The notes under the pieces: generated by a model | Told to the model about the DNA's origin: nothing | Seen by the model: the letters and a program-made list of their open reading frames with translations, nothing else | The model's database searches: none | Shown here: positions 1 to 64,000 of the stretch, one piece after another | How the letters are laid out: every line of letters begins with the position of its first letter | How positions within the stretch are numbered: position 1 is the stretch's first letter | Position numbers and translations under genes: made by a program | Origin: Candidatus Omnitrophota bacterium | Lineage (GTDB): Bacteria > Omnitrophota > Omnitrophia > Omnitrophales > Aquincolibacteriaceae | Reading direction: 5' to 3' | Assembly: GCA_035352955.1 (NCBI GenBank) | Contig: DAOPYQ010000003.1 | Location: 140,901-204,900, forward strand | DNA length: 64,000 nt

Positions 1-824
1 AATGATCTTCTTGAGCGTCCGGTGCAGGATCTTCACCAAAAGCGACCCTGAACGGAAATCCGCCGCTGCAAAATGTTCCGCCCGCTTCTGCGCGATCATC
101 TTCTTCACTTCGCGCGGGACCCTCTTCGAGGGATCATACACCGCGATCGCGTAACCGCCGGCCTTGTGCATCACCGTCATCGATGGCACATCCGTGATCC
201 CGTCCCCGATGTAGATCATGTTGCGGAACGGCACGCGGCGTTCCTCTTCAGGCATGTGATGGTTGATGCTGTCGGTCAGTTCGAGTTTTCCTTTGTTCAC
301 ACGAAAAAGAAATTGCGTCTTATTGGTATCGTTGATGACCAATTTTGGGAACACCGGGCGGCCCTTCTCATAGTCGTATTCACAGGCAAAGATCTTCTTG
401 AAATACTTGCGGATACTCACGCCGTCGAGGATCGCCTGGAGCCCGCTGGAAACGATATAATGTTCCAGCTTGATCCCGCACTCCGCCACATCCGGAATGG
501 TTTTCAAAAAATCCTGAAGCTGGTCAAAATACCCCTCATCGACCCCGGGATAATAGAGAACGCGGGAAGCAAGCCTTCGGAGGAGATCGCGGGTCAGCGG
601 TTTCTTGCGAAAAACCGGATCCGTAATGAGAAGCTTCAGATAGGCCAGGGTCTGTTCGTAACCCCGGTCGCGCACGAGCTTCTGGGACTTGGCCCAGAAT
701 TTCCTCTTATCAATCCCATACGCTTTGAAGATCGTCTCTTCCTGCATATTGCCGGGCGAAAGAGTCCCGTCAAAATCGTAGACGATCGCGATGATATTCT
801 GTGCCGCTTTCCGGACCATGCGGA
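1..824 (-). CDS. HAD-superfamily hydrolase (3' end lies beyond the window start)
   Basis: Reverse-strand translation from the ATG at 824-822 gives MVRKAAQNIIAIVYDFDGTLSPGN (HAD motif I DxDGT). Further in it gives IYIGDGITDVPSM (HAD motif IV GDGxxD). The frame stays open to position 1. It is not in the ORF track because it is truncated by the window edge. Confidence 0.75.
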
Positions 825-930
825 CCTGCCTTCCTCAAAAACTACAGCGGGTCTGTCCCTGCCGCTCCCTTCCGGGAACTCCGGCATAAACCAGACCCGC
901 TATGCAAATGGACTTCGGACAACGCTCTTG

Positions 931-1302
931 TTATTTTTCTTTGGGAGGCTGAGCGGGCTCGACCTTCAGGCCAAGGGTCCGCGCGCGTTCCACCTGGATA
1001 TATTGCGAAAGCGTCTTGATGTTCTGCGAAAAACTCTTTTTCTGATCGTCCGTCAACTTTTCATCGGCCCTCGGAAGCTGAATCTGACCGACCGGAAAAA
1101 GCAGTGCGGCTTCGTTACTGGGCACAAGGACGTCAATACGGCCGCTCACGTTATTCAGACGATAAAGTACGCCTTCGTAACCATAAAGCGAATAGGCTTC
1201 AGAAGGATTTACCTTTTTCGAATTGACCATTCCGGTCGAGATAAAAACCGACGAAACGATCAAAGCAACGGCCACGATTCCCGCAATAACGACATTCTTC
1301 AT
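931..1302 (-). CDS. small exported or membrane-anchored hypothetical protein (123 aa)
   Basis: The N-terminus MKNVVIAGIVAVALIVSSVFIS is a signal peptide or TM anchor. An SD-like AAGGGGG lies about 9 nt upstream of the ATG. No recognisable domain. Confidence 0.5.
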   Translation of the reverse strand: MKNVVIAGIVAVALIVSSVFISTGMVNSKKVNPSEAYSLYGYEGVLYRLNNVSGRIDVLVPSNEAALLFPVGQIQLPRADEKLTDDQKKSFSQNIKTLSQYIQVERARTLGLKVEPAQPPKEK

Positions 1303-1379
1303 TTCCTACCCCCTTAAACGGTTGAAAGAACTGCTGTTGTGAGTAAAGTATCGTCGCGTTGTTCCTTTTTTAAAGGGCC

Positions 1380-1937
1380 TTATTTGAAATACCGGTCCCG
1401 GTAGAACCGCAACTCATCGATCGATTCCCGAATATCGGCAAGCGCCCGGTGCGATTTGCCTTTCGGCGGCGTTTTGTCCTTGTCCTTCGGATACCACCGC
1501 GCGACCAACGCCTTGAGCGTGCTAACATCGACGTGCCGGTAATGAAGGTAGTCGTCGATCTTCGGCATATACTTGGCAAGGAACTTCCGGTCATGATGGA
1601 CGGAGTTACCGCACAGCGGTACTTTTTTGGGATTGCAGAATTCCTTGATCACGTCGAGCGTTAGCTGCTCGGCCTTCTTCACCGTCATCTCGGAAGCTTT
1701 GACGGCCTCGATCAGTCCGGACTCGGCGTGGTGTTTCTGATTCCATTCGTCCATCCCCTTCAGGATGGCCGCCGGCTGGTGGATCACAAGGTCCGGCCCT
1801 TCGGCCAGAACATTGAGGCTCCCGTCCGTAATGATCGTCGCAATCTCGATGATCCTCTCTTTTTCCGGATCGAGCCCCGTCATTTCCATATCGATCCAGA
1901 CCATATTATTGCGATGAATCTTCGGTTTCATGCTCAT
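1380..1937 (-). CDS. orn: oligoribonuclease (DEDDh 3'-5' exoribonuclease)
   Basis: VWIDMEMTGLDPEKERIIEIATIITDG ... NSVHHDRKFL ... HRALADIRESIDELRFYR are the Exo I-III motifs typical of Orn. Length is 185 aa. Confidence 0.9.
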   Translation of the reverse strand: MSMKPKIHRNNMVWIDMEMTGLDPEKERIIEIATIITDGSLNVLAEGPDLVIHQPAAILKGMDEWNQKHHAESGLIEAVKASEMTVKKAEQLTLDVIKEFCNPKKVPLCGNSVHHDRKFLAKYMPKIDDYLHYRHVDVSTLKALVARWYPKDKDKTPPKGKSHRALADIRESIDELRFYRDRYFK

Positions 1938-1989
1938 CCTGCCTTCTTTCTTTGTTCCGGTTCAATGGATCCGGAGCCCCGCACCCCGA

Positions 1990-2529
1990 TCAGGTACGGA
2001 AATCCTCGTTCGAGTAAATAAATTCATCAAACTGTTCTTCAAAGACCGACCGGAGAGCTTCGGAGGCCTCGACCATAAAATAAAACCCAGGGCTTACTTC
2101 CGGGATCTCGCTGTCGGCCTTACCCGTAGCCGTGAGCTTCAGTTTGTGGAACAAGTGCACCAGCACACTGATCATGGGAGGATGGTCCTTATCCGCGTTC
2201 GAGGCGTAAAGACTTTCACTGAAGCGTGTCGCGTTTTCGAGGGATTTCGGGGACTCGAACAGGGACATGACCTCGCGAAAAAAGATATTCTGCTCCTCCT
2301 TCCCCTCGATACGGTGGTTCTCGCAACAATCACGCCAGTAGGCACACCCGAGGGCGAGCTTGGAGGGAACATATTCCACGCAAAAAGTCTCGAAGGTCAC
2401 GTTTTTGAGGTCGGGCTCGCGGCGGGAGAACTCCCTGAAAACGAGATCGTGCCCGGTCGCGTCCAGCACAAGGTCGATCAGCCCCTTGGCGCATTTTTGC
2501 AATGAAGGTGTTTCCTTTTTCTGGGTCAC
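1990..2529 (-). CDS. hypothetical protein (179 aa)
   Basis: Complete ORF sitting directly upstream of orn on the same strand. It is Cys-rich (CAYWRDCCENH). No family recognised from sequence alone. Confidence 0.45.
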   Translation of the reverse strand: MTQKKETPSLQKCAKGLIDLVLDATGHDLVFREFSRREPDLKNVTFETFCVEYVPSKLALGCAYWRDCCENHRIEGKEEQNIFFREVMSLFESPKSLENATRFSESLYASNADKDHPPMISVLVHLFHKLKLTATGKADSEIPEVSPGFYFMVEASEALRSVFEEQFDEFIYSNEDFRT

Positions 2530-2707
2530 AAAACCGCTCGCTTTCTGATGTGGGTGCTATCCTATCAATCTCTCATGCGACTTGCAAGATGCGAAATACA
2601 CGGCCTCCCCCGCACAAGTAACCCCGCGGTCGCGTCGTCTGGTTATCCCCGGTTGCGATGTTAATTCATCCTACGTTTTGCCGTTTTTGTGATATAAAGG
2701 ACACCTT

Positions 2708-3532
2708 ATGCCCAGGCGGAAACTGTTCCGATTCAAACTGACCCGAAAACAAAAACGCAAACTGACGGCTCTCTTTCTCACAGGCCTTCTCATCGGGGCG
2801 GGCCTCTGGATCTACCAGCACCACGGACGCTTTTGGGTCCACCGCGTCGCTCCGGCGATCGGCAAACCCAAGATCGTTTTTGTGATCGACGACATCGGCT
2901 ACGACAATAAGTGTGAAACCCAGTTGAAACGCCTCGGCTCCAAAGTCACCTACGCCATCCTTCCGTTGTTGCCCTACTCCCGTTATTTCGGAGAGATGAG
3001 CCGCTCCACCGACGCCGAAGTCATCCTCCATCTGCCGCTTGATTCCGGTCAGAACAAAATCCCTGGCCGGGGGCTGATCGTCAGCGAAATGCCCGAGGCA
3101 GACATCCTGGACATCCTTCAGCGGGACCTGGATTCCGTGCCCCATCATATCGGCGTGAACAACCATATGGGCTCCCGCGGCACCACCGACCCCAAGGTCA
3201 TGACCGTGATTCTCAAGGAATTAAAGCGCAGAAGACTCTTCTTCCTCGACAGCTACACCACCACCGCCTCGGTCGCTCCCGAGATCTGCCGCTCGCTCGG
3301 CCTTCCTTTCCTCAAACGCGGCGTCTTTCTCGATAATGACGACAATTTCCGCGCCATCAAAGTCCAGATCGCGAGGCTCGAATCCGTCGCTCGCAAACAG
3401 GGCAACGCCATCGCGATCGGACACTACCGGAAAAAAACCCTGGAATTGCTGGCGCGGGAGATCCCGCGACTCGAAGAGGAAGGTTTTGAAATTATTTCCT
3501 TAAAAGACCTGCTGAAGATCCAGCGGGATTAA
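2708..3532 (+). CDS. divergent polysaccharide deacetylase family protein (YibQ-like), N-terminal TM anchor
   Basis: A TM helix (LTALFLTGLLIGAGLWIY) is followed by KIVFVIDDIGYD ... HLPLDS ... IGVNNHMGSRGT ... RRLFFLDSYTT ... AIAIGHYRKKT. This is the pattern of the divergent polysaccharide deacetylase family (PF04748). An SD AAGGA lies 7 nt upstream of the ATG. Confidence 0.8.
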   Translation: MPRRKLFRFKLTRKQKRKLTALFLTGLLIGAGLWIYQHHGRFWVHRVAPAIGKPKIVFVIDDIGYDNKCETQLKRLGSKVTYAILPLLPYSRYFGEMSRSTDAEVILHLPLDSGQNKIPGRGLIVSEMPEADILDILQRDLDSVPHHIGVNNHMGSRGTTDPKVMTVILKELKRRRLFFLDSYTTTASVAPEICRSLGLPFLKRGVFLDNDDNFRAIKVQIARLESVARKQGNAIAIGHYRKKTLELLAREIPRLEEEGFEIISLKDLLKIQRD

Positions 3533-3659
3533 TGACGAGCCTAGGGCAAAATTCAGAAATAAAAGATCAAGGTTAAGAACCCGCTTCGCGGTTTATTGAA
3601 AAGCGGCGCAGCCGTTACCGAGATTTTGCTCTTTGCCTTTAGAATTTTGAGCGGTTTTC

Positions 3660-5114
3660 TTAGGCAAGTTCGCCGCGGAAGGTTTCGTGGTGAAGTCCGG
3701 TGATGCGCATTTTGAGAAATTGCCCAGAAAGATCCTTCCGCGAAACAAAGACCACACGCCGGTCCTGATCGGTCCGGCCTACGAGCTCTTCCGGATTTTC
3801 CAAATTGCGCTTTTCCACAAAAACAGAGACCGTCTTTCCGACCAACTCCCGGCTCTTCTCCCCCACGATCCCGCGCTGAAGCGTCAAAAGCTCATGATTC
3901 CGTTGCGACTTTACCTCGAACGGCACATCATCCGGGAGCCTGGAAGCCGGGGTCCCGGGGCGCACGGAATACTTGTAGATGAACGCCCCGTCGAAACGGA
4001 TCTCCTCCAAGGCACGCCGGGTGGCTTGATGATCCTCCTCCGTCTCACCGGAGAACCCGACAATGATATCGGTCGTGATCGAAATATCCGGCACCCATTC
4101 CCTCAACCGGTCGATCTTCGCTTTATACTCGGCGTAGGTATGATAACGTTTCATGAGTTTCAACATTTTATCCGAACCGGACTGAAGCGGCAGATGGAAT
4201 CTCCGGCCGATCTTGGGATTGCGCGCAACCACCCGGAACAACTCCTCATTCGCGTCCGTGGGATGGGAGGTGGTGAATGAAATACGTTCCAGCTTCTCGA
4301 TCGCACACAATCTCTCCAAAAGTTCAGCGAACCTCACCTCCCGCGCAGCGTTCAGCGCGCAACGGTCAACGGCTGGATCACTCGTTGTGCGTTGCGCGTT
4401 GCCCGTCAAACCACCGTTATACGAATTTACATTCTGTCCAAGCAGCGTGATCCATTTTACGCCGTCCGCGACAAGACGCCGGGCTTCCCGCTCAACCTCC
4501 GCGGCCGGCATGGAAACTTCGGCGCCGCGGGTCATCGGAACGACACAGAACGTGCATTCCTTGTTGCACCCCGTCATGATCGGAAGCCACGCGTGAAAAC
4601 CACTGTCGCGCTTCGTGAACTCGCTGTATTCGATGGAAATTCCGTCCTGTTTGATGCGGAGGACATGCTTTCGCGTTTCATAAACCTGACGGATCATTTC
4701 CGGAAGCTCTTTAATATGACGGGTCCCGACCATCAGATCCAGATACGGAAATCTTTTGAAGAGTTTTTCCCGGTGCTCCTCGACCATGCAACCCATAAGC
4801 CCGATGACCAGGGACGGATTTTCTTTCTTTTCCTTGCCAAGCATCCCGAGACGGCCCCACACCCGCTCTTCCGCATGCTCCCGCACCGAGCAGGTATTCA
4901 TTAAAATGATATCGGGCCGGAGAGATTCATCGGGCACCTCAACGCCCGCATGTGTCGACTGAGGCGACAGATGCCGCGCCAGATTCCTCCAAACCTCATT
5001 ATCCTCGGCCTCCGTAATGACCTGAAAGCCCGCTTTCTCCAAAATGCCGGCCGCCACCTGGCTGTCGTAGGCGTTCATCTGGCATCCGAAGGTTTTTAAT
5101 ACTACTTTTTTCAT
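3660..5114 (-). CDS. miaB: tRNA (N6-isopentenyladenosine37) methylthiotransferase, MiaB-like radical SAM enzyme
   Basis: The N-terminal MTTase motif is KTFGCQMNAYDSQ. The radical-SAM site is CNKECTFCVVP. A C-terminal TRAM domain is present. A ~20-aa insertion (LTGNAQRTTSDPAVDRCALNAAREV) sits between the radical-SAM core and the TSHP motif. Confidence 0.85.
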   Translation of the reverse strand: MKKVVLKTFGCQMNAYDSQVAAGILEKAGFQVITEAEDNEVWRNLARHLSPQSTHAGVEVPDESLRPDIILMNTCSVREHAEERVWGRLGMLGKEKKENPSLVIGLMGCMVEEHREKLFKRFPYLDLMVGTRHIKELPEMIRQVYETRKHVLRIKQDGISIEYSEFTKRDSGFHAWLPIMTGCNKECTFCVVPMTRGAEVSMPAAEVEREARRLVADGVKWITLLGQNVNSYNGGLTGNAQRTTSDPAVDRCALNAAREVRFAELLERLCAIEKLERISFTTSHPTDANEELFRVVARNPKIGRRFHLPLQSGSDKMLKLMKRYHTYAEYKAKIDRLREWVPDISITTDIIVGFSGETEEDHQATRRALEEIRFDGAFIYKYSVRPGTPASRLPDDVPFEVKSQRNHELLTLQRGIVGEKSRELVGKTVSVFVEKRNLENPEELVGRTDQDRRVVFVSRKDLSGQFLKMRITGLHHETFRGELA

Positions 5115-5340
5115 ATCATGACAGGGCTTTCGCAGCCCATGCGCTCCATTGTCTTAAACTGGACGGGTAATAAGAACCGCCTCATTGATACTCGCTGCAA
5201 AGGGAAGAAAGGCAAGGAACCGTCCCGATTTCTTTATGGTAAAAATCACTCCCTGAAATAGAATCCATCCTCCCACCATTCCTTAGGAGGATCGGAAACA
5301 CGGCAGAAAAACTCCGAGGCTCAGCGAACAGAGGCGGAAC

Positions 5341-5823
5341 TCAAGATTCGAACTGCATGCCCGCAAGATAAAAACCGGGAAGAGCCTCTTTCACCCACAC
5401 AACCTTCCCCACGGAACGGATCGGTTCGCATTGATCAAAAAGAGAGATCCGGACCTCGAAGCGGGCGCCAGCCTCGACGCGATGTTCCGACTCGAAACAC
5501 AGCCCCTGGTGGGAAAAATTAACGCAGTACGCCGACAGTTCCTTGAACAGGCCCCGTTCTTTGAAAATCAGGCGGACCTTCCCGAGCGCGCTCCGACGAT
5601 TGACCAGCCGTTTGTCTGCGGCACTTTCCGAAAAAGATTTGGACTGGAGAAGGTCGGAAAGCAAGCTATAGCGCCGCATCGCATCGGCCCCGAGCCCTTT
5701 CAGGACCCCGCAAACATAGGGATCTTCCACGACGCCGAGCATGTCGGTGACCCGGTAGATCATCTTCCTCTCCAGACACGCAACCTGCTCGAAATACTGG
5801 ATATAATCCCGTTTAGAAAACAT
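5341..5823 (-). CDS. PilZ-domain protein (c-di-GMP receptor-like)
   Basis: The C-terminal half has RLVNRR (RxxxR) followed 26 aa later by NFSHQG ((D/N)xSxxG), then GKVVWVKE. These are the PilZ signature motifs. Confidence 0.5.
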   Translation of the reverse strand: MFSKRDYIQYFEQVACLERKMIYRVTDMLGVVEDPYVCGVLKGLGADAMRRYSLLSDLLQSKSFSESAADKRLVNRRSALGKVRLIFKERGLFKELSAYCVNFSHQGLCFESEHRVEAGARFEVRISLFDQCEPIRSVGKVVWVKEALPGFYLAGMQFES

Positions 5824-6052
5824 CTTGCTCCGAAGCCTCGACCGTTGAGATCAATTGCCGATAGGTTTTTATATGCGATTCGGACTCACGTTTTAAATGC
5901 AAAAGCAGTTCCTTCACACGGGTCTGTTCTTCGGATTTTAAATTTGAGAGGAAAAGAGGGTTGTCCGCGTTTTGGGCATAGACACGGATCGCGTGGGACT
6001 CTTCTTCGGAACAACGCTGGAGCATGGCAAGCAATTCTTCTTTCGAGACCAA
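5813..6052 (-). CDS. small helical hypothetical protein (79 aa, TTG start)
   Basis: A strong SD AAGAGGAGA lies 5 nt upstream of the TTG start. It overlaps the PilZ gene start by 11 nt, implying an operon and translational coupling. Confidence 0.45.
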   Translation of the reverse strand: MVSKEELLAMLQRCSEEESHAIRVYAQNADNPLFLSNLKSEEQTRVKELLLHLKRESESHIKTYRQLISTVEASEQDVF

Positions 6053-6185
6053 TGCGTCTCCTCTTGTCTCACATTTCTTGAAATTCTAAACATCTACTCC
6101 AGATCGCGCGAAAAGTATAATAGCCGCCACCCTAAAACACAAGAGCGCCGGACCTTTTCCGCCTTCACGCCGCCCAACAAACCGA

Positions 6186-8762
6186 TCATTCAAAAAAACA
6201 GACGATCTTCTGCGAAAGGATGTCCGCCGCGATCTTGAGCGCGCTCTTCTTCACGTCGTAGACTTTGACGGTATCCTCGTATTTCTTGTACTGCGGCGCC
6301 AGTTTACGGAGCGTTTTGGGGATCGTGTCAAAGAACTTCTGATCCATAAAAACGCCGGCGTTGTCCGGGAAAAGCGCGACATAAAAGATCCCGGTTTCCA
6401 CGAGATCCTGAAAAAAATGAGTGCCAAACGAGATCTCCGGCGCGGCGTTCTCCGTCACAAACGCGATCTCCCCCAGCACCGTAATGTGGTTGATCTCGGA
6501 AAAAGAGACCGGCACACCCAGCGACGGAGTCGTTGTTCCCCATCGGCCGGGGCCCAAAAGCATGACGGCCGCCTTATCGCGTCCGCCGATCTGGCGATTG
6601 AGTTCTCCGATGACCCGCGCGATATCGTAACGGTCGGACTGCGAATCAAGCGCGCAGTACGCCTCAGGCGAAACATAAATGATCTTGTCGATCGTCTGCA
6701 TGATGTTCCCGCCGAGAAAATTCCCTTTCGACTGAAACAGAACCTTGTTCTTGGGAATCGTCTTCGGGATCTTGACGCGGTGGCCGAGCCCCTTCGTCTG
6801 CATGGGGCGGCACTGGAGGAGGTTGATCTGGAACTCCCCGTCTTTTTTAAAATTCACCGTAAATTCGATGTCAACGGGATACCCATAGGCCGACTCTAGC
6901 GTCTTGAGAATCTTTTGCAGAATTTCGCTGAACGGAGTTTTTGAAACCAGGTTATCGAACGTAAGGATCCAGGGTTCATCCTCCGAACCCATTTCGCGCA
7001 ATTTTTCAACAGCCTCATCGTCCCGGATCGCGAGAAGGTCCAGGTGCGCGCAAACTTTTTTCCGGAGCAATTCCCGGAATGGGACGGTCTGAAGGATATT
7101 CTCCTTGATGTCCAGAACGTCGACATCGTGCTGGGAAAAGCGTTGCGTCGCCGTCATCCCGGCGTACGCCTTGAGAAGCGGCTCATCCAAAGCAACGATC
7201 CTCGGATAATCCCCCTCAACGCGGTTAACCGAACGCGTCCCGAGGCCCAGCACCAGCCGCAGCATCCCCGCTTTCGGGTCCAGGCCTCCCTTCCATACAA
7301 AAACGTTTTGAGAGATCCCGACACCCGCGGCATCGGGGAAGAAATAATCGTCATGATAAGCCCCCGAAACACGCTGGACGAGAAGCGCCATCTGTTCGTC
7401 CATCTGGTCCAAGCCGCGCTGCAACCGGTAGGCCAACGCATCCTCATTCATGGTCGATGCATAGATCCGGCGGACCGCTTCGACAAATTTCGCGTAACGT
7501 TCGTCCGGTGTTCCCTGATTCACGAGAAAAACGCTCTCGTATTTCCCGGCGAAAGCGTTCCCGTAGCTGTCCTCCAGCAGGCTGCTGGACCGGACGATGA
7601 TCGGCGACTGACCGAAATATTCGATCATTTGCTGGAATTGCTCCTTGATCTCTTCGGGAAAAACACCGGCCAGCAGTTTTGTCCGGAGGTTTCGCGCGAC
7701 TTCGATGTAACCTTCCTTGGTCCGCTGGGCCATATGCTCTTTCCACCAGCCGTTTTCCACCATGTAGGTATAGAACACGTCCGAACCGATATAGAACGAA
7801 TCGTGCGGTTCGAAAAGTTTCGTGCCGTTGAGACTTTTCTCCTTCGCGAGAATGCTCCGGGCGATCAGCATGCCCACCGTTTTCCCACCGATGTAACCCG
7901 TGCCGACCATGCGCGATTTGATCGTCAGGAAATCATCGAGCGAGAAATTCTCCTTGGCGAGCTTCAGGATCTTCTCATCCCGCGCGATAATCAGCCGGCT
8001 CAGCTGGTCGATCATCTGCTCTCTCACCTCCGGTGAGCTTTTTTTCTTTTCCGCAAGTTCTTCCGCTCTCATGAAAAGCTGGTCCCAGTAGTCCAGGTTC
8101 CGCTTGGCGCTCTTTGAGCCTCTTTTGAAGATCTCGGCAAAAACCTTAGCGGTATCCGCGCTGTTCGCGATCGGAACGAACTTTTCTTTCTGCCGGATGT
8201 GCGGCAAGAACATGGTCGGCGAGTAACGGTTCCAGACCTTCAGGAGATGGATGTAACAATCTCCGTGAAAATGATAGACGTCGATCAGAAGCTGCGTCGT
8301 GTCGCGGATACGGGCGACGGTCTTGAACGAGTGACGGCTCCGGAGCAGCGCAAAATAGGCGATCGTGTTCAGCTCAAAAAGGTACGGGCAAGTGATCTTG
8401 AAAAAATTTCCGATCATCAGGTCGTTCGACCAGACGGAAAGAAGGTCGGAAAGACAGTCGAACACATAGAAAACCCCTTCACCTTCGCTCTTGATGATCC
8501 CGTTCAGCTGGGCAGAGAACGGTTCAAATCCGGAATGAGGATCAAGATGGTAGACTTTGATCCCCTTCTCGGCCTTCAGAAGCGGCTCATGATTGGCGAA
8601 ACGGATATAGACCAGTTTTCTCTTTTCCTCAAGCGCCTTTTGAACGAACGGGTCCACGAATTCCTTGTAATGATGAAGGGCGTCGATCTGCCACACCACG
8701 TTATCCCCCAGCTGCAACCCCGTAATAACCTTATCAAGACCTTTGACGCCCGTACTGACCAT
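6186..8762 (-). CDS. PEP/pyruvate-binding (PPDK_N / PpsA N-terminal-like ATP-grasp) domain protein with degenerate KaiC/RecA-like N-terminal domain
   Basis: IVRSSSLLEDSYGNAFAGKYESV is the hallmark of the PEP-utilising enzyme nucleotide-binding domain (PF01326). The N-terminal STGVKGLDKVITGLQLGDNVVWQ resembles the KaiC/RadA fold but has no GxxxxGK(T/S) P-loop. No swivel phospho-His domain was recognised. Confidence 0.65.
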   Translation of the reverse strand: MVSTGVKGLDKVITGLQLGDNVVWQIDALHHYKEFVDPFVQKALEEKRKLVYIRFANHEPLLKAEKGIKVYHLDPHSGFEPFSAQLNGIIKSEGEGVFYVFDCLSDLLSVWSNDLMIGNFFKITCPYLFELNTIAYFALLRSRHSFKTVARIRDTTQLLIDVYHFHGDCYIHLLKVWNRYSPTMFLPHIRQKEKFVPIANSADTAKVFAEIFKRGSKSAKRNLDYWDQLFMRAEELAEKKKSSPEVREQMIDQLSRLIIARDEKILKLAKENFSLDDFLTIKSRMVGTGYIGGKTVGMLIARSILAKEKSLNGTKLFEPHDSFYIGSDVFYTYMVENGWWKEHMAQRTKEGYIEVARNLRTKLLAGVFPEEIKEQFQQMIEYFGQSPIIVRSSSLLEDSYGNAFAGKYESVFLVNQGTPDERYAKFVEAVRRIYASTMNEDALAYRLQRGLDQMDEQMALLVQRVSGAYHDDYFFPDAAGVGISQNVFVWKGGLDPKAGMLRLVLGLGTRSVNRVEGDYPRIVALDEPLLKAYAGMTATQRFSQHDVDVLDIKENILQTVPFRELLRKKVCAHLDLLAIRDDEAVEKLREMGSEDEPWILTFDNLVSKTPFSEILQKILKTLESAYGYPVDIEFTVNFKKDGEFQINLLQCRPMQTKGLGHRVKIPKTIPKNKVLFQSKGNFLGGNIMQTIDKIIYVSPEAYCALDSQSDRYDIARVIGELNRQIGGRDKAAVMLLGPGRWGTTTPSLGVPVSFSEINHITVLGEIAFVTENAAPEISFGTHFFQDLVETGIFYVALFPDNAGVFMDQKFFDTIPKTLRKLAPQYKKYEDTVKVYDVKKSALKIAADILSQKIVCFFE

Positions 8763-8765
8763 GCG

Positions 8766-9374
8766 TTAATCCTTTCCTTCTGTGGAATTAAAATATTTAA
8801 AAACAACGGTTTCAACATCCTCAAGCCAGCGTTTCCGTTCTTCCGGCGAGCTGGTCACGACAACTCCGTAGGTTTTCCTGTAAATTTCCTTAACGCCGCA
8901 ATACTCCAGCACACACCGGCGCCAGAGCGTTTCGAGCGGGTCCCCGAACACCGCCCCCTCGCGCTCCGCGGGCGTATCCGACGTATTTAAAATAAGCGCA
9001 GTCCTGGCTTTCAGTAAACCAACCGGCGCGCCTTCGCCGCTATCCCCCTCGGCGAACCGGTATGCGACCCCCGCGCGAACGACCCGGTCGATCCATCCCT
9101 TCAAGATCGCGGGCGGCTGCCCCCACCAGTTGGGATGGATGATCACAAGTCCCTCGGCCGCAGCAAGGTCATCGCAGTGCTGTCGGATCTCCGGGGCGAG
9201 TCTGGCGTTCGCGCCGATCTCTCCGGCGCGGATCACGGGATCGAATTTTTCCTGATAAAGATCGTGGAACATTACGCCATGCCCCAGCGCCTGAAGCGCC
9301 TTCACGACCGTCCCTGCGATCGCGTGATTAAAACTTCCGGACCTCGGATGCCCAAGGATCACCAAAACTTTCAT
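8766..9374 (-). CDS. flavodoxin-like fold NAD(P)H-dependent (quinone) oxidoreductase (Flavodoxin_2 family)
   Basis: MKVLVILGHPRSGSFNHAI ... LVIIHPNWWGQPPAILKGWIDRV is the typical NQO/MdaB/azoreductase-type flavodoxin-like fold. It sits 4 nt downstream of the GNAT gene. Confidence 0.75.
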   Translation of the reverse strand: MKVLVILGHPRSGSFNHAIAGTVVKALQALGHGVMFHDLYQEKFDPVIRAGEIGANARLAPEIRQHCDDLAAAEGLVIIHPNWWGQPPAILKGWIDRVVRAGVAYRFAEGDSGEGAPVGLLKARTALILNTSDTPAEREGAVFGDPLETLWRRCVLEYCGVKEIYRKTYGVVVTSSPEERKRWLEDVETVVFKYFNSTEGKD

Positions 9375-9892
9375 GCGTAACCTTTCATGGCCAAAAACCC
9401 TTTCGGATCCGCCAGCACGACCGAGGTTTCGATCTGCCGGGCCGGAATCACCCAGTATTTCCGGAGCAACCGGTCCTTCTCGTTTTCCGTCACAAGTTTG
9501 AATCCGTACTTTTCATAGAAATGAATGGCCCAAATCGCAGCCTTCCAGGTGCCGACCAGAACCGGACGTGTTGTCTTTTCCTTAAGGAACGACAGCAGCA
9601 TCCCTCCGATCCCGCGGTTCCGTTTCGGAGTGCGCACATACGCGTGACGGATCAGCGTTACGTCCTGAACGTCCTGGATCCCCATCACGCCGGCAAGTTC
9701 ACCCTCATCCTCATAACCCCAGAAACGGACACCGGCCGCCAACTCAGACCGCAGGTATTCTTCCGTCATATACGGCTCATGCCAACAATCCACCGGGATC
9801 ACACCTTTATAAGCTGCTGCGGCATCGTTCACAATCCCGAGGATCGGTTTCACATCATGGGCAGTACACGAACGGATCATAATGAACGTCAT
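9371..9892 (-). CDS. GNAT family N-acetyltransferase
   Basis: The acetyl-CoA binding motif RGIGGMLL...KYGF is present. Length is 173 aa. It overlaps the downstream gene by 4 nt (ATGA). Confidence 0.8.
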   Translation of the reverse strand: MTFIMIRSCTAHDVKPILGIVNDAAAAYKGVIPVDCWHEPYMTEEYLRSELAAGVRFWGYEDEGELAGVMGIQDVQDVTLIRHAYVRTPKRNRGIGGMLLSFLKEKTTRPVLVGTWKAAIWAIHFYEKYGFKLVTENEKDRLLRKYWVIPARQIETSVVLADPKGFLAMKGYA

Positions 9893-9940
9893 TATATTGG
9901 GAGTGACGGGTCCTGAACAGAAAGATTTAGAAAGGAGCCC

Positions 9941-10414
9941 TCAGTGCCGCATCTTCTGCCGGACCAGACGGATAAAAAGAAGGAAAACGGCAAGAGCCGC
10001 GCAGACCTCGCAGAAGAACGCCACGACCGGATAGCTCCCGGCGCAATAGAACGGATTGAACGTAAAGGGAAAGAGCGGTTTGAGGTGAGAGTAGACAACG
10101 GAATCCAGAAGAACCGGGATCCAGAAACCAAACAGCGCGCCGGTCCACACACTTCTAAAAGTTGCCGGATAAGGAACTCCCGCAACGGCCATCACAAGGT
10201 TCACGGGACGCCGAAGCAACCAAAGAACACCCGAAAGCGCCGTCGCCCCAACGATCCCTCCGAGGAAGGTATGAAAAAACCCATGCAACCCGAAAAAGAT
10301 GGGCTCGATATCGATCGCAAGAGCGGCGAGCAAAAGGGCCGGCAAGTTTAGAGATCTCGAAAAGATCATTCCCGCCAAACCGTTGGGTCCCAGATGGAGC
10401 GGCGTGAAGGGCAC
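9941..10414 (-). CDS. integral membrane protein (possibly YdjM/DUF457-like membrane-bound hydrolase family)
   Basis: Four to five predicted TM helices. The N-terminus MPFTPLHLG resembles the start of membrane-bound metal-dependent hydrolase families. Assignment is weak. Confidence 0.45.
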   Translation of the reverse strand: MPFTPLHLGPNGLAGMIFSRSLNLPALLLAALAIDIEPIFFGLHGFFHTFLGGIVGATALSGVLWLLRRPVNLVMAVAGVPYPATFRSVWTGALFGFWIPVLLDSVVYSHLKPLFPFTFNPFYCAGSYPVVAFFCEVCAALAVFLLFIRLVRQKMRH

Positions 10415-10428
10415 GTCAGGTCACCGGT

Positions 10429-11229
10429 TCACTCGCGAACCTGGAAGGACGGGAACATGCCTTTAAGCGTCTGGCGCAGATTGGCGGAAATGCCGGATCC
10501 CTGGACCACGACGTCGCGGAGCTCTTTGTCGGGACAATGCTCGCCGCGAAAGGCCTGGAGCACATAGTTCTTGGCGCCCATAGCCGCAAGTTCAATGGCC
10601 GATTCCAAAATCTCATTTTCGGGCAGAATCACCGGATGAACCGTCGTGCGGAACTCATACGGCACGCCGCTTGCGATAAGTGCTTCCGCACTTTTACGCG
10701 GGGCCTCGCCGCTCGCCTTCACCCCCGTGACCTTTTCATACTTTGCGAAGGGCGCTTTGATGTCCATCCCGACCCACCGGCAGAGCGGCAGAACGGACGC
10801 GAGCCGATCCGGGAACATCCCGTTCGTGTGAAGCCCTACCTCGTACCCCCTATCCCGAACCGTTTTCATCCACATCCCAAGCTCGGGATGAACCGTTGGC
10901 TCCCCCCCCGAGAAAACGATACCATCAAGATGGCCTTTGCGAGAATCCAGGAAGTGCAGAATCTTTTCGAGAGGAACCAGCGGACCGCCTTGAGAAGACG
11001 GCATCGGCCAAAATTCGGAGTTGTAGCAGTAGCGACAGCGCCACAGGCAGCCCTGAAGATAGAAAACCCCGGCCAAGCGGCCGGGGAAGTCTATTGTTGT
11101 AAAGGGCGTGATGCCCGCCACGCAAATTGTCTTTAAACCGGTCGCAGCGTCCTTATTTGGACTGGCAGCCGCACCCGGCGGGTTCTTTGAAATACTTCCG
11201 CTCATCAAATTCCCCTTTTTTCCCCACAT
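10429..11229 (-). CDS. nrdG: anaerobic ribonucleoside-triphosphate reductase activating protein (radical SAM)
   Basis: ITPFTTIDFPGRLAGVFYLQGCLWRCRYCYN carries the CxxxCxxC radical-SAM cluster motif in NrdG context, followed by GIVFSGGEP. The true start may be an internal Met (M9 at 11205). The 34-aa N-terminal extension overlaps the upstream small ORF. Confidence 0.85.
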   Translation of the reverse strand: MWGKKGNLMSGSISKNPPGAAASPNKDAATGLKTICVAGITPFTTIDFPGRLAGVFYLQGCLWRCRYCYNSEFWPMPSSQGGPLVPLEKILHFLDSRKGHLDGIVFSGGEPTVHPELGMWMKTVRDRGYEVGLHTNGMFPDRLASVLPLCRWVGMDIKAPFAKYEKVTGVKASGEAPRKSAEALIASGVPYEFRTTVHPVILPENEILESAIELAAMGAKNYVLQAFRGEHCPDKELRDVVVQGSGISANLRQTLKGMFPSFQVRE

Positions 11230-11329
11230 TGAACCCAGAAACCGGACGGTGATACCCCATCACACGCGTCCAGATCTCACAACGCGTTCTTTCTTCATCC
11301 TTCAAAATCACCTGCTCCTTACTTTCCAT
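11153..11329 (-). CDS. stand-alone glycyl-radical domain (NrdD C-terminal-like), 58 aa
   Basis: MESKEQVILKDEERTRCEIWTRVMGYHRPVSGFNVGKKGEF matches the NrdD glycyl-radical loop pattern (T-R-V-x-G-Y ... F-N-x-G-K). Its ATG at 11329-11327 is preceded on the mRNA by TAA-GAAGGAGG-gtgaggggt-ATG. That is the nrdD stop, then a perfect SD, then a 9-nt spacer. Confidence 0.5.
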   Translation of the reverse strand: MESKEQVILKDEERTRCEIWTRVMGYHRPVSGFNVGKKGEFDERKYFKEPAGCGCQSK

Positions 11330-11346
11330 ACCCCTCACCCTCCTTC

Positions 11347-13410
11347 TTAGCTCTGGGACCCCGTCGTCGCACCTGCTTCGACGTTCGTTCCCGTTTGCTC
11401 CTGGATCGTTTTGTTTCGAATAAGTTCCTGATCGCACTTCGGACAATACTCGTGCTCGCCCGGGATATAGCTGTGTTTCGGACAGATCGAAAAGGTCGGC
11501 GTCACCGTAATATACGGTATCCGGTATCCCTCGAGCGCCCGTTTTACAAGCTTCTTACACGCATCCGGGCTCGACACCCGTTCTCCCATATAAAGATGGA
11601 GCACGGTCCCGCCGGTATAGCGACGCTGCAACGCTTCCTGCCGCTCCAACGCTTCGAACGGATCGTCCGTAAAAGCCACCGGCAGCTGGGAAGAATTCGT
11701 ATAGTAAGGACGCTCCGCCGTTCCCGCGTGAAGAATATCCGGGAACCGCTTGATATCCTCTTTCGCAAAACGGTAGGTCGCGCCTTCCGCGGGCGTGGCT
11801 TCCAGGTTGTACAAATTTCCGGTCTCTTCCTGGAACGCGACGATCTTGGCACGGATATAATCGAGGATCTTGAGGCCGAACTCGAAACCCGCGGGCGTGG
11901 TGATATTTTCCTTGTCGCCCGTAAAGTTACGAATGCACTCGTTGATCCCGTTCACGCCAATCGTCGAGAAATGGTTCCGGAGGGTCCCGAGATAACGCTT
12001 CGTGTACGGGAACAGCCCCGCGTCCATATGGCGCTGAATGACCTTGCGCTTGATATCAAGGCTCGCCTTCGCGATCTGGAGAAGCGCGTCGATCCGGTTA
12101 TAAAAAGCTCCCTCGTCCCCTTTTGCAAGGTAACCGATGCGAGCGCAGTTGAGCGTCACAACGCCAAGCGACCCGGTCTGTTCGGCGGAACCGAAGAGCC
12201 CGTTGCCGCGTTTCAGGAGTTCGCGAAGGTCCAATTGCAGACGGCAGCACATGGACCGGATCTGATTCGGCTTGAGATCCGAATTAAGAAAATTCTGGAA
12301 ATACGGAAGCCCGTATTTTGCGGTCATCTCGAAAAGCGGTTCGCAGTTCGGATGGTTCCAGTCGAAGTCCGGAGTAATGTTATAGGTCGGGATCGGGAAC
12401 GTGAACACCCGTCCTTTGGCATCGCCGCGCATCATGACTTCAATATAGGCCTTGTTGATCATGGCCATTTCAGCCTGAAGGTCCCCGTATGTGAAATCCA
12501 TCTCCTTACCACCCACGATCGGATGTTCGTTCCGGAGATCTTCCGGGCAAACCCAATCGAAAGTCACGTTCGTGAAAGGCGTCTGGGTTCCCCACCGGGA
12601 CGGAACGTTCAGGTTATAGATGAACTCCTGGATCGATTGTTTAACATCTTCATAGGGAAGATTGTCGATCCGGATATACGGCGCGAGATACGTATCAAAG
12701 GAAGAGAACGCCTGGGCGCCCGCCCACTCGTTCTGGAGCGTGCCGAGAAAGTTCACCATCTGGCCGACCGCAGAACTCAGGTGTTTCGGCGGTGCCGACT
12801 CAACCTTATCCGGGACCCCGTTAAAACCCTCGCGAAGTAGCGTCTTGAGCGACCAACCGGCGCAGTAGCCGGAAAGCATATCGAGGTCATGCACATGGAT
12901 GTCCCCGTGGCGGTGGGCATTGCCGACTTCTTCGGGATAAACGTGCGCAAGCCAGTAGTTCGCGATCACCTTTCCCGATATATTAAGGATCATCCCGCCA
13001 AGCGAGTAGCCCTGATTGGCATTCGCGTTCACACGCCAATCAAGCTTATAGAGGTATTCGTTCACCGACGAGGTGACATCGACCACGGTCTTCTTATCTT
13101 TCCGCAATTTCTTGTGCTGTTCGCGGTAGACGATATAAGCGCGGGCGGTCTTGAGATGATTGGAGGTGATAAGAACCTGTTCGACGATATCCTGGATCTT
13201 TTCGATGTCGAGAAAGCCCGGAGAATAACGGTTATCAATAACTTTTATAACTTCTAAAGTTAAAAGATGCGATTCCGTGCCGTCATATTCCCCCGTCGCC
13301 TGCCCCGCCTTCAACATCGCGTTGTAGATCTTGACACCGTCGAATGGAACGATGGATCCATCGCGTTTGCGGATGCTGGTGATCTTCCTCGAAAGGAACT
13401 GTTCGGCCAT
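11347..13410 (-). CDS. nrdD: anaerobic ribonucleoside-triphosphate reductase (class III RNR) catalytic subunit, lacking in-frame glycyl-radical motif
   Basis: The N-terminal ATP-cone is SRKITSIRKRDGSIVPFDGVKIYNAM. It shows long NrdD-family homology. The C-terminal Zn-ribbon is ICPKH...CPKCDQ. An SD AAAGGGGAG lies 5 nt upstream of the ATG. The frame ends 27 aa after CPKC without an RVxGY motif. Confidence 0.9.
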   Translation of the reverse strand: MAEQFLSRKITSIRKRDGSIVPFDGVKIYNAMLKAGQATGEYDGTESHLLTLEVIKVIDNRYSPGFLDIEKIQDIVEQVLITSNHLKTARAYIVYREQHKKLRKDKKTVVDVTSSVNEYLYKLDWRVNANANQGYSLGGMILNISGKVIANYWLAHVYPEEVGNAHRHGDIHVHDLDMLSGYCAGWSLKTLLREGFNGVPDKVESAPPKHLSSAVGQMVNFLGTLQNEWAGAQAFSSFDTYLAPYIRIDNLPYEDVKQSIQEFIYNLNVPSRWGTQTPFTNVTFDWVCPEDLRNEHPIVGGKEMDFTYGDLQAEMAMINKAYIEVMMRGDAKGRVFTFPIPTYNITPDFDWNHPNCEPLFEMTAKYGLPYFQNFLNSDLKPNQIRSMCCRLQLDLRELLKRGNGLFGSAEQTGSLGVVTLNCARIGYLAKGDEGAFYNRIDALLQIAKASLDIKRKVIQRHMDAGLFPYTKRYLGTLRNHFSTIGVNGINECIRNFTGDKENITTPAGFEFGLKILDYIRAKIVAFQEETGNLYNLEATPAEGATYRFAKEDIKRFPDILHAGTAERPYYTNSSQLPVAFTDDPFEALERQEALQRRYTGGTVLHLYMGERVSSPDACKKLVKRALEGYRIPYITVTPTFSICPKHSYIPGEHEYCPKCDQELIRNKTIQEQTGTNVEAGATTGSQS

Positions 13411-13493
13411 TATTGCTCCCCTTTCATGGGTTCTTTTCTCCCAGCTATAGCATCGGCCAATTCGCCAGATATTGTAGCTGTTTTTTGCCCCTC

Positions 13494-13509
13494 ATACCAT
13501 ATCTAGTGT
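13494..13509. promoter_or_regulatory. candidate NrdR box upstream of nrdD
   Basis: ATACCATATCTAGTGT matches about 13 of 16 positions of the NrdR-box consensus (acaCwAtATaTwGtgt). It lies about 85 nt upstream of the nrdD ATG. No second box was recognised. Confidence 0.25.
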
Positions 13510-13740
13510 ATAAGGTAACTAAAGAACCAGTTCGTGTCAAAGCGATTTTTTAACTATCTTGGGATGGTTTTGAAGTGAACTATTTTTTTGCGGGCATTTT
13601 TTAGAGAAGACATTTTTTTCTGAATCATCTCCGCGAAAAATTATTTCATTTCCCAACCGCGGGAAATAATATTCTCATTACGGTGAAGATTCAACAGGAT
13701 TTTTTATTTTTTTTCGGAAGGAATCCGCGTTAAAAAAAAA

Positions 13741-14454
13741 TCAGCGGATCGTTGTGGACTTTTGGCGGATCATCCCGACGAGAATGCCCGCGATTTCCTC
13801 GATCGAGACGCGGTCCGTATTCCAAACCACGTCATACAGCAAAGGATCGCGTATATCCTTGTAAAAAAAAGTCTTCACAAGCTCCGCCTTCGCTTTATCT
13901 TTTTCGAGGATAGTTTCGTGCGCCTGTTTTTCGGTCAAATCCAGCGCGCTCATCATGCGCTTAATGCGCGACTCGATCGGAGCTTCGAGACGCACATGAA
14001 TACCATACGGAAGATCGCGCGTAAGAAAGGTGGAACCACGACCTACAAAGATCACTTTCCCATGAAGCGCGAACGTCCGCATAAAATGGAACATCTTTTT
14101 AAGCAAGGCATCCTGGGACTGCGCCCCAAAGAGCAATTGGCTGAGCATATCCTCGGCATGGGAATGATATTCGGTACGCCGCATCGATTCGACAAGATCC
14201 TTGTACGCGGGATCCTGCGCCATCTGGTGGCAGAGCTCCTGATTGCAAAGATGCCAGCCTTCGAACAAGGGTTCTTTGCGAACCTGCTGGATACGTTCCA
14301 TGAGGATAACGGAAAGGGCGTTCCCACCGGCTCCCGCCTGGCGGGAAATGGTTACGAAAGGAAAACAGCCTTTCTGGGGATCGATCTGAGGACCGAATTG
14401 CTCGCGATAATGAAGGCTATCGACAAAAGCCTTGATCTTCTGAATTTCGCTCAT
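13741..14454 (-). CDS. cytidylate kinase-like family protein (PF13189-like P-loop NTPase)
   Basis: The N-terminal FVTISRQAGAGGNALSVILMERI matches the cytidylate-kinase-like family signature. Length is 237 aa. Confidence 0.6.
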   Translation of the reverse strand: MSEIQKIKAFVDSLHYREQFGPQIDPQKGCFPFVTISRQAGAGGNALSVILMERIQQVRKEPLFEGWHLCNQELCHQMAQDPAYKDLVESMRRTEYHSHAEDMLSQLLFGAQSQDALLKKMFHFMRTFALHGKVIFVGRGSTFLTRDLPYGIHVRLEAPIESRIKRMMSALDLTEKQAHETILEKDKAKAELVKTFFYKDIRDPLLYDVVWNTDRVSIEEIAGILVGMIRQKSTTIR

Positions 14455-14574
14455 AGAACCATGCCTTTCTATGAAATCGCCGCGGGCTTGGAAATTCGTT
14501 GAGTCACAAACAACGGTACCGAATCACACGAGCTTCATTTTTTCTCACGCGCTACTCGTTGTTCGCTACTAACA

Positions 14575-16713
14575 TTACTTCAGAATGATGCGAGCGTCAA
14601 TGACCCCCGCACCTTTCCCCTCACCGTAAACCATGAGCGGATTAATGTCGATCTCATCGATCTCCGGATGGTCACAGGAAAGCTGGGAGAGACGTTTCAA
14701 GCATTCGGCGATCGCCTCAAGATCCGCGGGCGGTTCGCCGCGCACGCCCTGGAGCAGTTTGAAAGCCCGGATGCTCTTAATCATATCGGCCGCACTCAGC
14801 TCGCGGATCGGCGCCACGCGGAACGTGACGTCTTTCAGGGCTTCAACGTAGATGCCTCCAAGACCGAACATCAGAATGGGCCCGAAATGAGGGTCACGCT
14901 TCATGCCAAGAATGACCTCGCGGCCCTTCGGTGCCATGCGTTGCATGAACACGCCGTCAATCTTGGCCTTGAGCCTCTCCCCGACCGCCATGATATCCCG
15001 GAAAGAGGTCTGCACATCCTCCGCGGAATTGAGGTTGAGCCGCACGCCGCCCACATCGACCTTGTGGACGATTTGCTGCGAAACAACCTTCATCACGACC
15101 GGAAATCCGATCTTGACGGCCTGTTCCCACGCGTCTTCCGCGGTCCTCACGAAAGCCCAAGGAATAACCGGAAAATCGTACGCACTAAAGATGTCCATCG
15201 ACTGATTGATCGGAAGAAACTTCTGCTTGGCCTTTAAGGCTTTCTCGATCACAAGATCCGCTGCCCGCCGATTCGCCCTGTAGTGTTTCACGGCAGTCCG
15301 GGCACGATGCAACCACTGCTGGTATTTATCCATCGCCGCGAGCACTTTGGCGGCCTCTTCCGGAAATCCATAATGCGGGATCTGATGCTCTTTGAGGACC
15401 TTCACGCCAGCTTCCACGTCGGCGTGCCCCATAAAACAGGTCACGATCGTCTTGTCCGATTCTTTGTCGACATCGAGAATCACTTTCGCTGTAGCCTCAG
15501 CCTCCGTCATCGCCTGCGGCGTCAAAAGAACAAGAACACCGTCGACATTCGGTTCAGCGATCACACATCGGAGCGCGTGCTCATAGCGATCATGCTGGGC
15601 GTCCCCGATTACGTCAATGGGATTTGAAAAATTTGAAGTCGGCGGAAGTTTTTCCTTAAGCTTCGCGACTGTTCCCGCGCTCATCTCCGCCATCTGAAGA
15701 CCCGCTTTCACGCAAGCGTCCGTCGCCATGATCCCGGGGCCTCCGGCGTTCGTCACGATCGCGACCCGATTCCCCTTCATCAGGGGTTGGTTCGCGAACA
15801 CGATTGCAAAATTAAACATCTCCTGGGCTGAATCCATCCGCATCACGCCCGACTGCGTAAACACGGCATCATAGACCTCATCCGCGCCCATAAGCGACCC
15901 GGTATGGGAGCTCGCGGCCTTCGCGCCCTGTGCGGTCCTCCCGGACTTCAAGACAAGGATCGGTTTCGTCTTCGCTCCGTCCCCGGTGATCTCGCGCGCA
16001 AGCTCGATGAACTCATGCCCTTTCACCACGTCTTCAAGGTACATCATGATCACATCGGTATTGGGGTCATCTTTCAGATACTGCAGGATCTCGAGCTCCG
16101 TCACGTCCACCTTGTTGCCGAGACTGATGAATTTTGAAAATCCTATATTTTCGCCGCGCGCATAATCCAAGAGCGCCGTCCCCAGCGCGCCGCTCTGGGA
16201 AATAAACGCAATGTTCCCGGCATTAGGAATGGTCCCGGCAAAACTCGCATTCATCGAAAGTTTTGGATCGTTATTGAGAAGCCCGAGGCAATTCGGCCCC
16301 AGGATTGACATCCCGTACGCATCCGCGATCCGCTTGATCTCCTGTTCGAGCCTGATCCCTTCCCCCCCGATCTCGCGGAACCCCGCGGAGATCACGATCC
16401 CGGCCCTGGCGCCTTTTTTTCCGCATGCCTCAAGCTCCGCGGGCACCGCCGCGCCGGGGATAATAAAGATCGCATGGTCAATCGCTTCAGGAATATCCGC
16501 AACGGTCGGGTAGCACTTCACTCCGAGGATCTCGTCCGCCTTCGGATTGACGGGATAGATCTTCCCCTTATATCCGGTTCCGATGAGATTTTTAAGGATG
16601 GCGTAACCCACAGCCTCCACACGGCGCGAAGCACCAATCACCGCGATCGATTGCGGCTCAAAAAGGGCTTTTAGATCTTTTCGTTTCGGCGCTTCAACGG
16701 CACTGGGACTCAT
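14575..16713 (-). CDS. acetate--CoA ligase (ADP-forming), fused alpha/beta subunits (ACD)
   Basis: The CoA-binding Rossmann N-terminus is SIAVIGASRRVEAVGYAILKNL. A succinyl-CoA-synthetase-like domain follows. A C-terminal ATP-grasp (beta) domain is present. Length 712 aa is typical of fused NDP-forming acetyl-CoA synthetases. Confidence 0.85.
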   Translation of the reverse strand: MSPSAVEAPKRKDLKALFEPQSIAVIGASRRVEAVGYAILKNLIGTGYKGKIYPVNPKADEILGVKCYPTVADIPEAIDHAIFIIPGAAVPAELEACGKKGARAGIVISAGFREIGGEGIRLEQEIKRIADAYGMSILGPNCLGLLNNDPKLSMNASFAGTIPNAGNIAFISQSGALGTALLDYARGENIGFSKFISLGNKVDVTELEILQYLKDDPNTDVIMMYLEDVVKGHEFIELAREITGDGAKTKPILVLKSGRTAQGAKAASSHTGSLMGADEVYDAVFTQSGVMRMDSAQEMFNFAIVFANQPLMKGNRVAIVTNAGGPGIMATDACVKAGLQMAEMSAGTVAKLKEKLPPTSNFSNPIDVIGDAQHDRYEHALRCVIAEPNVDGVLVLLTPQAMTEAEATAKVILDVDKESDKTIVTCFMGHADVEAGVKVLKEHQIPHYGFPEEAAKVLAAMDKYQQWLHRARTAVKHYRANRRAADLVIEKALKAKQKFLPINQSMDIFSAYDFPVIPWAFVRTAEDAWEQAVKIGFPVVMKVVSQQIVHKVDVGGVRLNLNSAEDVQTSFRDIMAVGERLKAKIDGVFMQRMAPKGREVILGMKRDPHFGPILMFGLGGIYVEALKDVTFRVAPIRELSAADMIKSIRAFKLLQGVRGEPPADLEAIAECLKRLSQLSCDHPEIDEIDINPLMVYGEGKGAGVIDARIILK

Positions 16714-16760
16714 AGGATTTCCTTATGGTTAGATGAGTTTTCGGCTACATTACGGATTTA

Positions 16761-19700
16761 TTAAGCGGCCGCGGGCTTCGGAGCTTCGGCCTGGAGCTTC
16801 CCCTGAGCCAAAGACTCGTAGCGTTTCCAACGAGCCGTAACTTTTGTCTGGGCGATCTCGAAGAGCTTCTTCGCCTCTTCGGGCCGGATTTTCGTAAGCA
16901 TCTTGAACCGGTTCTCCTTCATCATGTAATCTGCGACCGGCATCGTCGGGGCCTTCGAATCAAGCACGAGCGGATTCTCGCCTTTTTCAGCGCGCCGGGG
17001 ATCATGCCGATAAAGGATCCATTGGCCGGAAGCGACCGCGGCTTTCTGCTCCTGAAGCCCGTTGATCATATTGATGCCGTGCGCAATGCAATGGCTGTAG
17101 GCGATGATCAGTGACGGCCCGTCGTAGGACTCGGCTTCCTGGATCGCTTTGAGCGCTTGCTGGTCATTAGCGCCCATCGCGATCACCGCGACATAAACAT
17201 TCCCGTACGTCATCGCAATAGCTCCAAGATCCTTTTTCACGCCGGTCTTTCCGCCCATCGCGAACTTCGCGATCGCACCGATCGGCGTCGATTTAGACAT
17301 CTGGCCGCCGGTATTGGAATACACCTCGGTATCCAGCACGAAAACGTTCACGTTCCGGCCGGAGGCCAACACGTGATCAAGTCCGCCGAACCCGATATCG
17401 TACGCCCACCCGTCACCGCCAAAGATCCAAACGCTTTTCTTTACAAGAGTGTCCGCGAGGCTCAAGAGTTGCGAAGCATCAGCGTTCCCCTTCAGGGAAG
17501 CCAGCTTCTTCTTAAGTTCCGCGACACGCTCACGCTGGTCATAAATCTCGGTTTCATTCTGCTGCGAGGCCTTCAGGATCGACTGGACAAAGTCCGCACC
17601 CAACTGGCCTTGGAGCTTCACGAGAAGTTCCGAAGCGTATTCTTTCTGCTTGTCGATCGCCATACGGAAACCAAGACCGAATTCGGCATTGTCCTCAAAC
17701 AGCGAGTTCGACCACGCCGGACCGCGACCGTTGGCATCCTTCGCCCACGGAGTGGTCGGCAGGTTCCCGCCATAGATAGATGAACAACCCGTGGCATTGG
17801 AGATCACCGCGCGATCGCCGTAAAGCTGGGACACAAGCTTCACATACGGCGTCTCACCGCAACCCGCGCAGGCGCCCGAAAATTCAAACAGCGGGCGCAT
17901 CGCCTGTTGCTGGTTGATCATCGAGACCTTGAGTTTGCGCCGGTCATATTCCGGAATCGCAAGGAAATGGTCCCACTTCGGCTTTTCGATGCAACGGAGC
18001 GGCATCTGGGGCTTCATATTGATCGCTTTGACCTTCGGATCCGTCTTGCTCTTGGAGGGACACACCTCCACGCAGAGTCCGCAGCCCGTGCAATCCTCGG
18101 GAGCCGGCTGGATCGTAAACTTCTGCCCCTTAAAATCCGGCATCTTGGCGTCCGCGGATTTGAATCCCTCCGGTGCGCCTTCAAGCTGTTTCGGGTCATA
18201 GATCTTCATACGGATCACGGCATGCGGACACACAAAGCTGCATTTACCGCACTGGATACAGATCTCGGGTTCCCACACAGGGATTTCAAGCGCAATATTG
18301 CGTTTTTCATACTGCGTCGTCGCCGTCGGGAACGTCCCGTCCACCGGCATGACACTCACAGGAAGCTCATCCCCGCGACCTTCCGCGATCACCCCAAGCA
18401 CGTTCTTCACGAAGGCCGGAGCCGAGGAAGTGACCGGCGCCAGACGATGAACCTTGCTGCCCGCGACCGCCGGAACCTTCACTTCATGGAGATGCGCGAG
18501 CGTCATATCCACGGCCTGGAGATTCTGGTTCACGACATCTTCACCCTTTTTCCCGTAGGTCTTGCGGATCGATTTCTTGATTTCCTCGATCGCCCGTTCG
18601 CGCGGCAACACGCCCGAGATCGCAAAAAAGCAGACCTGCATGATCGTGTTGATCCTCATACCCATACCGCTGTCGGCCGCAACCTTGTAGGCATCGATCA
18701 CATGAAACTTGAGTTTCTTATCCAGGATCTGTTTCTGGACCTCGACCGGGATGTTGTTCCAAACTTCTTCCGCACTCCAGGGAGCGTTCAGGAGGAACGT
18801 TCCGCCCGGGATAATGTTCCTCAGCATGTCATACTTTTCGAGGAACACGGTTTGGTGGCACGCGATAAAATCCGCCTTGCTGATCAGGTAGGGAGACCGG
18901 ATCGGCTCGGGACCGAAACGAAGATGCGACACCGTGATCGCACCGGACTTTTTGGAATCGTACACGAAATACCCTTGCGCGTAATTCTCCGTATTCTCCC
19001 CAATGATCTTGATGGAATTCTTGTTCGCGCCGACCGTGCCGTCCGCACCAAGCCCGTAAAAAAGCGCCCGTTTCACCTTGCCGGACTCGATCGAATATTC
19101 CGCGTCATACGCAAGACTGGTATGCGTCACGTCATCGTTGATCCCGATCGTAAAACCGTGTTTGCCTTTGCCGGACGCGAAGGCGTCAAAGATCCCCTTC
19201 ACCATGGCCGGGGTGAATTCCTTGGAAGAAAGTCCGTAGCGGCCGCCGTAGATCTTCGGAGCCTTTTTGAATTTCGACCAGCCGTTCTGGGAAGCTTCCT
19301 GAAGCGCGCTCACGACATCCTGATAAAGCGGCTCACCGATGGAACCCGGTTCTTTGGTCCGGTCAAGAACGATCAGATTCTTGGTGGTTTCGGGAAGGAG
19401 GTTGACGAAACGTTTGATGTCGAAGGGGCGGTACAGTGATACCTTGAGGCATCCGACCTTCGCGCCGGTGGCGGTAAGGGCCTTGACGGTCTCTTCTGCA
19501 ACCTCAACGCCGGACCCCATGACCACGACGACCTGTTCGGCATCTTTCGCCCCCGAGTATTCAAAAAGCTTGTACTGGCGCCCGCTGATCGCGGCAAATT
19601 GGTCCATCGCCTTTTGAACGATATCAGGACACGCGGTATAAAACCGGTTGACCGTTTCACGTCCCTGGAAATAAACGTCCGGATTCTGCGCCGTGCCGCG

Positions 19701-20384
19701 AAGCACGGGATTTTCCGGCGCAAGCCCACGGGCGCGATGCTCGAGCACCTTGGACATATCGATCATACTGCGGATCTGGTCATCGGAAAGAATACTGATC
19801 TTTTGGACTTCGTGGGAGGTCCGGAACCCGTCAAAAAAATGGAGGAACGGAATGCGGGACTCCAGCGTCGCAGCCTGTGCGATCAACGCGAAGTCGAGAG
19901 CTTCCTGAACGGAATTGGACGCAAGCAACGCGTAACCGGTCTGGCGAACGGACATCACGTCCGAATGATCCCCAAAGATCGAAAGAGCCTGGGCGGCCAA
20001 CGAACGTGCGGAAACATGGATCACCATCGATGTAAGTTCGCCGGCGATCTTGTACATATTCGGGATCATCAGGAGAAGCCCCTGCGACGCCGTAAAGGTC
20101 GTCGTCAAGGCCCCGCGCTGAAGCGCTCCGTGAACCGCTCCCGCCGCGCCGCCTTCGCTTTGCATCTCCACGACCGACGGGATCGTCCCCCAGATATTCT
20201 TCTTCCCCTCGGAGGCCCACTGATCGGCCCACTCGCCCATCGTCGAGGACGGCGTGATCGGGTAGATCGCGATGCACTCGTTCACGCGGAACGCGACATA
20301 CGCGACGGCTTCCCCCGCGTCCATGGTGACGAATTTCTTTCCGGTTGATTTTGCGCTAGATTTTTCCAGGGTTTGCTCGGCCAT
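16761..20384 (-). CDS. nifJ: pyruvate:ferredoxin (flavodoxin) oxidoreductase, single-chain PFOR
   Basis: Length is 1207 aa. Two ferredoxin-type 4Fe-4S motifs are present (CIQCGKCSFVCP, CTGCGLCVEVCP). The TPP-binding domain carries GGDGWAYDIGFGG. Confidence 0.95.
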   Translation of the reverse strand: MAEQTLEKSSAKSTGKKFVTMDAGEAVAYVAFRVNECIAIYPITPSSTMGEWADQWASEGKKNIWGTIPSVVEMQSEGGAAGAVHGALQRGALTTTFTASQGLLLMIPNMYKIAGELTSMVIHVSARSLAAQALSIFGDHSDVMSVRQTGYALLASNSVQEALDFALIAQAATLESRIPFLHFFDGFRTSHEVQKISILSDDQIRSMIDMSKVLEHRARGLAPENPVLRGTAQNPDVYFQGRETVNRFYTACPDIVQKAMDQFAAISGRQYKLFEYSGAKDAEQVVVVMGSGVEVAEETVKALTATGAKVGCLKVSLYRPFDIKRFVNLLPETTKNLIVLDRTKEPGSIGEPLYQDVVSALQEASQNGWSKFKKAPKIYGGRYGLSSKEFTPAMVKGIFDAFASGKGKHGFTIGINDDVTHTSLAYDAEYSIESGKVKRALFYGLGADGTVGANKNSIKIIGENTENYAQGYFVYDSKKSGAITVSHLRFGPEPIRSPYLISKADFIACHQTVFLEKYDMLRNIIPGGTFLLNAPWSAEEVWNNIPVEVQKQILDKKLKFHVIDAYKVAADSGMGMRINTIMQVCFFAISGVLPRERAIEEIKKSIRKTYGKKGEDVVNQNLQAVDMTLAHLHEVKVPAVAGSKVHRLAPVTSSAPAFVKNVLGVIAEGRGDELPVSVMPVDGTFPTATTQYEKRNIALEIPVWEPEICIQCGKCSFVCPHAVIRMKIYDPKQLEGAPEGFKSADAKMPDFKGQKFTIQPAPEDCTGCGLCVEVCPSKSKTDPKVKAINMKPQMPLRCIEKPKWDHFLAIPEYDRRKLKVSMINQQQAMRPLFEFSGACAGCGETPYVKLVSQLYGDRAVISNATGCSSIYGGNLPTTPWAKDANGRGPAWSNSLFEDNAEFGLGFRMAIDKQKEYASELLVKLQGQLGADFVQSILKASQQNETEIYDQRERVAELKKKLASLKGNADASQLLSLADTLVKKSVWIFGGDGWAYDIGFGGLDHVLASGRNVNVFVLDTEVYSNTGGQMSKSTPIGAIAKFAMGGKTGVKKDLGAIAMTYGNVYVAVIAMGANDQQALKAIQEAESYDGPSLIIAYSHCIAHGINMINGLQEQKAAVASGQWILYRHDPRRAEKGENPLVLDSKAPTMPVADYMMKENRFKMLTKIRPEEAKKLFEIAQTKVTARWKRYESLAQGKLQAEAPKPAAA

Positions 20385-20653
20385 GTTGATAAATCCTTTC
20401 GATGATCAATGCGGTTTTAAAATACAAAAAAAATCGTCCTGCCATGCCCTTCCAAATCAGACGGATGGCATCGTCCATACTTGCTTCGTGTCCACCGGAT
20501 CTTCCATGATAATGAGGACTGGAATAGGGGGAACTCTGAATGGCTGTAAAGTCGTTTGAAGCCTGTAGAAAGGCTACTTCATACCCCTCGACTTGTGACG
20601 GCGCATTCTATGCGGAATAAGACGAATTTTCAAGCGATTTCATCGCCTGGAAA

Positions 20654-20669
20654 GAGGAGAGCGGATGAC
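20654..20669 (+). repeat. GGATGAC heptamer tandem repeat (x2) in PFOR leader
   Basis: The sequence is ggatgacggatgacgg. An inverted partner (GGCATCC GGCATCC GTCCTCC AACATCC) lies at 20718-20751. The same unit occurs at 50416-50431, 47272-47303 (opposite strand, 4-5 units) and 62284-62305. Confidence 0.6.
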
Positions 20670-20804
20670 GGATGACGGCAAAAAAAGCCGACGAAAAACA
20701 ATTAGCCTAAGATTTTTCGGCATCCGGCATCCGTCCTCCAACATCCGGATCTTTTGTTAAGAACGCATATTGAAATAGTTTCCGACTTTGATTAGTATGC
20801 CCCC

Positions 20805-21206
20805 ATGCCCCACGACACGATCCGGCTTCTCCAATTCATGATCTGCAAGGAATTTGAACCCGGCGAGCAGGACGCCTATGTCGCAAAAGACGTCCGGAGC
20901 AACCTTTATGTTCCCGCTTTTCCGTACCGTTTCGACCAGCTTTACGCCGTGACCTGCTGGCGCAAAGACAAGATGTTCCATAAAGAAGTCGTCGAGTACG
21001 CATTAGAAGACGGCACGGTCATCAAAACACCGCCCATGGACATCGAACCGGTCACCTCAAGCGTCCTCTTTCGCTGGCATAAGCACGCCTTCCCCGCCGA
21101 TCTTGAGATCAAGGAAGATTCCCTCCTCCACGTCCGCGTGTTCCTGGACTGGAAGGTCCACTGGGAAACTTATCTGATGGTCGAAAAGCGGCCCGGCATT
21201 TCATAA
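20805..21206 (+). CDS. hypothetical protein (133 aa)
   Basis: One of only two plus-strand genes. It is convergent with giant gene 1. No SD and no recognisable domain. Confidence 0.4.
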   Translation: MPHDTIRLLQFMICKEFEPGEQDAYVAKDVRSNLYVPAFPYRFDQLYAVTCWRKDKMFHKEVVEYALEDGTVIKTPPMDIEPVTSSVLFRWHKHAFPADLEIKEDSLLHVRVFLDWKVHWETYLMVEKRPGIS

Positions 21207-21248
21207 TACAAGGGTTCACCTGATTCACACCGGATGAGGAAACCGGTA

Positions 21249-24200
21249 TTACGCGGCCGTCCGAACCGATTGTTCGGCCACCATACGAAGATAAGTCTGG
21301 ACCGCAACGCTGGAAACCACAAAGTTCCGGCCCTTCGCCTGGATCAGCGCCTTCTGCTCAAAGAGGTTCAAGCGACGCAAGAGCTCATCGCAGATGTCGC
21401 TCGGGGTCATTGCCAAAGCACCGGATTTCGTGCCCGCCCGGATATCCGCCAGGTGGATCGCGGCCACCACCATCAACCGGTTCATGTAATCCCGTACAAA
21501 AAGATCACCGACTGAGGCCACATTCCCCACCACAGGATCAAACACCGGCGCCAACGTAACGACCGTCGCTTCCGTTCCGGTAACATACGGCACGTTGGAC
21601 TGATTCCGCGAAATGAAGTTCCGGTTCAGCGGTGCCTGACGGACCGTGACCCCTCTGGCCTGGAGCGCGGCCCGGACCTTGCCGTTCAACGCACCGCTAA
21701 CTGCCAGCTCATTGACACGGCTGGTTCTTTCGCTCGGGATCTTAAGGAATTGTTCCGCGAAACCCGCCAAGGACGGATCGAATGCCACAGTAAGATTCCC
21801 CTCGCCCTGCCCCAGCGTCGCATCCAGAGCTTGCATCCGTTCCGGAACGATCGTTGCGATCATCGCATCCGTCGTCTCCGCCGCCATCGCTGCCGGCATG
21901 AGGACAAGGTTCCTGACGCGGATCACAAACGGCATCACATCGCCGTAGGCCCCGAGATCGCGTTCCGCCGCGCGGCTGAACCCATCGCCCTGAATATAGG
22001 CGGCAGGGTCCGATTGGCTCATGACTTCCACCGAGAACTTTCCGCTCTTCGCGCTGATCTCTCCGCCGATCTTCCTGAGCTCCGCCCGGCCTTTCTTTTC
22101 CAACCCCTCCCGCACCGCCTCTGCCCCTTGATCTGCTGCGATCTTTGCGATCCGATCCGCATCCACGCTCACCAACTCGTCGATCATTCGGGATCCTGAC
22201 CGCTCCCTCACTTCGGTGTGAACATTTTCCATATCGAATATTTCGTAGTGCCGGCTACGTTTGTCAAATATCAGGATTTGGCGTATTCCCCCTACAGGGA
22301 TCGCCTCCTCCGTCGTAATTTCTCCGCTGGAAAATTCGTCTTTGATTTGGACTTTCGCTTTTTCGACCACAACAATCGCACAAACAAAGTCTTCGGAGAG
22401 AAGTTTTTTCTTAAAACCACCGCCCGCCGGCATAATGCTGTAATCAATCGCATCTTGTGGTTTTGCTGTCAAGCTGATCGAAAGCCCTGTTGTCTCATCG
22501 GGAGACATACCCTTGTTAACAGTTTCGGCCAAAGACGAATAGCGCAGCCGCATGCCTCGGTAAATATATTGAGCCCCCCGGTTGATCCTCGACGCTTCTT
22601 TTCTCCTGAAATCAAGCGGATCCAACGCATCCAGCTCGGGTATCGCACTTAAATCCAATTCGTCTTTAAAAACAACCGCTCCTTGTTCCGCCCGCGCCTC
22701 GGCTCGGACTTCCTTCCGCATTTCCGCGCGATGCGCTGCAGGAGCAAGAGAGCTCGCAACTTCCTTGAACCGTATCTCCAAAATATCCTGGCCCGATTTT
22801 TTTATGGAAACAGACGCGCCCGGCGTCTCGATGCGGGACCCGTTCTTGCGGACAAAAACAACCGTATCCCCGTCTTGTCGAACGTCATAGGCTTCACGCA
22901 GGACAAGTTCGAGCGCCCAGAGTGCGTTTTTGTAGGCAGGGCTCTTTCGGACCGCGGAAGGCTCGGGCTCAATGGAAATTACGCCCGTCACTCCCAGCAA
23001 CTTCGCAGCCTTCAAGGAAAGCGCCAGCAGCTTGACCACCGTCGGATTCACAGAATCTTGCCGGGGAACATCAAAAATCACATCGGGATGCGACTGTCCG
23101 TTCGAAAAATATCGCAGGAACGCCGCCCGATCAATGCCGGCCGGGATCCATGCCAGATCCGGAAGGACCGCGATAAGAAATTTAACGTTGGTCCGCGGGA
23201 AGGTCGTCAGGATAAGGGACGCGGCATCTTGGGCCACGGCATCCCCGTCCTCAACGGCTTTCAGGGTCTTGCGGAACGGCTCGGAATAATACCCGGGAGT
23301 TCTTTGATCAAACTTCTGGTCCCAGGACGCCAGCACCCTTTCAAGCCGGTCAAAAACTCCGGATGCGCTCCTCGCGTCCAGCGCTTGCCCGGTCGCATCA
23401 AAGGTCTTATTGTCCTCGGCAAGCCGTACAACTTCATCGAGAACGGTGTGCTGGAACTCGTTTTTGCGCAACTGGAGCTGTCCGCGATCTTCAGCGAACC
23501 CTGCCTGATCTGTAATACTGATGACGTAAATCAGATTCAGCAGGTTGCGGAATCTCTCGATATCGATCTGCTGCCCGTCTGCGGAAAGGAATGCGCGGAT
23601 TTCCGGGGCATTCAGAAAATCTTTCATGGAAACATCTGACAGTTCGCCGAACGCCAGCTCCGAAAAAAACGTATGATAGCGAATGGCCATCCGGATCATC
23701 TCGGTATCTGCGGGGCTGATCAGTCCGTCCGCCACAAGGCCATCAAGCAGGCCGAGTTCCCGGATCATATCAGAACCCACTCTGTCGTGGATCCTCATAT
23801 TCCGGAATTTACCGATATCATGCAGGAGGTCCGCCCAATACAGCATCCGGTAAGCCTTATCCGGATCACCGGGCGCAAGCGAAAGGACGCGCGCCTGAAG
23901 ATCCCGTACAAGCGATTCGCCTTGGTTTGTGCCCAAAAGACCGGAAAGATAATACCACTGTTCAAGCCGCCTCAGTCCGTCGGTAGCCGCCGGCTTTGCC
24001 ATCGAGCGAACCTGTAACGCTGCCGCAAGAACGTTCGTGCAATGACCAGCAACTCCATCCAGTTCAGTTTCCGCCGCCGCATCGATCGTGGAGCGGTCAA
24101 GCGCCAGGATCGTCCTCAAAAACACCCGGTAATCCTGATAGATCCGGTCATCCAACCGCCGGCGGATCTCAGCGGCCCTAAGTCCGCGGATCTGCGCCAG

Positions 24201-27200
24201 TTCCCGGAAAAACCCCATCGTTTCCGGCCCCGTCAACCTTTCAAACGTCGGTCTGATCGTACTTCCCGACTCCCCCCGCGCTTCGGAGCGGCTTTCGGCG
24301 CGCGGGGCGGAATTCTTTTCATACGCTTGCGCAAACGCATTAAAATCGCCGCCAAACAGGATCGTCCCGAAACATTTCGTACAATCTCCCGCATTGTGCA
24401 ATGTAAAATCACCTTCCGTGCCGGTCAAAAATGCCCGCGGCTCAAAGAACCCGAATTTCGTGTATTTAGGAACTCCTTCGTCCGTCAGTGTTTCCTTTAG
24501 GCTGACCTCCCCCGAATAAATTTGCACAAACACATCATGCATCAATAACTGCCACGGGGTTCCATCCGCGTTCCTGCGGAATCCCATCCTCTTGCCGATC
24601 GTCGTGATCGCTTTGACCCGGACCCCTAGATTTTTTTCCACTTTACCGGAGATCACTTTCAACATGTTGGGATCATCTTCCCCCGCGATCGAAGCCGACG
24701 GAAGGCTCCACACGCCCCCGTTATCCGCCAGCTTGGGATTCCTGAATGCAAACAGCGCTTCTCCTTTCTCGTTCAGAAGGATCATGGACACGGCATACGC
24801 CGTTTTTAACTTTTTCCGTGTAGGATCCGTATTCGCATCATAGACGATCGTCGAAGGATCCACATGCCAATCGGCCGGAATCTCCATGTGGACCTCCGCC
24901 GCAGGCGTTTGCGTGTTTAGAACTGAGGGAAAAACCTGCGCCCCTCTCCCAAAAAACTGGTCCCTGGATTCAATCATTTTCGCAAACTGCTCAATAGACT
25001 CGTCGGGATACCCCAACAGCCGCCCCAGCATTCGGTGATACTCAACAGATCCTATGGCAACAGGTCTACCGTCCGGACCGGTGGCTTTTTCCTCAAGCAG
25101 TAAAACGATCTGCCGCGCAACTTCAGGCGTTCCAGCAACAATCAACGACCACGCATTGCGCAACGGCTCTTGATTGTTCCCTTTATCTTTCCATTGCATC
25201 GTAAGGGTCTCCACCGACAAACCTCTTTCTTTTGCAATTTGGATCAAAGCCTTTCCTTCTTCATGTCTTACCACATCTTCGCCAGACACCAGCGCAGCGG
25301 GTTTTGAACCGGCAACAACAGCCGCCACATCGTCAACCCCTCTTGACATAACAAGCTCGCTCGGCATGATTTGCTCCTGAGTTGCCGCCCACCCGCGCCA
25401 TTTTTCGATCCGCTGCTCGGCAGCTTTCCGCGCAACAGGATCGATCAAGACAGGAGCCATATCCGCCCGCACCGCCGCCGGGAAATTTAAAGTGCCGGGT
25501 TTGATGTTCGAAATTGAAGACAGTTCCGGAGATCCGGCATTCACCTTTAAACTTTGGACTTCGGACGTTGAACTTGGCTCTTCCCGCTTCTCATCGCGGC
25601 GGGCGGGTTGGGACACGCCTTGGGCGACTTCTGCGGCGTATGCCTCGCTTTCGGCTTTGTAATATTCGCTCGCGGGATCGTTATACGGCGGAACGGGCGC
25701 CTTAAAGAACTGCGCGAAAAGCTGATAAATCGACCACTGATCCGCGAATTTATGCGAGAACAGCGTGACCGTCGTCCGGATCCGGGAGGAATAGGTTTTG
25801 TCGTTACCGAACGCTTTGCCGAGTGCGTCCCCGCGCCGTCTGAACAATTCTTTTTCATCCGGGCTGAGGATGTCCTCCAGCGTCTTCACTTCCCGGTGAG
25901 GAAGAACCAACGCCGAAAAACCTTCCGGCAGATCCTTTTTCACGGTCTCCCGGATACTCTTCATGGCAGCGGAAGTCATAAACGGTATCGCGATGATCGC
26001 CTTCGCAGTCGGATAATGCCTCGCGATCTCCCGCAGTGTCGCGACGACCTGCTGAGCACTGTAACAGGCGTCATCAACGATCACAAACGTCCGGACCCCG
26101 GAAGACTCACGCTCCCGCATCAGATTTTCATAATAAGGTTTGAAAGGTTCCACATAAGCCGTAAAAACCGGCGCTTTCAGACCCTCCCGGATATTCGACC
26201 AGACCCAGCGACGCGATGTGTGGGGCCGTCCGAAAAGCACCGCGTACGGACCGGCCGCCTCCAGGGCAGAGGCAAGCGCTTCTTTCGTTTTCATCAACTC
26301 CGTAAAAAATTTCGCTTCGGTAATAATCTCCCCCTCCGCAACAACTTTCCGGCCCAGCGCGAGGATGGCCCGTCGATCCGGATCTTTGGCCTTTTTCAAC
26401 TGCGCGTCCCATGTCGCGAAAAACTCTTCCTCGTCTCTGATCCGCTCCGGCACTTCTGGCGTACGTTTCTCGGCACGTTCGGCGGAGCTTTCCTTCGCCG
26501 CCGATTTTACCGATGACGGTTTCGCGTCCGCCAATTTGACCAGCGGAAGGGACAACTTCGCCGTACCGTTATTAAAACGACCCATCGGAAGGGGTAATGC
26601 CGATTGACCTTTCCATCCCAGCACCGGCTTCTGCAAACGTCCCGTAAGCCAGGGACCAAGTTCCTCAAGAGGGTCCACACTGATCACGATCTCGGGATTC
26701 CCATCGATTACCAAAGACCCCGCGTTCGTCCAACCGCCTTCACCGCGCCTGCCGATGCCAGACACGACCAGTTGCTGCTGCGCCGCCGGTGAGAGCGAGT
26801 TCCAGACACCCCCCACCTGGTCCTTCGGGATGTAGCTCTTCATGCGAGCCTTCATACTCCCAAAATCCACGCCGGATTCCTTGGACAGGAATTGACGGAC
26901 CGCGCTCATGACAAATTCGCGGGTCTCCTTTGCGGCTTTGGCGGAATTCAAGCCGTTCGTCGACGGCACCCGGATATTCCAGACCCTCCCGTCGGGCATG
27001 AACAATATCAGGGAGACCAATGAATAGCGCACGTTGGAAGCCTTCTTCCAGTGCATTTCGGCGAACGGCAGGGCCAGAGAATTGACCAGCTGCTGGATCC
27101 ATTGATCGAGATTATTCGCGGACGGGTCGAGAACCGCCTGCACATCCACGGCGATCGAGGCCGAAACATTCCTGGGACGCGCGGGAGGAAGCGTTTTGAC

Positions 27201-30200
27201 GACCTTGTTGCCGTCCACCTTGGCGCTAGCCGTCTGAGCGATCTGATCCACGGGCACCCCTCCGGCCAAGCTGACCACGGCTAATTCCGCGGTCTCACGA
27301 CTATTTCCGGAGGGCGCCGCCCGGTGCAAATTTGTTTCCGAGTGAAGCTTGAAACCTCCCTTCGGCGCCACGATTTGGATCTTTTTCTGTAAAAATTTTG
27401 AACCGATCAGATCCGTCAACGTCCGAAGCTCAATACCTCTCGAAACTTCAACGCTATACGCCCCCAAGCTATTCGTCACGATATTGCGCATGCGGGTATA
27501 AAATTTTTCAAGCGTCAGGGAATTCTCACCGCCGGTGGCCCGCGCAAGCCTGATCAGATTCTCAAAATAACGTTCACGCCCCGAAGCGCCGCGTTCCCGA
27601 TGTGTCAGCCACTCCATCACATCAATCACAAACGGACTGATCGTCAAAAATCTCACAAGGTGTTTAAAAAATTGCGCCCGGGTAGGAGGCTCGTAGGGAA
27701 CCGTCCCCTTCGCGGCAAGAGCAAGCAGGTCGGCAATTGCGCGTTCTTTCGGCGACAATTTCCCCGAAGCGATCAACTCCTCGGGGTCGGAGCCCGCGGG
27801 AGGATGATACCAGCCATTATCTCTCAGGATCAGCCGCAGCGTCCGTCCCCGGAGTGTCTCGGTGCTTGCCCCGAACCATGCCCGATCGCTCGACCGCAGC
27901 CACGCCTTCCACGGGATGAGAACCCAACGGTAGAGCAACCCGCCCAAAAGAGCGAAGACGAGGTACACTTTAAAAAACTGATACAATCCCGGCAACGGAT
28001 TGAACCGTTGTATCTCGCTTTTCCATTCGTCAAAAATCGATTTGAGGGTCCCTCCAAGCGACCGGGCAGGCGTTTGACGTCCCGGAACGGGCGGCAGGGA
28101 TTGAACCCGGGGGTCAAGGTCCTTCACTCCCTGGGGAATATCACGGACCTTTCCGTCTCGCAAGAAAACCCACCCGTGAGGATACACCCCTTCTTTGAAC
28201 TGGCCTTCTGAAATCAGATTCCCCGCCTGAAGAACTCCTGTTTCAAGATCGGTGAGCCAGAATAAAGCAATGCTCAGAAATCCGAATCCATCGCAATCTG
28301 TGGCCCCGCTCATGAACACCCTCGACACGAACGGAAGTTCTGTGTTCAATCCATCAACCCGGTTGTCCTTGCTATACTTGAGCGTCGCGAGAAGATTGAG
28401 CATCTCCCTTTCCCTCAAAAATCCCGCAGGAAGCTTCTGCGCCAAAACAACCTTCTGCCGTATCTCCGCAGGCAAAAGCCTCATCACTTCTTCTTTCGAA
28501 TAAGCGCGGTTTTCGGCAAAATTGAACATCACCGCTTGCCCGGGCGACGGAAGGTCACCGTTCTTTTGATCCCCCAGAACAATCGTGATCGTTTTGCCGA
28601 CAGGCCCGTCAAAAGAAAATTCCCAAATTCCGCGCGGGTCGTACCGCAGCTTGGCAAGTTCCCCGCTTTCCGATCGGGCTTCCAACACGATCGTTCCGGG
28701 AGCGAGACCTGTCACAAGGCTCCTGGCCTCCGCCTGATCCGGGAACAGATCCATCTTGGCAATAGCCCTTCTTCCCGTAGGAGAGGTGTATTGCCGGAAG
28801 TCCGTAGGCCCCGGGCCATATTCTCCGGTAGCGGGATCCAGATAACGGAACCCCATCAAAGGAAGATAATCAAATCCGAAATGGTGCTTCAGATCCTGAC
28901 GATGCCGGTACAAGGCAAGCGTCCTACCCTCGGAATTCTCGTCCCCTCCGCCGGTTTCAACGCGTTCCGACCGGCCGTCGCTGTTAAATCCCGCGTTCCG
29001 CGGACCACCACCCTCCGTCCCGGCCGTACCCCGGCCCATCGCCTTTGGCCGCATCTTGTTAATTTTTTTAAGCGTTTCCGCCGCATTCTTTTCGATCTTT
29101 TGAGCCATTTCGATCTGGTCCCGCCGCATTGCCTGGTACCAGTTCATCCCCGACCACCCCGCACGGAGAGTAAAACCGACGCTCAGGATCATCAGAATCC
29201 GGCCGAACCCTCTGAGAACCATCGCCGCCAGACGCCGGCGGTCGCGCTCGCCCATAACCTTTTTCCCGAGATAGCCGTACCGCTCCGCCATCAGCCGCAT
29301 AGCGTCTCCATTATTCTCGAGACCAGCCTGGTCCACGCCAAGAAACTCTAAACTCCGGCCCGAAATGAACGCTTCAAGAGCATCCTGCAAGACGATCTCC
29401 GAATGCTCCTCCAGACCCGTGAAAGCGCTCCAGTAAAGATCCGAAAAGATCTTCCTGGCGGCTTCAAAATTCGTACTCTGGGGGTCACGAAGCCATTCGC
29501 GGAGTGTTCTCACATAAAAGCGCGACCTAACCCCGGGATAATGCGGTTCGGGAAATAACCCCAGGTCCATGCCGGCACGAAATAGCATCAGGGAATCGCT
29601 CAGCGTTTGTTTCCGAAGCGTGGTTTCCCGGTCAAGGATCACCGTATCGATCACATTCTTGTCCTTTTCCGAAACGTTGTTCCGCAGATCTTTGAATCGC
29701 GTCCACGCGGCTTCGGCCCGCGCCGAGATCGTCTCGAGAGAAAGCGCCTTGACCTTCCGGACAAAATCCTTATTGCCGAAGATCTTGAGACTCCGCGAAG
29801 GAATATCGAAACCGAGCCTCCTGTCGAGCAGCAGATAAAGAAGCCCGGTCGAGGACTGATGATAGTCATTGGCCTGCGTAAGGTATTGCTCAAAGATCTG
29901 TAACGCGAGAGGATCGGCCGCGGCGTATTTTTGGCAAGTTTTGATCAGAAGAACGATCTGTTCATGGACCCTCTCCACTTCTCCCAGGGCGGTCACAAGA
30001 TCGTTCAGGTTCCCGTTCGCTTTCGAGACAGCATTCGCCATCGCTTGATCGTGTTTTTCCGAAAGATCCGCCACTGCGGCGAACAAGGACTCCAGCCTGT
30101 CGGCCGGTCGACCCTTCGCGCCCCGTTTCTCCGCGCGAAAAGCACCTGCCGCTGTCTCTGGGGTCATTATCAAAGGCCGCTCCTTACGGAACCCTCTCAA

Positions 30201-33200
30201 GGACAGGACAAGCCCATTTTTATAGTCGGGTTTTCCATCGGCCAGATTCGAGGCCTTAAATCCGAGCCCTTCGTAAAAGCTCGGCGGGTTCTGCTCCGTG
30301 ATATGCCCGTCCAGCTGATGCGCTTTGACGGTAACCTTGGCCGTTACATCCCTGGGAACAAGCGAGCGCCAGAGCTCGATCCGGGTCCGATAGATCGCCT
30401 CCGCCAAACCATCGCCTCTGCCACTCCCGTAATCCGGATGGTCCGTGTTAGCAAATATTTTATACTGCATCTCGAGATCGCTCAGATCTCCCTTATTGAC
30501 ACGCGTCACGCCGTAGCCAACGTAGATCCCGTCGACAAAATAAAATTCCGTGACGTCCGCGCCATCCCGAATCGATTTTCCGTCCACCGTCATGCCGTTC
30601 ACAGCCAACACCTGGGTCAGATCGCGCCCGGACAAGATCCCCGGAACACTGCGGAAAAACAGGACCGGTTCTCTGCCCGGTTCGTTCGCTGAAAGGCTCC
30701 AGTACGGCAGCGGCAGGGTCCGGCCCTCCCCCGACAAGTGATAAACCTGAAGACGCTGTAGAAAATCGAAAGCGGGTTTACCTTCGAGAGTTTTTAAATC
30801 GGAAGAAGTCGATAGGGCTTCAACAACCGGCCCGAAACGCAACGGTGCGTTGTCCGCCGTCGTCTTCTGGAAAGATTCATCATGCGCAAAAAACTCGCGG
30901 AACGTCAGATACATTCCGATGAGCGACCAGCGTTTTGAGACTGGCGCACCCAGGATCTCGGCCACGGGCTTCGCATCCCCGGCAAGAGGCTGCCCCGCAA
31001 TCTTCCCGGCCCAAACCTCGAAAGGTTCATGCGTTACTTCGAACGTCCGTTTCTCCGCGCGGAAGGAATCCGCGAAAACAGCCCGGGGCAATGGCATAGG
31101 GATCCCGGCCACCATTTCTCGGACCGGCCGGATATCGCTCCCCGCCTTCTTTAGCGTGGCCGGAATAAAGTAAAGCTTGCCCCGCCATTCTCCGTTTTCG
31201 AAAACAACGGTTTCAACCGGAAGACCGTTCTGCAGATAGTCGTAAAAATACCGGGCAAAGACAAGATTGAGAACGCCCGGGATCATCAGCGGACGGCTCC
31301 CATCGATCCGGGGATCAGAAGCGCCCACCTCAATCGCGGCGCCAAGCTCGCCGGTCAGCGGATCTTTTTGCAGAACCGCTCTTAGGGAAAACAAAGCCTC
31401 GATGTCCCGGAATTCTTTTTGCCAGGATTCCTTATCAGGAAATTCCTCGTTCCGGAAGATCTCAAGTTGAGCTGCAAGTTCCGTCCGGTTAAGTGCGTTC
31501 AGCCTGGCTAATACGGAAACCGGAGGAAACAACACCCGTTCGGGCTTCCCCTGGGACGGGATCATAGAATAAACAACTCCGCCGGAAGTGACGGAATGTT
31601 TCAGGTAAAGCGCTCCGTCCTGGTAGCAGAAATTCCTCACCCCATCCACGGAAAAAAACTTCGGGTTAGACGATTGCTCCGCCGAGATCGAACTTTCTTC
31701 GGCCTGCAAACGTTCGATGTAAAGGCGGCCCGCGGGAACAGAGACTTCTCCATTTTCAAACCCCAGCTCGCCCGCCGATGGGAATTTAAAAACCGTCTGG
31801 ATCGCCTCGATCGCCTGCGCCCGTTCGGAGATCTCGGCACCCTCCATCGGCATCCCGGTCCTGATCTCCTTACGAGAATTGGACGCCGAAGCCGAACCCG
31901 GCCGCCCTTCCGCCGCGTTCTGCGAAAGATCCGGGGCCAACTTGCTCCAGATCTCCGCGACCTTACGGAAGAACATGGCGTACTCCTGAACCAGCGTGGG
32001 ATCAAGAACGGCTGAGACATGCCCCCCCGGCGCGGGATGCATGAGCCCCATGTGATGCATGAGATGTTCCGGAGTTTCATCATAATCATTTTCCTGACTC
32101 AGAAAATCAATGTATGCGACCAATCTTTGCGCCGGCTCCGCAATTCCACTGAATCCCCCGTCTTCAAATACCTTGGCACGCTCAAACCGGGCCACTTCAT
32201 CCCCCAGCCCCTCGAAAGTCATTTTGTCGAGTTTCTGGATATAAGCCGTTTGCTCATTGTCCGGCCAACCCCGCGGGTCCTGATAATACTGCTTCCTCTC
32301 CGGCGACAACATCCTGACCATTCTCTGCAATCGCCTCCACGCGTCATCAAAAGTCCCCTGCCGGCTGTCCCGCATAAGCCCGAACGCCGCCCCCTCCCTC
32401 GCCCGCAACTCGTAACGTCCTCCCGTTGCGATCAAAGCGCTCGAAAAAGCACTGGCCCTCGCCTCGGCAGCCATGCGCTGAAGCTCAAACTCCTGAGGAA
32501 TGCCAAAAGAACTTTGAGGAATTTGCTTAAGCTTAAGCAACTGTTTGCGGTGGACAATGTCTTTGTCCAATATCCTGGCGAGCATGAAACGGGCGGGAAC
32601 GAGTTCATACTGATCCAAGTGCGCGGTCAATTTCGCGCACTTTTGTTCGGCCGAAAGCAGCTTCATCGAAGCGCCGGACCAATCCCCATCCTCTGCGGCT
32701 TTTCGGGCGTTCCGCATGTCAATCGCAGCCGACTCGACATTTTTGGAAAAAGTATCCGCCTGACGAAACGCATTGCGGTCGGCCTCGGTAATCTTCTCAT
32801 TCCGGGAAAGCTTTTCCAGAACATTGTAAAGGGCGTCCGAGTAGAGAAAGGTCTCGAGCGTACGCGGGTATTCAAAGATCCCCGGCGCCCACGTCTGGTG
32901 ATAAGTTCCGGCCTGCAGATCGATCCGGTCGGCGGGAGGCAACGAAAGGCCATCCCTCAAGTACCGGTGATAAAAGTAGAGGATCACCATGCGGTCCTGA
33001 AAATCGGAATCCTGAAGAAGGACCCACATCGTTTCCCGGTTTTTCGTATCATTGGCCCGGGTCTTCACAACCGAGTTGAAAAAGGTCGCCTGTTTTTTCG
33101 TCAGACCGTCATACAGAACAGAACGAACGTTGGGATCCAGCTTCGCCTTACCCGCCGCAAATAATACCGCGTCGATCGCGGAGCGGGCCTCCAGCATTTC

Positions 33201-36200
33201 CGCGCTTGCCGCCGTAACGGAGCTCGCCTTCTTCGCACCGCCCTGATTGGGGATCAACCCCCTCCCCCCTTCAGCGGTCGCCGTCCCCAAACGCGTTTGA
33301 CCGAAATTCCTGCGCTCGACGTCCCTCGCGACATCTTTCCTGATTTGCGCCAGCGCCTTTTCTTCCTCCGGAGTCGGCTCCCTCTCCTTCAATATCTGGG
33401 TCGCCATCCAAAGCGTCTCAACCTCTTTTTTTTGTCCAGGCCATAACCTGAATCCGTACTTTCCGTAGCTTCGATCGATTTTACCGAAATAGCCCACGAC
33501 CCGCGGCTTCACCTTAAGAGCTACAAGTTCGGGATGATCCACCGCCACGGGCTTGAAACCCTTTTTCTGCACAGTAATGACCTGCGACCCCTTTGCGGCG
33601 CCCTCACTCGAAACGCCCGCTGCTGGCGTCTCCGAAACTATAACCTCACGGCTCTCGGAAGATTTCTTCGCATTTTTTTTAGCGTTGTATTCTGCAAACG
33701 TTTTGCGGGTCTCATTCAAAAAATTGCCGGTCCATAATTTTTGGGGCATGCCAATTTCCTGCTGGAGCATTTTGACAAGGCCTTTTCGGACCGTCGGATT
33801 CGTCGTGAGCTCGATCTTTGTTTCGTCCAGCATGTCGGGGTCAATGATCTCCGCAACAACAAGCGCGTTGGCCAACTCATCGATCCTCAATTCGGTCATC
33901 TCCGCCACGGTGTTTTTACCGGCCGGCGCCTTTACAGAAGTTTCGGCGGCTACAACCGCTTTGGCCGTTGCGACCTGCCGGGTTTGCGAAGTCACGGCGT
34001 GATTTTCCCTGAGAACTTTCTGCAACTTGTCGAGGAACGAGGCCACCGAAACCACTGCCGCCGCATTTCCGGAAAACTCCACCGACCGATCAACGGCCCC
34101 CTGGGACGCCCCCTCCGCCCCAACAACCGCCATCGCCACCAGTCCCGCCGCCAGAATCGCCGGATTCAGGAACATCTTGGCGCGGATTCCGTCTGAGATC
34201 TCAACCGCCGGTTCCGCACGTCGTTCGTGGCGAAGCACCGAAGAAAGAGAACTGACCGTTTTTTTATACTGGTTCCGGTTCATGCCAAAATACGCCGGGT
34301 CACGCTTCGTCTTTTCCAGTTGCGCGGCCGGCAACGTCTTGATCTCGGAACCGGCGTGCTGCTCCGATCGCACGGCCGCCTGTTTAAGAACTCGGGCGGT
34401 ATCCACGACGAGCGGATTTACGACCGGTTTTCCGGCCGCGATGCTCTCAAGAGCGGCGGTCATCTCTTCGCGAGTGGCAAAAACATCCTTCGCTTCCGAG
34501 GGCACGATGCCCGGCAATTCCGCAGAAATGATCGCGGTACCGGGACTCAGCACGGAAGAGGCCGCCGGCTCCGCAAGCATCGAACGTTTGGCAGCTCCCG
34601 CGTTATCCAGAAGCGTCGACACGCGCTCCGCGGTAAGTTGTTTCTTGTTCATCAATGCTTTCAGCCCCTCCATGAACCGGCCTAATTCGGATTCAAAATG
34701 CTGCCAGATCGCCTCGAGGCTTTTATCGCGGAAACCGGCGAGTTCCTTGTCGAGGATCCGGAGGATCTCTTCTTTGCTCTTCGGCGCACCTTTCCCGAAT
34801 TTCTCCGCAAAAATGCCGGAGAGCGCGTCAAGGTATTGCGTGTAATGACCGGCCTCGGCGATGCGGCCCCGTCGCGCAAGGTCACGGATCACTTCATCGC
34901 GCCAGCCTTTGATATTCCGGAGAAAATCCGCTTGGTCGAATTCCCCGACCAGCGCACGCGTGGAATGGCGAATGAACGCATCGTAATACGTCGTTTTGAG
35001 GAACTCTTTGTAGGAGACGTCGTTTTTCATGATCTTGTCGTAGTTCCTCTGTCCGGAAAGCTCCGCGATCCGCGGGCTCACGACCACATAATCGACCCCT
35101 TTCTCACGGAACAGCTGCTTGAGGCCTTCGGTGTGAAAACCTCCGGCCACCACGATGGCAGTACGCTGTTCGGAGTTTGGCGTCCGGGAAGACTCCCCGC
35201 GGAGCAGCGCCATCAGGTTTTCATAAAAAGCGCGATCGCGTTCGAGGGCCAACTGATAAAAACCGATCGCCTGCCTGAGGTTTTCGCGAAAGGCCTTGTC
35301 GGCAAGGAGTTCCAGATAAGCGTCCGGCTCCTTCTGGTATCGGGCCAGCTGCTCATGCGTGAGTTCAAGGTTGGTGAGATCCTTCAAAAGGAACAGCTTG
35401 TGATATTTTTCCGCAAGGGCCTTTTCTTCCGGCTTTATGATGAGCCCCCCTTCGATCGCAAGAAGACCGGCCTGAAGATCCGCAAAAAGTTTGCTGCCCT
35501 TCATCGCGGAAAGGGTCTCGGTGTGACCGAGAAGCGCCTGCATCTGGGGCGTCAGTTTGGGCCGGAATCCCTTGGCGCCGCCGAATTCGATCATGTACTG
35601 GAGAAATTTTCCCCCGTCCATCTGGCCGGTGAGGAACTGCTGGAAACGGTTGTAAAAGTTCATCTCATCCTTGACGCCCGAGCCGCGCACAAACTTCGTC
35701 TTGAACTCAACGGCCATCGCCTTGATCATCGGATCAAGCTCTTCTTGTTTCCCCGAGGCAGCATAGCCCACCGAATCAAGAAGCTTCAGGAACTCCTGAT
35801 GCCCGCTTTGGCTGAGTTGTTTTCTGAAGTTCGCAAGATAGATCAGGAACTCGCCAAAGGAGATCTTTTCCGAACGGAAACTTTCGCACCGCTCGTGGAA
35901 TTCGTTCAGCGTGGCGGAGTAGACGGTCAGGCGTTCAGGATCGAGCTTTTTGCGGAAACCCTCCAAGGTCGCAAGCAACGCCGCTTTCGGCTCCTGGGCG
36001 CGAAGCCAGGCGCGATAATTTTCTTCGTAGAGGGACCAATCCTCCATCCCCCGGTAATCCCGCTCGTTCGCGTCAAAGATCGCGGCCATCTGCGGGCCCG
36101 TAAGTTCACCGCGCTCGAGATAGGCCGAAAGGACACGCTGTTTCACGGCCGCGTTCGGGAACATGCGAAGAAGCGTCGGATCAAGTTTCTCTTTAGCGCC

Positions 36201-36611
36201 CTCGATTGCGACGAGTTTGATCCCGCAAGTCTTGTCAAAATGCCCGATCAGTTTTCGGATGCTTTCCTGCGCGGCAACGACCGCATGGGCATCCTGGATC
36301 AAGACCACAAATTCCTTGGAAGATGGGACGCGGAGAACAGTAGACGCAGAACCGTCAGCGCCCGCCTTCAAGCCCCGTCCTTCCGCCTGTTTCGGAAGCG
36401 ATGCTTCTTCGATTGTCCCGAGTTCGACCGGTACCGTAACCGAAGAAGACAGAACCCGCGGAGCCGTCCGTGCGGAAACTTCCGGAGCGGCCGCCTCAAC
36501 CGGCAGAGACCACGTCACACTCGTGACGATAAAAACAAACACCGTCCCTAGCGCCGTAGCCCGTAATCCAAAATCCGGTCCTCGATTTTTCCGCATACTT
36601 TTTTTATCCAT
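21249..36611 (-). CDS. giant (5,120 aa) signal-anchored multi-domain protein: TraB/TIKI-like N-domain; transglutaminase-like, PRTase-like, Nudix-like and HD segments; internal TM modules
   Basis: A single uninterrupted 15.4 kb ORF. N-terminal TM is ALGTVFVFIVTSVTWSL. Motif coordinates: LIQDAHAV/VVAGGFHTEG (about 36300/35150); transglutaminase-like TDCDGFGFLSIALF...YPHGWVFL...D (about 28290-28170); VIVDDACYS (about 26080); GGVWSLPSASIAGEDDP (about 24700); LLHDIGKF...RIHDRV (about 23810). See findings. Confidence 0.85.
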   Translation of the reverse strand: MDKKSMRKNRGPDFGLRATALGTVFVFIVTSVTWSLPVEAAAPEVSARTAPRVLSSSVTVPVELGTIEEASLPKQAEGRGLKAGADGSASTVLRVPSSKEFVVLIQDAHAVVAAQESIRKLIGHFDKTCGIKLVAIEGAKEKLDPTLLRMFPNAAVKQRVLSAYLERGELTGPQMAAIFDANERDYRGMEDWSLYEENYRAWLRAQEPKAALLATLEGFRKKLDPERLTVYSATLNEFHERCESFRSEKISFGEFLIYLANFRKQLSQSGHQEFLKLLDSVGYAASGKQEELDPMIKAMAVEFKTKFVRGSGVKDEMNFYNRFQQFLTGQMDGGKFLQYMIEFGGAKGFRPKLTPQMQALLGHTETLSAMKGSKLFADLQAGLLAIEGGLIIKPEEKALAEKYHKLFLLKDLTNLELTHEQLARYQKEPDAYLELLADKAFRENLRQAIGFYQLALERDRAFYENLMALLRGESSRTPNSEQRTAIVVAGGFHTEGLKQLFREKGVDYVVVSPRIAELSGQRNYDKIMKNDVSYKEFLKTTYYDAFIRHSTRALVGEFDQADFLRNIKGWRDEVIRDLARRGRIAEAGHYTQYLDALSGIFAEKFGKGAPKSKEEILRILDKELAGFRDKSLEAIWQHFESELGRFMEGLKALMNKKQLTAERVSTLLDNAGAAKRSMLAEPAASSVLSPGTAIISAELPGIVPSEAKDVFATREEMTAALESIAAGKPVVNPLVVDTARVLKQAAVRSEQHAGSEIKTLPAAQLEKTKRDPAYFGMNRNQYKKTVSSLSSVLRHERRAEPAVEISDGIRAKMFLNPAILAAGLVAMAVVGAEGASQGAVDRSVEFSGNAAAVVSVASFLDKLQKVLRENHAVTSQTRQVATAKAVVAAETSVKAPAGKNTVAEMTELRIDELANALVVAEIIDPDMLDETKIELTTNPTVRKGLVKMLQQEIGMPQKLWTGNFLNETRKTFAEYNAKKNAKKSSESREVIVSETPAAGVSSEGAAKGSQVITVQKKGFKPVAVDHPELVALKVKPRVVGYFGKIDRSYGKYGFRLWPGQKKEVETLWMATQILKEREPTPEEEKALAQIRKDVARDVERRNFGQTRLGTATAEGGRGLIPNQGGAKKASSVTAASAEMLEARSAIDAVLFAAGKAKLDPNVRSVLYDGLTKKQATFFNSVVKTRANDTKNRETMWVLLQDSDFQDRMVILYFYHRYLRDGLSLPPADRIDLQAGTYHQTWAPGIFEYPRTLETFLYSDALYNVLEKLSRNEKITEADRNAFRQADTFSKNVESAAIDMRNARKAAEDGDWSGASMKLLSAEQKCAKLTAHLDQYELVPARFMLARILDKDIVHRKQLLKLKQIPQSSFGIPQEFELQRMAAEARASAFSSALIATGGRYELRAREGAAFGLMRDSRQGTFDDAWRRLQRMVRMLSPERKQYYQDPRGWPDNEQTAYIQKLDKMTFEGLGDEVARFERAKVFEDGGFSGIAEPAQRLVAYIDFLSQENDYDETPEHLMHHMGLMHPAPGGHVSAVLDPTLVQEYAMFFRKVAEIWSKLAPDLSQNAAEGRPGSASASNSRKEIRTGMPMEGAEISERAQAIEAIQTVFKFPSAGELGFENGEVSVPAGRLYIERLQAEESSISAEQSSNPKFFSVDGVRNFCYQDGALYLKHSVTSGGVVYSMIPSQGKPERVLFPPVSVLARLNALNRTELAAQLEIFRNEEFPDKESWQKEFRDIEALFSLRAVLQKDPLTGELGAAIEVGASDPRIDGSRPLMIPGVLNLVFARYFYDYLQNGLPVETVVFENGEWRGKLYFIPATLKKAGSDIRPVREMVAGIPMPLPRAVFADSFRAEKRTFEVTHEPFEVWAGKIAGQPLAGDAKPVAEILGAPVSKRWSLIGMYLTFREFFAHDESFQKTTADNAPLRFGPVVEALSTSSDLKTLEGKPAFDFLQRLQVYHLSGEGRTLPLPYWSLSANEPGREPVLFFRSVPGILSGRDLTQVLAVNGMTVDGKSIRDGADVTEFYFVDGIYVGYGVTRVNKGDLSDLEMQYKIFANTDHPDYGSGRGDGLAEAIYRTRIELWRSLVPRDVTAKVTVKAHQLDGHITEQNPPSFYEGLGFKASNLADGKPDYKNGLVLSLRGFRKERPLIMTPETAAGAFRAEKRGAKGRPADRLESLFAAVADLSEKHDQAMANAVSKANGNLNDLVTALGEVERVHEQIVLLIKTCQKYAAADPLALQIFEQYLTQANDYHQSSTGLLYLLLDRRLGFDIPSRSLKIFGNKDFVRKVKALSLETISARAEAAWTRFKDLRNNVSEKDKNVIDTVILDRETTLRKQTLSDSLMLFRAGMDLGLFPEPHYPGVRSRFYVRTLREWLRDPQSTNFEAARKIFSDLYWSAFTGLEEHSEIVLQDALEAFISGRSLEFLGVDQAGLENNGDAMRLMAERYGYLGKKVMGERDRRRLAAMVLRGFGRILMILSVGFTLRAGWSGMNWYQAMRRDQIEMAQKIEKNAAETLKKINKMRPKAMGRGTAGTEGGGPRNAGFNSDGRSERVETGGGDENSEGRTLALYRHRQDLKHHFGFDYLPLMGFRYLDPATGEYGPGPTDFRQYTSPTGRRAIAKMDLFPDQAEARSLVTGLAPGTIVLEARSESGELAKLRYDPRGIWEFSFDGPVGKTITIVLGDQKNGDLPSPGQAVMFNFAENRAYSKEEVMRLLPAEIRQKVVLAQKLPAGFLREREMLNLLATLKYSKDNRVDGLNTELPFVSRVFMSGATDCDGFGFLSIALFWLTDLETGVLQAGNLISEGQFKEGVYPHGWVFLRDGKVRDIPQGVKDLDPRVQSLPPVPGRQTPARSLGGTLKSIFDEWKSEIQRFNPLPGLYQFFKVYLVFALLGGLLYRWVLIPWKAWLRSSDRAWFGASTETLRGRTLRLILRDNGWYHPPAGSDPEELIASGKLSPKERAIADLLALAAKGTVPYEPPTRAQFFKHLVRFLTISPFVIDVMEWLTHRERGASGRERYFENLIRLARATGGENSLTLEKFYTRMRNIVTNSLGAYSVEVSRGIELRTLTDLIGSKFLQKKIQIVAPKGGFKLHSETNLHRAAPSGNSRETAELAVVSLAGGVPVDQIAQTASAKVDGNKVVKTLPPARPRNVSASIAVDVQAVLDPSANNLDQWIQQLVNSLALPFAEMHWKKASNVRYSLVSLILFMPDGRVWNIRVPSTNGLNSAKAAKETREFVMSAVRQFLSKESGVDFGSMKARMKSYIPKDQVGGVWNSLSPAAQQQLVVSGIGRRGEGGWTNAGSLVIDGNPEIVISVDPLEELGPWLTGRLQKPVLGWKGQSALPLPMGRFNNGTAKLSLPLVKLADAKPSSVKSAAKESSAERAEKRTPEVPERIRDEEEFFATWDAQLKKAKDPDRRAILALGRKVVAEGEIITEAKFFTELMKTKEALASALEAAGPYAVLFGRPHTSRRWVWSNIREGLKAPVFTAYVEPFKPYYENLMRERESSGVRTFVIVDDACYSAQQVVATLREIARHYPTAKAIIAIPFMTSAAMKSIRETVKKDLPEGFSALVLPHREVKTLEDILSPDEKELFRRRGDALGKAFGNDKTYSSRIRTTVTLFSHKFADQWSIYQLFAQFFKAPVPPYNDPASEYYKAESEAYAAEVAQGVSQPARRDEKREEPSSTSEVQSLKVNAGSPELSSISNIKPGTLNFPAAVRADMAPVLIDPVARKAAEQRIEKWRGWAATQEQIMPSELVMSRGVDDVAAVVAGSKPAALVSGEDVVRHEEGKALIQIAKERGLSVETLTMQWKDKGNNQEPLRNAWSLIVAGTPEVARQIVLLLEEKATGPDGRPVAIGSVEYHRMLGRLLGYPDESIEQFAKMIESRDQFFGRGAQVFPSVLNTQTPAAEVHMEIPADWHVDPSTIVYDANTDPTRKKLKTAYAVSMILLNEKGEALFAFRNPKLADNGGVWSLPSASIAGEDDPNMLKVISGKVEKNLGVRVKAITTIGKRMGFRRNADGTPWQLLMHDVFVQIYSGEVSLKETLTDEGVPKYTKFGFFEPRAFLTGTEGDFTLHNAGDCTKCFGTILFGGDFNAFAQAYEKNSAPRAESRSEARGESGSTIRPTFERLTGPETMGFFRELAQIRGLRAAEIRRRLDDRIYQDYRVFLRTILALDRSTIDAAAETELDGVAGHCTNVLAAALQVRSMAKPAATDGLRRLEQWYYLSGLLGTNQGESLVRDLQARVLSLAPGDPDKAYRMLYWADLLHDIGKFRNMRIHDRVGSDMIRELGLLDGLVADGLISPADTEMIRMAIRYHTFFSELAFGELSDVSMKDFLNAPEIRAFLSADGQQIDIERFRNLLNLIYVISITDQAGFAEDRGQLQLRKNEFQHTVLDEVVRLAEDNKTFDATGQALDARSASGVFDRLERVLASWDQKFDQRTPGYYSEPFRKTLKAVEDGDAVAQDAASLILTTFPRTNVKFLIAVLPDLAWIPAGIDRAAFLRYFSNGQSHPDVIFDVPRQDSVNPTVVKLLALSLKAAKLLGVTGVISIEPEPSAVRKSPAYKNALWALELVLREAYDVRQDGDTVVFVRKNGSRIETPGASVSIKKSGQDILEIRFKEVASSLAPAAHRAEMRKEVRAEARAEQGAVVFKDELDLSAIPELDALDPLDFRRKEASRINRGAQYIYRGMRLRYSSLAETVNKGMSPDETTGLSISLTAKPQDAIDYSIMPAGGGFKKKLLSEDFVCAIVVVEKAKVQIKDEFSSGEITTEEAIPVGGIRQILIFDKRSRHYEIFDMENVHTEVRERSGSRMIDELVSVDADRIAKIAADQGAEAVREGLEKKGRAELRKIGGEISAKSGKFSVEVMSQSDPAAYIQGDGFSRAAERDLGAYGDVMPFVIRVRNLVLMPAAMAAETTDAMIATIVPERMQALDATLGQGEGNLTVAFDPSLAGFAEQFLKIPSERTSRVNELAVSGALNGKVRAALQARGVTVRQAPLNRNFISRNQSNVPYVTGTEATVVTLAPVFDPVVGNVASVGDLFVRDYMNRLMVVAAIHLADIRAGTKSGALAMTPSDICDELLRRLNLFEQKALIQAKGRNFVVSSVAVQTYLRMVAEQSVRTAA

Positions 36612-36923
36612 AAGTGATGTAACTTTTTATGCTCTCAAAGTTGCTTTACACGCCCCTCCGTCCGGCAAACCCACTTTTTAAAGACCCGTTGATTAGGTTT
36701 GCGAAGCTTGCATTTTGTCTCTACAAAAAGTTTGCCATCAAGTTAATGCTATTGCAAGATGTCGATAGAATTATTTTAGGTGTTTTTGACTATAATTTAC
36801 TATAATTAATTATGTTTGCTATATATTGCTATACGCAAAATGGCAGAAATTTTGAGAGGAACGAACAAATTCTCGGGAATAAACCTCGAAGAAAACCCTG
36901 ACTAAGAGGAGAAAATCAGAAAA

Positions 36924-37019
36924 CTACTTTTTCCGCAGGACGCGGAGATAGGAAAAAAACATCACGGCGATAATAAAAAGCCAACTCGAAATTAGAAAGA
37001 TCCAGCCTGAAAGCTTCAT
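36924..37019 (-). CDS. 31-aa single-TM peptide translationally coupled to the NSS transporter
   Basis: MKLSGWIFLISSWLFIIAVMFFSYLRVLRKK. Its ATG overlaps the transporter TGA stop as ATGA (37019-37016). Confidence 0.3.
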   Translation of the reverse strand: MKLSGWIFLISSWLFIIAVMFFSYLRVLRKK

Positions 37020-38593
37020 TCGGGCACCCGTTGCTGGATGACGTGCTTTTTTTGCCACGCAATGTGAACGAGAAACACCATCAATGCCCCGACCGCGACC
37101 AGAAGGAACCGGGCGAACCAGATATAGGGATAATCTTCTTTCGGAACACCCTTCATCATAAGCACTCCCCACCCGTCCTGAAACATCCAGAACAGGAACA
37201 AAACAACGAGATATACGAGGGTGACATATTTCATGATCGGCATGATAAAGTGCGGCAATTTGAGGTCCGCGCCGGACAGGATCTCCTTCCAGGCATTATG
37301 GGAACCAAACACCCAGACAAAAAGAACCACTTCGATGATCGCAAAGATCACGATCCCGACCGTCCCAACCCAAAAATCAAGCTCATTAAGGAACCCGTGT
37401 TTCAGGAAAAAGATCACGGGCAATGAGAAGAAAAAGGTCATAACTCCGACGATCCAAGCCGTCTTTTTCCGGGTCCATTTAAACTCTTCCTGAAAAAACG
37501 CCATCAAGGGCTGCGTGATCGCAACCGACGAGGTCAAGCCCGCCAGAAAGAGAAGAAAAAACCAGATCGTCCCGAAAAAAGGCCCCCAGGCCATCTTCTG
37601 AAAGATCATCGGCATTGCAAAAAAACCGAGATCGAACGCCCCGCCGGCAGCAATGGCCTTGGTCTGCGCCAGGCCAGAAAACGCCACGACCACGGGGATC
37701 GCGATCGAACCGCCCAGGATCACCTCGCAGAATTCATTTGTGGAAGCTGTCGCCAGGCCGGAAAGCACCACGTCGTCTTTCTCCTTCAGGTAGCTCGCAT
37801 AAACCTGGATCGCCCCGAATCCCACACTCAACGTAAAGAAGATCTGCCCCGTCGCGGCAAGCCATACCTTGCTCTGTTTCAGAATACTGAAGTCCGGGTT
37901 CCAGATAAACCCGAACCCGTTGGCGACATTGTTCAACGGAAGCCTTGGATCCGGAGTCCCGAGAAAAAGAACGCGCACGACGAGGATGATCCCAAAAATA
38001 CAGATCAGCGGCATCGCGATCTTCGCGAGCAGCTCGATGCCCTTACTGACACCTCGGGCAAGGATCCCCATCATACAAAAGTGCGTGATGACAAAGAAAA
38101 GGAACGCGGTCGCGATGGTCGGAAAATACGCATTCGAGACCTTCCCCTGAAACGCGGCGAGAAAATCCGCCATCCCCTGATAATTCGCGACCCCGGAATA
38201 TTTTCCGGTGAACGAAAAAACACTATAGGCCAGCGTCCAGGAAACGATGTAATTGTAATAGATGATGAGCAGAAGCGGCACGGCGAGGCCGATCGCGCCA
38301 ACATATTTCGCCCAAGGGTGCTTCCAGAGATAGTGGAACATACCGGGCGTAGTCCCGTGCCCGTATTTCCCGCCGAAACGCCCGATCCCCCACTCGATCC
38401 AAAGAAGAGGGATGCCGAGAAGTACGAACGCGATGAAATACGGGATCATAAAAGCGCCGCCGCCATTATTGGCGCACTGGACGGGAAACCGGAGAAAGTT
38501 GCCGAGGCCGACCGCGTTCGCGGCCATGGCCATAATAAGACCAATGCGCGTGCCCCATTGTTCGCGCGGTTTGGTATGTGGGTGTGTTGTCAT
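37016..38593 (-). CDS. sodium-dependent transporter, NSS (SNF/LeuT) family
   Basis: GLIMAMAANAVGLGNFLRFPVQCANNGGGAFMIPYFIAFVLLGIPLLWIEWGIGR is the canonical NSS TM1 signature. Twelve predicted TMs. Confidence 0.9.
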   Translation of the reverse strand: MTTHPHTKPREQWGTRIGLIMAMAANAVGLGNFLRFPVQCANNGGGAFMIPYFIAFVLLGIPLLWIEWGIGRFGGKYGHGTTPGMFHYLWKHPWAKYVGAIGLAVPLLLIIYYNYIVSWTLAYSVFSFTGKYSGVANYQGMADFLAAFQGKVSNAYFPTIATAFLFFVITHFCMMGILARGVSKGIELLAKIAMPLICIFGIILVVRVLFLGTPDPRLPLNNVANGFGFIWNPDFSILKQSKVWLAATGQIFFTLSVGFGAIQVYASYLKEKDDVVLSGLATASTNEFCEVILGGSIAIPVVVAFSGLAQTKAIAAGGAFDLGFFAMPMIFQKMAWGPFFGTIWFFLLFLAGLTSSVAITQPLMAFFQEEFKWTRKKTAWIVGVMTFFFSLPVIFFLKHGFLNELDFWVGTVGIVIFAIIEVVLFVWVFGSHNAWKEILSGADLKLPHFIMPIMKYVTLVYLVVLFLFWMFQDGWGVLMMKGVPKEDYPYIWFARFLLVAVGALMVFLVHIAWQKKHVIQQRVPE

Positions 38594-38662
38594 ACAGCGA
38601 TAGTGTAAATAAAACGAGGAGAAAAAGACATCAGAAAAATGCGGGACTTCCGCCGGACGGAA

Positions 38663-39193
38663 CTAACGGATCTTCCGGTGCTGGTACTTCCCCTTAATAT
38701 TGGATTCAAAATAGCGACCGTGGGAGGGAGCCGTCAGGAATTCGTTATAAACAATTTCGGGGACATCTTCATACTGGTAAATCGAGCCGACAATGAACTC
38801 CACCTGAAGCATGTTACGCTTATGTTCATAGCCGATCCATTCGATCTCGCTCGATAAAACCATATTGTTAATCATCGCATCCCCCTTCTTCCCCGTTAGA
38901 AACATGAACGTTTGAACCGCGTCGCAACCCCTCGGCAAGATGAAAACATTGTTTCGACCCTTTTGACATTTAAAATTTTTCTCTTTCTTTCGGGTCACTT
39001 TATGTAACGGACAGAAATGAAAAATCTTGAACAAATCCGCCAATTTTTCGGGATTTTCTTTTGCAGGCACACCCTGCTCCTTGGCCTTGCAACGTTCCAT
39101 CCGCAGAGGATCAAGAGCCGGGATGTCTTTTCGGATTTTCAAGCAGCGTCCGCACTTCTTCATCAAGTGCTCCGAATTCTTTTGCGATAGCAA
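38663..39193 (-). CDS. KTSC-domain protein (C-terminal about 70 aa), N-terminal Cys-rich extension uncertain
   Basis: The C-terminus is SSEIEWIGYEHKRNMLQVEFIVGSIYQYEDVPEIVYNEFLTAPSHGRYFESNIKGKY, the KTSC-domain pattern. An internal Met (MINNMV) may be the true start. Confidence 0.5.
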   Translation of the reverse strand: MLSQKNSEHLMKKCGRCLKIRKDIPALDPLRMERCKAKEQGVPAKENPEKLADLFKIFHFCPLHKVTRKKEKNFKCQKGRNNVFILPRGCDAVQTFMFLTGKKGDAMINNMVLSSEIEWIGYEHKRNMLQVEFIVGSIYQYEDVPEIVYNEFLTAPSHGRYFESNIKGKYQHRKIR

Positions 39194-39326
39194 TGCACTC
39201 GGAGCATTCTTCGTAATTCTCCGAGAGCAACGCTTCCCGCAAGTACAAAAGAGCGGTCAACTTCACGGGATTCCGCGCCCTTTTCCTGTACCGGGTGAAA
39301 CCGGACGAACTTAATATTGGGTTCAT
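39111..39326 (-). CDS. small hypothetical protein (71 aa from internal Met)
   Basis: MNPILSSSGFTRYRKRARNPVKL... A strong SD AAGGAGAAG lies 5 nt upstream of this Met. The 24-aa extension in the ORF track has no RBS. Confidence 0.4.
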   Translation of the reverse strand: MNPILSSSGFTRYRKRARNPVKLTALLYLREALLSENYEECSECIAIAKEFGALDEEVRTLLENPKRHPGS

Positions 39327-39430
39327 AGTCTTCTCCTTTACCGGGTTGTTGTTTTGTTGATTGTCTACGCTCCACCTTATGAAACCGCCCCCTTGCAAGA
39401 CCGGGGGTGAATCCTTTGCCGCCTTAAACG

Positions 39431-39470
39431 CAAAAAGCCCATGACCGCTATTGCGATCATGGGCTTTTGA
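39431..39470. terminator. Rho-independent terminator hairpin (bidirectional-capable)
   Basis: An 11-bp perfect stem AAAGCCCATGA / TCATGGGCTTT with loop ccgctattgcg. It is flanked by an A-run upstream and a T-run downstream. It lies downstream of the minus-strand membrane protein gene and the small ORF. Confidence 0.5.
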
Positions 39471-39500
39471 ATGATGCCGTTTTTTCCTGCTATTACTTCG

Positions 39501-39662
39501 TTACTCCGAAACCTCCCGAACGTCCCTCAAAAGCCCACGGCCGCGAACCGTATGGCGGCACTTCGTGGACACAAACCACGCCCGCGCCACGACGGCCGCT
39601 TTAAGCGCCGGCATGGAATAAATCGCTAAGCCGTGAATTTGATTGAGGTCACGTTTGTTCAT
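39501..39662 (-). CDS. possible small ORF (53 aa, Arg-rich C-terminus)
   Basis: MNKRDLNQIHGLAIYSMPALKAAVVARAWFVSTKCRHTVRGRGLLRDVREVSE. An SD GAAGGAA lies 6 nt upstream. Too short for the ORF track. No homology recognised. Confidence 0.25.
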   Translation of the reverse strand: MNKRDLNQIHGLAIYSMPALKAAVVARAWFVSTKCRHTVRGRGLLRDVREVSE

Positions 39663-39741
39663 GATATTCCTTCGTTTTGAATGACAAAAGAAATGTACCA
39701 GAGACCCCGGAGTTTGTCAAATCCGGGTCCCAAAAAATCCC

Positions 39742-42174
39742 TCAGGGAACCTTCGAGGAAGGTTTTTCTTTATCCTGATCGAGAAGAAGCTTGGAGCAAT
39801 AACTGTAAAGAAAACTCGCCCCGAGCAGAACAACGCCCAGCCCGACAAAGGAAATGATCCGGTAAGGCGTCTCGAGATTGCCGAAATCGTAGAAAAAAAG
39901 ACGGCAAAGCACCACGCCGAACATCCCAAGCCCGATCCAGCGATAGAGCTTCTCCCGCAGATAAAATCCCGTGAGAAGGAACCCTAAAGCGAGGACGCCC
40001 CAGATGATTGCGATCCAGGAGCTCAGTTTGGGATCATAAAAAAAGACCATCAAAAGCAGCGCTCCGATCACGCTAAGCCATTGAGACAAAGCCGGCACAT
40101 CTTTTTCTCCGGCAAGACCGGGCTGCCGGCGAAGCCATCCCCCCGTCGCGATCATCCCAAGAATTCCAAAAAAGACCGCGCTCAAACGGACGGCCACTTT
40201 AAGATCCGTAAAAATATTCAGAAGCGGCAGTCTGCCGTCGACCCCCGCGATCCGGATGGCGGCAAGACAAAAGAAGCACATCGACACCTTGCGCAAATCC
40301 ACCCGGGAGTCACGGACGCCGAGGAACATCAGGGCCATCCCGATCAAGACCCAGATCACGGAACTTGCGGCCTGAAGGCCGCCCCAATGACACCCAGCGG
40401 CAAACAAAACAAACGCGCCGATCAGAAACGCATCTTCGGACACCTCCCTTTCCTTGCCGGCGGGATAATCGCTTCTTTTATAAAAAAAGTAACACGCTCC
40501 GAACGCTAACGCGGCAACGGCATGGATCAAAAACATCGTCCGGAACGCAAAGAAGATCCGGAACAAAATCCCTGATTCCCAGTGGTCCACAAGCAATAGG
40601 CGGCACAAGATCATGGCCGCAAGAGCCCACCCCAACCGGTAAAGGATCATGCGCCGGTGCCGGACCCCAAGCCAGGTCAAAATGACAAGACCGCCGCTCC
40701 AGCCATAGGTTACGGAAGGACCGTGAAAATACATCGGTACCGCAAGCGAAAAAAGGGTCGTCCCGAACGCAAGATAGAGATCGCTGAAAAGTCCCAGGCC
40801 CCGTTTCTCTTCCCCGTAGGCAAGTGCAAGGAACACGAACCCCATCACGAGCGGAAACCAGTATTTCAAAGCCGGGTGGAAGGCGTGCAGATGGTACAGG
40901 TAGCTCGTGCAAAAGATCAGGTTATTGAGGAACAAAAGCCAAAAACTGATCTCCCGGTCCGCGGGTTTTTCGGTTTTGATAAAACCCATCGCGGCAAAAA
41001 GCATCCAGTAAAGCGCCAGGAACCCCTGGTGCAGAAGCGACTTCTGAAGCGGCATCCCGCCGGCGGCTCCGCCGCTGCCCCACGGCGAAATAAAAACCTG
41101 GTACCAAAAATCGGTGTTGGAAAAATCCCCGAAAAGACCCGCCGAAACCCACGCGTAATGAGTCAGATATACTGCGACAAGGCCGAGCAAGGCAAGCCAT
41201 GTCCAGCCCACGCGTTTTGCCACGATCACCGTGGAAACGCCGAGCAGGAACGATGCTGCAAGGGTGTAGGTCGTCACGCCCACCAGAGTGACCGCAACAT
41301 AGGCGAGAAAATAAGAAAAGAAAACGAGAACGGCCGACTTGAACTTCAGGGATTGAGTGATCGAACCAGACATAACGAATAGAAGGCAAATAAAGGCAAT
41401 GACCGGATCATGGATCACTCGGGTTGCCGCGATCTGGTAGGCCGCATAGACAACAAAATAAAGAATGGCCCAGCCGCCTCCGATAGTCGCCATACTCCAT
41501 CGCCGGTATTTCTCCTGCGATGATAAATAATTTCCAAAACCGATCAGCGCTCCCGCGAGAACCGCCCCGATCGCGAGTTTCCCCCAGGCTCCGATGAACT
41601 GGAACGAATAGCTGATAAAAAGAACGATCCCAAGCGCGAGCGTGAAAATTCCGGCCCGCGCAAGCCAGTATTTCCCGATACTACTTTCTTGCGTTTCCCC
41701 GGATCGCGGCGCCTTGGCACGCTCGGTCTCTTGATACGTCACCGCAGCCGTTCCCGAAGCAGCCTCCACCGCTCTCTCAGAAGTTGTTTGGGCGGCCAAG
41801 TCCCGGTAGGCCTCAGAATCCCTGACAGACGTGGATTGCGAAGCGCCTTCCCTCGCGGTCTCCAGGTCCTGGATCTTGGAAGACAGACGGCCGACCTCCC
41901 GCTTCAGACTCTCGAGCTCCTGCTCAAATGCCATGGCCAGCAGGACCTGGACACTCTCTTTGGTGCGTTCAACCCGGAGGACGAAACCGAGTTTTTCGAG
42001 ATCTTCCAGGAAAGAAAGGATTTGGGCAGAAGAAACCTGATTAAAGACGGCGATGTTATTTTTGGAGAGAAAATCCTTGATCCGGGCTTCCTCCCAGGAC
42101 TCCCGTTGACGGATCAAAGCGATCAATCCCGGATGGAACCAAAAGCGCTGAACGCCCTTCAAAACAAGCTGCAT
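39742..42174 (-). CDS. large polytopic membrane protein (DUF2339-like) with N-terminal soluble and coiled-coil region
   Basis: The first 100 aa are soluble, followed by a coiled coil (ELESLKREVGRLSSKIQDLETARE). After that come more than 20 predicted TM helices over 650 aa. Confidence 0.5.
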   Translation of the reverse strand: MQLVLKGVQRFWFHPGLIALIRQRESWEEARIKDFLSKNNIAVFNQVSSAQILSFLEDLEKLGFVLRVERTKESVQVLLAMAFEQELESLKREVGRLSSKIQDLETAREGASQSTSVRDSEAYRDLAAQTTSERAVEAASGTAAVTYQETERAKAPRSGETQESSIGKYWLARAGIFTLALGIVLFISYSFQFIGAWGKLAIGAVLAGALIGFGNYLSSQEKYRRWSMATIGGGWAILYFVVYAAYQIAATRVIHDPVIAFICLLFVMSGSITQSLKFKSAVLVFFSYFLAYVAVTLVGVTTYTLAASFLLGVSTVIVAKRVGWTWLALLGLVAVYLTHYAWVSAGLFGDFSNTDFWYQVFISPWGSGGAAGGMPLQKSLLHQGFLALYWMLFAAMGFIKTEKPADREISFWLLFLNNLIFCTSYLYHLHAFHPALKYWFPLVMGFVFLALAYGEEKRGLGLFSDLYLAFGTTLFSLAVPMYFHGPSVTYGWSGGLVILTWLGVRHRRMILYRLGWALAAMILCRLLLVDHWESGILFRIFFAFRTMFLIHAVAALAFGACYFFYKRSDYPAGKEREVSEDAFLIGAFVLFAAGCHWGGLQAASSVIWVLIGMALMFLGVRDSRVDLRKVSMCFFCLAAIRIAGVDGRLPLLNIFTDLKVAVRLSAVFFGILGMIATGGWLRRQPGLAGEKDVPALSQWLSVIGALLLMVFFYDPKLSSWIAIIWGVLALGFLLTGFYLREKLYRWIGLGMFGVVLCRLFFYDFGNLETPYRIISFVGLGVVLLGASFLYSYCSKLLLDQDKEKPSSKVP

Positions 42175-42220
42175 GATCGGGCTCCTTTTCCGCCGGCATC
42201 ACGACCGGCCAAGCCGCGGT

Positions 42221-43036
42221 CTAATAAACGCGGATGCGGCGTTTGAACTCGCTCCAGGGGAAAAATTTTCCGGGACATTCCGTCGCGGCGCCCGGCACAT
42301 CCCGATGACCGAGAATGTTCTGGTCGGGAATGCGATAATAGGTCTTGAGGGTTTCGACAAGAAAAATAAGCTGCGCCAACATCGTCTCGGGCAATCCGGT
42401 CTCACTGTAATTACCGACGACCGCGATCCCGATCGCCTTCTGGTTCCAGTCCCCCTGCTTGGTGTGCGCTCCCTGCATCTGCTTCTTCCATCGGGGCCCG
42501 ACCTCAATTTGACCGCTCGTCTTGCCGCGGGTTCCGTTATCGATCAGAAAATGATAGCCCATCCCGTTCTCCCATCCGCGCTCGTGGTGCAATTTGTCGA
42601 TATAAAGCGCGTTCCCGTCGTCGGTCGCCGTATGATGGATCACGATGTGGGTCCAACGCGTCGTCGGAAAAAGCAGGATATTCGAACGCGGTCCCATCGT
42701 ATTCGGGATCAACAGCTTCCGCCCCTTTTTGATCTGGGAAGGATCCGTAATATGGTTCACGCGCATGATCGTCTCCATATCCACGTTGTAGGTCTTGCTG
42801 ATGCTCCAAACCGACTCGAAAGGACCGACTTCGTGATAGACGTCGTGCGGGGCATATTGAGAAACCGGGATATAGGTCACCATGGACGCGGTAGGCGCCG
42901 CATTCGAGCGGAACGGTGAAAAGACCGCCGGAGACGACGAGGCACAACCGGAAAGGAGACTCATCCCGAGAAGGGCTATGAGAACTGCCGGCGTTCTTAA
43001 TGACCGAAGCTGATCCGTAGAAAAGAGTGAAATCAC
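42221..43036 (-). CDS. LysM-domain N-acetylmuramoyl-L-alanine amidase (Amidase_2/PGRP type) lipoprotein
   Basis: The lipobox is LLSGC. The LysM is YHEVGPFESVWSISKTYNVDMETIMRVNHITDPSQIKKGRKLLIP. The amidase_2 region is WTHIVIHHTATD...GYHFLID...HRDV...TECPG. Confidence 0.85.
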   Translation of the reverse strand: MISLFSTDQLRSLRTPAVLIALLGMSLLSGCASSSPAVFSPFRSNAAPTASMVTYIPVSQYAPHDVYHEVGPFESVWSISKTYNVDMETIMRVNHITDPSQIKKGRKLLIPNTMGPRSNILLFPTTRWTHIVIHHTATDDGNALYIDKLHHERGWENGMGYHFLIDNGTRGKTSGQIEVGPRWKKQMQGAHTKQGDWNQKAIGIAVVGNYSETGLPETMLAQLIFLVETLKTYYRIPDQNILGHRDVPGAATECPGKFFPWSEFKRRIRVY

Positions 43037-43121
43037 GTTTGGATTGGAACCTTATAACTCTACTATGTTTCGCCTGAAAGAGCGCTTTGCTTTAGCAGAT
43101 TCCTCACCTTTTCCGGAGCGG

Positions 43122-45998
43122 TCAGACGCGCTCAAAATACGCCGAAAGCTTCTTCGCAAAGGCCGAAAGACCGGCGACGGGATCACGCCCAAGCTCCACC
43201 CCGAGGACCGGAAGCCCCTTGCTTGAGATCGCCTCGTAATCGCCAAGTGCCTGCGCCTGTTTGAGTTGGCTGAACCCGTACACTTCGCCCGGGATCCGGA
43301 CGTCCTTCGCGTCTTTCACGAAAAATTCGATAAAGATCCCCTGCTTCGGACCGCCCTTGTAAAGCTGGCCGATGGAGTGAAGGTAGCGCGGACCGAACCC
43401 GGAAAGGACCGGAACCTTGAGCGCCGCAGCCATGCTCTTCTGAAGGCCCCGGAGCGCTTTCTGCGCGGCCGGAGAACGATCCACATACGCCAGAAGCGAC
43501 ACGAACCCGTCCGCGGGAAGTTTCTTCAGGAATGCCGCGATCAGTTTCTGGTCGGCAGGGCTCAACTTCGGACTTTTTACGGTCACGAGCTGCTTCGGCA
43601 CCGGAAGGGCCTTTTTCTTTTTGATGTCTTCCAGAAGGCGGCTTGTAATGTTCTTGGATTCAGTCACGTTCGGCTCGTCAAAAGGATTGACCTTGAGAAC
43701 GACGCTGGCGAAGCTCGTGGCGACTTCCCAGCGCAAAAACTCCCCGCCGACATTCGTTCCGTCCGCCCACACAAAATCCAGGACCGCAAATCCCCGGTCC
43801 TTCAGATCCTTGATGCGGATCTTCCAGAGTTTTTCGCTTTCCCCCTTCAACCGAAGGATCGCGAACACGCGGTCCGCGCCGTAGCGATCGAGAGGAAGCG
43901 GCGCTTCGTTGGCGATCGGCGTGATCCCCTTGCCTTCTTTGCCGGTGCTTTCCGCGATCAACTGCTCGGCCCAATCCGCAAACGACGCGAGCTCAGGGGA
44001 AGTCCAGAACGTCAGCTTGTCTTTTCCTTTCAGGGCCAACGCGCCAAGAAGAAGTCCGAGCGCGATCCCTTCATTTTTCACGAGATCTTTTTCCTGCCGC
44101 ATCACGGTGAGGAACCGCTGGGCATCGCCAAGGATCTTCCGGATATCGATCCCAAGCAGCGCAGCGGGCACGAGCCCAAAAAAAGAAAGCGCCGAATAGC
44201 GGCCGCCGATATCGCCGGGATTCAGAAAAAGACCACAAAAAGGCTTGCTGCGGCCAAGGTCCGCCATCGGCGAACCTTCGTCCGTTACGATCACCATGCG
44301 TTCCGCCGCCTTGTTCGCGTCTCCTTTGTAAAACTTTGTCAACCGGTCAAAGAAATACTGATACTGCGAACGCGTTTCGATCGTGGAACCGGACTTGCTT
44401 CCCACGAGAAAAACCGTTTTGGGATAGCGAACGGCCTTCTCGACCTTGAGAATGCTGGCCGGGTCTGTGGTATCGAGCAGATGGAACCGCACCCCCTTCA
44501 ACGCGCCTTTTACTTTCTGCGTGGGCTTGGTCAGAATAAGGGACAGGACTTCGGCCGCGAGGCTCGAACCGCCCATACCAAGCAGCACGATGTCGCGGAT
44601 CTTCTCTTTGAAAAGTTTTTCACAGAGAACGTCGACTTCATATAGACGGCCTGAGATCTTTTCGCAGTTCGCCACCCACCCGAGCCGGTTCAGGATCACT
44701 TTCTTGTGTCCTTCGTCCGTGCTCCAAAGCGTCGGATCCTTGGCCAGCCAGCGGGCATGAAGGTCTTTTTTGGAAGCCTGCGTCTTCACATCTTGCACCG
44801 CCTTCTGAAGTTTCTCGGGAAGAGAGATGCCGGTTTTCACCGCGGGAGCGGCGGGTTTAAACGAACCGCGTTTTGCCTCGATCGTCGCCATCAGAGACTC
44901 AAACGAATTCACGAACGCTTTGACACCATCTTTCTGGAGCCTGTCGCAAACCACGTGGACATCGATCCCGGCGCTTTTCAGGTCCTCGATCGATTTCTGA
45001 GCCTCGGGAACGTTCTCTTCGACGGTGTCCGGACGGACCTGCCCGTGATGAAGCAACGCTTCCCATGTCGCCTGAGGCAGCGTGTTAACGGTGTTCTTTC
45101 CGACCAGCGTTTCGACGTAGATCAGGTCCTGGTACGCGGGGTTCTTCGTGCTGGTACTACCCCAAAGCGTCTTCTGGACATACGCGCCCTGGGATTTCAA
45201 GTCCTGCGCCTGCGACGTCGCGAAGATCTTCTTGAATTCCTGGTAGATCATCTTGGAATTCGCGATCGCGGCCTTGCCCTTGAGCCCGGCCAGCCAGGTT
45301 TTCTTCTGCGGGTCATTCTCGGACGCAATCTTCGCGTCAAGCTGTTTATCGATATCCGTATCGATGCGGCTCACGAAAACGCTCGCCACGGAATGCACTC
45401 TCCGAAGATCGCCGCCCTTTTTCGCAAACGCTTCGAGACCGGCGAGATAGGCGTACGCCACGTCGCGGTAATTCTGTTGGGAGAAAATAAGCGTAACATT
45501 GATGTTAATGCCTTCCCCGATCAGACGCTCGACGGCGCGCACACCCTGGGGCGTAGCGGGAACTTTGATCATGACATTGGGCTTCGCGACCGCCTTAAAA
45601 AGACGCCTCGCTTCGGCCACGGTAGCTTCTTCGTCAAACGCGAGGCACGGAAGAACCTCGAGGCTCACGAAACCGTGCTCGCCGTTCGTCCGTTCAAAAA
45701 CGGGAAGAAAGAGGTCGCAGGTCTGGCGGATGTCGGCAAGCGTCAAGGCATCATAGATCTCAAGCGTGGACGCTCCTTTTTGGGAAAGTTTGCGGATGTC
45801 CTGCTCATAGCCTTCGCCCTGACCGATCGCCTGCTGAAAAATGGAAGGGTTCGAGGTAACCCCAAGGAGGCCGCTTTCTTCCACATAAGATTTCAAAGTT
45901 CCGGACTTAAGAAGTTTTCGGCTAATGGTATCAAGCCACGGCCCCTGCCCTGCGTTATAAAGTTCAACACTCGGTAAAGTTGTCATGCACGTCTCCAT
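43122..45998 (-). CDS. bifunctional transaldolase / glucose-6-phosphate isomerase
   Basis: The N-terminal transaldolase is LGVTSNPSIF (Schiff-base Lys region). The C-terminal 550 aa is PGI (LLGMGGSSLAAEV...GGRYSALS). Total 958 aa. Confidence 0.9.
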   Translation of the reverse strand: METCMTTLPSVELYNAGQGPWLDTISRKLLKSGTLKSYVEESGLLGVTSNPSIFQQAIGQGEGYEQDIRKLSQKGASTLEIYDALTLADIRQTCDLFLPVFERTNGEHGFVSLEVLPCLAFDEEATVAEARRLFKAVAKPNVMIKVPATPQGVRAVERLIGEGININVTLIFSQQNYRDVAYAYLAGLEAFAKKGGDLRRVHSVASVFVSRIDTDIDKQLDAKIASENDPQKKTWLAGLKGKAAIANSKMIYQEFKKIFATSQAQDLKSQGAYVQKTLWGSTSTKNPAYQDLIYVETLVGKNTVNTLPQATWEALLHHGQVRPDTVEENVPEAQKSIEDLKSAGIDVHVVCDRLQKDGVKAFVNSFESLMATIEAKRGSFKPAAPAVKTGISLPEKLQKAVQDVKTQASKKDLHARWLAKDPTLWSTDEGHKKVILNRLGWVANCEKISGRLYEVDVLCEKLFKEKIRDIVLLGMGGSSLAAEVLSLILTKPTQKVKGALKGVRFHLLDTTDPASILKVEKAVRYPKTVFLVGSKSGSTIETRSQYQYFFDRLTKFYKGDANKAAERMVIVTDEGSPMADLGRSKPFCGLFLNPGDIGGRYSALSFFGLVPAALLGIDIRKILGDAQRFLTVMRQEKDLVKNEGIALGLLLGALALKGKDKLTFWTSPELASFADWAEQLIAESTGKEGKGITPIANEAPLPLDRYGADRVFAILRLKGESEKLWKIRIKDLKDRGFAVLDFVWADGTNVGGEFLRWEVATSFASVVLKVNPFDEPNVTESKNITSRLLEDIKKKKALPVPKQLVTVKSPKLSPADQKLIAAFLKKLPADGFVSLLAYVDRSPAAQKALRGLQKSMAAALKVPVLSGFGPRYLHSIGQLYKGGPKQGIFIEFFVKDAKDVRIPGEVYGFSQLKQAQALGDYEAISSKGLPVLGVELGRDPVAGLSAFAKKLSAYFERV

Positions 45999-46109
45999 GG
46001 TTTCCTCTCTACTGTTTGATGAATGATGTCACTGGGGGGAAGGAAAAACAGGCTGGAGTATACCATGCCCCGACACGGCGTACAACGCGCAACGAACAAC
46101 GAAAATACA

Positions 46110-47216
46110 TTAATTTTGTGCGTTACCGGACGAGCATTGCCCTGCAATCAGAGCCGATTGCACCGCTGCGATCAATTCCTTGAGCCCACTCCCCGTCGCC
46201 GCAGAGATCTGAACCGCCTCGGGAAACGTATCCCGGTAGCGAAGCTTCTGCGGCTCTGCCAAAAGGTCGGCCTTGTTGAGCGCAAGAAGCCTCTTTTGGG
46301 AAGCCGCGCCGAGTTCTTCGAGCACTTTCTCCACGACTTCTTTATGCTGGAGCGCGTGATCACTCGCGGCATCGACCACGATCAGAATGAGGTCCGCATC
46401 AAGCGTCTCCTCAAGCGTCGCATGGAACGCCTTGACGAGCCCGTGCGGGAGATCGCGGATAAACCCGACGGTATCCGTAAAAAGGATCGCCCGGCCCGAT
46501 TTATCTTCATAGACGCGCGTCTTGGGGTCCAGAGTCGCAAAAAGCCGGTCCTCAACGTACGCGTCCGCACCGGTCAACGCGTTCAGGAGCGTCGACTTCC
46601 CGGCATTGGTATACCCGACGATCGCGACCTGCGAGAGCCCTTTCTGCCGGCGGCCCTGACGGAGCTGCGCCCGGTGTGTCCGGAGCTTTTCGATCTGCCC
46701 CTTGATATGTTCGATGCGGCCGCGGATCTTGCGCCGATCCACTTCGAGCTTCTGTTCGCCGGGGCCGCGGGTGCCGATCCCGCCGCCAAGCCGGGACATG
46801 ATCACGCCCTGCCCGACCAGCCGCGGCAAAAGATATTGCAACTGGGCAAGTTCGACCTGAAGTTTACCATCGCTCGAAACCGCACGCCGCGCGAAGATGT
46901 CGAGGATCAATCCGGTCCGGTCAACCACGCGCACGCCACAATCCTCCTCCAGGTTGCGTGCCTGCACGGGAGAAAGATCGATGCTGAAAATGAGAACATT
47001 CGCGCCGGTCTTCCCAAGCTCCTCACGGATCTCGCCGATCTTGCCGCCGCGGATGTAATGGCTCGGGCTCGGGTGCTGGGCGTTCGCCCTCAGGGTACCC
47101 ACCACCGTCCCGTTCGCCGATTCGGTGAGTTCTTTCATCTCCTCAAAAACCTCGTGGGGATCCCGCTCGTTCTTCGCGCCGGTCTTGACGATAACAAGAA
47201 AAGCTTTATCGGCCAT
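46110..47216 (-). CDS. hflX: GTPase HflX
   Basis: The HflX N-domain is followed by the G-domain VAIVGYTNAGKSTLLNALTG (G1) and DTVGF (G3). Confidence 0.95.
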   Translation of the reverse strand: MADKAFLVIVKTGAKNERDPHEVFEEMKELTESANGTVVGTLRANAQHPSPSHYIRGGKIGEIREELGKTGANVLIFSIDLSPVQARNLEEDCGVRVVDRTGLILDIFARRAVSSDGKLQVELAQLQYLLPRLVGQGVIMSRLGGGIGTRGPGEQKLEVDRRKIRGRIEHIKGQIEKLRTHRAQLRQGRRQKGLSQVAIVGYTNAGKSTLLNALTGADAYVEDRLFATLDPKTRVYEDKSGRAILFTDTVGFIRDLPHGLVKAFHATLEETLDADLILIVVDAASDHALQHKEVVEKVLEELGAASQKRLLALNKADLLAEPQKLRYRDTFPEAVQISAATGSGLKELIAAVQSALIAGQCSSGNAQN

Positions 47217-48342
47217 CGCAACCCCCCGGATATCGAAAGTCGGATGAGGGATAAAGTTTTTTGAAGACCTTCGTCATCCTACATCCTCCATCCTTCATCC
47301 TACTTGAGATTATCATATGTGTAAGAATATAGTCGGAAACGTCCGCAAGGGGCACCCCTTCCGGCCACCACACCCACCGGATCCCGCGTTCCCGTTTGAA
47401 CCAGGTCCACTGACGCTTTGCAAAATGGCGCGTGGTCTGTTTGATCTTTTCTTTAACCTCTCCCACGGTAGCCGCCGGCAGAACACCCGGACGACACCCG
47501 GTGCTTGACCTCGCGCCCACGGAATTTAACACCGGGTGTTGCTTGCCCGGGCCTGACGCGTTCCGCTTCAGGAATTCCAGCACTTCCTTATACCCCACTC
47601 CCTGTAACGCTGTCACGGAAAGTTTCTTCTTCGCCAGTCTTTCGACTTCGCGCACCAGTCCCCTGCGGAACATGCGATCCACTCGCTTGTTGATTTTTTG
47701 ATAGAGCGCCGGCCGGTCCCGGTGGATCCCGATCACAACCGGCTGGTAACCCAGCTCAACTAACCCCGGAGTTTTGGCGGACGATTTCGACGGCTTTTTA
47801 CCGGAAACAAGATAGATCTCAAGCGCCCTGATGATCCTCCTCTGATTATCAGGCCCGATGGCTTGGGCACGCTCCGGGTCGGCCTTCAGAAGGCGTTTGT
47901 AGAGTGCCGGAAGCCCCTTCTTTTGGGCCTCCGACTCAAGTTTCCTGCGGATCGCGGGATTGGCCCCCGGCTGAGGTGAAAGCCCCTCCAATAGAGCCCT
48001 GACGTAAAAGCCGGTCCCTCCGGCGACGATCGGAGTCTTCCCGTTCTTGACCACGTCCCGGATAGCTTTCAAGGCAAATTGGCGGAATTTAAAAACAGAA
48101 AAAGACTTCGTGGGCGGGACAAGATCGATCCCGTGGTGCGGCACACCGCGGCGCTCCTTGGCGGAAAGTTTCGCGGTCCCGATATCCATCCCCTGATAGA
48201 CCAGCATCGAATCCGCGGAGATCACTTCCCCGTTCATGCGCTTCGCCAAAGCAACGGCAAGATCCGATTTCCCCGACGCCGTGGGACCGACAATGAACAA
48301 GACCAAAGGCGGTATCAAAGTATCAAAGTGTCTCTGTGTCAA
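47206..48342 (-). CDS. miaA: tRNA dimethylallyltransferase
   Basis: The P-loop is FIVGPTASGKS. The IPP transferase motif is ISADSMLVYQGMDIGTAKLS. The TTG start called by the ORF track lies inside a palindromic repeat, so the true start is probably a few codons downstream. The C-terminal tail is encoded by heptamer repeats and overlaps hflX by 11 nt. Confidence 0.9.
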   Translation of the reverse strand: MTQRHFDTLIPPLVLFIVGPTASGKSDLAVALAKRMNGEVISADSMLVYQGMDIGTAKLSAKERRGVPHHGIDLVPPTKSFSVFKFRQFALKAIRDVVKNGKTPIVAGGTGFYVRALLEGLSPQPGANPAIRRKLESEAQKKGLPALYKRLLKADPERAQAIGPDNQRRIIRALEIYLVSGKKPSKSSAKTPGLVELGYQPVVIGIHRDRPALYQKINKRVDRMFRRGLVREVERLAKKKLSVTALQGVGYKEVLEFLKRNASGPGKQHPVLNSVGARSSTGCRPGVLPAATVGEVKEKIKQTTRHFAKRQWTWFKRERGIRWVWWPEGVPLADVSDYILTHMIISSRMKDGGCRMTKVFKKLYPSSDFRYPGGCDGR

Positions 48343-48350
48343 AGCTTTGA
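48311..48350. repeat. left arm of IVS-like palindromic element (GTATCA/GTGTCA units) flanking four-helix-bundle gene
   Basis: GGTATCAAAGTATCAAAGTGTCTCTGTGTCAAAGCTTTGA. It contains the perfect 12-nt palindrome TCAAAGCTTTGA. It shares the 15-mer GTATCAAAGTATCAA with the element at 50874-50944. Confidence 0.6.
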
Positions 48351-48731
48351 ACGAACCCCGCGAATGAATGCCATTAGGAGCAGGCCCAACTCACGCCGAC
48401 TTCTCTCAAGGATCTCATAATCAGCATCGCTTAAGTACGTCAGATCCCTCGAAAACTCGAGCAAATACTCCGACTCCACCAAGGATCGGTTGGCAATATT
48501 AAGGAAGTTCAAAAAATCCTTTTTGCTGACGCTCGCCTGTCCCTCAACAATATTCAAAGCAACAGAAAGTGCCGCACGCCGAAGCTGCGAAGTAATCCCA
48601 TATAACTCTTCGCGGGGAAACTCCTTTGTGAACCTGTAAACCGCCAGCGCATACTCATTCCCTTTTTCCCAAACCCTGAGTTTCTTATAGCCTTTTCCAC
48701 TCACCGGATTTCCTCTGACACCGAAAGACAT
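48339..48731 (-). CDS. four-helix-bundle protein (23S rRNA intervening-sequence protein family, TIGR02436-like)
   Basis: MSFGVRGNPVSGKGYKKLRVWEKGNEYALAVYRFTKEFPREELYGITSQLRRAALSVALNIVEG...SLVESEYLL matches the family signature (L.VW.KA..L...IY..T..FP..E.YGL.SQ.RRAA.S...NI.EG). The 28-aa extension in the ORF track reads through a repeat and is discarded. Confidence 0.85.
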   Translation of the reverse strand: MSFGVRGNPVSGKGYKKLRVWEKGNEYALAVYRFTKEFPREELYGITSQLRRAALSVALNIVEGQASVSKKDFLNFLNIANRSLVESEYLLEFSRDLTYLSDADYEILERSRRELGLLLMAFIRGVRSKL

Positions 48732-48746
48732 TGATACCCTGACACG
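48714..48746. repeat. right arm of IVS-like palindromic element flanking four-helix-bundle gene
   Basis: TCTGACACCGAAAGACATTGATACCCTGACACG. Its reverse complement carries GGTATCAA...GTGTCAG in the same order as the left arm at 48311-48350, giving an imperfect inverted repeat about 400 nt apart. Confidence 0.55.
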
Positions 48747-48747
48747 T

Positions 48748-50409
48748 TTACATACTTTCCGGCTGGGAGATGCCGAGAAGCGCGAGACCGTTGCGGAGAA
48801 CGATCCGTGTCGCATCGGCCAAAAGAAGACGCGCTTTCGTCAACTCCGGATCCTCGGACACGATGCGGTGACAGCTGTAGAACTTATGAAAACTCGCGGC
48901 AACCTGACGGAGATAATCGGAAAGACGATACGGCTCGAGCGCCCGGCTCGCCTGGATCAGAAAATCCGGGAATTGCGCGAGGCACCCGATCAGCTCCGCC
49001 TCTTCCGGTGCGGCAAGCAAGTCGAGTTTCACATGGGTCGTGATACTTTTCCCCGAAAACTTCAGCAAACTCGCGATCCTGGCATGGGCGTACTGGAGAT
49101 AAAAAACCGGATTCTCCTGGGACTGTTCTTTCGCAAGGTCCAGATCGAAATCGAGGTGGCTTTCCTGCCGCCGCATGACAAAAAAGAAGCGTGTCGCATC
49201 GACGCCGACCTCCTGATAAAGTTCACGCAGCGTGACAAATTCCCCGGCGCGCGTCGACATCCGAACCGGCTGACCTTTCCGGAAAAGCGTCGTGAGCTGG
49301 ACGATCCCGATATGGATGGCCTCCGGCGGATAACCGAGCGCCTGACACGCGGCTTTGAGGCGCGGGATATAACCGTGGTGGTCCGGACCCCAGAGGTTCA
49401 CGATCATGTTGTGGCCGCGTTCATATTTGGAGAGATGGTAAGCGATATCCGGCGCGAGGTAGGTGTATTCCCCCGTCGATTTGCGGACCACGCGGTCCTT
49501 GTCATCCCCGAAATCCGTGGAGCGGAACCAGAGCGCGCCTTCACTTTCAAAAAGATAGCCGCGCTCCTTCAGGACCTCGAGCGCGTGATCGACCGATTTT
49601 TTGACATAGAGCGTCTTTTCGCTGAAATAATGGTCGAAGTGGACATGCATCTTGGCGAGATCTTCTTCGATCCACGCCATCATGGTCTTGACCGCGTAAT
49701 GGCCGCAATATTCGACCGCCTTTTCTTCCGTTTCCTTTAAAAGAGAATCCTTCTTCTCTTTCTCGATGATCGTGCGGGCAATATCGCGGATGTATTCGCC
49801 CTGGTACCCGTCCTCCGGGAACGGCTTCTCGATCTCCAAGAGTTCGTTGTACCGGACCCACACGCTTTTCGCCAAAAGATTCATCTGGCGGCCGGCGTCA
49901 TTGAGATAATATTCCGGATGGACCGTATGGCCCGTGAACTTCAGGATGCGCGCGAGACAATCCCCCACCGCGGCCTGGCGGCCGTGCGCGATCGTGAGCG
50001 GCCCCGTCGGGTTCGCGCTCACAAATTCCAGGATAACTTTCTTTCCCTTGCCGAAAGCGGAACGGCCATAGTCCTCGTTCTTTTCATGGATCTCCACGAG
50101 GAGCGCTCCAAGATCTTCTTTTTTGAGAAAAAAATTGAGGAATGCGCCGCCGGCAAGCTCGATCTTTTCGACGGGCGACTTTTCGCCGGTCTTCGCGACG
50201 AGCATGGGAAGGAGGACGTTTGCGATATCCGCGGGTTTCTGGCGGGTCACTTTGGCGAGGCGGAAAGCGACATTGCACGCCAGGTCTCCGCGACCGGATT
50301 CTTTGGGCGGATGGAGATCATAACCGAAATCGGCCGGCTTGCTTACCCCCTGCCCGGCGCAATAGGCATCCACCACAGAATTGATAAGGTCTTCGATTTT
50401 TATTTTCAT
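48748..50409 (-). CDS. argS: arginine--tRNA ligase
   Basis: The N-terminal anticodon-binding domain is followed by the class I HIGH region (SANPTGPLTIAHGR) and C-terminal DALR. The true start is MKIKIEDLIN at 50409. The 24-aa extension in the ORF track reads through a GGATGAC repeat. Confidence 0.93.
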   Translation of the reverse strand: MKIKIEDLINSVVDAYCAGQGVSKPADFGYDLHPPKESGRGDLACNVAFRLAKVTRQKPADIANVLLPMLVAKTGEKSPVEKIELAGGAFLNFFLKKEDLGALLVEIHEKNEDYGRSAFGKGKKVILEFVSANPTGPLTIAHGRQAAVGDCLARILKFTGHTVHPEYYLNDAGRQMNLLAKSVWVRYNELLEIEKPFPEDGYQGEYIRDIARTIIEKEKKDSLLKETEEKAVEYCGHYAVKTMMAWIEEDLAKMHVHFDHYFSEKTLYVKKSVDHALEVLKERGYLFESEGALWFRSTDFGDDKDRVVRKSTGEYTYLAPDIAYHLSKYERGHNMIVNLWGPDHHGYIPRLKAACQALGYPPEAIHIGIVQLTTLFRKGQPVRMSTRAGEFVTLRELYQEVGVDATRFFFVMRRQESHLDFDLDLAKEQSQENPVFYLQYAHARIASLLKFSGKSITTHVKLDLLAAPEEAELIGCLAQFPDFLIQASRALEPYRLSDYLRQVAASFHKFYSCHRIVSEDPELTKARLLLADATRIVLRNGLALLGISQPESM

Positions 50410-50488
50410 AAAACCGGATGACGGATGACGGAAAACGAATAGCGAAAGACTAAACGACCTCCGCCATCCTCTATCCGACAACCTGTCT

Positions 50489-50830
50489 TTAGATCTTTTT
50501 TGCTTCTCCCCACAGCCGCTCGAGGCCGTAGAATTCGCGGGTTTCCTTGTAGAAAATGTGCGCGACGACCGGCCCGAAGTCCAGGAGCACCCACTTCCCT
50601 TCCTGGAGCCCCTCGACGTGAAGGGCCGCCATCTTGAGCTTTTTCATCTCGTCCATGATGTGGCTCGCGAGGGCTTTGACGTGACGGTCGCTGTTCCCGT
50701 GGGCAATGATAAAATAATGGGAAAAACTGGAAAGCTTGGAGATATCCAGGACAAGAATTTCTTCCGCTTTCTTGTCTTCCGCAAAGGTACGTATCAATTC
50801 AGCTATTTTTTTGGGTTGCAAGGGACTCAC
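50489..50830 (-). CDS. rsfS: ribosome silencing factor RsfS (Iojap)
   Basis: EEILVLDISKLSSFSHYFIIAHGNSDRHVKALASHI...WVLLDFGPVVAHIF is the conserved RsfS core. Length is 113 aa. Confidence 0.9.
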   Translation of the reverse strand: MSPLQPKKIAELIRTFAEDKKAEEILVLDISKLSSFSHYFIIAHGNSDRHVKALASHIMDEMKKLKMAALHVEGLQEGKWVLLDFGPVVAHIFYKETREFYGLERLWGEAKKI

Positions 50831-50873
50831 CTTTCCTTAAAAAGTTGCGGAATTATAGCATAAAAAAATACAA

Positions 50874-50944
50874 GTGTCAGAGTATCAAAGTATCAACGTG
50901 CTGCTTTGCATTTTTGATACTCTGATACTTTGACACCCTGACAC
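50874..50944. repeat. cargo-less IVS-like palindromic element (23-bp stem with 2 mismatches, 17-nt loop)
   Basis: GTGTCAGAGTATCAAAGTATCAA-cgtgctgctttgcattt-TTGATACTCTGATACTTTGACAC(CCTGACAC). It lies between the rsfS start and the ogt stop. The last ~18 codons of ogt are encoded inside it. Confidence 0.65.
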
Positions 50945-51400
50945 TTTTGCACAGTTTTTTTCGTTCGCCAACAGCAAGCATTTCCATTGCTTCCCGGCCG
51001 AATAGTCTCCCAGACCACCTGCTGCCGGAACCACGCGATGGCACGGGATAACCACCGGCAACCGGTTCTTCCTCATGGCGCTCCCGACCGCGCGTGCGGC
51101 GCCGGGATATCCCGCCCTCCTCGCAAGCTCCCCGTAGGTCACAACGCTTCCGGCAGGCACCCTTTGAAGCGTGCGGTAAACCTTCTTCTCGAAAAGCGTG
51201 CGACCGGTGAGATCGTATTTCATCCCCTTCGCCGCGGCAAGAACCCTTCCGAGAAATGGACCCGGCCTTAAGGAAAGTGGCTGACGCGGGAAGCGGACGA
51301 CACAAAGCCCCTTCGCGCTCATCTCAAGGAGAAAAGTTCCCGCACGGGTTTTTACAGAAAGCGTTTTAAGACCTTTTTTCGTAGGGCGTTGCACGTTCAC
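50885..51400 (-). CDS. ogt: methylated-DNA--protein-cysteine methyltransferase
   Basis: The active site is VIPCHRVV. The DNA-binding helix is YGELARRAGYPGAARAVGSA. The C-terminal tail (CAKVSGCQSIRVSK...) is encoded by the palindromic element. Confidence 0.85.
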   Translation of the reverse strand: MNVQRPTKKGLKTLSVKTRAGTFLLEMSAKGLCVVRFPRQPLSLRPGPFLGRVLAAAKGMKYDLTGRTLFEKKVYRTLQRVPAGSVVTYGELARRAGYPGAARAVGSAMRKNRLPVVIPCHRVVPAAGGLGDYSAGKQWKCLLLANEKNCAKVSGCQSIRVSKMQSSTLIL

Positions 51401-51413
51401 CGCTGCCAGGATC

Positions 51414-53063
51414 TTAGCCCTGAAACCTGTTGGTGATCGGCATGCGTCGGCCGAACCAGGCCTTTTCGGTCACGCGAAGGATGGGAGGCGTCTGGCGACG
51501 TTTATACTCATTGTGGTCGACCTTGCGGAGAGTGTCATTCACGATCTCCGGCGAAGTCTTGTTCGCGAGTTTCCGGACGATCGCCCCGCCGCTCAAGTTC
51601 TTTTCGATATAAAGCCGAAGGATCGCATCAAGCGTCTCATACGGCGGAAGAGAATCCTGGTCCTTCTGGCCGGGCCGGAGCTCCGCGGACGGCGCCTTGG
51701 TCAATGTCGCTTCCGGGATCACAGGACCGATCGAATTCCGGTACTGCGCGAGACGGTAGACATCAGTCTTGTACACATCTCCGATCACCGCAAGCCCGCC
51801 CGCCATGTCCCCGTAGAGCGTGCAATACCCCATGGCAAGTTCGGATTTGTTGCCGGTCGTCAGGACAAGCCGCCCTTCATCGTTCGAAAGGAACATGAGT
51901 TCCATGCCACGAAGCCTCGCCTGAAGATTTTCCATCGCAACCGTGGGACGCTCTTTTGCCGCGATCCCGGACGTTTTGAGCCAGGTCTGATACTTCTCGC
52001 GGATCGGGCGGACTTCGAATGGGATCTCGAGCGCCTTGGCCAAAGACTCGGAATCTTTCCAGCTTCCTTCGGAAGAATAAGGACCGGGCATGGTGACACC
52101 CTTGACCGCCTCGGGTCCGAGCGCATCCACGGCGATGCAGGCCACCAGCGCGGAATCAATGCCCCCGCTCAACCCCACGAGCGCTTTTTTAAAACCGTTC
52201 TTCCGGAAATAGTCCCGGACCCCCATCACCAGCGCCCGGTACATCTCCTCCACACCCGCCGCAAGACCCGGTCTTACTTTTTCCGCAAGACACGGTCTTA
52301 TTTGGGTGAAAAACAAGCCTTCCTCAAACGCAGGCGCACGAAAAGAAACGCGACCGCGCGCATCGGTCATAAAACTCCGACCGTCAAAAAGCAGGTCGTC
52401 CTGCCCTCCCACCTGATTAACGTAGAGAATGGAAAAACCGTAATCCCGCACATGCCCTTTTACGAGCGCCTCGCGCGTCCGGGCAACGTCTCCGTAATAA
52501 GGGGACGCAGAAAGGTTAAGAACCAGGTCCGCCTTTTTCTTTTTGAGCTCCGCAAGCGGCTTCACGTCGTACCGGGCATCCCAAATGTCCTCACAGATCG
52601 TCAGACCGACTTTCATTCCCTTCCACGGAACGACCACGGTCCCGGATCCCGCCTGGAAAAAGATCTCCTCAAGAAATACGTCATAAGTGGGAAGCAACTG
52701 TTTGTGATAGACCGCGCGGACCTTGCCCCCTTCGAGCCAAGCCGCCGCGTTATAAGAATTTGAAATTTGAGATTTTAAATCAGAAACAGCCCGATCAATA
52801 AAACCGAGGACAACGGCGACACGCTTGCCTTTCGTCGCGAGGGCAATGCGCTTGAGTTCCTTGAGCCCCGCATCGACAAACGCCTTCTGATTGGCCAGGT
52901 CCCACACCGGATAGCCGCAAAGCGCGCCTTCCGGGAACACGAGAAGGTCGGCTTCTTGCTGCTCGGCCTTATCGATCCAGGCAAGGATCTTCGCCGCGTT
53001 ACCGGCATAGTCTCCTACCGTGGGGTTAAGTTGTCCCATAGCGATTTTGAGAGGGATTTTCAT
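51414..53063 (-). CDS. nadE: glutamine-dependent NAD+ synthetase
   Basis: The N-terminal CN-hydrolase domain is ADLLVFPEGALCGYP. The C-terminal NAD synthetase PP-loop is LVGLSGGIDSALVA. Length is 549 aa. Confidence 0.95.
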   Translation of the reverse strand: MKIPLKIAMGQLNPTVGDYAGNAAKILAWIDKAEQQEADLLVFPEGALCGYPVWDLANQKAFVDAGLKELKRIALATKGKRVAVVLGFIDRAVSDLKSQISNSYNAAAWLEGGKVRAVYHKQLLPTYDVFLEEIFFQAGSGTVVVPWKGMKVGLTICEDIWDARYDVKPLAELKKKKADLVLNLSASPYYGDVARTREALVKGHVRDYGFSILYVNQVGGQDDLLFDGRSFMTDARGRVSFRAPAFEEGLFFTQIRPCLAEKVRPGLAAGVEEMYRALVMGVRDYFRKNGFKKALVGLSGGIDSALVACIAVDALGPEAVKGVTMPGPYSSEGSWKDSESLAKALEIPFEVRPIREKYQTWLKTSGIAAKERPTVAMENLQARLRGMELMFLSNDEGRLVLTTGNKSELAMGYCTLYGDMAGGLAVIGDVYKTDVYRLAQYRNSIGPVIPEATLTKAPSAELRPGQKDQDSLPPYETLDAILRLYIEKNLSGGAIVRKLANKTSPEIVNDTLRKVDHNEYKRRQTPPILRVTEKAWFGRRMPITNRFQG

Positions 53064-53104
53064 GGGGAGAAGTATATCACAAGGACTCTAGACAGCCAAA
53101 GGGG

Positions 53105-53135
53105 ACAGGCAGTCGATGAATGCCCGTCCCCTCTG
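53105..53135 (-). terminator. possible terminator hairpin downstream of giant gene 2
   Basis: GGGGACAGGC-agtcgatgaat-GCCCGTCCCC is a 10-bp stem with 1 mismatch. On the minus-strand transcript it is followed by a weak TTTGGCTGTCT. It lies about 75 nt past the stop. Confidence 0.3.
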
Positions 53136-53208
53136 TGGGAAACTTACTACGCCGAGGCACCTGCGCTCAATGCGCAAGTACCTCGACGTGCAATCCTTAG
53201 GAAAATCA

Positions 53209-56200
53209 CTATGCCGAGGCCGCGGTACGGCGCGCACCCGCGAGACTGGCGGTAAATTCCGTCAAAAGCGCGGTCACGCCCAATTCGTCCATAGACGCAA
53301 AATCGAGTTTGTGCAATTCAATAAAGTTATCGTCCAGCAGCTTGACAGCCGAACCGACCACGCAAGCCGTTTGCCCAAGGGCACCCGCCCCCGCCTTGAC
53401 GCGAAGAACACCGCTTTTCTTGCCCGCACGGATCCGACTGACCTCCGAAAGCTCCGGCACATTCCCGTCCGTGACAAAGGCCATCGGCACAACCTTCTGG
53501 TCGCGGACCCTGTTGAACCAGCCCAGGAGATCCGCCGCGTTTCTGAAATGCACGACCTTGAGGTTTTTATCCAGAACGTCCGTCGCACCGGCCGCAGCCA
53601 ACGCCAGCTTAAAGTTCAGCACGTCCGTATCCCGGACACCGACAAAGACCAGGTAGCCCGTCACCTTCGGGTCATGGCGAAATAGCGGCACCTCCGGCAA
53701 GATGTCCCTGACATCCGGAATTTTTGTCCGCTGGTCAATGACAACACGCTCGACGGAACTCGCCCAAGAACGGTCGATCAAGCGGACCGTCTCCGGCCGT
53801 GTCTTCCGGAGAGCTTCCGGCACCGGAAGGACCTCGCGGTAGTGAACCGTCCCGGCAAAAAGCTCCGGCAAGATCCTGAACCGATAGTCCGGAGAAGCGT
53901 AAAGCGTCGGAGACACCACACTCCCCGCCACCCCCCATGCCACCCGGATCTTCGTACTGAGACTGCTAAGGTCAGGCATCGCGATCTGCGGGATCACAAG
54001 CTTCTCGTTATCCATCCACAACTCGGCACGAAGTTTATTTTCCGTGCGTTGCGTTTTATTTCTCTTCAGAAGCGTAAGGATCGCTTCCCTGGTTTTTTCC
54101 ATACTGGCTATTTCACGAGCAAGCTTTACATAAGCATCATTCTTCGAAGCCAAGCTATGGGCGAGCACAGTTTCATATTCCCCGGTCCCATAAACACGTC
54201 CTCGATCACCGGGTCCTCCCGACACCACGATTCCGGAGCGTCGAGGCGGAATCCGCATGAGTTCTTCTTTTTTGACCTGAAGCTCAACACGCAGAACCTC
54301 GGAAAGCGTTTGCAACGATGAAAATGAGGAAGGATCGTTCAGCGCCTTCTGGAATTGCTGTTCCGGTACCGACCGCAATTCCATCCGGCCAAAGGGACCC
54401 TGGATATCGGCGCCCATATCTTCATTGACCTGGGCTGCATCATCGTCCGAACCGGACGAAGCGACAGCTTCCCTCGCGGCGCGTTCCGCCTCTTCACTCG
54501 CCACCATGGAACGATACGCCTTCACCGCAGCCACCGAAGCGGCCGTGTGGTACTTCTCCAATGCGGTTACAACCAGATCACTGATGGACCGGTCCTTCAA
54601 AGCTACGAGCAATGCGGGAAGGGCTTGGGTTGCGGCATGCCTTGAAAACATCGTGGCAGCCTTCCGGCGTCGCTCAAGGGACGCATCGGTCAGCCAAGGG
54701 ATCAGCCGCCCGACGATCTCGGTATCCCCGATCTCCCAAAGGGCCTCCGCGATCGCAAGCCACACATCGCCGGCCTTTTCGCTATCCAGAGCGCTATGCA
54801 ATGCGGACCCCACCGAGGGATCTGCGGAACCCATCGAGGGATCTTTTGTCATCGCCAACGCCGCGGCCGCAGCCTTCCGGCCCCGGTCATTCTCATTCCC
54901 CAATGCCGAGAAAAGTCCGGAAAACTCCTTTTTACTCCACAATATTCCGACCGCGATCTCCCGGGCCAAGCGATCGTTATCATTCAGAGCCGCAAGCACC
55001 AGAACAGGAATAACCTTGGGGTCATTGATTGCGCCGAGCGCTTTAAGCGCTTCGTAACGGATAGAAACCCGGCGATCCGTCGAAGCCCGGGCCAACACAT
55101 CCACCGCGCGCGGATCTCCGATCTCGCCAAGTTTTTTTGCCGCAGCGGTCCTGCGATCCTCACCGTAATGGTTGAACCAGCCGTCATAAAACTTCGGCTC
55201 CACATCGTTCATCGCTCTCCGGAGCTGATCTTCCTGAGCCCTTGCCGGCCGGAGTGGCGCACGGGACCCTGCATCCTTAGGAGCCTCCGCCGCACTTTCC
55301 TGCGGCATCGGACGGGAACCTTCCAGCGTGACCGTCAATTCGCCCGCTTTGCCCGCGGAAATAAGCGCGCCGTCAAAAGGTCCGCCACCACGCCCGTCGC
55401 CCACCGACTCATAAGTGGGATAAACTTGCGGGACCTCGACATAACTGACCTGAACCTGTTCTCCCCGGATCAAACAAGACCGGAGCGTATTGATCTCCGC
55501 ACCGTTCAAAACATTGTAGTTGCCCTTCGAGTCATTGATCCATTCGAAGTACCGTTGCATCTCCGTCAGCCGCGGGTCCCGAAGCCTCAACAATTCACCG
55601 GCCGCCTGGATCCTTACCAAAGAATCCGTATCGCCGAGGATCCCCACGAGAGCCAGAGACGCCTTTGTCCCGAGAGCTTTGACCACGGCGATTCTCACCT
55701 CGGACGATGGGTCCTTCAAGGCCTTCGTCAACCTCATGATCGCATACGTATCCTCCATCGCGACAAATTGAGCAAGGTCCTGCGCCGCAGAAACTCTGCG
55801 TTTGATGCCATTTTTTACAAAGATACGGTCCCAAACCTGCGGCTCCAGAGAATCCACAAGGGCTTCATAAGCCTCACGCGCCTCACGGTCACGCACGTCA
55901 TCGGGAAGACGGTTGTCATCCTGATCGATATACCTTCCCCTCAATTCCGCTCGGGAAGACTCATCGCCATCCGCACCGTTAAGGTTTGCTTCGCTTGCTC
56001 GCTCGCGCTCAGCATCGGCATATTGTTGGATTTCATCCATAACCTTATAACCTTGGCGCCGAACAGGCTGTGCGAAACGGGCCATTAAAGCTCTTGAACC
56101 CGGCCGATCAATGGTCCATACACGGAAAGTCCTAGATACTTCAAACCCCCCCTCTCTTTTAGACATGTCCTGTGCTTTATCAACCAACGCCAAGGCTTCC

Positions 56201-59200
56201 GAAAGCGAAATATCCGGAGCTTCTGTCATAATGCTATCGAGGATAGGATTCTGGCGCCGCTGCTCAGCTATCAACTGACGTTCTTCCCCGGCAAGTTTCG
56301 CGGCACGGACACGTTCGCGCACTTTGCTTGTGATCCACCCGGCAATACCACCCACCACAGCTGACGCGACGGCAAAACCCGCGATCATAAGAATCTGATG
56401 TTCGCTCCAGGCCGTCTGCAATGAGCTGGCGACACCCGCCGCACCGTTTTGTCCCGCCATAAGAGCCAGAGGAAAAGGATTCATCAGTGGATGAGTGCTA
56501 CTACTTCTCCCATCTTCTCCGGGTCTAAACTGACCCTCATCATCCGAACTGGTGGTTTCATTAATTGCCGATTCACGCTCCCGGGCGATCTTTTTTTCTT
56601 CGACATATTCTGCATACCTTGCCGGCTTTAAAAGACGCCAAAAAACCGGGATCATAAAATTCGCAGCTGCCGCAAAGGCCACGGCGGCAGCGACACCCAT
56701 CGCAAATGCAAGCAGGATCGTCTCGGCGCGTAAGAAAGCCGGAACGGTTACCATCAAGTAGACGCCAAGAACAACCCCTGTCGCAAAGCCAACAAACCCG
56801 CTAATCACCGAGCCCATCACGATAGTATCCTCGGGTGTTCGTTGTTTCGCCTGGATACCGGACGAGTCTTGATCCTGCATCGCGGAGCGACGTTCGGAAC
56901 GAGGTGAGATATAGCTGGAGTTCAAGAGTGTTCTGATTTGGTCGGGTGTAAATTCGTTCTGAAAATCGGTGAACGTTTTAACACCCGGTGCGGCGTAGGT
57001 GGCCGAAAAACTATCGAGCCAGGGCTGATAATTGACCTGAAAACCAAGCACAGATAGATACCTCTGCGTGTAAAATGCCATGGACGCCTGGCTCAACTGA
57101 GCCTTGGCAAAACCTGTCAATAAGCCCTGGGATTCCAGACCGCTCAGAGCCACGCCGTTAAATTCGCTTGTAAAGGCAGAGTAAGGCCGCCATCCGTAGT
57201 TGGGCTCGATGTAATAGGGCGCAACACCGCTCACCCACCCCAGCGACGCCTCCACATACCCGCGGGCAAAGAGGTATTCGTGAATAAAATTGGACATCGC
57301 GGGGAAATCCCTCTGAGCCAGGTCAAACCGCGTCGCCTCATCGATCGGCAGAACCTCGCGGGTGCTCAGATTGACCTTTTTGAACATGGAAAGCGAGGTC
57401 CTGATGATGGCATATCCCGGCATCAACGTCAGGTCCACGGGATTGAGTGACGCTTCGGCAAACCGTGAATCCACGATCCAAGTGGCCGCGCCGGTGACAA
57501 GATCGACAATGCGTATTTGCGGATCCAATCCGGTTCCCGCCCGGACCTGATCAAAGATCAGCGTCTTCCCGTCTGGAGTAATGTAATAATTGAAAATGTA
57601 ACCCAAGGGAACGGAGGGTCCGCGGGTCCACGACATCAGATAGATCTCCTGACCGGTCAGGAGATTCTTGATATAGTGATCGGTCCCATTGTACCGGTCA
57701 CGACTCTGAACGGCAAAATTCGGATCGACCTCAAGCCTCTCCCACCAATTCGGCAACGCCGGAGGGACAAACACCACACGCGCGAACTCCTGTTTACCTG
57801 AAGCGGCCGTTGAAAAATGCAAAGTCTGAGCGTTGGTGGCCGGCTGGATCTCCCCCGCGATCCAATTTGTCGCGGGAAGCGTGGGAGAAGTCATGACCTG
57901 GTAATTCCCGTGCAAAGACACCTCTGCCGTTATTTGGCCCGGGCCTTTGATCCCGGTAACAATATCTCCAAACGCCGAAGCCCCCATGAGTCCCGCCGCA
58001 AGGGCCAGCGGAAGCGCATAATAGTCCCCGACCCCCGGTCCCGAATAACCGCTATCCGAAGGTCCGTCATCATCGTCCGACGCGGCAATCTGCGCCTCTC
58101 GCTCTGCCCTTTCTCTCTTTCGCTCAGCTTCCAAAACTTCCTGATTTGCTTTATAACTTTTCGGGTCGAACAATCTCCAAAACCCGTCGCAGATTAGCGC
58201 CCCCGCGATCGCGCCCATAAACGCCAAAAAAAGACTCCCAAAGATTGCCGCCAGAAAAAAATCCTTTATCCCACCCGCCATGACCACGAAAGGCAACATA
58301 TGCGGTTGATGAAAAAGCAACGGTACGGCAGAAACGACCCCGAATAACGGACCGCCGAATAAAAAGACTTCATACCAAAGACCGAGCCGGCCGCGTAAAT
58401 GCACCTGTCTTTCAGCAACCGTCATCGGCTTCCGCAGCTCCGCACGATCACTCCCGGCACTCTTTTTGAGAGAACGGCTAAGCTTGTTCAGTTCAAAATC
58501 CACCTGCTCGCGGCTCCTCCTATGCGAAAAGATCGCGGCCAGCTTCCCTTCAAAATCTTTCATATCCTGTTGACGGGCCCCGGAACCAAGCGCCTTAAAA
58601 CCGGCCGAACGGATATAATCCCGCCATACTTCGTAGGCGTGGTCCGAATTCACCTTTGCGTATTTGGGAAGGGCTACAAGAAAACCTTCAAGAAGCGCAC
58701 GCTCATCTTCGGAAAGGTCCGCCCAGGCACGCGAATTCAGCAGCGTCGTAAGGGCGTCCACATGAGGATCAAGTCTGGCAATATTTTTCTCCGTTGCCCA
58801 GAATGCTTTCCATACGGCCAGTAAGGCGGCCTGTTCTACATTCCCCCGGGCATTACGGTATCCCGCGGTTTCCTTGAAACGGAGGAACCGTTCGGCATCA
58901 CTCTCATCCATGAATTGGGAGAAAGGAACGCCCACCAATTTTTCCGCCGGCAAACCCACCTTGTAATTGGCCGCATCACCGCTTCCGGCACGCAAGCGCG
59001 CGTCTCTTTCGTCGAATGTCCGGCGACGATTTCTCTGGGCTTCCGTCAGCCTGCGTTCGGCGCGATCAACCGCACTATCGCGCAGCTCCGCCCTGATCTT
59101 CTGGGTAACTTTTTTAGAAGAAGGCTTCACCTGGAAACGGTTATCCTGATACTCCGCCATCTGCCGGAGCGGCGTGACATGGCCGGCGCGTTTAAAATCA

Positions 59201-62200
59201 TGAATCAGATCGCCCTGACCCGCCACATAGGCTTCGTACGGGTTGTAATAAGTTTCGCGATAGAGGATCCCCTCATCCAGCAACCGGTCATTTTTCGCCA
59301 TCAATGCGATCGAACGCACCCCGGGAATCGTGGTCGCGTTCCCGGACGCCGTGTTCGGCGCGATCACGTCCCCCGCCTGCCCGGACCGTTGCGCCAGCAC
59401 CTGGATGACCATCGGAAGTTCAGGAAGCCCATCGGCATTGTCAAGCATCCGGTCCATCAGTTCTTCCGCGTTCGCGATCTGATACAGCTTGTTATAGGGA
59501 TCATCCTGCAATCCCGTTTCCGCCTTCACCCGCTGTTTGAGCTTCCGGCGAAGCCGCTGGGCATCCTCGGATTTCAACTGATCGCCTTCCACCAATGCGG
59601 AAAAAGGCTCCGGAATTTCTTCACTCCCGTACTCGAGCCCGCCCTTCTCCCCCGTAAAATTCTGGAGGACGACGTGAGCGGAATTCGCTTTCATGGTCTT
59701 CCGGAAATATTTGTACGCCGCGTGAGGCCGGGAGCCCGCCGCAGATACCGGATCCAGGAGCGTCAGGTCATTGACCCGGTGGATCGCGAAAGAACGGCCG
59801 CCTTTTTTCAGAAGATACCGGAACGCCGGGACCGCCATGATCCGGAAATCTCTTTCGGCGTCATCCCACCTGTACGACATGTACGGCAAAGATGCGTAGA
59901 TCAGATTGAACCCGTGGTTGTAGCTTTTGTCGTTACGCATGTAACTGAAGACGAAACGCTTCTCGGCATCGCGCCATTCAAACCCGCTCGGCTCGTCGTC
60001 ATTCATCACAAAAACAATATTTTCTTTGTCTAGTCCGAAAAACTGGTTCTCTTTAAAATCCCTGGCCACATCGTCCTTGATGTTCGGATTCACGCTGATG
60101 AAAACCTTTTTGCTCGCAAGGGCGTTTCGAACCAAGGCCTCTGTCACGGTCTGATCCACCCCCTCATGCCGCGCGTACTCGACGGCCTGCCTGCGGATCC
60201 CCTCGACCAACGCCAGCATATGCCGTACCCCGAGCCCAAGATGCCGGGCATTCTCCGGAACCGGCCGTTCCGCTTCCGCGATATAGATCCCGAGTTCTTC
60301 GACCTCTTCGGTCAGCCGGTCGTATTCATCCCCGGAAAGTTCAGGGTCCGAATCTTTCGCGCGATTGAATTTCTTGCGCTCTTCCTTAACGCGCTTGAGT
60401 TCCGCCTGAAGGCGGGCCAATTCTTCTTCCTCTTTGGCGTCGTCGATCTTGTTCTCGAGATCCTCCTGCGCCATCTTGAGATCGAGGTAACGGGATATCT
60501 CAGCGCCAAGATCCGTCTCGAGAATCCGGAGACGGGTTTTCTGTTTTCTCTTTTCAGCCTCGAGAGCCGTCTTATGCTCCTTAAGAAGGCGTATCACTTC
60601 CCAAACGTCAAGGTTCCACATCCTGAATTTCCTGACCGTGACGGGATCCTTTTCGTTCTCCTTCGAAATAATGCCGATCTTGACAAAGCTCTTAAAGAGA
60701 CGGTCCGCCTTCCCGGCGGCATAGATGAATTCGGCCTTGATCCCCGAAACCGCATCCTTGGCCGCATGCCAGTAATATTCCTCAGGGACATCCTCCATCC
60801 ATTCGACATGCCCCGGCTTGATCAACCCTTTCTTGCTCTCGAACTCGCGAGCGTTCATTTTCCCGGCTGGAATTGAGGGATCATAAAATTTTTTCAGGAC
60901 CTCATGCATGTTCAGGCGGATCGGTGCCGTCTTCCGGGCGGACACTTCAAAAATCTTGTATTCGATCTCGTCCGACCACCGGACGTCATTGCTGCGAATC
61001 ACCCATTCGCGGGCCGCATACTGGATCGCCGCTCCGGCGAGGAGGGCCGCTTTCTCGTAGGGCTTCATCGTCTCAAAGCCGGGGTGCAAAACCACGATGG
61101 CATTGCGATAAACGTTCACGACCGAATCCGCGCTCTCACCCACGCGGTACACATGGTCCAGCACTTCGACATTCAACCGTTTGAAAGCTTCGTACACGTT
61201 CACGGGAACGGAAGTCCCGGGAATGACCACGTTCAAGCCCTCCAAAAAAGGCGCAACTTCGGCCGCAAGCTTTTGCTGGGCTTCTTTCTTCTTCCCGGCG
61301 TCGCCCGGTTCGCTGTTCTCAAAAATGATGTCCAAGTTCTGGATCATATCAAGCGCCGCCGCGGCGTTCGCCTGAAGCTGCACACGATTAACCTCTTGAT
61401 ACGCGGAAAAAAGAATATCCAGCAGGATCCGCCGTTTTTTCAAATGCTCCGTCTCATAATATTCCTTGTAAAGAGCCACCACAGCCGCCGGATCGTTGCG
61501 TTTCTCCAGAAGGTCCTGGACTTCGTACCCGAGCACTTGGCCCAGGAACCAGCGGGCCGCCGACCGCGCATCCGCATAACCCGAATAAAGCAGAACACGC
61601 GCGTCCTCAGCCATGATCGTTTTCACGGGATCCGCGACGGACTGATAGCTTTTCCAAACATCCCCCGCCCGGTCATCCTTCCCGAAAAACCGCTCCATTT
61701 TGTGATTACGATGGTGGGACGGATCTTTCGGAAAATATTCGATCTTCCCACGTCGTTCCGCGCGGGAGCTGACAGTCGCCAAAGCCTTCGAAGAGATCGG
61801 CACGGTCTGGAAAACGGGAATGCCAAAATCAGGACTAAGATCGAGAGACGTTGAAAAACCGTTGCGGGAAGAAACAGGCTCGACGCTGATCCTTTCCAGA
61901 ATCGACCGGCGGACACCGCCGAACCACGCCTGGGCCTGATCGATCCCCGTCACGGCGACACGCTGGGCGCGGTCAACGACCCCGAGCAGCGCATTCATCT
62001 GAGAGGTTTCGAAATCGCGCGAGCCTAAAATGGAATGGAGATAGACCTCATGGTCGCGTTTGGAGACTTCACTGATACGCGGAGTGATCTGGAGATAGGA
62101 ACAATTCCTCGCCCGCGCGAGAGCCTTAAGACCCTCGGCGTGGAACCCGCCGGTCACGATCACGGCGCGCTGCTGCTTCGTCTCGCCCATTTTGATAAGG

Positions 62201-63696
62201 GCATTACAGAACATTTTCTGTTCGCGAATGACCGCTGTTTCATAAAAACTCATCGCCGAACGATAAAGGGAAGCAACTTCTCCGGATAACGGATAACGGA
62301 TAACGGATGACGTTGCCACCCCGTTGTTCGTCACCCGACCTCCAGCCTCCGGCATCCGGTTATGAAGCTCTTCATATTCCGCGCGTGTCAGTTCTAAGGA
62401 AAACAGCCGCTTCAACAGATAAAGCTGCCGGGCCGCGGCGAGACATTCCTTGTCGGCCGGCGTTTTTGCCAAAGCGTTTTCGATCCCGTCTTTCAGGCGC
62501 ACGATCTCCTCCTGGAGGCCCTGGCCTTCTATCTCCTGCATCAGAATGACATGCTGGGAATAAAGGGCCCAGTTTGGCCAACGATCCATGGAGAAATCCT
62601 TCGGGAGTTTCTCGAAGGCATTGTCGAACGCCCGGCGCAACGGCGAATAGTCACCGCCGGACATGGGAAGACGGAAGGTGGATGAAGCTTTGGTTTTTAC
62701 GCCCTCCTCCATCCTCCATCCGCTGCCCTGCCTGAAGAGGTCCAGAATCTCCTTCGAAATATTCCGCTTCTCAAGCTCTTTAAGAAAATCCTCCGATTCT
62801 TTCATCGCCTTTTCACGGTCGATCCCGGAACCAATGGCCTGGAGACGGTAATAGCGAACGAGCGAAGGATATTCGCTCTGATAGAATGCATCCGAGAGGT
62901 CCTGCTTCAGGTGCTTCTTCCCCGCTTCTCCGAGAACTTTAAGCCATGCCTCGAAAGACAAGGCTCCGGAGCCGAAAGCCTCCTCCTGGCGGACGATCTT
63001 CAAAAGATCTTTATTCAGTTCCCCAGCGAACTTTTTGTCGACCTCGGCGCGGAGCTGCCTCAGAAAGGCCTGCGCGTTCTTGTCGGATTTCACGACCGAA
63101 ATGAATGCGTCGCGGTCCTTTTTATAAGCATCGAGATCTTCAATGCCGTACGCCTTGAAATCGGCGGATGGAGCCTTCGTCATTCGCTTTGCGTTATCCG
63201 TCTTCCGATAGGCTTCATCCTGGTTAATGAGAAAATTCTCAGGCCCCGAAAGATAGCCTTCGGCGACCAACTTGTCCGTGACCTTGTGGTTAAAATCGGG
63301 CTGCTCCGGAAAAATACGGAACATTTCGGGGTGCAGCTTCCCGGACGCGCCTTCGAGAAGCATCAATTTGACGGAAGAGTTCTTTTCGATGTACCCGAGG
63401 AGTTTTTCGATATTCTTTTCCGCCTGATAATTCCCGTGCGCGGACTGGATGTGAATGAATGCGGGGGCCGAAGGATCCCCTTTGAATAAACCGCTCACCC
63501 GGCCCAATTCCGCAGGGATCTGGAGGGTTCCCGCGACAGACGCCGACACTTCGGCCGCAGAGACACCCGTCGATGCGAAGCCGTTAGGATTCCAGACGAT
63601 GGAGGTAACCGTAAAGGTGATGACCGTAATGAGGGCGATCAACGACTTATTTCTCTTCAAGACCGGATCGGGGTGGAAAGAGGTTTCTCTCGTCAT
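53209..63696 (-). CDS. giant (about 3,495 aa) signal-anchored multi-domain protein: TraB/TIKI-like N-domain, coiled coil, two internal TM modules, beta-rich region, HEAT/PBS-lyase repeats, conserved C-terminal domain
   Basis: A 10.5 kb uninterrupted ORF, paralogous at both ends to giant gene 1. Probable start is MTRETS at 63696, with AAGGA 13 nt and AAGG 4 nt upstream of the ATG. The ORF track start at 63759 reads through an upstream palindrome. Motif coordinates: FIHIQSAHGNYQ (about 63420); VIVTGGFHAEG (about 62160); HEAT repeats (about 54600-55800); TM modules (about 58150-58450 and 56300-56900). Confidence 0.85.
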   Translation of the reverse strand: MTRETSFHPDPVLKRNKSLIALITVITFTVTSIVWNPNGFASTGVSAAEVSASVAGTLQIPAELGRVSGLFKGDPSAPAFIHIQSAHGNYQAEKNIEKLLGYIEKNSSVKLMLLEGASGKLHPEMFRIFPEQPDFNHKVTDKLVAEGYLSGPENFLINQDEAYRKTDNAKRMTKAPSADFKAYGIEDLDAYKKDRDAFISVVKSDKNAQAFLRQLRAEVDKKFAGELNKDLLKIVRQEEAFGSGALSFEAWLKVLGEAGKKHLKQDLSDAFYQSEYPSLVRYYRLQAIGSGIDREKAMKESEDFLKELEKRNISKEILDLFRQGSGWRMEEGVKTKASSTFRLPMSGGDYSPLRRAFDNAFEKLPKDFSMDRWPNWALYSQHVILMQEIEGQGLQEEIVRLKDGIENALAKTPADKECLAAARQLYLLKRLFSLELTRAEYEELHNRMPEAGGRVTNNGVATSSVIRYPLSGEVASLYRSAMSFYETAVIREQKMFCNALIKMGETKQQRAVIVTGGFHAEGLKALARARNCSYLQITPRISEVSKRDHEVYLHSILGSRDFETSQMNALLGVVDRAQRVAVTGIDQAQAWFGGVRRSILERISVEPVSSRNGFSTSLDLSPDFGIPVFQTVPISSKALATVSSRAERRGKIEYFPKDPSHHRNHKMERFFGKDDRAGDVWKSYQSVADPVKTIMAEDARVLLYSGYADARSAARWFLGQVLGYEVQDLLEKRNDPAAVVALYKEYYETEHLKKRRILLDILFSAYQEVNRVQLQANAAAALDMIQNLDIIFENSEPGDAGKKKEAQQKLAAEVAPFLEGLNVVIPGTSVPVNVYEAFKRLNVEVLDHVYRVGESADSVVNVYRNAIVVLHPGFETMKPYEKAALLAGAAIQYAAREWVIRSNDVRWSDEIEYKIFEVSARKTAPIRLNMHEVLKKFYDPSIPAGKMNAREFESKKGLIKPGHVEWMEDVPEEYYWHAAKDAVSGIKAEFIYAAGKADRLFKSFVKIGIISKENEKDPVTVRKFRMWNLDVWEVIRLLKEHKTALEAEKRKQKTRLRILETDLGAEISRYLDLKMAQEDLENKIDDAKEEEELARLQAELKRVKEERKKFNRAKDSDPELSGDEYDRLTEEVEELGIYIAEAERPVPENARHLGLGVRHMLALVEGIRRQAVEYARHEGVDQTVTEALVRNALASKKVFISVNPNIKDDVARDFKENQFFGLDKENIVFVMNDDEPSGFEWRDAEKRFVFSYMRNDKSYNHGFNLIYASLPYMSYRWDDAERDFRIMAVPAFRYLLKKGGRSFAIHRVNDLTLLDPVSAAGSRPHAAYKYFRKTMKANSAHVVLQNFTGEKGGLEYGSEEIPEPFSALVEGDQLKSEDAQRLRRKLKQRVKAETGLQDDPYNKLYQIANAEELMDRMLDNADGLPELPMVIQVLAQRSGQAGDVIAPNTASGNATTIPGVRSIALMAKNDRLLDEGILYRETYYNPYEAYVAGQGDLIHDFKRAGHVTPLRQMAEYQDNRFQVKPSSKKVTQKIRAELRDSAVDRAERRLTEAQRNRRRTFDERDARLRAGSGDAANYKVGLPAEKLVGVPFSQFMDESDAERFLRFKETAGYRNARGNVEQAALLAVWKAFWATEKNIARLDPHVDALTTLLNSRAWADLSEDERALLEGFLVALPKYAKVNSDHAYEVWRDYIRSAGFKALGSGARQQDMKDFEGKLAAIFSHRRSREQVDFELNKLSRSLKKSAGSDRAELRKPMTVAERQVHLRGRLGLWYEVFLFGGPLFGVVSAVPLLFHQPHMLPFVVMAGGIKDFFLAAIFGSLFLAFMGAIAGALICDGFWRLFDPKSYKANQEVLEAERKRERAEREAQIAASDDDDGPSDSGYSGPGVGDYYALPLALAAGLMGASAFGDIVTGIKGPGQITAEVSLHGNYQVMTSPTLPATNWIAGEIQPATNAQTLHFSTAASGKQEFARVVFVPPALPNWWERLEVDPNFAVQSRDRYNGTDHYIKNLLTGQEIYLMSWTRGPSVPLGYIFNYYITPDGKTLIFDQVRAGTGLDPQIRIVDLVTGAATWIVDSRFAEASLNPVDLTLMPGYAIIRTSLSMFKKVNLSTREVLPIDEATRFDLAQRDFPAMSNFIHEYLFARGYVEASLGWVSGVAPYYIEPNYGWRPYSAFTSEFNGVALSGLESQGLLTGFAKAQLSQASMAFYTQRYLSVLGFQVNYQPWLDSFSATYAAPGVKTFTDFQNEFTPDQIRTLLNSSYISPRSERRSAMQDQDSSGIQAKQRTPEDTIVMGSVISGFVGFATGVVLGVYLMVTVPAFLRAETILLAFAMGVAAAVAFAAAANFMIPVFWRLLKPARYAEYVEEKKIARERESAINETTSSDDEGQFRPGEDGRSSSTHPLMNPFPLALMAGQNGAAGVASSLQTAWSEHQILMIAGFAVASAVVGGIAGWITSKVRERVRAAKLAGEERQLIAEQRRQNPILDSIMTEAPDISLSEALALVDKAQDMSKREGGFEVSRTFRVWTIDRPGSRALMARFAQPVRRQGYKVMDEIQQYADAERERASEANLNGADGDESSRAELRGRYIDQDDNRLPDDVRDREAREAYEALVDSLEPQVWDRIFVKNGIKRRVSAAQDLAQFVAMEDTYAIMRLTKALKDPSSEVRIAVVKALGTKASLALVGILGDTDSLVRIQAAGELLRLRDPRLTEMQRYFEWINDSKGNYNVLNGAEINTLRSCLIRGEQVQVSYVEVPQVYPTYESVGDGRGGGPFDGALISAGKAGELTVTLEGSRPMPQESAAEAPKDAGSRAPLRPARAQEDQLRRAMNDVEPKFYDGWFNHYGEDRRTAAAKKLGEIGDPRAVDVLARASTDRRVSIRYEALKALGAINDPKVIPVLVLAALNDNDRLAREIAVGILWSKKEFSGLFSALGNENDRGRKAAAAALAMTKDPSMGSADPSVGSALHSALDSEKAGDVWLAIAEALWEIGDTEIVGRLIPWLTDASLERRRKAATMFSRHAATQALPALLVALKDRSISDLVVTALEKYHTAASVAAVKAYRSMVASEEAERAAREAVASSGSDDDAAQVNEDMGADIQGPFGRMELRSVPEQQFQKALNDPSSFSSLQTLSEVLRVELQVKKEELMRIPPRRSGIVVSGGPGDRGRVYGTGEYETVLAHSLASKNDAYVKLAREIASMEKTREAILTLLKRNKTQRTENKLRAELWMDNEKLVIPQIAMPDLSSLSTKIRVAWGVAGSVVSPTLYASPDYRFRILPELFAGTVHYREVLPVPEALRKTRPETVRLIDRSWASSVERVVIDQRTKIPDVRDILPEVPLFRHDPKVTGYLVFVGVRDTDVLNFKLALAAAGATDVLDKNLKVVHFRNAADLLGWFNRVRDQKVVPMAFVTDGNVPELSEVSRIRAGKKSGVLRVKAGAGALGQTACVVGSAVKLLDDNFIELHKLDFASMDELGVTALLTEFTASLAGARRTAASA

Positions 63697-63718
63697 AGCC
63701 TTGGATTCCTTTTTTAAT

Positions 63719-63735
63719 TTAGATTTTAAATCTAA
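63719..63735. promoter_or_regulatory. perfect palindrome TTAGATTT-T-AAATCTAA 23-41 nt upstream of giant gene 2 start
   Basis: Two 8-bp perfect inverted arms with a 1-nt spacer, in the AT-rich leader. Candidate operator or promoter element. Confidence 0.3.
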
Positions 63736-64000
63736 CAAGAATCTGAAAAAGGTTAACACGCACTGATGGTTTTGAACAGAGGTTGACGCAAAAAAATCTT
63801 TATAAATCGTTTAGTGGTAAAGAGAAACCGCTTCCCTTGAACTTCCCGGTTTTTAAAATGAAGAAATGGGACATGAAAACCCGATTTATAGCATCTTCTA
63901 ACAATTAAAAATTCACGACGCTACAATGAAGTCCGTTATGCCGACTTGCACTTGCCCCTGTCGGGCAAGTACTAACGACATACGGACCAATGAAGTCCGT

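What the first reader, a model, noticed from the sequence alone, without database searches (positions are those of the whole stretch)
11153..11460. Class III ribonucleotide reductase appears split: NrdD ends after the Zn-ribbon and the glycyl-radical loop is a separate 58-codon ORF with its own strong RBS
The 687-aa NrdD ORF ends ...ICPKHSYIPGEHEYCPKCDQELIRNKTIQEQTGTNVEAGATTGSQS-TAA. A Gly/Thr/Ser-rich tail of 27 aa follows the last Cys of the Zn ribbon, and there is no R-V-x-G-Y motif in frame. The mRNA reads TAA GAAGGAGG gtgaggggt ATG, then GAA AGT AAG in another frame. This encodes MESKEQVILKDEERTRCEIWTRVMGYHRPVSGFNVGKKGEFDERKYFKEPAGCGCQSK. That sequence reproduces the canonical NrdD C-terminal glycyl-radical signature (T-R-V-x-G-Y ... 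P ... F-N-x-G-K-x-x-E). The break falls exactly at the domain boundary between the Zn-ribbon and the radical loop. It is accompanied by a perfect Shine-Dalgarno with optimal spacing. This is more consistent with a genuinely separate small subunit than with a random indel. Such a subunit would be a dedicated glycyl-radical 'spare part' for NrdD, analogous to GrcA/YfiD for pyruvate formate-lyase. To my knowledge no such arrangement is described for class III RNR. The small ORF in turn overlaps the nrdG start by 50-75 nt, unless nrdG initiates at an internal codon. This suggests tight coupling of the nrdD / Gly-radical peptide / nrdG trio.
Basis: partly seen in the sequence, partly recalled or inferred. 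Interest (0 to 1): 0.65.

Follow-up and report, generated by a model that had tools for sequence, protein, structure and literature searches.

The report
Two-piece anaerobic ribonucleotide reductase
The oxygen-sensitive enzyme that makes DNA building blocks is here encoded in two pieces, with the short loop that carries its catalytic radical made as a separate 58-residue protein; the same split is conserved in hundreds of bacterial species but I found no paper that describes it.

Summary
On the minus strand, nrdD (13410-11347, 687 aa) stops 28 residues after its zinc site. A Shine-Dalgarno site and ATG then open a 58-codon ORF (11329-11153) that matches only the last 31 positions of the NrdD Pfam model, the glycyl-radical loop. 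nrdG follows and overlaps it.

It is not an indel, pseudogene or frameshift. In 77 of 77 related loci with upstream DNA, a truncated nrdD precedes an ATG-started 53-79-aa ORF. All three relative frames and all three stop codons occur, and spacers run from -41 to +298 nt. dN/dS is 0.02-0.06. All 120 closest NrdD homologues lack the glycine motif. The host species include Cupriavidus necator H16, Ralstonia, Paracoccus and Endoriftia.

More distant relatives are fused, so the gene broke inside a variable linker.

The most likely reading is a two-chain class III reductase whose small chain is the obligatory radical carrier and the substrate of NrdG. It works in trans like GrcA but is not a GrcA-family member, and it is not merely a spare.

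I found no description in the searchable literature. Databases give it only generic names.

The parts
11347..13410 (-). nrdD large chain (687 aa): ATP-cone, catalytic barrel and zinc site. It has no glycyl-radical motif.
   Evidence: Pfam NRDD 594 bits (model 2-529 of 562) plus ATP-cone. NCBIfam NF006126 scores 1132 bits against a cut-off of 548. Solved NrdDs align only as far as the zinc site.
13108..13377 (-). ATP-cone (residues 12-101 of NrdD)
   Evidence: PF03477, E 6.9e-21.
12241..12255 (-). Finger-loop motif S-M-C-C-R (residues 386-390). This is the expected site of the thiyl-radical cysteine.
   Evidence: Located by regex. Invariant in 22 of 22 aligned homologues. That Met-Cys-Cys marks formate-type NrdD is from my own knowledge of E. 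coli NrdD and was not tested.
11434..11484 (-). Zinc-site motif C-P-K-H-x10-C-P-K-C (residues 643-659)
   Evidence: The Cys, His, Cys and Cys are invariant in 22 of 22. It aligns to the Cys4 site of P. copri NrdD.
11350..11433 (-). 28-residue tail of the large chain, the former linker. It is variable in length and sequence among relatives.
   Evidence: Tails of 8-35 aa (median 18) in 120 homologues. AF2 pLDDT falls to 49 at residues 681-690.
11339..11346 (-). Shine-Dalgarno site GAAGGAGG, 9 nt upstream of the small ORF's ATG
   Evidence: An SD-like core precedes the small ORF in 78 of 80 related loci.
11153..11329 (-). Small chain (58 aa): the glycyl-radical loop of NrdD as a separate protein
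   Evidence: Pfam NRDD model 532-562 of 562, above the gathering score. It is 100% identical to an Omnitrophota MAG protein, and 120 of the 120 best hits are 52-102 aa. 149 of the 150 best representatives are 51-118 aa. dN/dS is 0.02-0.06.
11255..11257 (-). Codon of Gly25 in T-R-V-M-G-Y, the predicted radical site
   Evidence: Invariant in 31 of 31. It sits at the tip of a beta-hairpin (strands 705-710 and 713-716 of the artificial fusion) in the AF2 model.
11279..11281 (-). Codon of Cys17, an invariant cysteine 8 residues before the glycine. Its role is unknown.
   Evidence: Invariant. Absent in the more distant fused relative of G. subterraneus.
10429..11205 (-). nrdG activase (radical SAM). 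An alternative start lies at 11229. It overlaps the small ORF by 53 or 77 nt.
   Evidence: TIGR02495 NrdG2 scores 180.7 bits against a cut-off of 131.15. nrdG lies downstream in 78 of 80 loci, with a median overlap of 47 nt.
13464..13509 (-). Two NrdR-box-like palindromes (ACACTAGATATGGTAT and CTACAATATCTGGCG) upstream of nrdD
   Evidence: Read from the sequence. The resemblance to the NrdR box consensus is from my own knowledge and was not tested statistically.

Best explanation
This is a class III (anaerobic) ribonucleotide reductase built from two polypeptides.

- The 687-aa chain supplies the ATP-cone, the catalytic barrel with its Cys finger loop, and the zinc site.
- The 58-aa chain supplies the beta-hairpin whose glycine (Gly25) holds the stable radical.

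The three genes nrdD-large, nrdD-small and nrdG are transcribed together. The small ORF has its own ribosome-binding site, and nrdG starts inside the small ORF's 3' end, which suggests translational coupling.

The following steps are inferred, not shown. NrdG uses S-adenosylmethionine to abstract a hydrogen from Gly25 of the small chain. The hairpin then sits in the barrel of the large chain next to the finger-loop cysteine, as the C-terminal domain does in single-chain NrdD, and hands the radical to that cysteine at each turnover. Because the large chain has no glycine loop, the small chain is obligatory, not a back-up.

The arrangement arose by fission of a fused nrdD inside a variable linker between the zinc site and the hairpin. 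It then spread widely across bacteria.
For: Shown here:

- The two ORFs tile the NrdD profile without overlap.
- The same layout occurs in 77 of 77 related loci that have upstream DNA. Relative frames 0/1/2 number 20/23/34. Stop codons are TGA 43, TAA 25, TAG 9. Spacers run from -41 to +298 nt. The small ORFs start with ATG and are 53-79 aa. An SD-like site is present in 78 of 80, and nrdG lies downstream in 78 of 80.
- At least 596 species-representative genomes hold a close relative of the small protein; that scan also matches fused nrdD genes, and split was checked only for the 80 loci kept.
- The 50%-identity library holds 458 clusters at E <= 1e-10, and 149 of the best 150 are 51-118 aa.
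- All 120 closest homologues of the large chain (74-92% identity) lack R-V-x-G-Y and end 8-35 aa after CxxC.
- Starting from the large chain, Endoriftia persephone and Rhodocista pekingensis show large, then a 58/59-aa PF13597 gene, then a radical-SAM gene.
- In the small ORF, synonymous sites are near saturation and dN/dS is 0.02-0.06.
- Large- and small-chain distances co-vary: r = 0.58, with 0 of 2000 permutations reaching it, and the mean divergence is equal at 0.25 versus 0.24.
- Fused relatives exist, with linkers from 3 to about 40 aa. The 50%-identical NrdD of G. subterraneus is fused.
- An AF2 model of an artificial fusion has mean pLDDT 78.8 and pTM 0.75, with the small part at 70-83 and Gly25 at a hairpin tip. 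Its best structural matches are solved NrdDs.
- In C. necator H16 the three genes are annotated separately, with a 142-nt spacer between the large and small genes. This nrdDG region is reported as needed for full denitrification (PMC2864759, citing Siedow 1999).

[quoted passage not shown] This makes delivery in trans plausible.
Against: - There is no direct evidence of translation, of complex formation, or that the radical sits on the small chain.
- The AF2 model is of an artificial fusion with an unpaired alignment. No coordinates were available, so the Gly-to-Cys distance could not be measured. The finger loop itself has pLDDT below 50.
- Only 64 kb of this genome is visible, so a second, single-chain nrdD elsewhere cannot be excluded.
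- The primary C. necator genetics paper could not be read. I therefore do not know whether its deletions or complementing clones included the small ORF.
Confidence: 0.85

Rival explanations
1. Sequencing or assembly indel, or a recent pseudogene. On this view the real gene is one continuous nrdD and the break is an artefact or decay.
For: The small frame stays open upstream to 11446 and overlaps the nrdD tail, so a single indel could fuse the frames in this window. Fused relatives exist.
Against: The split recurs in 77 of 77 independent loci, from isolates and MAGs of several phyla. It occurs in every frame relation and with spacers up to 298 nt. The upstream open stretch is not conserved. dN/dS is 0.02-0.06. 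All 120 closest large chains are truncated. Complete isolate genomes are annotated the same way.
Confidence: 0.02
2. Programmed frameshifting or stop-codon read-through makes a single fused NrdD, and the two ORFs are only apparent.
For: In 20 of 77 loci the two ORFs are in the same frame. In about 16 of these only one stop codon separates them.
Against: The other 57 loci are in the +1 or +2 frame. Twelve have spacers over 100 nt, and 11 overlap. All three stop codons are used, and no conserved slippery or recoding context is possible across such different junctions. Every small ORF has its own ATG, and 78 of 80 have an SD. Rfam finds nothing in the window.
Confidence: 0.03
3. A true GrcA-style spare part. 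On this view the organism has a normal single-chain NrdD elsewhere, and the small protein only repairs it after oxygen cleavage. The truncated large ORF here would be inactive or do something else.
For: Orphan small genes occur away from any nrdD. One is on A. vinosum plasmid pALVIN01. Another lies in L077 next to rubrerythrin, an oxidative-stress protein. They keep all invariant residues. Experts have speculated that spare parts exist for other glycyl radical enzymes (PMC8683613).
Against: The small gene is almost always sandwiched between a truncated nrdD and nrdG. The large chain is under strong conservation, with the finger loop and zinc ligands invariant, and passes the NrdD equivalog cut-off. 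No close large-chain homologue carries its own glycine loop. The small protein hits the NrdD family only, not the PFL/GrcA family.
Confidence: 0.07

Closest known systems
Single-chain class III ribonucleotide reductase NrdD with its activase NrdG (phage T4, E. coli, T. maritima, P. copri, S. thermophilus)
   Same: Same family and the same parts: ATP-cone, barrel with Cys finger loop, zinc site, R-V-x-G-Y glycine loop, and an adjacent radical-SAM activase.
   Different: In all solved and described NrdDs, the zinc site and glycine loop form one C-terminal domain of the same chain (PMC11226230). Here the chain ends after the zinc site, and the glycine loop is a separate gene product.
GrcA/YfiD of E. 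coli and Y06I of phage T4, the autonomous glycyl radical cofactors for pyruvate formate-lyase
   Same: Each is a small stand-alone protein that carries a glycyl-radical loop, is activated by the cognate activase, and works in trans with a large catalytic chain that lacks an intact loop (PMC8683613).
   Different: GrcA belongs to the PFL glycyl-radical family, whereas this protein matches only NrdD. PFL keeps its own loop and GrcA is a repair part, whereas here the large chain never has one. GrcA is 14.3 kDa (PMC8683613), whereas this protein is 58 aa.
Split class II reductase NrdJa/NrdJb (P. aeruginosa and relatives)
   Same: It is a ribonucleotide reductase whose C-terminal part, including a zinc-finger region, is encoded by a second adjacent gene, and both pieces are needed (PMC9669993).
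   Different: It belongs to a different class and uses a different cofactor (adenosylcobalamin). The split-off piece carries redox and zinc domains, not the radical site.
Class I reductase, NrdA plus NrdB
   Same: The stable radical is stored on a separate, smaller subunit and passed to the catalytic chain.
   Different: The proteins and chemistry are unrelated. NrdB is a di-metal ferritin-like protein with a tyrosyl or metal-centred oxidant, not a glycine-loop peptide made by a radical-SAM enzyme. This row rests on general knowledge.
Phage nrd genes split by introns, inteins or homing-endonuclease genes (for example T4 nrdD intron, Aeh1 nrdA-a/nrdA-b)
   Same: Reductase genes in pieces that still give a working enzyme (PMC3653736).
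   Different: Those breaks are caused by mobile elements and are lineage-specific. Here no mobile element lies at the junction, the spacer is 17 nt, and the break is conserved across phyla. No phage record matched the small protein.

Membership tests
Class III ribonucleotide reductase NrdD | Homology to the NrdD catalytic barrel above curated thresholds | tested here: met
   Pfam NRDD 594.4 bits against 26.2. NCBIfam NF006126 1132 bits against 548. TIGR02487 491 bits against 326. The AF2 model matches solved NrdDs, TM 0.6-0.74 normalised to the target.
Class III ribonucleotide reductase NrdD | Finger-loop cysteine for the thiyl radical | tested here: met
   S-M-C-C-R at residues 386-390, invariant in 22 of 22. 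Sequence-level evidence only.
Class III ribonucleotide reductase NrdD | C-terminal zinc site | tested here: met
   C-x2-H-x10-C-x2-C at residues 643-659, invariant. It aligns to the Cys4 site of P. copri NrdD. Metal binding was not tested.
Class III ribonucleotide reductase NrdD | Glycyl-radical motif R-V-x-G-Y on the same polypeptide as the barrel | tested here: not met
   The motif is absent from the 687-aa chain and from all 120 closest homologues. It is present on the separate 58-aa ORF.
Class III ribonucleotide reductase NrdD | Cognate radical-SAM activase NrdG encoded alongside | tested here: met
   TIGR02495 NrdG2 180.7 bits against 131.15. nrdG is downstream in 78 of 80 loci.
Class III ribonucleotide reductase NrdD | Glycyl radical actually formed, and ribonucleotide reduction activity | not testable with these tools
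   This needs anaerobic biochemistry and EPR.
GrcA/YfiD autonomous glycyl radical cofactor | Homology to the PFL-type glycyl-radical domain (Pfam Gly_radical) | tested here: not met
   A Pfam scan at E <= 0.1 returns only NRDD for the small ORF. NCBIfam returns only NrdD models.
GrcA/YfiD autonomous glycyl radical cofactor | The partner enzyme keeps its own glycine loop, and the small protein replaces it only after damage | tested here: not met
   The partner chain lacks the loop in the window and in 120 of 120 close homologues.
GrcA/YfiD autonomous glycyl radical cofactor | A stand-alone small protein with a glycine loop that acts in trans on a large chain | tested here: inconclusive
   The stand-alone gene with a conserved loop is shown. 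Action in trans is inferred, not shown.
Split reductase of the NrdJa/NrdJb kind | Class II (cobalamin) catalytic chain | tested here: not met
   The best models are all class III. Class II and class I models match only the ATP-cone.

The most novel reading that the evidence does not exclude
The small chain may be an exchangeable radical cartridge. On this reading NrdG charges the free 6.6-kDa peptide, which then plugs into the large chain. After oxygen cleaves it at the glycine, only the peptide is discarded and a fresh one is inserted, so the 77-kDa catalytic chain survives oxygen pulses. Orphan extra copies, on an A. vinosum plasmid and next to rubrerythrin in L077, would add to the pool. 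This would be the first spare-part logic outside pyruvate formate-lyase, and it would be built into the enzyme's normal architecture. It would also offer a natural minimal substrate for studying how glycyl-radical activases reach their buried target.
Probability: 0.3. Interest if true: 0.85.

Novelty: new variant of a known kind. Interest (0 to 1): 0.68.

Why it matters
Glycyl radical enzymes are all described as carrying their radical glycine on the catalytic chain. The only validated stand-alone glycine-loop proteins are GrcA/YfiD and T4 Y06I, both for pyruvate formate-lyase. Specialists have written that spare parts for other family members are only a possibility (PMC8683613). A 2026 review lists small subunits only for HPAD, BSS and MASS, and none of those carries the glycine.

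Here a whole clade of anaerobic ribonucleotide reductases places the glycine loop on its own 53-79-residue protein. The clade is present in hundreds of species, including tractable ones such as Cupriavidus necator H16, Ralstonia solanacearum and Paracoccus denitrificans.

This has three consequences.

- It gives a natural system for asking how the activase accesses a loop that is buried in the active enzyme.
- It allows a test of whether the radical carrier can be exchanged after oxygen damage.
- It shows what holds such a peptide in place. An invariant L-x-D-x-E-R...C motif precedes the hairpin.

It also matters for annotation. The small gene is often unannotated or called 'oxidoreductase' or 'hypothetical', and the large gene alone is taken as a complete NrdD.

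Tried and rejected
- **Rfam:** a scan of the whole window gave no hits, so there is no intron or recoding element.
- **PDB sequence search:** the small ORF gave no hits even at E <= 1.
- **Phage collection:** no match to the small protein.
- **AF2, single sequence:** the artificial fusion gave a useless model, pLDDT 33.
- **First block alignment:** A2 was mis-aligned, because MAFFT pushed the large-chain zinc sites onto the small-chain columns. I fixed this by adding natural fused fragments as bridging rows in A4.
- **L083:** this looked like a full-length close fused relative, but it is a scaffold that joins two different nrdD 3' ends across an N-gap. I therefore have no complete close fused gene, and could not decide between a single fission and several, or exclude later re-fusion.
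- **P0220:** this 988-aa hit of the small ORF is an unrelated repeat protein that shares only 'RCEVWTR'.
- **Siedow et al. 1999:** the primary genetics paper on the C. necator nrdD/nrdG region could not be opened by PMC id or DOI.
- **Literature:** nine full-text searches and eleven papers read in part gave no description of a split NrdD. The readings were.
- **Cys17 as zinc ligand:** I considered whether the invariant Cys17 is a fourth zinc ligand bridging the two chains. It is neither supported nor excluded. The C-x2-H...C-x2-C set is already complete, and a relative that has lost the zinc ligands keeps this Cys.


Full report
**What is in the window**

All genes of interest lie on the minus strand.

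- nrdD runs from 13410 to 11347 and encodes 687 aa. It has an ATP-cone (PF03477) and matches the Pfam NRDD model over positions 2-529 of 562. It passes the NCBIfam equivalog NF006126 with 1132 bits against a cut-off of 548.
- It contains the finger-loop motif S-M-C-C-R (residues 386-390) and a zinc-site motif C-P-K-H-x10-C-P-K-C (residues 643-659). It then ends after a further 28 residues.
- The stop codon TAA (11349-11347) is followed at once by GAAGGAGG (11346-11339), 9 nt, and ATG at 11329.
- The 58-codon ORF 11329-11153 matches NRDD model positions 532-562, E 1.4e-7, above the gathering score. So the two ORFs tile the family model with no overlap.
- The small protein contains T-R-V-M-G-Y, the class III glycyl-radical signature.
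- nrdG (TIGR02495, 180.7 bits against 131.15) opens at ATG 11205 or 11229 and therefore overlaps the small ORF by 53 or 77 nt.

The tail is 28 aa, not 27.

**Is the split real?**

A search with the small protein returned 6309 hits. The best 120 are all 52-102 aa, including a 100% identical protein from an Omnitrophota MAG. They also include proteins from isolates such as Chitinilyticum and Formivibrio.

An alignment of 31 of them shows an invariant core: L-x-D-x-E-R-x-x-C-E-[VI]-W-T-R-V-M-G-Y-H-R-P...F-N-x-G-K-x-x-E...E-R...F-x-E.

In those 80 loci:

- 77 have upstream DNA, and in all 77 an nrdD ORF ends just before the small ORF.
- The window NrdD aligns up to residues 660-686 of its 687.
- The relative reading frames 0, 1 and 2 occur 20, 23 and 34 times.
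- The nrdD stop codon is TGA 43 times, TAA 25 times and TAG 9 times.
- The distance from stop to ATG runs from -41 to +298 nt, with a median of 32.
- The small ORFs are 53-79 aa, start with ATG, and have an SD-like core in 78 of 80.
- nrdG follows in 78 of 80, usually overlapping, with a median overlap of 47 nt.

This variety of junctions excludes a shared indel, a frameshift site and stop-codon read-through.

Among the Omnitrophota loci, synonymous sites of the small ORF are near saturation while dN/dS is 0.02-0.06. The ORF is therefore translated and constrained.

Pairwise distances of the large and small chains co-vary across 52 loci. The correlation is r = 0.58, and none of 2000 permutations reaches it. 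The two chains diverge at the same mean rate, 0.25 and 0.24.

In the 50%-identity library of 1.84 billion proteins, there are 1770 clusters at E <= 1e-3 and 458 at E <= 1e-10. Of the best 150, 149 are 51-118 aa. The exception is an unrelated repeat protein.

**The view from the large chain**

The 120 best homologues of the window NrdD are 74-92% identical. They come from Omnitrophota and from Alpha-, Beta- and Gammaproteobacteria. All lack R-V-x-G-Y and end 8-35 aa (median 18) after the C-x-x-C.

I looked up two of them in their contigs. Candidatus Endoriftia persephone and Rhodocista pekingensis both show a large chain (681 or 675 aa), then a 58- or 59-aa gene hit by PF13597, then a radical-SAM gene.

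On the C. necator H16 megaplasmid pHG1, RefSeq annotates three genes:

- a 676-aa 'ribonucleoside triphosphate reductase';
- after a 142-nt spacer, a 66-aa 'nrdD';
- the activase.

The same small ORF was deposited in 2003 as 'Oxidoreductase'.

The C. metallidurans CH34 genome paper lists NrdDG as Rmet_5137 and Rmet_5139, skipping the gene between them. It also cites the nrdDG region of H16 as essential for complete denitrification (PMC2864759).

In the plasmid collection, 161 records hold the small gene and 164 hold the large one. Most are Ralstonia megaplasmids, with others from Bradyrhizobium, Cupriavidus and Paracoccus.

**Origin**

More distant relatives are fused.

- The NrdD of Geoalkalibacter subterraneus is about 50% identical in the core and reads ...CPHCGKDAEVWSRVTGF....
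- All solved NrdDs are single chains.
- Metagenomic fragments of close relatives are fused too, with linkers of different length. Some have three residues between C-x-x-C and C-E-[IV]-W (P0123, P0127). Others have 20-40 residues that already contain the L-x-[DE]-[DE]-R-x-x-C motif (P0126, P0129, P0130).

The simplest history is a short linker, then a long linker, then fission within the linker. The tail of the large chain and the N-terminus of the small chain would be the two halves of that linker.

I could not obtain a complete close fused gene. L083 turned out to be a chimeric scaffold. The number and direction of events are therefore unresolved.

**How it most likely works**

The following are shown:

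- the gene layout;
- the conservation of both chains;
- the complementarity of the two chains to the family profile;
- the presence of the activase.

The rest is inferred. [quoted passage not shown] It behaves as a mobile, largely rigid unit (PMC11226230). The domain must leave the barrel for the activase to reach the glycine; this is general knowledge of the enzyme family.

In the split enzyme, the zinc site stays on the large chain. The hairpin and the following helix and tail are a free peptide. I infer that NrdG abstracts hydrogen from Gly25 of this peptide, and that the hairpin occupies the barrel next to the finger-loop cysteine.

An AF2 model of an artificial fusion supports this only loosely. 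I built it with an alignment of large chains, small chains and natural fused fragments as bridges (A4). It has mean pLDDT 78.8 and pTM 0.75, with 70-83 for the core of the small part. Gly25 sits at the tip of a beta-hairpin, and the best structural matches are solved NrdDs.

The model's limits are:

- no coordinates were available, so the Gly-to-Cys distance is unknown;
- the finger loop is modelled with low confidence;
- the alignment was unpaired.

**Spare part or subunit?**

The functional analogy is apt: both are a stand-alone glycine loop, activated by the cognate activase, working in trans. Membership fails, however.

- The protein matches only the NrdD family.
- Its partner has no loop of its own. 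It is therefore an obligatory subunit.

The spare-part idea survives as a possible selective advantage. After oxygen cleavage, only a 6.6-kDa peptide would need replacing.

Two orphan copies are compatible with an extra pool. One is on A. vinosum plasmid pALVIN01 beside a CHAP-domain gene. The other lies between a helicase gene and rubrerythrin in L077. Both keep every invariant residue. This is speculation, and I give it a probability of 0.3.

**Known or new?**

Nine full-text searches and partial reading of eleven papers gave no description of a split NrdD. The papers read were:

- RNR evolution and database papers;
- the P. copri structure paper;
- a paper on a new class of aminoacyl radical enzymes;
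- a 2026 review of glycyl radical enzymes, which lists small subunits only for HPAD, BSS and MASS;
- a survey of split RNR genes in phages, where the breaks are due to introns, inteins and endonuclease genes;
- the GrcA paper.

The GrcA paper states that only two spare-part proteins, both for PFL, have been validated, and that others are merely possible.

There are two limits to this conclusion. Only open-access text is searchable, and the 1999 C. necator paper could not be read. Databases do carry the ORF, under the names 'anaerobic ribonucleoside-triphosphate reductase', 'oxidoreductase' or 'hypothetical protein'.

I therefore rate it a new variant of a known kind. It is ordinary in its parts and unusual in its architecture. 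It is widespread and, as far as I can tell, unremarked.

**Rivals**

- Indel or pseudogene: 0.02.
- Recoding to a fused protein: 0.03.
- Pure spare part for a single-chain NrdD encoded elsewhere: 0.07.

All three are contradicted by the junction diversity, the selection data and the uniform truncation of close homologues. Only the last cannot be fully excluded from a 64-kb window.

Noticed in passing
window 13464-13509 (- strand): Two 15-16-nt palindrome-like sites, ACACTAGATATGGTAT and CTACAATATCTGGCG, lie about 31 nt apart just upstream of nrdD. They resemble tandem NrdR repressor boxes, a resemblance drawn from memory. A TTGACA hexamer lies immediately upstream.
   Followed up: partly
L082 3498-3707 (A. 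vinosum plasmid pALVIN01); L077 3980-4162: Orphan copies of the small glycine-loop gene have no nrdD or nrdG nearby. One sits beside a CHAP-domain gene on a plasmid. The other lies between a UvrD-like helicase gene and rubrerythrin. Both keep all invariant residues.
   Followed up: partly
window 11279-11281 (Cys17 of the small ORF); alignments A1, A3, A4: A cysteine 8 residues before the radical glycine is invariant in split forms and present in most close fused forms. It is Thr or Ala in others, and it is kept in a fragment that has lost the zinc ligands. Its role is unknown. The L-x-D-x-E-R motif just before it is present only in split and long-linker forms.
   Followed up: partly
window 11153-11176 (C-terminus ...AGCGCQSK) and alignment A1: Many small chains end in a cysteine-rich tail (GCGC, CGCSK, CCQ, CxxxC). 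Many betaproteobacterial ones have none. This could be a metal or redox site, or chance.
   Followed up: no
protein P0420: A split-type large chain of 1012 aa carries a LAGLIDADG intein domain (PF14528). The split clade is therefore also a target of mobile elements elsewhere in the gene.
   Followed up: no
L083 (GCA_002306985.1, DBTJ01000051.1) 3700-4000: A run of N joins two different nrdD 3' ends. The sequence TDDPF...GGTV.HLY occurs twice in diverged form, so this MAG scaffold is probably chimeric. The downstream piece is a fused-type C-terminus.
   Followed up: partly
protein P0220: A 988-aa protein with ten repeats that each contain G-R-C-E-V-W-T-R scored 75 bits against the small ORF. 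It is a cysteine-rich repeat protein unrelated to NrdD. It shows that the short motif can give false hits.
   Followed up: yes
window 9941-10414 (- strand): A 157-aa ORF starts 15 nt after the nrdG stop. It reads as hydrophobic, has no Pfam match, and may be co-transcribed with the nrd genes. Downstream lie a GNAT acetyltransferase, a flavodoxin-fold FMN reductase and a PPDK_N-domain protein.
   Followed up: partly
PMC2864759 (C. metallidurans CH34 genome paper): NrdDG are given as Rmet_5137 and Rmet_5139. The gene between them, presumably the small chain, is passed over without comment. In many PLSDB rows the small gene has no annotation at all.
   Followed up: no

Follow-up and report, generated by a model that had tools for sequence, protein, structure and literature searches.

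Two giant genes on one strand

The window analysed here is a 64,000-nucleotide stretch of a contig from a Candidatus Omnitrophota bacterium; it holds two giant genes, A and B.

Giant gene A: 21249..36611, minus strand; 5,120 aa from ATG (ORF list and translation)
Giant gene B: 53209..63696, minus strand; 3,495 aa from the ATG at 63696 (ORF list and translation)

The open frame of B runs up to a GTG at 63759 (53209..63759, minus strand, 3,516 aa), while public gene callers start at the ATG; ATG numbering, which equals GTG numbering minus 21, is used below unless stated. In NCBI, A is recorded as an “HD domain-containing protein” (HNX68553.1 / HPS36883.1, Candidatus Omnitrophota bacterium) and B as a “HEAT repeat domain-containing protein” (HNX68568.1 / HPS37278.1, Candidatus Omnitrophota). 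An earlier note on this DNA had described both as uninterrupted minus-strand ORFs, as the ORF list and translations confirm, and had guessed their lineage as Omnitrophota, correctly according to NCBI source names and the genome loci discussed below.

One possibility is that ORFs of this size stem from faulty assembly or are pseudogenes, and that chimeric joins made their ends alike; in one JGI assembly, a -2 indel does break B at residue 2145. However, exact copies of the A protein are found on 4 public contigs and of the B protein on 7 (NCBI, two JGI samples, ENA), with 0 mismatches over the 10,488 nt of B in the 4 of these 7 contigs examined; at 55% GC, reading frames as long as 15.4 and 10.5 kb cannot stay open by chance; and the same head-first architecture is repeated in thousands of homologues. 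This explanation is highly improbable and already close to refuted; identical sequences of both genes stand in several independent public assemblies.

A conserved amino-terminal head

A head, residues 57-610: 34782..36443, minus strand; predicted TIKI/TraB/EreA/ChaN-like alpha/beta core
A motif 1, I-Q-D-A-H, residues 105-109: 36285..36299, minus strand; C-terminal end of strand 101-106
A Glu137, in motif 2 (LEGA): 36201..36203, minus strand; directly past strand 133-136; Glu in 152/152 representatives
A Arg458, in ALERD: 35238..35240, minus strand; Arg in 152/152 representatives
A motif 3, G-G-F-H, residues 490-493: 35133..35144, minus strand; directly past strand 484-489; GGFH in 151/151 representatives
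B head, residues 50-600: 61897..63549, minus strand; BLASTP against A, E 1e-32; family head HMM, E 3.6e-169

The earlier proposal that the amino-terminal domains of A and B align stands, over about 550 aa. BLASTP gives a single HSP (A 20-561 against B 42-609, with B counted from the GTG; 25% identity, E 1.3e-32), and the Smith-Waterman score of the two domains is 314, reached by 0 of 100 shuffles (mean 41.5, sd 5.4, z ~50). The corresponding motifs in B are IQSAH (83-87), LLEGA (113-117), IREQ (490-493, with Arg491) and GGFH (516-519). Conservation was assessed in about 150 top-scoring head representatives out of 9,461 clusters: His109 is found in 152/152 and Asp107 in 149/152, making Asp107-x-His109 of A a putative catalytic pair, and further invariant residues (A numbering) are Gln106, Glu190, Tyr195, Arg458 and Trp570-Arg571.

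Those clusters (50% identity level, E<=1e-3) are all that matched a head profile at the amino-terminus, 6,289 of them at E<=1e-30. In all 150 proteins listed, which range from 0.3 to 8 kaa, the head occupies residues 1-650 or so. It also occurs at 59 genome loci, every named one belonging to Omnitrophota and single MAGs carrying 4 to 5 of them, and the family has no Pfam or NCBIfam model. A and B are two paralogues of a very large giant-protein family of Omnitrophota, a group in which such proteins are not rare, as had been supposed: the head defines 9,461 clusters. A third giant gene, of 13,941 aa, adjoins B just outside the window and may be a further paralogue.

Fold and superfamily of the head

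A helical insertion, residues 192-470: 35202..36038, minus strand; all-helical, ~280 aa, splitting the TIKI-like core (DSSP of AF2 model)

In the AF2 model of A, these helices sit between strands 185-188 and 484-489, and strands 101-106, 133-136 and 484-489 each run directly into invariant residues. The core is accordingly modelled as a TIKI/TraB/EreA/ChaN fold split by the insertion, with the invariant Asp-x-His...Glu...Arg...Gly-Gly-Phe-His set predicted to lie at the C-terminal ends of parallel strands; from strand order alone, these residues would cluster in space. Active TIKI-superfamily members rely on such a strand-end layout for hydrolysis, and the His and Glu positions after the strands agree with the 2His/2Glu arrangement known from RRSP and the Ere enzymes (PMC6254334).

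The superfamily link is significant by no sequence method (Pfam, single members, PDB profiles). Pfam finds no PF01963 or PF05139 match to the head of A or B, sequence-profile searches of PDB with the head return no TIKI-family chain, and sub-threshold matches of single family members (TraB_PrgY_gumN, E 0.017; Cofac_haem_bdg, E 0.096; Erythro_esteras, E 0.25) are weak echoes of three families in one clan. Foldseek of the head against PDB likewise gives no significant match. The best structural matches include ChaN, a TraB-family protein, RRSP and HopBA1. The earlier suggestion that the xxAH and GGFH motifs resemble signatures of this superfamily is borne out by structure in that they contain the invariant His109 and His493, but not in the test against the PF01963 and PF05139 HMMs, which gave no significant match.

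The head differs from the TIKI/TraB/PrgY/GumN/EreA-C/Bcr135/136/ChaN/RRSP/HopBA1 superfamily in having no significant match to any Pfam family of that clan, in its interrupted core, in its extra invariant residues (Gln106, Glu190, Tyr195, Arg458, Trp570-Arg571) and in standing always at the front of giant proteins, 2-8 kaa long and so far confined to Omnitrophota.

Carboxy-terminal tails

A tail, residues 4861-5120: 21252..22031, minus strand; helical bundle, five-stranded alpha/beta unit and terminal helix, ending ..SVRTAA-COOH
B tail, last 100 aa: 53212..53511, minus strand; ends ..ARRTAASA-COOH

A related carboxy-terminal region of about 100 aa had also been claimed for the two proteins, but its similarity is not significant. 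The sole aligning stretch is the 10-mer IRAG[TK]KSG[AV]L (IRAGKKSGVL in B); against shuffles, z does not exceed 2.3 (10/300 shuffles equal the score of the last 100 aa, and other lengths do worse), and hhalign of an A-type tail profile with the B tail gives E 0.17. The family tail HMM matches A (E 1e-16) and finds no match in B, whose tail falls outside every detected tail type. The tail fold model has a pLDDT of 84.5.

The extreme terminus is more constant. Among members longer than 1.5 kaa, the last two residues are AA in 84/119 and SA in 21/119 (together 105/119), and A (..TAA) and B (..ASA) end like most family members; among the other proteins of the window, an AA terminus is found in 1/23. 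The tail of most members combines an alpha/beta unit with a helix, falls into several sequence types, and closes on Ala-Ala or Ser-Ala with a free carboxy-terminus.

Mosaic interiors

A module, residues 847-1406: 32394..34073, minus strand; common to other family members at differing positions (BLASTP)
A module, residues 3386-3676: 25584..26456, minus strand; 67% identity to family member P0019, 5049-5338 (BLASTP)
A HD (phosphohydrolase) domain, residues 4256-4320: 23652..23846, minus strand; Pfam PF01966, E 2.8e-5, 24.8 bits, cutoff 22
B module, residues 910-1521: 59134..60969, minus strand; common to the neighbouring 13,941-aa giant (BLASTP, 32% identity, E 1e-63)
B HEAT repeats, residues about 2650-3040: 54577..55749, minus strand; Pfam HEAT_2, E 1.5e-23

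Outside the heads, A and B have no BLASTP similarity at E<1e-3, and their interiors are therefore unrelated at the BLAST level. The mosaicism proposed earlier for the pair is upheld and, by BLASTP among members, extends to the family: in 106 full-length members the head is common to 5,565/5,565 pairs, the tail to 2.7% and interior segments to 2.0%. The 847-1406 module of A recurs at 45% identity in P0021 (2327-2869) and 40% in P0019 (2059-2569), while A 1042-1422 matches P0010 (2784-3151) at 32%. Module 3386-3676, which holds a weak PRTase-CE match (Pfam PF24390, E 0.0011, under its cutoff), is closer between A and P0019 (67%) than are their heads (42%). The module that B shares with its neighbour was found by BLASTP of translated L066:1-9569, and the HEAT region of B has PDB alphaRep/HEAT matches with E down to 5.6e-27. 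Judged from these comparisons, modules have been gained, lost and exchanged among paralogues, within bodies of thousands of residues that mostly lack recognisable domains.

Interior domains in sampled relatives include FHA, PP2C, methyltransferase, AAA and LRR. Payload domains are often of cytoplasmic type, an awkward fit with export.

Topology and possible function

A amino-terminus, residues 1-41: 36489..36611, minus strand; basic n-region, h-region ALGTVFVFIVTSVTW, small-residue c-region PVEAAA (hydropathy scan)
B amino-terminus, residues 1-43: 63568..63696, minus strand; basic n-region and hydrophobic segment LIALITVITFTVTSIVW (translation, hydropathy scan)
A candidate transmembrane helix, residues 813-831: 34119..34175, minus strand; strongest hydrophobic segment past the head (Kyte-Doolittle 19-mer mean 2.01)
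B candidate transmembrane helices, residues 1777-2453: 56338..58368, minus strand; two clusters of strongly hydrophobic segments (hydropathy scans)

Translation and hydropathy agree with the earlier note that each protein opens with a basic stretch and one hydrophobic segment. By hydropathy and charge rules, on which the topology proposed here is based, both amino-termini are predicted to be Sec-type signal peptides or signal anchors; across the family (n=143), 90% of n-regions carry a net positive charge, and h-regions begin near residue 12. The description “multi-TM” suits B, with 5 to 8 hydrophobic segments in hydropathy scans; A has one strong segment past the head. In roughly half of the family, no strong transmembrane segment follows the amino-terminus.

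The best explanation for the whole, to which we would give a probability of about 0.6, is that A and B are giant paralogues of Omnitrophota in which an exported, membrane-tethered hydrolase head is carried on variable payloads. The head would be exported and remain attached to the outside of the cytoplasmic membrane. There it would function as a hydrolase, a peptidase being the likeliest kind, and might process either the giant protein to which it belongs or a substrate at the surface or on a partner, in analogy to the peptidase heads (C39 and S8) that have been proposed in other giants of Omnitrophota. The dipeptide conserved at the carboxy-terminus could be a tag by which a partner recognises the protein, for instance a C-terminus-binding protease or a machine for export or unfolding.

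The TIKI superfamily also includes non-enzymes (ChaN binds haem, and PMT C1/C2 are inactive), and the head might instead be a non-catalytic binding or sensor module outside the membrane, comparable to ChaN or to PrgY, which sequesters peptide, and reporting to or anchoring a giant structural, adhesive or regulatory scaffold. Two of the top structural matches are ChaN and a TraB-family protein, the A head is flanked in sensor-like fashion by the amino-terminal hydrophobic segment and the candidate helix 813-831, and signalling payloads (HD, FHA, PP2C, AAA) would fit, as would HEAT and LRR repeats in scaffolding. We consider this unlikely, however: that His109, Glu137, Arg458 and His493 never vary across some 150 diverged representatives is what one would sooner expect of a catalytic site, and the two-helix layout is not general, the next hydrophobic segment of B lying near 1777 and half of the family having none.

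Similarly doubtful is a role as “MARTX-like” multi-effector toxins that a predatory or parasitic bacterium secretes, with conserved ends for export and translocation, an interior effector array aimed at host or prey, and a TIKI-like head that releases the effectors by cleavage or is itself an effector. Like MARTX toxins, these proteins are very large, with conserved terminal regions and mosaic, recombining interior modules, and one MARTX module, RRSP, has a TIKI fold (PMC6254334). The best structural matches include RRSP and also HopBA1, which is a type III effector; the payloads (PP2C, FHA, HD, methyltransferase, AAA, LRR, HEAT) are of intracellular-signalling type; about half of the family lacks a strong transmembrane segment past the signal peptide; and Omnitrophota have been proposed to be predators or parasites, with giant proteins acting at the cell surface (PMC10066038; bioRxiv 10.1101/2023.11.21.568195). 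Against this, Pfam finds in A and B neither translocation repeats, whether RTX or of another kind, nor a domain recognisable as autoprocessing, such as the MARTX cysteine protease; the genes adjoining them are housekeeping genes, with no secretion-system genes (type I included) there; and the many hydrophobic segments of B suggest membrane residence. The TIKI-like domain is moreover the constant head here, and variable cargo in MARTX.

Relation to described Omnitrophota giants

Omnitrophota giants on record include the 39,678-aa protein of Velamenicoccus archaeovorus, “Archaeovorin” and “Dockerin-type” proteins, and multi-enzyme and tandem-repeat classes, some with amino-terminal peptidase domains (C39, S8) proposed to process the polypeptide. 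Text searches of three papers on giant genes of Omnitrophota found no mention of a head resembling TraB, TIKI or erythromycin esterase, nor of a conserved Ala-Ala terminus. Unlike the described giants, A and B have no SecA_DEAD, C39, S8, dockerin or discoidin matches in Pfam, their neighbours are housekeeping rather than pilus or secretion genes, and they are smaller (3.5-5.1 kaa, against genes of >20-30 kb). They resemble them in phylum, in their very long ORFs with signal peptides and/or transmembrane helices, and in having few annotated domains and poorly conserved interiors.

Two contiguous giant genes

The window holds two giant genes, A and B, whose products belong to a family with a common head fold, invariant residues, mosaic bodies and a terminal dipeptide. 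Here the head is the conserved ~550-aa N-terminal domain, the body the variable interior and the tail the C-terminal region; residue numbers of head motifs follow A.

21249..36611, minus strand: A, 5,120 aa from ATG (ORF list)
53209..63759, minus strand: B, 3,516 aa from GTG (ORF list); public gene callers use the ATG at 63696

Both ORFs are present as the earlier note described them, its ~3,495 codons for B being the count from the ATG at 63696. They are deposited at NCBI under Candidatus Omnitrophota bacterium as an "HD domain-containing protein" (A) and a "HEAT repeat domain-containing protein" (B). The GC content of the window is even, at ~0.55, and self-BLAST found no internal repeats in A or B.

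ORFs of this length might be assembly artefacts or pseudogenes, and in one JGI assembly B is indeed broken after residue 2145 into products of 2,178 and 1,348 aa. The break stems from a -2 indel in a cgcggg run around window position 57255. Four other assemblies have B intact and identical, and we take the indel for an error of assembly or a variant present in a minority. NCBI GCA_035403665.1 and a 204.9-kb ENA contig are among the four public contigs with the exact A protein; the exact B protein occurs in seven (NCBI, two JGI samples, ENA), with 0 nucleotide differences over 10,488 nt in the four contigs compared. The source samples are JGI 3300010352 and 3300025867 and ENA ERZ795026 and ERZ27257449. 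An artefact or pseudogene origin was dismissed because independent assemblies agree, leaving assembly artefact nearly excluded as an explanation.

A conserved head domain, so far known from Omnitrophota

A and B each begin with a signal-peptide-like segment followed by the head, and the N-terminal similarity claimed for them is real: a single BLASTP HSP joins A20-561 to B42-609 (B numbered from the GTG; ATG numbering is 21 lower) at 25% identity and E 1.3e-32, and shuffled sequences reach 41.5 +/- 5.4 where the head alignment reaches a score of 314. BLASTP found no further A-B similarity at E<1e-3 outside this HSP. A head HMM built from 12 sequences, A and B among them, matches A at E 2.5e-248 and B at E 3.6e-169, and detects no other head-bearing ORF in the window.

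The family extends far beyond this pair. A word-indexed protein search returned seven head relatives; comparing a profile exhaustively with 1.84 billion cluster representatives gave 9,461 matches at E<=1e-3, 6,289 of them at E<=1e-30. The match spans approximately residues 1-650 in all 150 that were listed of the 9,461, and among the matches listed the proteins are up to 7,984 aa long (median 2,906). A genome scan located 59 loci, and every locus carrying an organism name belongs to Omnitrophota, including the Omnitrophus fodinae single-cell genome and Taenariivivens baikalensis; single MAGs have four to five head loci each. The scan used one peptide pattern and is a narrow taxonomic survey, so the family is undersampled.

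Head fold and candidate active site

Sequence-level searches place the head in no described family. Pfam, NCBIfam, PADLOC and PHROGs returned nothing for residues 1-700 of A or B. The kinship with TraB/TIKI-type proteins that the earlier note had proposed from motifs was to be sought in PF01963 (TraB_PrgY_gumN) and PF05139 (Erythro_esteras); neither these nor PF04187 (Cofac_haem_bdg) hit A or B, and the best of 12 family heads, one member each, stayed below the gathering threshold (E 0.017, 0.25 and 0.096, respectively). The head therefore lies outside these three families and within the wider fold superfamily only. PDB sequence searches with a head profile, an insert-deleted core profile and the bodies found no TIKI-family chain; matches to Naa15 and threonine dehydratase in these searches were rejected as spurious.

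The fold is where the proposed kinship holds. An AlphaFold model of A 1-620 (pLDDT 71, pTM 0.66) has strands at 101-106, 133-136, 185-188, 484-489 and 507-513; between them, residues 192-470 form helices only. This predicted alpha/beta architecture, a central parallel beta-sheet flanked by helices, appears to match solved superfamily members at the level of fold. Foldseek gave no match to the model in the PDB at E<=0.001. Among the best structural matches of the head are two Ere-like "succinoglycan biosynthesis" proteins, 2rad and 2qgm, and further HopBA1, EreC, ChaN, a TraB-family protein and RRSP.

No exception to His109, Glu137, Arg458 or the GGFH493 motif occurs among 153 representatives; Asp107 is kept in 149 of 152. 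In the model, conserved residues directly follow the core strands 101-106, 133-136 and 484-489. RRSP and the Ere enzymes have a 2His/2Glu site with the same layout (PMC6254334); judged by strand position, Asp107-x-His109, Glu137 and GGFH493 at predicted strand ends would form a site of this type, with the difference that the head has Asp where RRSP has its first Glu. The head is a new variant within a known enzyme superfamily, and we conclude that within the TIKI/TraB/EreA/ChaN fold superfamily it represents a divergent family of its own, new and outside every existing Pfam family. In a rival reading the head has no catalytic function and works as a sensor or binding module: some members of the superfamily, ChaN and PMT C1/C2, are inactive (PMC6254334), and against these stands the invariance of the catalytic-type residues here.

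N-terminus and topology

Among 143 family N-termini, 90% have a net positive charge ahead of the hydrophobic core. This core begins close to residue 12, and small-residue motifs (for example TPASA/AP or WAQ/P) come after it. By its composition the family N-terminus resembles a Sec signal peptide or signal anchor; the head would then lie outside the cytoplasmic membrane. Beyond the head, A has one strong hydrophobic segment (813-831) and B five to eight (approximately residues 1777-2453); a strict threshold leaves only 56 of the 106 full-length members with a strong post-head segment.

Mosaic bodies

Recognizable domains are sparse. Pfam places an HD domain at 4256-4320 of A, together with a weak PRTase-CE match, and B has HEAT repeats at ~2650-3040; the rest of both bodies drew no annotation from Pfam, NCBIfam, PADLOC, PHROGs or PDB sequence searches. 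Six sampled relatives carry FHA, HEAT, SpoIIE/PP2C, methyltransferase, AAA or LRR domains, or nothing recognizable. When 106 full-length members were compared all against all, the head was common to every pair, an interior segment to only 2.0% of pairs and the tail to 2.7%. The comparison of A with one family member, P0019, illustrates the pattern: the heads are 42% and the tails 53% identical, one module (40%) is shifted by ~1,200 residues, another is 67% identical, and nothing is shared between.

The tail and the terminal dipeptide

A related C-terminal region of ~100 aa had been claimed for A and B. Only a 10-mer aligns:

21414..21443: IRAG[TK]KSG[AV]L 10-mer in A
53404..53433: IRAG[TK]KSG[AV]L 10-mer in B

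The score of the last 100 aa was reached by 10 of 300 shuffles, and alignments of the last 60, 150, 250 and 400 aa scored within shuffle noise. A tail HMM built without A matches A 4995-5120 at E 1e-16 and gives ~1 bit, no detection, on B; hhalign of A-type tails with the B tail found a short collinear stretch at E 0.17. A right-anchored PSSM ranked the B terminus first of the 3,477 windows of B, but marginally (4.3 vs 3.7), and the sequences behind it had been preselected for the dipeptide. A word-indexed search with the last 500 aa of B found no homologue. Homology between the two C-termini was accordingly rejected: shuffles, the family HMM, the right-anchored PSSM, hhalign and a phmmer comparison with 104 tails all gave no significant result. 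The 10-mer lies 55-65 residues from the C-terminus in A and 65-74 in B; its place in A-type tails is a variable loop that follows the "HLADI" helix, and a weak "dQ..VP" stretch is collinear with it in hhalign. Together, 10-mer and stretch may hint at very remote tail homology, none of it significant.

The family does have a C-terminal signature, of a simpler kind. Of the 119 listed members that exceed 1.5 kaa, 84 end in Ala-Ala and 21 in Ser-Ala, 105 in total, and those without either ending look truncated or frameshifted. A (..RTAA) and B (..AASA) both end in this way, as against Ala-Ala in one of the 23 other proteins of the window. The tails themselves are of several sequence types, with clusters of 17, 16, 12, 9, 7 and fewer members; that of A is in the cluster of nine, and that of B is a singleton. 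Pairwise A-B tail homology should be replaced by this family-wide terminal dipeptide signature.

Possible roles

Giant genes occupy a striking share of small Omnitrophota genomes, and poor conservation and few recognizable domains have so far been an obstacle to functional work on their products. Giant ORFs with these properties are already known from the phylum (PMC10066038); for some of them, processing by an N-terminal C39 or S8 peptidase has been suggested (bioRxiv 10.1101/2023.11.21.568195), and a 2026 preprint classes them by Pfam content and topology. TraB, TIKI and erythromycin esterase are absent from both preprints, and a full-text search found no literature pairing them with Omnitrophota or Omnitrophica. 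The observation is thus part of a known phenomenon, and more general than first supposed: thousands of giants are united by one strongly conserved N-terminal domain with a known hydrolase fold and invariant catalytic-type residues, and most also have a common carboxy-terminal signature. Since A and B are already in public databases and the phenomenon is known, the advance lies in classification and testability, not in biology of a new kind: a family definition from which a new domain model could be made, a fragment (~550 aa) small enough to express for peptidase or esterase assays and site-directed mutants, and a framework of constant head and tail with swappable body for questions on export, processing and diversification.

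The head is probably exported and would probably be a hydrolase of ester or peptide bonds that acts in processing the giant protein itself or a surface substrate. More speculatively, the free Ala-Ala carboxy-terminus may be a handle for a partner. An unlikely extension, to which we give about one chance in eight, is that head and Ala-Ala/Ser-Ala tail form an Omnitrophota-specific "chassis", an exported TIKI-fold protease head combined with a free C-terminus that engages a dedicated partner. Acting in cis or between paralogues, the head would mature or free the modular giant polypeptide, and the invariant free C-terminus would let one partner (a PDZ-type C-terminal protease, AAA+ unfoldase or exporter) engage thousands of different payload proteins. 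Were this so, it would be a general system, not recognized before, to build, process and display or deliver interchangeable giant cargo, in a setting of ultra-small predatory or parasitic bacteria.

Gene neighborhood and comparison with known giants

A further rival reading is that A and B are effector-array toxins. Their variable interiors might be seen in this light; MARTX toxins, however, have type I secretion partner genes, whereas the neighbors of A and B are housekeeping genes, and neither Pfam nor NCBIfam found MARTX features (glycine-rich RTX-type repeats, cysteine protease domain) in either protein. A and B also differ from the Archaeovorin/Dockerin-type Omnitrophota giants in lacking the domains that define these (SecA_DEAD/SecA preprotein-binding, C39/S8 N-terminal peptidase, dockerin, TSP3, discoidin; bioRxiv 10.1101/2023.11.21.568195), none of which gave a Pfam hit.

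The window genes are otherwise of housekeeping type, those of an anaerobe: pyruvate:ferredoxin oxidoreductase, ADP-forming acetyl-CoA synthetase, NrdD/NrdG, a PPDK-like protein, MiaB, a sodium symporter, DUF2339, an amidase-LysM protein, a transaldolase-PGI fusion, HflX, MiaA, ArgRS, Ogt and NadE. Secretion or pilus genes are absent from the window, and tRNA and Rfam scans of it returned nothing; the intergenic regions of ~300-400 nt ahead of A and B (36612..37015 and 63697..64000) are likewise without Rfam match.

Directly upstream of B, beyond the right end of the window, the public contigs have a third giant gene, with its stop ~128 nt past 64000 and its start ~42 kb upstream. Its product has 13,941 aa in JGI Ga0116247_10000007 and 13,889 aa in ENA k141_3448, and ends in ..AEIRAAQVVGKSA (..GKSA). 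Within its last 3,188 aa (from L066:1-9569), a ~600-aa module is 32% identical to B 910-1521 (E 1e-63).

Three smaller features of the window are:

43122..45998, minus strand: transaldolase (PF00923)-phosphoglucose isomerase (PF00342) fusion, 958 aa
73..1317, plus strand: ORF of 414 aa, no Pfam match
9941..10414, minus strand: ORF of 157 aa, no Pfam match

A marked AT skew of +0.27 at 40001..42000, over the minus-strand DUF2339 membrane-protein gene, is probably an effect of codon composition.

Follow-up and report, generated by a model that had tools for sequence, protein, structure and literature searches.

Omnitrophota are known for giant genes that remain puzzling. Their products are multi-enzyme proteins with a signal peptide and transmembrane (TM) helices, for which post-translational cleavage has been suspected (West-Roberts et al., 2023, 10.1101/2023.11.21.568195; 2026 preprint, 10.64898/2026.06.07.730766). 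The 2023 survey asks whether the giant products remain one chain or are cleaved, and states that the cleavage points are unknown, which blocks further analysis (10.1101/2023.11.21.568195). Several unrelated enzymatic domains on one polypeptide are also found in the polyvalent proteins of phages and conjugative elements, of which solo versions exist (Iyer et al., 2017, PMC5512222).

Giant protein 1 is encoded within a stretch of 64,000 nucleotides from an Omnitrophota contig (the window, meaning the whole stretch that was analysed). It is of Omnitrophota origin and was found to possess a long ORF, four hydropathy helices and at least four domain families. Compared with the published giants, it shares the phylum, a very long single ORF, an N-terminal signal/anchor and scattered TM helices, as well as an arrangement in which many unrelated enzyme domains (there NUDIX, HEAT and others) lie between large 'dark' stretches. 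Unlike those giants, it lacks SecA-DEAD, C39, S8 and dockerin domains (none in profile scans), and at 5.1 kaa it falls below the survey sets of at least 10 kaa. The accessible parts of the surveys contain no mention of the head/tail plan or of the R-S/A-E-x-R punctuation described below. With polyvalent proteins it has in common a phosphoribosyltransferase (PRTase) with a catalytic DD and distinctive extra motifs (PMC5512222). It differs from them in its chromosomal housekeeping context, which is not that of a phage or plasmid, in having neither a MuF/portal fusion nor PHROG matches, and in its TM helices and the head and tail peculiar to its family.

In MARTX toxins and viral polyproteins, conserved ends enclose a varying series of enzyme modules, which short linker sites set apart. 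These proteins serve here as an analogy only. Giant protein 1 has no MARTX-type cysteine protease domain, and its cleavage is putative. We read giant protein 1 as a membrane-anchored, polyprotein-like enzyme array, a reading to which we give about an even chance.

Gene, genomic surroundings and domain order

The ORF is a real gene with a frame that is unbroken over 15.4 kb. Public assemblies carry the identical protein (HNX68553.1/HPS36883.1; a 3-member cluster on contigs of up to 448 kb), and three independent records support the intact frame. Its NCBI name is only 'HD domain-containing protein [Candidatus Omnitrophota bacterium]', which covers only ~4% of the chain. The neighbouring genes are housekeeping genes, namely PFOR, ADP-forming acetyl-CoA synthetase, NrdD, ArgRS, MiaA, HflX and NadE, together with a cytidylate-kinase-like gene, and no secretion or injection machinery was found near the gene. 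Searches with the protein gave no matches in PHROGs and noise-level matches only in PADLOC and NCBIfam.

It is highly improbable that the gene encodes an anti-phage defence protein, or that the ORF is artefactual or in decay. Defence systems do contain HD, Nudix and PRTase domains, but the weak PADLOC matches (Cas3 HD and PRTase_III-A, E ~0.03) are insignificant and the gene does not lie in a defence island, while artefact or decay is opposed by the identical protein in independent assemblies and by the conserved catalytic residues in an uninterrupted 15.4-kb frame.

Giant protein 1 is a real mosaic protein. The peptide strings quoted in a first-pass annotation of this DNA are all present in the ORF translation where it had placed them, and three of the four enzyme-like domains which it proposed are confirmed. 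No domain is assignable to ~60% of its length (aa 834-2460 and 2903-3390). The last 1,700 residues contain, in order, PRTase-CE, module B (NleE-like fold), a Nudix-fold module, HD with a C-terminal extension, an unassigned segment of ~200 aa and the tail (Table 1). An ADP-ribosyltransferase-like R-S-E pattern at aa ~4676-4790, spotted by eye, was without support on testing.

Table 1. Features of giant protein 1, with nucleotide positions counted along the window and residues along the protein.
Feature	Position (nt)	Residues (aa)	Strand	Remarks
Giant protein 1 CDS	21249..36611		(-)	5,120 aa; residue i starts at nt 36611-3(i-1)
N-terminal signal/anchor	36498..36563	17-38	(-)	hydropathy 1.78; preceded by basic MDKKSMRKNR
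Family head	34512..36497	~39-700	(-)	invariant Q106, H109, E137-G138, G188, Y195, F451-Y452, R458, G490-G491, H493 (two alignments)
Hydrophobic helix 2	34113..34175	813-833	(-)	hydropathy 2.01
RAEKR	31047..31061	1851-1855	(-)	
RAEKR	30123..30137	2159-2163	(-)	
Hydrophobic helix 3	29166..29231	2461-2482	(-)	hydropathy 1.67; RDRRR on N-terminal side
Gly/acidic low-complexity stretch	28926..29054	~2520-2562	(-)	read from sequence
Cys-His-Asp motif	28140..28310		(-)	C2773, H2812, D2819 or D2824; motif-level resemblance only
Hydrophobic helix 4	27906..27980	2878-2902	(-)	hydropathy 1.79; basic C-terminal flank
RAEKR	26463..26477	3379-3383	(-)	~11 aa upstream of PRTase-CE module
PRTase-CE module	25599..26432	~3394-3671	(-)	~280 aa; PF24390 relatives, alignment
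RDEKR (looser motif)	25584..25598	3672-3676	(-)	directly after PRTase-CE module
Module B	24912..25472	~3714-3900	(-)	~150-aa domain; motifs PS..DD.AAV.AG.KPAA and YHR..G..LGYP.E.I..F
Nudix-fold module	24312..24908	~3902-4100	(-)	degenerate box; alignment and PDB profile
RAESR and RSEAR (double)	24276..24302	4104-4112	(-)	between Nudix-like and HD modules
HD module	22731..24275	~4113-4627	(-)	core aa 4186-4370 (nt 23502-24056) and ~250-aa conserved extension
RAEMR and RAEAR	22692..22730	4628-4640	(-)	HD module end
RAELR	22074..22088	4842-4846	(-)	tail module start
Family tail	21252..22073	~4847-5120	(-)	shared with P0002 (53% identity), P0008, L022, L023, L057

A family with common ends and differing cargo

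Giant protein 1 is a member of a multi-copy, Omnitrophota-specific family of proteins of 2.4-6.7 kaa. The family plan consists of an N-terminal signal/anchor, a conserved head of ~650 aa, paralogue-specific cargo modules and, often, a conserved tail of ~280 aa. Giant protein 2, also encoded in the window, has the same head (25% identity, E 1e-32), and a search located it at 56 Omnitrophota loci, several of them in one genome; the query for this search was the two-sequence alignment, an alignment of five heads being too diverse. All but one of the 27 head-bearing ORFs examined are between 2,400 and >4,000 aa in length, the remaining one (L055, 662 aa) being truncated by the end of its locus.

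Sub-threshold Pfam matches were obtained for six of 30 heads (E 0.03-0.07), three of them to TraB_PrgY_gumN, two to ChaN and one to Erythro_esteras. The head copy of the window gave no Tiki, TraB, ChaN or erythromycin-esterase Pfam match, and no solved relative was found among PDB entries with head profiles. Residues H109, E137, R458 and GGFH493 fit what we take to be the Tiki/TraB/ChaN/erythromycin-esterase pattern. The head sequence weakly suggests an exported, Tiki/TraB/ChaN-like domain. The tail, for which no Pfam match was found, always lies at the extreme C-terminus in the five relatives named in Table 1, and the homology begins at aa 4813-4848 of giant protein 1 (query positions).

The middle regions are not common to the family members, and the cargo differs between paralogues. 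The modules were delimited independently by searching 1.84 billion representatives exhaustively with HMMER; the 93 matches formed four groups that do not overlap, and every group contained stand-alone proteins. Every recognisable module of giant protein 1 has an equally sized stand-alone counterpart elsewhere. Outside giant protein 1, the four cargo modules are joined by no conserved operon or fusion, and the genomic contexts of the stand-alone homologues revealed no common operon. Because they are not linked in this way elsewhere, a joint pathway of the cargo modules is something that we infer. The family is tractable and mid-sized, constant at head and tail and exchangeable in its cargo, and its module boundaries offer sensible places at which to divide 'dark' giant proteins before their structures are predicted.

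Modules of the C-terminal cassette

The first-pass annotation had pointed to a PRTase-like strand with an acidic pair and no TGxT, and this is correct. The strand, RTFVIVDDACYSAQ, lies at aa 3507-3520 (nt 26093-26052), and the segment is, judged by its sequence, more exactly a module of the PRTase-CE family (PF24390). The acidic pair is D3513-D3514, YSAQQ replaces the TGxT loop, and W3401, S3466, W3469, H3620 and D3624 are conserved. The window copy scored 23.2 bits (E 7e-5) against PF24390, below the cut-off of 27; the profile is matched by 23 of 26 aligned relatives (best E 3.8e-11), and the window copy keeps all nine invariant columns (W, S, W, DD, Q, P, H, D). Against PF00156 it scored 17.2 bits (cut-off 26.3). 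The PRPP motif of type I PRTases is found only in part, FVIVDD being present and the loop reading ACYSAQQ against a family consensus of A.YSGEQ, with Ala in the window copy at the Gly of the family's YSG loop. Homologues number ~60, both stand-alone and repeated within giants, and no meaningful solved relative was found by sequence with the PRTase-CE profile.

Module B, which had previously gone unnoticed, has 16 stand-alone homologues and no Pfam match. Its AlphaFold model (pLDDT 82.8, pTM 0.78) had a sole notable Foldseek match, to NleE 4r29 (E 3e-3, prob 1.00, TM 0.45-0.47, 14% identity, ~170 aligned columns), and no match in a viral structure library. The sequence profile of the module recovered neither NleE nor any meaningful solved relative. 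The model offers weak indications, at TM 0.45, of an NleE-like fold. The likeness to the NleE/OspZ cysteine methyltransferase effectors (PDB 4r29; PMC4239114) is at the level of the fold, and the SAM ligands of NleE, R107, E191 and Y212 (PMC4239114), could not be mapped onto module B at a TM-score of only 0.45-0.47.

The Nudix-like block (aa 3965-3997, nt 24719-24621) had been described as a Nudix fold with a probably inactive box, and this description stands. When the module profile was compared with the PDB, 18 of 18 matches were Nudix-fold chains (best MutT 3hhj, E 3.5e-4; with the single sequence, 1sjy, E 0.04). PF00293 found no match at E<=10 in the window copy; a homologue (P0053, ~32-33% identical over ~160 aa) passed it with 29.2 bits vs a cut-off of 21.1. 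As in Nudix (MutT-like) hydrolases, the similarity extends across the beta-strand/loop/helix region. In the alignment to MutT 3hhj, K-V-E-K-N (aa 3990-3994) stands at the R-E-x-E-E positions, and the box GX5EX7REUXEEXGU is degenerate in all 8 relatives of the window module. Unlike Nudix hydrolases, the whole subfamily is without it and conserves GKRMG.R (4006), LLMH (4022), PKYT (4048) and GDCTK (4075) instead, so that by alignment the catalytic REx2EE box is lost throughout the subfamily. This boxless Nudix fold and the NleE-like-fold domain are two uncharacterised domain families with stand-alone relatives, each open to separate study.

The HD phosphohydrolase claim was likewise upheld. The strings on which it was based lie at aa 4186-4315 (nt 24056-23667), and the PF01966 gathering cut-off of 22 was exceeded both by a 351-aa segment (28.5 bits) and by the 2,721-aa half (24.8 bits). 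The metal-ligand set is intact (H4190, H4264-D4265, H4275, H4313 and D4368) and conserved across an alignment of ~18 relatives. The module also occurs, at 33-34% identity, in the giants P0003 and P0004. Its closest relative of solved structure is the Aquifex A-adding enzyme 3wfo, through the HD domain of that enzyme (E 1e-3), and there is a weak NCBIfam match to GlnD. The module is like the 'HDIGK'-type HD phosphohydrolases (class II CCA/A-adding enzymes, GlnD) in its H..HDIGK..H..H..D ligands. Unlike CCA/A-adding enzymes and GlnD, it has no attached nucleotidyltransferase, and its extension of ~250 aa is restricted to its own module family.

Such modules would also fit housekeeping nucleotide salvage or turnover, with a membrane-tethered phosphoribosyltransferase, a nucleotide-binding Nudix fold and an HD nucleotidase in a small, host-dependent cell. 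The gene does lie amid core metabolism (NrdD, the cytidylate-kinase-like gene, NadE, PFOR), a stand-alone PRTase-CE homologue (P0009) also sits amid housekeeping genes, and the HD catalytic set is intact. However, a multi-copy family whose paralogues differ in cargo does not resemble a conserved pathway, the Nudix domain has lost its catalytic box, the PRTase is without the canonical PRPP loop and the modules do not co-occur elsewhere, all of which makes this explanation quite unlikely.

Somewhat different expectations attach to a polyvalent effector of predation or host manipulation, whose cargo would be weapons acting on prey or host, as in phage and conjugative polyvalent proteins or MARTX toxins, and not part of the producer's metabolism. 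The PRTase-CE type is that described for the polyvalent proteins of phages and conjugative elements (PMC5512222), and the only fold match of module B is to a type III secretion effector, although that match is weak (TM 0.45). Cargo turnover between paralogues is fast, with some orphan segments, a stand-alone Nudix-like relative adjoins a Macro-domain gene, and published work ties Omnitrophota giant proteins to predation. Housekeeping neighbours with no secretion or injection machinery nearby, the lack of any PHROG or PADLOC match of note and a helix parity that places the cassette in the cytoplasm nevertheless make the effector less likely than not.

Hydrophobic helices and the Cys-His-Asp region

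Helices were located by Kyte-Doolittle hydropathy alone. The TM pairs that had been reported at residues 2130-2160 and 2560-2590 were not recovered, both segments being hydrophilic, and four single helices lie elsewhere (Table 1). Low-complexity Gly/acidic sequence, said to follow each pair, does follow the third helix, but that helix only. Most family members also have a hydrophobic segment at the N-terminus. Relatives differ in how many helices they have and in where these lie, and the side of the membrane on which the tail would end up varies with the member. The RDRRR stretch suggests that the N-terminal side of helix 3 is cytoplasmic, and from helix parity and the positive-inside rule it is plausible that the modules lie on alternating sides of the membrane.

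A transglutaminase-like core had been proposed for a segment that lies in the loop between helices 3 and 4. Cys, His and Asp are indeed present in the order and spacing C2773-x38-H2812-x6/11-D (C within aa 2768-2784, nt 28310-28260; H/D within aa 2807-2824, nt 28193-28140), but neither a Pfam or PDB match nor a homologue was found. Pfam, including PF01841 and papain-like families, gave nothing at E<=10 on segments of 301, 271 and 90 aa, and the PDB sequence search gave no match at that limit either. GTDB genomes and JGI metagenomes contained no homologue of the region, with or without the downstream 500 aa, nor did 5.8 billion clusters, and there was no counterpart among the 93 retrieved proteins or the 27 family ORFs. 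A word-index search (C-terminal half, transglutaminase region, 186-aa core) missed giant protein 1 itself, the index being seemingly blind to it. The single-sequence AlphaFold model of the region was uninformative (pLDDT 33.9). The pattern C..F x35 HGW x D arose in 0.05% of shuffles of the protein, which contains only 12 Cys, in a test that was defined after seeing the sequence. A transglutaminase-like core in giant protein 1 is, from its sequence, unproven.

These results bear on the possibility of an uncleaved, membrane-threaded scaffold, in which a single chain would present, outside the cell, a transglutaminase/papain-like domain active in cross-linking or as a protease and, inside it, domains that metabolise nucleotides. 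The HD, PRTase and Nudix modules required are real, and C2773..H2812..D2819/2824, a pattern rare in shuffles, falls in the helix 3-4 loop that is predicted to face outward. The scaffold is nonetheless unlikely, as the TM 'hairpins' are not at the residues given for them, the outer domain has no transglutaminase or papain support from Pfam, PDB or homologues and a model of pLDDT 33.9, and the motif at module borders suggests separable units.

The border motif and putative processing

A motif specific to the family, R-[S/A]-E-x-R, separates the modules, and its sites are embedded in linkers rich in Ala, Ser, Gly and Glu. Giant protein 1 has 8 of them against 0.92 expected, a number which none of 1000 shuffles reached. 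The sites match the borders of homology blocks in giant 1, P0002, P0003 and P0008, and of the 233 family sites 90 lie within 30 aa of a block endpoint (54.5 +/- 6.2 expected; 0 of 2000 permutations reached 90). A DNA-level recombination repeat was rejected as the origin of the motif because the sites share no DNA beyond their own codons. The motif may be the place at which the long chain is cleaved; alternatively, it could be a structural linker or docking site. Statistically strong as it is, this border motif supplies concrete candidate cut sites.

In the polyprotein-like array that we favour, the chain would sit in the inner membrane by means of the N-terminal anchor and three further helices. 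The head would face outward, as would the loop of aa 2483-2877 with its Cys-His-Asp motif, and the nucleotide-handling cassette would face the cytoplasm. The R-S/A-E-x-R sites would act as processing or hinge points, releasing or at least delimiting enzyme-sized units of ~290 aa (PRTase-CE), ~430 aa (module B with Nudix) and ~520 aa (HD). The substrates of the cassette would be nucleotides or nucleotide-derived molecules, with PRTase-CE performing phosphoribosyl transfer, the Nudix fold binding without hydrolysis and HD cleaving phosphoesters.

More tentatively, the head-bearing Omnitrophota giants as a whole could be bacterial polyproteins, in which R-[S/A]-E-x-R (Arg at P1, in flexible linkers) would be the cleavage signal for a dedicated protease and the enzyme-sized products would be used separately. 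The Tiki/TraB-like head or the Cys-His-Asp loop of giant protein 1 might be that protease. If true, the paralogues would represent interchangeable 'cassette racks' that deliver or co-express enzyme sets.

The same excess of the motif was found in giant 2, P0002, P0003, P0004, P0021 and P0008, and the family total is 233 sites in 116,020 aa (2.0 per 1000 aa), an enrichment of more than 20-fold. Among the controls, the housekeeping proteins encoded in the same window (9,496 aa) had 0 sites and the giants without the head (~23,000 aa) had 2. Flanking Omnitrophota ORFs had 0.245 sites per 1000 aa, with 12 of these 18 sites coming from two other giant ORFs.

Gene and Genomic Context

Giant protein 1 (giant 1) was found to be encoded on the minus strand, at nt 21249-36611, by an unbroken frame of 5,120 codons. 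Public assemblies contain an identical protein, HNX68553.1 and HPS36883.1, under the name [quoted passage not shown]; the gene is real. Through a neighboring gene the window was assigned to GCA_035403665.1. Its neighbors encode PFOR, ADP-forming acetyl-CoA synthetase, NrdD/NrdG, a transaldolase-PGI fusion, ArgRS, MiaA, HflX, and NadE. These surroundings are core anaerobe genes and a phage, plasmid or defence island is ruled out; giant 1 had no significant match in PADLOC or PHROGs. The transaldolase-phosphoglucose isomerase fusion has 958 aa (window 43122-45998, minus strand), while in an 858-aa protein (window 6186-8762, minus strand) a PPDK_N ATP-binding domain is the sole recognised part. 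Across window 1-64000 the GC skew stays below zero in each 2-kb bin, all ORFs with a Pfam assignment are encoded by the minus strand, and tRNA genes were not detected.

Modules of the C-Terminal Region

With aa 3400-4599 of giant 1 as the query, 1.84 billion representatives were searched exhaustively by HMMER, which retrieved 93 proteins falling into four non-overlapping groups (modules A to D, see table). Stand-alone, domain-sized proteins are present in each group, and none of the 93 outside giant 1 combines two of the four. Giant 1 is a mosaic whose modules also occur independently. Taken singly, its assignments to HD, PRTase-CE and Nudix fold are ordinary, and ~60% of the chain has no assignable domain. 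The peptide strings quoted in the first-pass annotation were all present, with nucleotide positions right within about 20 nt.

Features of giant 1 and giant protein 2 (residues as aa of the respective protein; motif, R-[S/A]-E-x-R)
Feature	Protein	Residues	Window (strand)	Remark
Head	giant 1	~39-700	34512-36497 (-)	
Head	giant protein 2		61960-63501 (-)	
Module A (PRTase-CE)	giant 1	~3394-3671		
Module B	giant 1	~3714-3900	24912-25472 (-)	
Module C (Nudix fold)	giant 1	~3902-4100		
Module D (HD)	giant 1	~4113-4627		
Tail	giant 1	~4847-5120	21252-22073 (-)	~280 aa; extreme C-terminus in P0002, P0008, L022, L023, L057
Motif sites, all eight	giant 1		22074-31061 (-)	
Motif sites	giant 1	1851, 2159		
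Motif site	giant 1	3379		directly ahead of PRTase-CE
Looser RDEKR	giant 1	3672		closes PRTase-CE
Motif sites	giant 1	4104, 4108		between Nudix and HD modules
Motif sites	giant 1	4628, 4636		end of HD module
Motif site	giant 1	4842		start of tail
Motif sites	giant protein 2	666, 1556, 1566, 1772, 2287, 2603		

Module A had been described as a phosphoribosyltransferase-like segment lacking the TGxT PRPP loop, and this description was confirmed, the corresponding stretch being A.YSGEQ in the family and ACYSAQQ in the window. The window copy scored 23.2 bits with PF24390 (PRTase-CE; cut-off 27) and 17.2 bits with the classical PF00156 (cut-off 26.3), both below threshold. PRTase-CE was matched by 23 of 26 aligned relatives (best E 3.8e-11), and none of the nine residues invariant in the family alignment (W, S, W, DD, Q, P, H, D) has been lost from the window copy. 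[quoted passage not shown]

For module C, the earlier reading of a Nudix-like block with lost catalytic residues held up. The single sequence gave weak Nudix matches in the PDB (1sjy at E 0.04), the stand-alone homologue P0053 exceeded the PF00293 cut-off (29.2 against 21.1 bits), and the 18 PDB matches of the family profile at E<=1 were all Nudix-fold, the best being MutT 3hhj (E 3.5e-4). In the alignment to 3hhj the R-E-x-E-E positions are occupied by K-V-E-K-N. The Nudix box is absent in 8/8 relatives, with GKRMG.R, LLMH, PKYT, and GDCTK common to all. Judged from these results, module C has a Nudix fold and is unlikely to be a canonical pyrophosphohydrolase, which holds for the whole subfamily. 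The stand-alone relative P0010 adjoins a Macro-domain gene on its downstream side (L064:660-1957); this adjacency, on a single short contig, hints at an ADP-ribose-related ligand.

The HD phosphohydrolase motif of module D was likewise substantiated, as PF01966 was passed (28.5 bits, cut-off 22). The site looks competent because the ligand residues (H4190, H4264-D4265, H4275, H4313, and D4368) are kept in about 18 relatives. Among solved structures the closest in sequence is the Aquifex A-adding enzyme, in its HD domain (E 1e-3), and ~250 aa of the module extend past the HD core. Two other retrieved giants, P0003 and P0004, have module D in common with giant 1 at 33-34% identity.

Module B had been overlooked; it is a domain of ~150 aa, has 16 relatives that stand alone, and matched no Pfam family. 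An AlphaFold model from its alignment was confident (pLDDT 82.8, pTM 0.78), and the sole notable Foldseek match was NleE (4r29), a type III effector cysteine methyltransferase (E 3e-3, prob 1.00, TM 0.45-0.47). The likeness of the model to NleE is weak and is treated as a lead that falls short of an assignment.

The substrates of the nucleotide-type cassette as a whole may be nucleotides or nucleotide-derived molecules. That its products act on prey, as effectors, is conceivable and on balance doubtful; that they serve the cell's own metabolism by salvage appears improbable. At aa ~4676-4790 (window 22242-22586, minus strand) an R-S-E ADP-ribosyltransferase-like pattern can be seen by eye (YIYRG ... 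SISLT ... TTEEAIP), for which Pfam, PDB, and homologue searches all gave no support.

Membrane Helices and the Transglutaminase-Like Pattern

Transmembrane pairs had been proposed at residues 2130-2160 and 2560-2590, and both stretches proved to be hydrophilic. Helix-length hydropathy peaks were found instead at aa 17-38, 813-833, 2461-2482, and 2878-2902, each single and not paired. The Gly/acidic low complexity said to follow the hydrophobic segments was seen after the third helix (aa ~2520-2562) and not after the others. The N-terminus is basic, RDRRR lies on the N-side of helix 3 and the C-side of helix 4 is basic. From helix parity, aa 39-812 and aa 2483-2877 (the Cys-His-Asp loop) would lie outside, and aa 834-2460 and aa 2903-5120, with all nucleotide-type modules, inside. 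The chain would then be anchored in the membrane, its head and one loop lying outside and its nucleotide-type cassette inside. Relatives of giant 1 differ widely in helix number and position.

The Cys-His-Asp pattern of the claimed transglutaminase-like core is present (C2773-x2-F ... H2812-G-W ... D2819/D2824) in a protein with only 12 Cys, and a regular expression for it, defined post hoc, matched in 0.05% of shuffles. The region matched no Pfam family at E<=10 (301-aa, 271-aa, and 90-aa segments) and nothing in the PDB. It had no homologues in a 5.8-billion-cluster index, GTDB genomes or JGI metagenomes, and no counterpart among the 93 proteins of the HMMER search or in 27 ORFs of the family; its single-sequence AlphaFold model had a pLDDT of 33.9. 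A transglutaminase-like core is thus a tentative possibility, with the balance leaning against it, and the earlier interpretation of giant 1 as an uncleaved scaffold with an active transglutaminase is considered unlikely.

A Family with a Fixed Head

A head search with a two-sequence alignment (giant 1 and its homologue P0002) identified 56 loci, of which 55 are titled Omnitrophota/Omnitrophica or "uncultured bacterium" MAGs and the remaining one carries an Elusimicrobia label, with up to four or more copies per single genome. The conserved N-terminal head (~650 aa) defines a multi-copy Omnitrophota family. Twenty six of the 27 head-bearing ORFs examined range from 2,400 to over 4,000 aa, and the remaining one (L055, 662 aa) is cut by the end of its locus. 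Past the head, family sequences are unrelated except for occasional common cassettes (PRTase-CE, HD module). Giant protein 2 (window 53209-63759, minus strand; 3,516 aa) has only the first ~550 aa in common with giant 1 and an unrelated body, in which HEAT_2 repeats (E 1.6e-23) occur along with punctuation motifs at six sites and several helices of strong hydrophobicity. The tail matched no known domain.

Residues invariant in thirty heads are Q106, H109, E137-G138, Y195, F451-Y452, R458, and G490-G491-x-H493. When heads were scanned singly against Pfam, six gave sub-threshold matches to TraB_PrgY_gumN, ChaN, and erythromycin esterase, families which we take to be one Tiki superfamily. The head is consistent with a Tiki-superfamily hydrolase, the relation being weak.

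A Punctuation Motif at Module Borders

The motif R-[S/A]-E-x-R occurs at eight sites in giant 1 compared with 0.92 expected (eight reached in 0/1000 shuffles) and is likewise enriched in giant protein 2, P0002, P0003, P0004, P0021, and P0008. The 116,020 aa of 35 head-family proteins contain 233 sites (2.0 per 1000 aa), compared with none in nineteen housekeeping proteins of the window (9,496 aa), two in ~23,000 aa of giants without the head, and 0.245 per 1000 aa in ORFs flanking family genes, two-thirds of these in two other giant ORFs. In head-bearing giants the enrichment of the motif exceeds 20-fold. Its consensus is R-S/A-E-[VLM]-R in surroundings rich in Ala/Ser/Gly/Glu.

Motifs are placed at module borders also in P0002, P0003, and P0008. 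Family-wide, a homology-block endpoint lies <=30 aa away for 90 of the 233 sites (54.5 +/- 6.2 expected; reached in 0/2000 permutations). The head is fixed throughout the family and the tail is fixed in many members, and a specific motif marks the borders of the modules. As the DNA surrounding the sites shows no conservation, the motif is a protein-level signal. It may be a processing or hinge site delimiting enzyme-sized units, which would be PRTase-CE (~290 aa), B+Nudix (~430 aa), and HD (~520 aa); these sizes agree with the stand-alone relatives.

Giant ORFs of >3,000 aa lie upstream of the family genes at L004:1-9600 and L048:1-9600, extend beyond the locus and have seven and five motifs, respectively. 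Family genes may be clustered, since these flanks hold further motif-bearing giant ORFs.

Relation to Known Giant Proteins

Giant membrane-associated multi-enzyme proteins are an established trait of Omnitrophota, and published surveys deal with proteins of at least 10 kaa or at least 30 kaa. The surveys report domains such as NUDIX and HEAT and suspect that the proteins are cleaved, stating the cleavage points as unknown; the motif could mark processing sites in head-bearing giant proteins. Giant 1 is a smaller protein of this published kind. Its plan of head, punctuated cargo and tail, with the motif, was not found by keyword in the searched passages of two Omnitrophota giant-protein preprints.

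Some unrelated giants have 5-10 tandem copies of module A. The head-less giants P0012 (4,003 aa) and P0052 (3,535 aa) contain 10 and 5 tandem PRTase-CE modules, respectively, and punctuation motifs are nearly absent from both.
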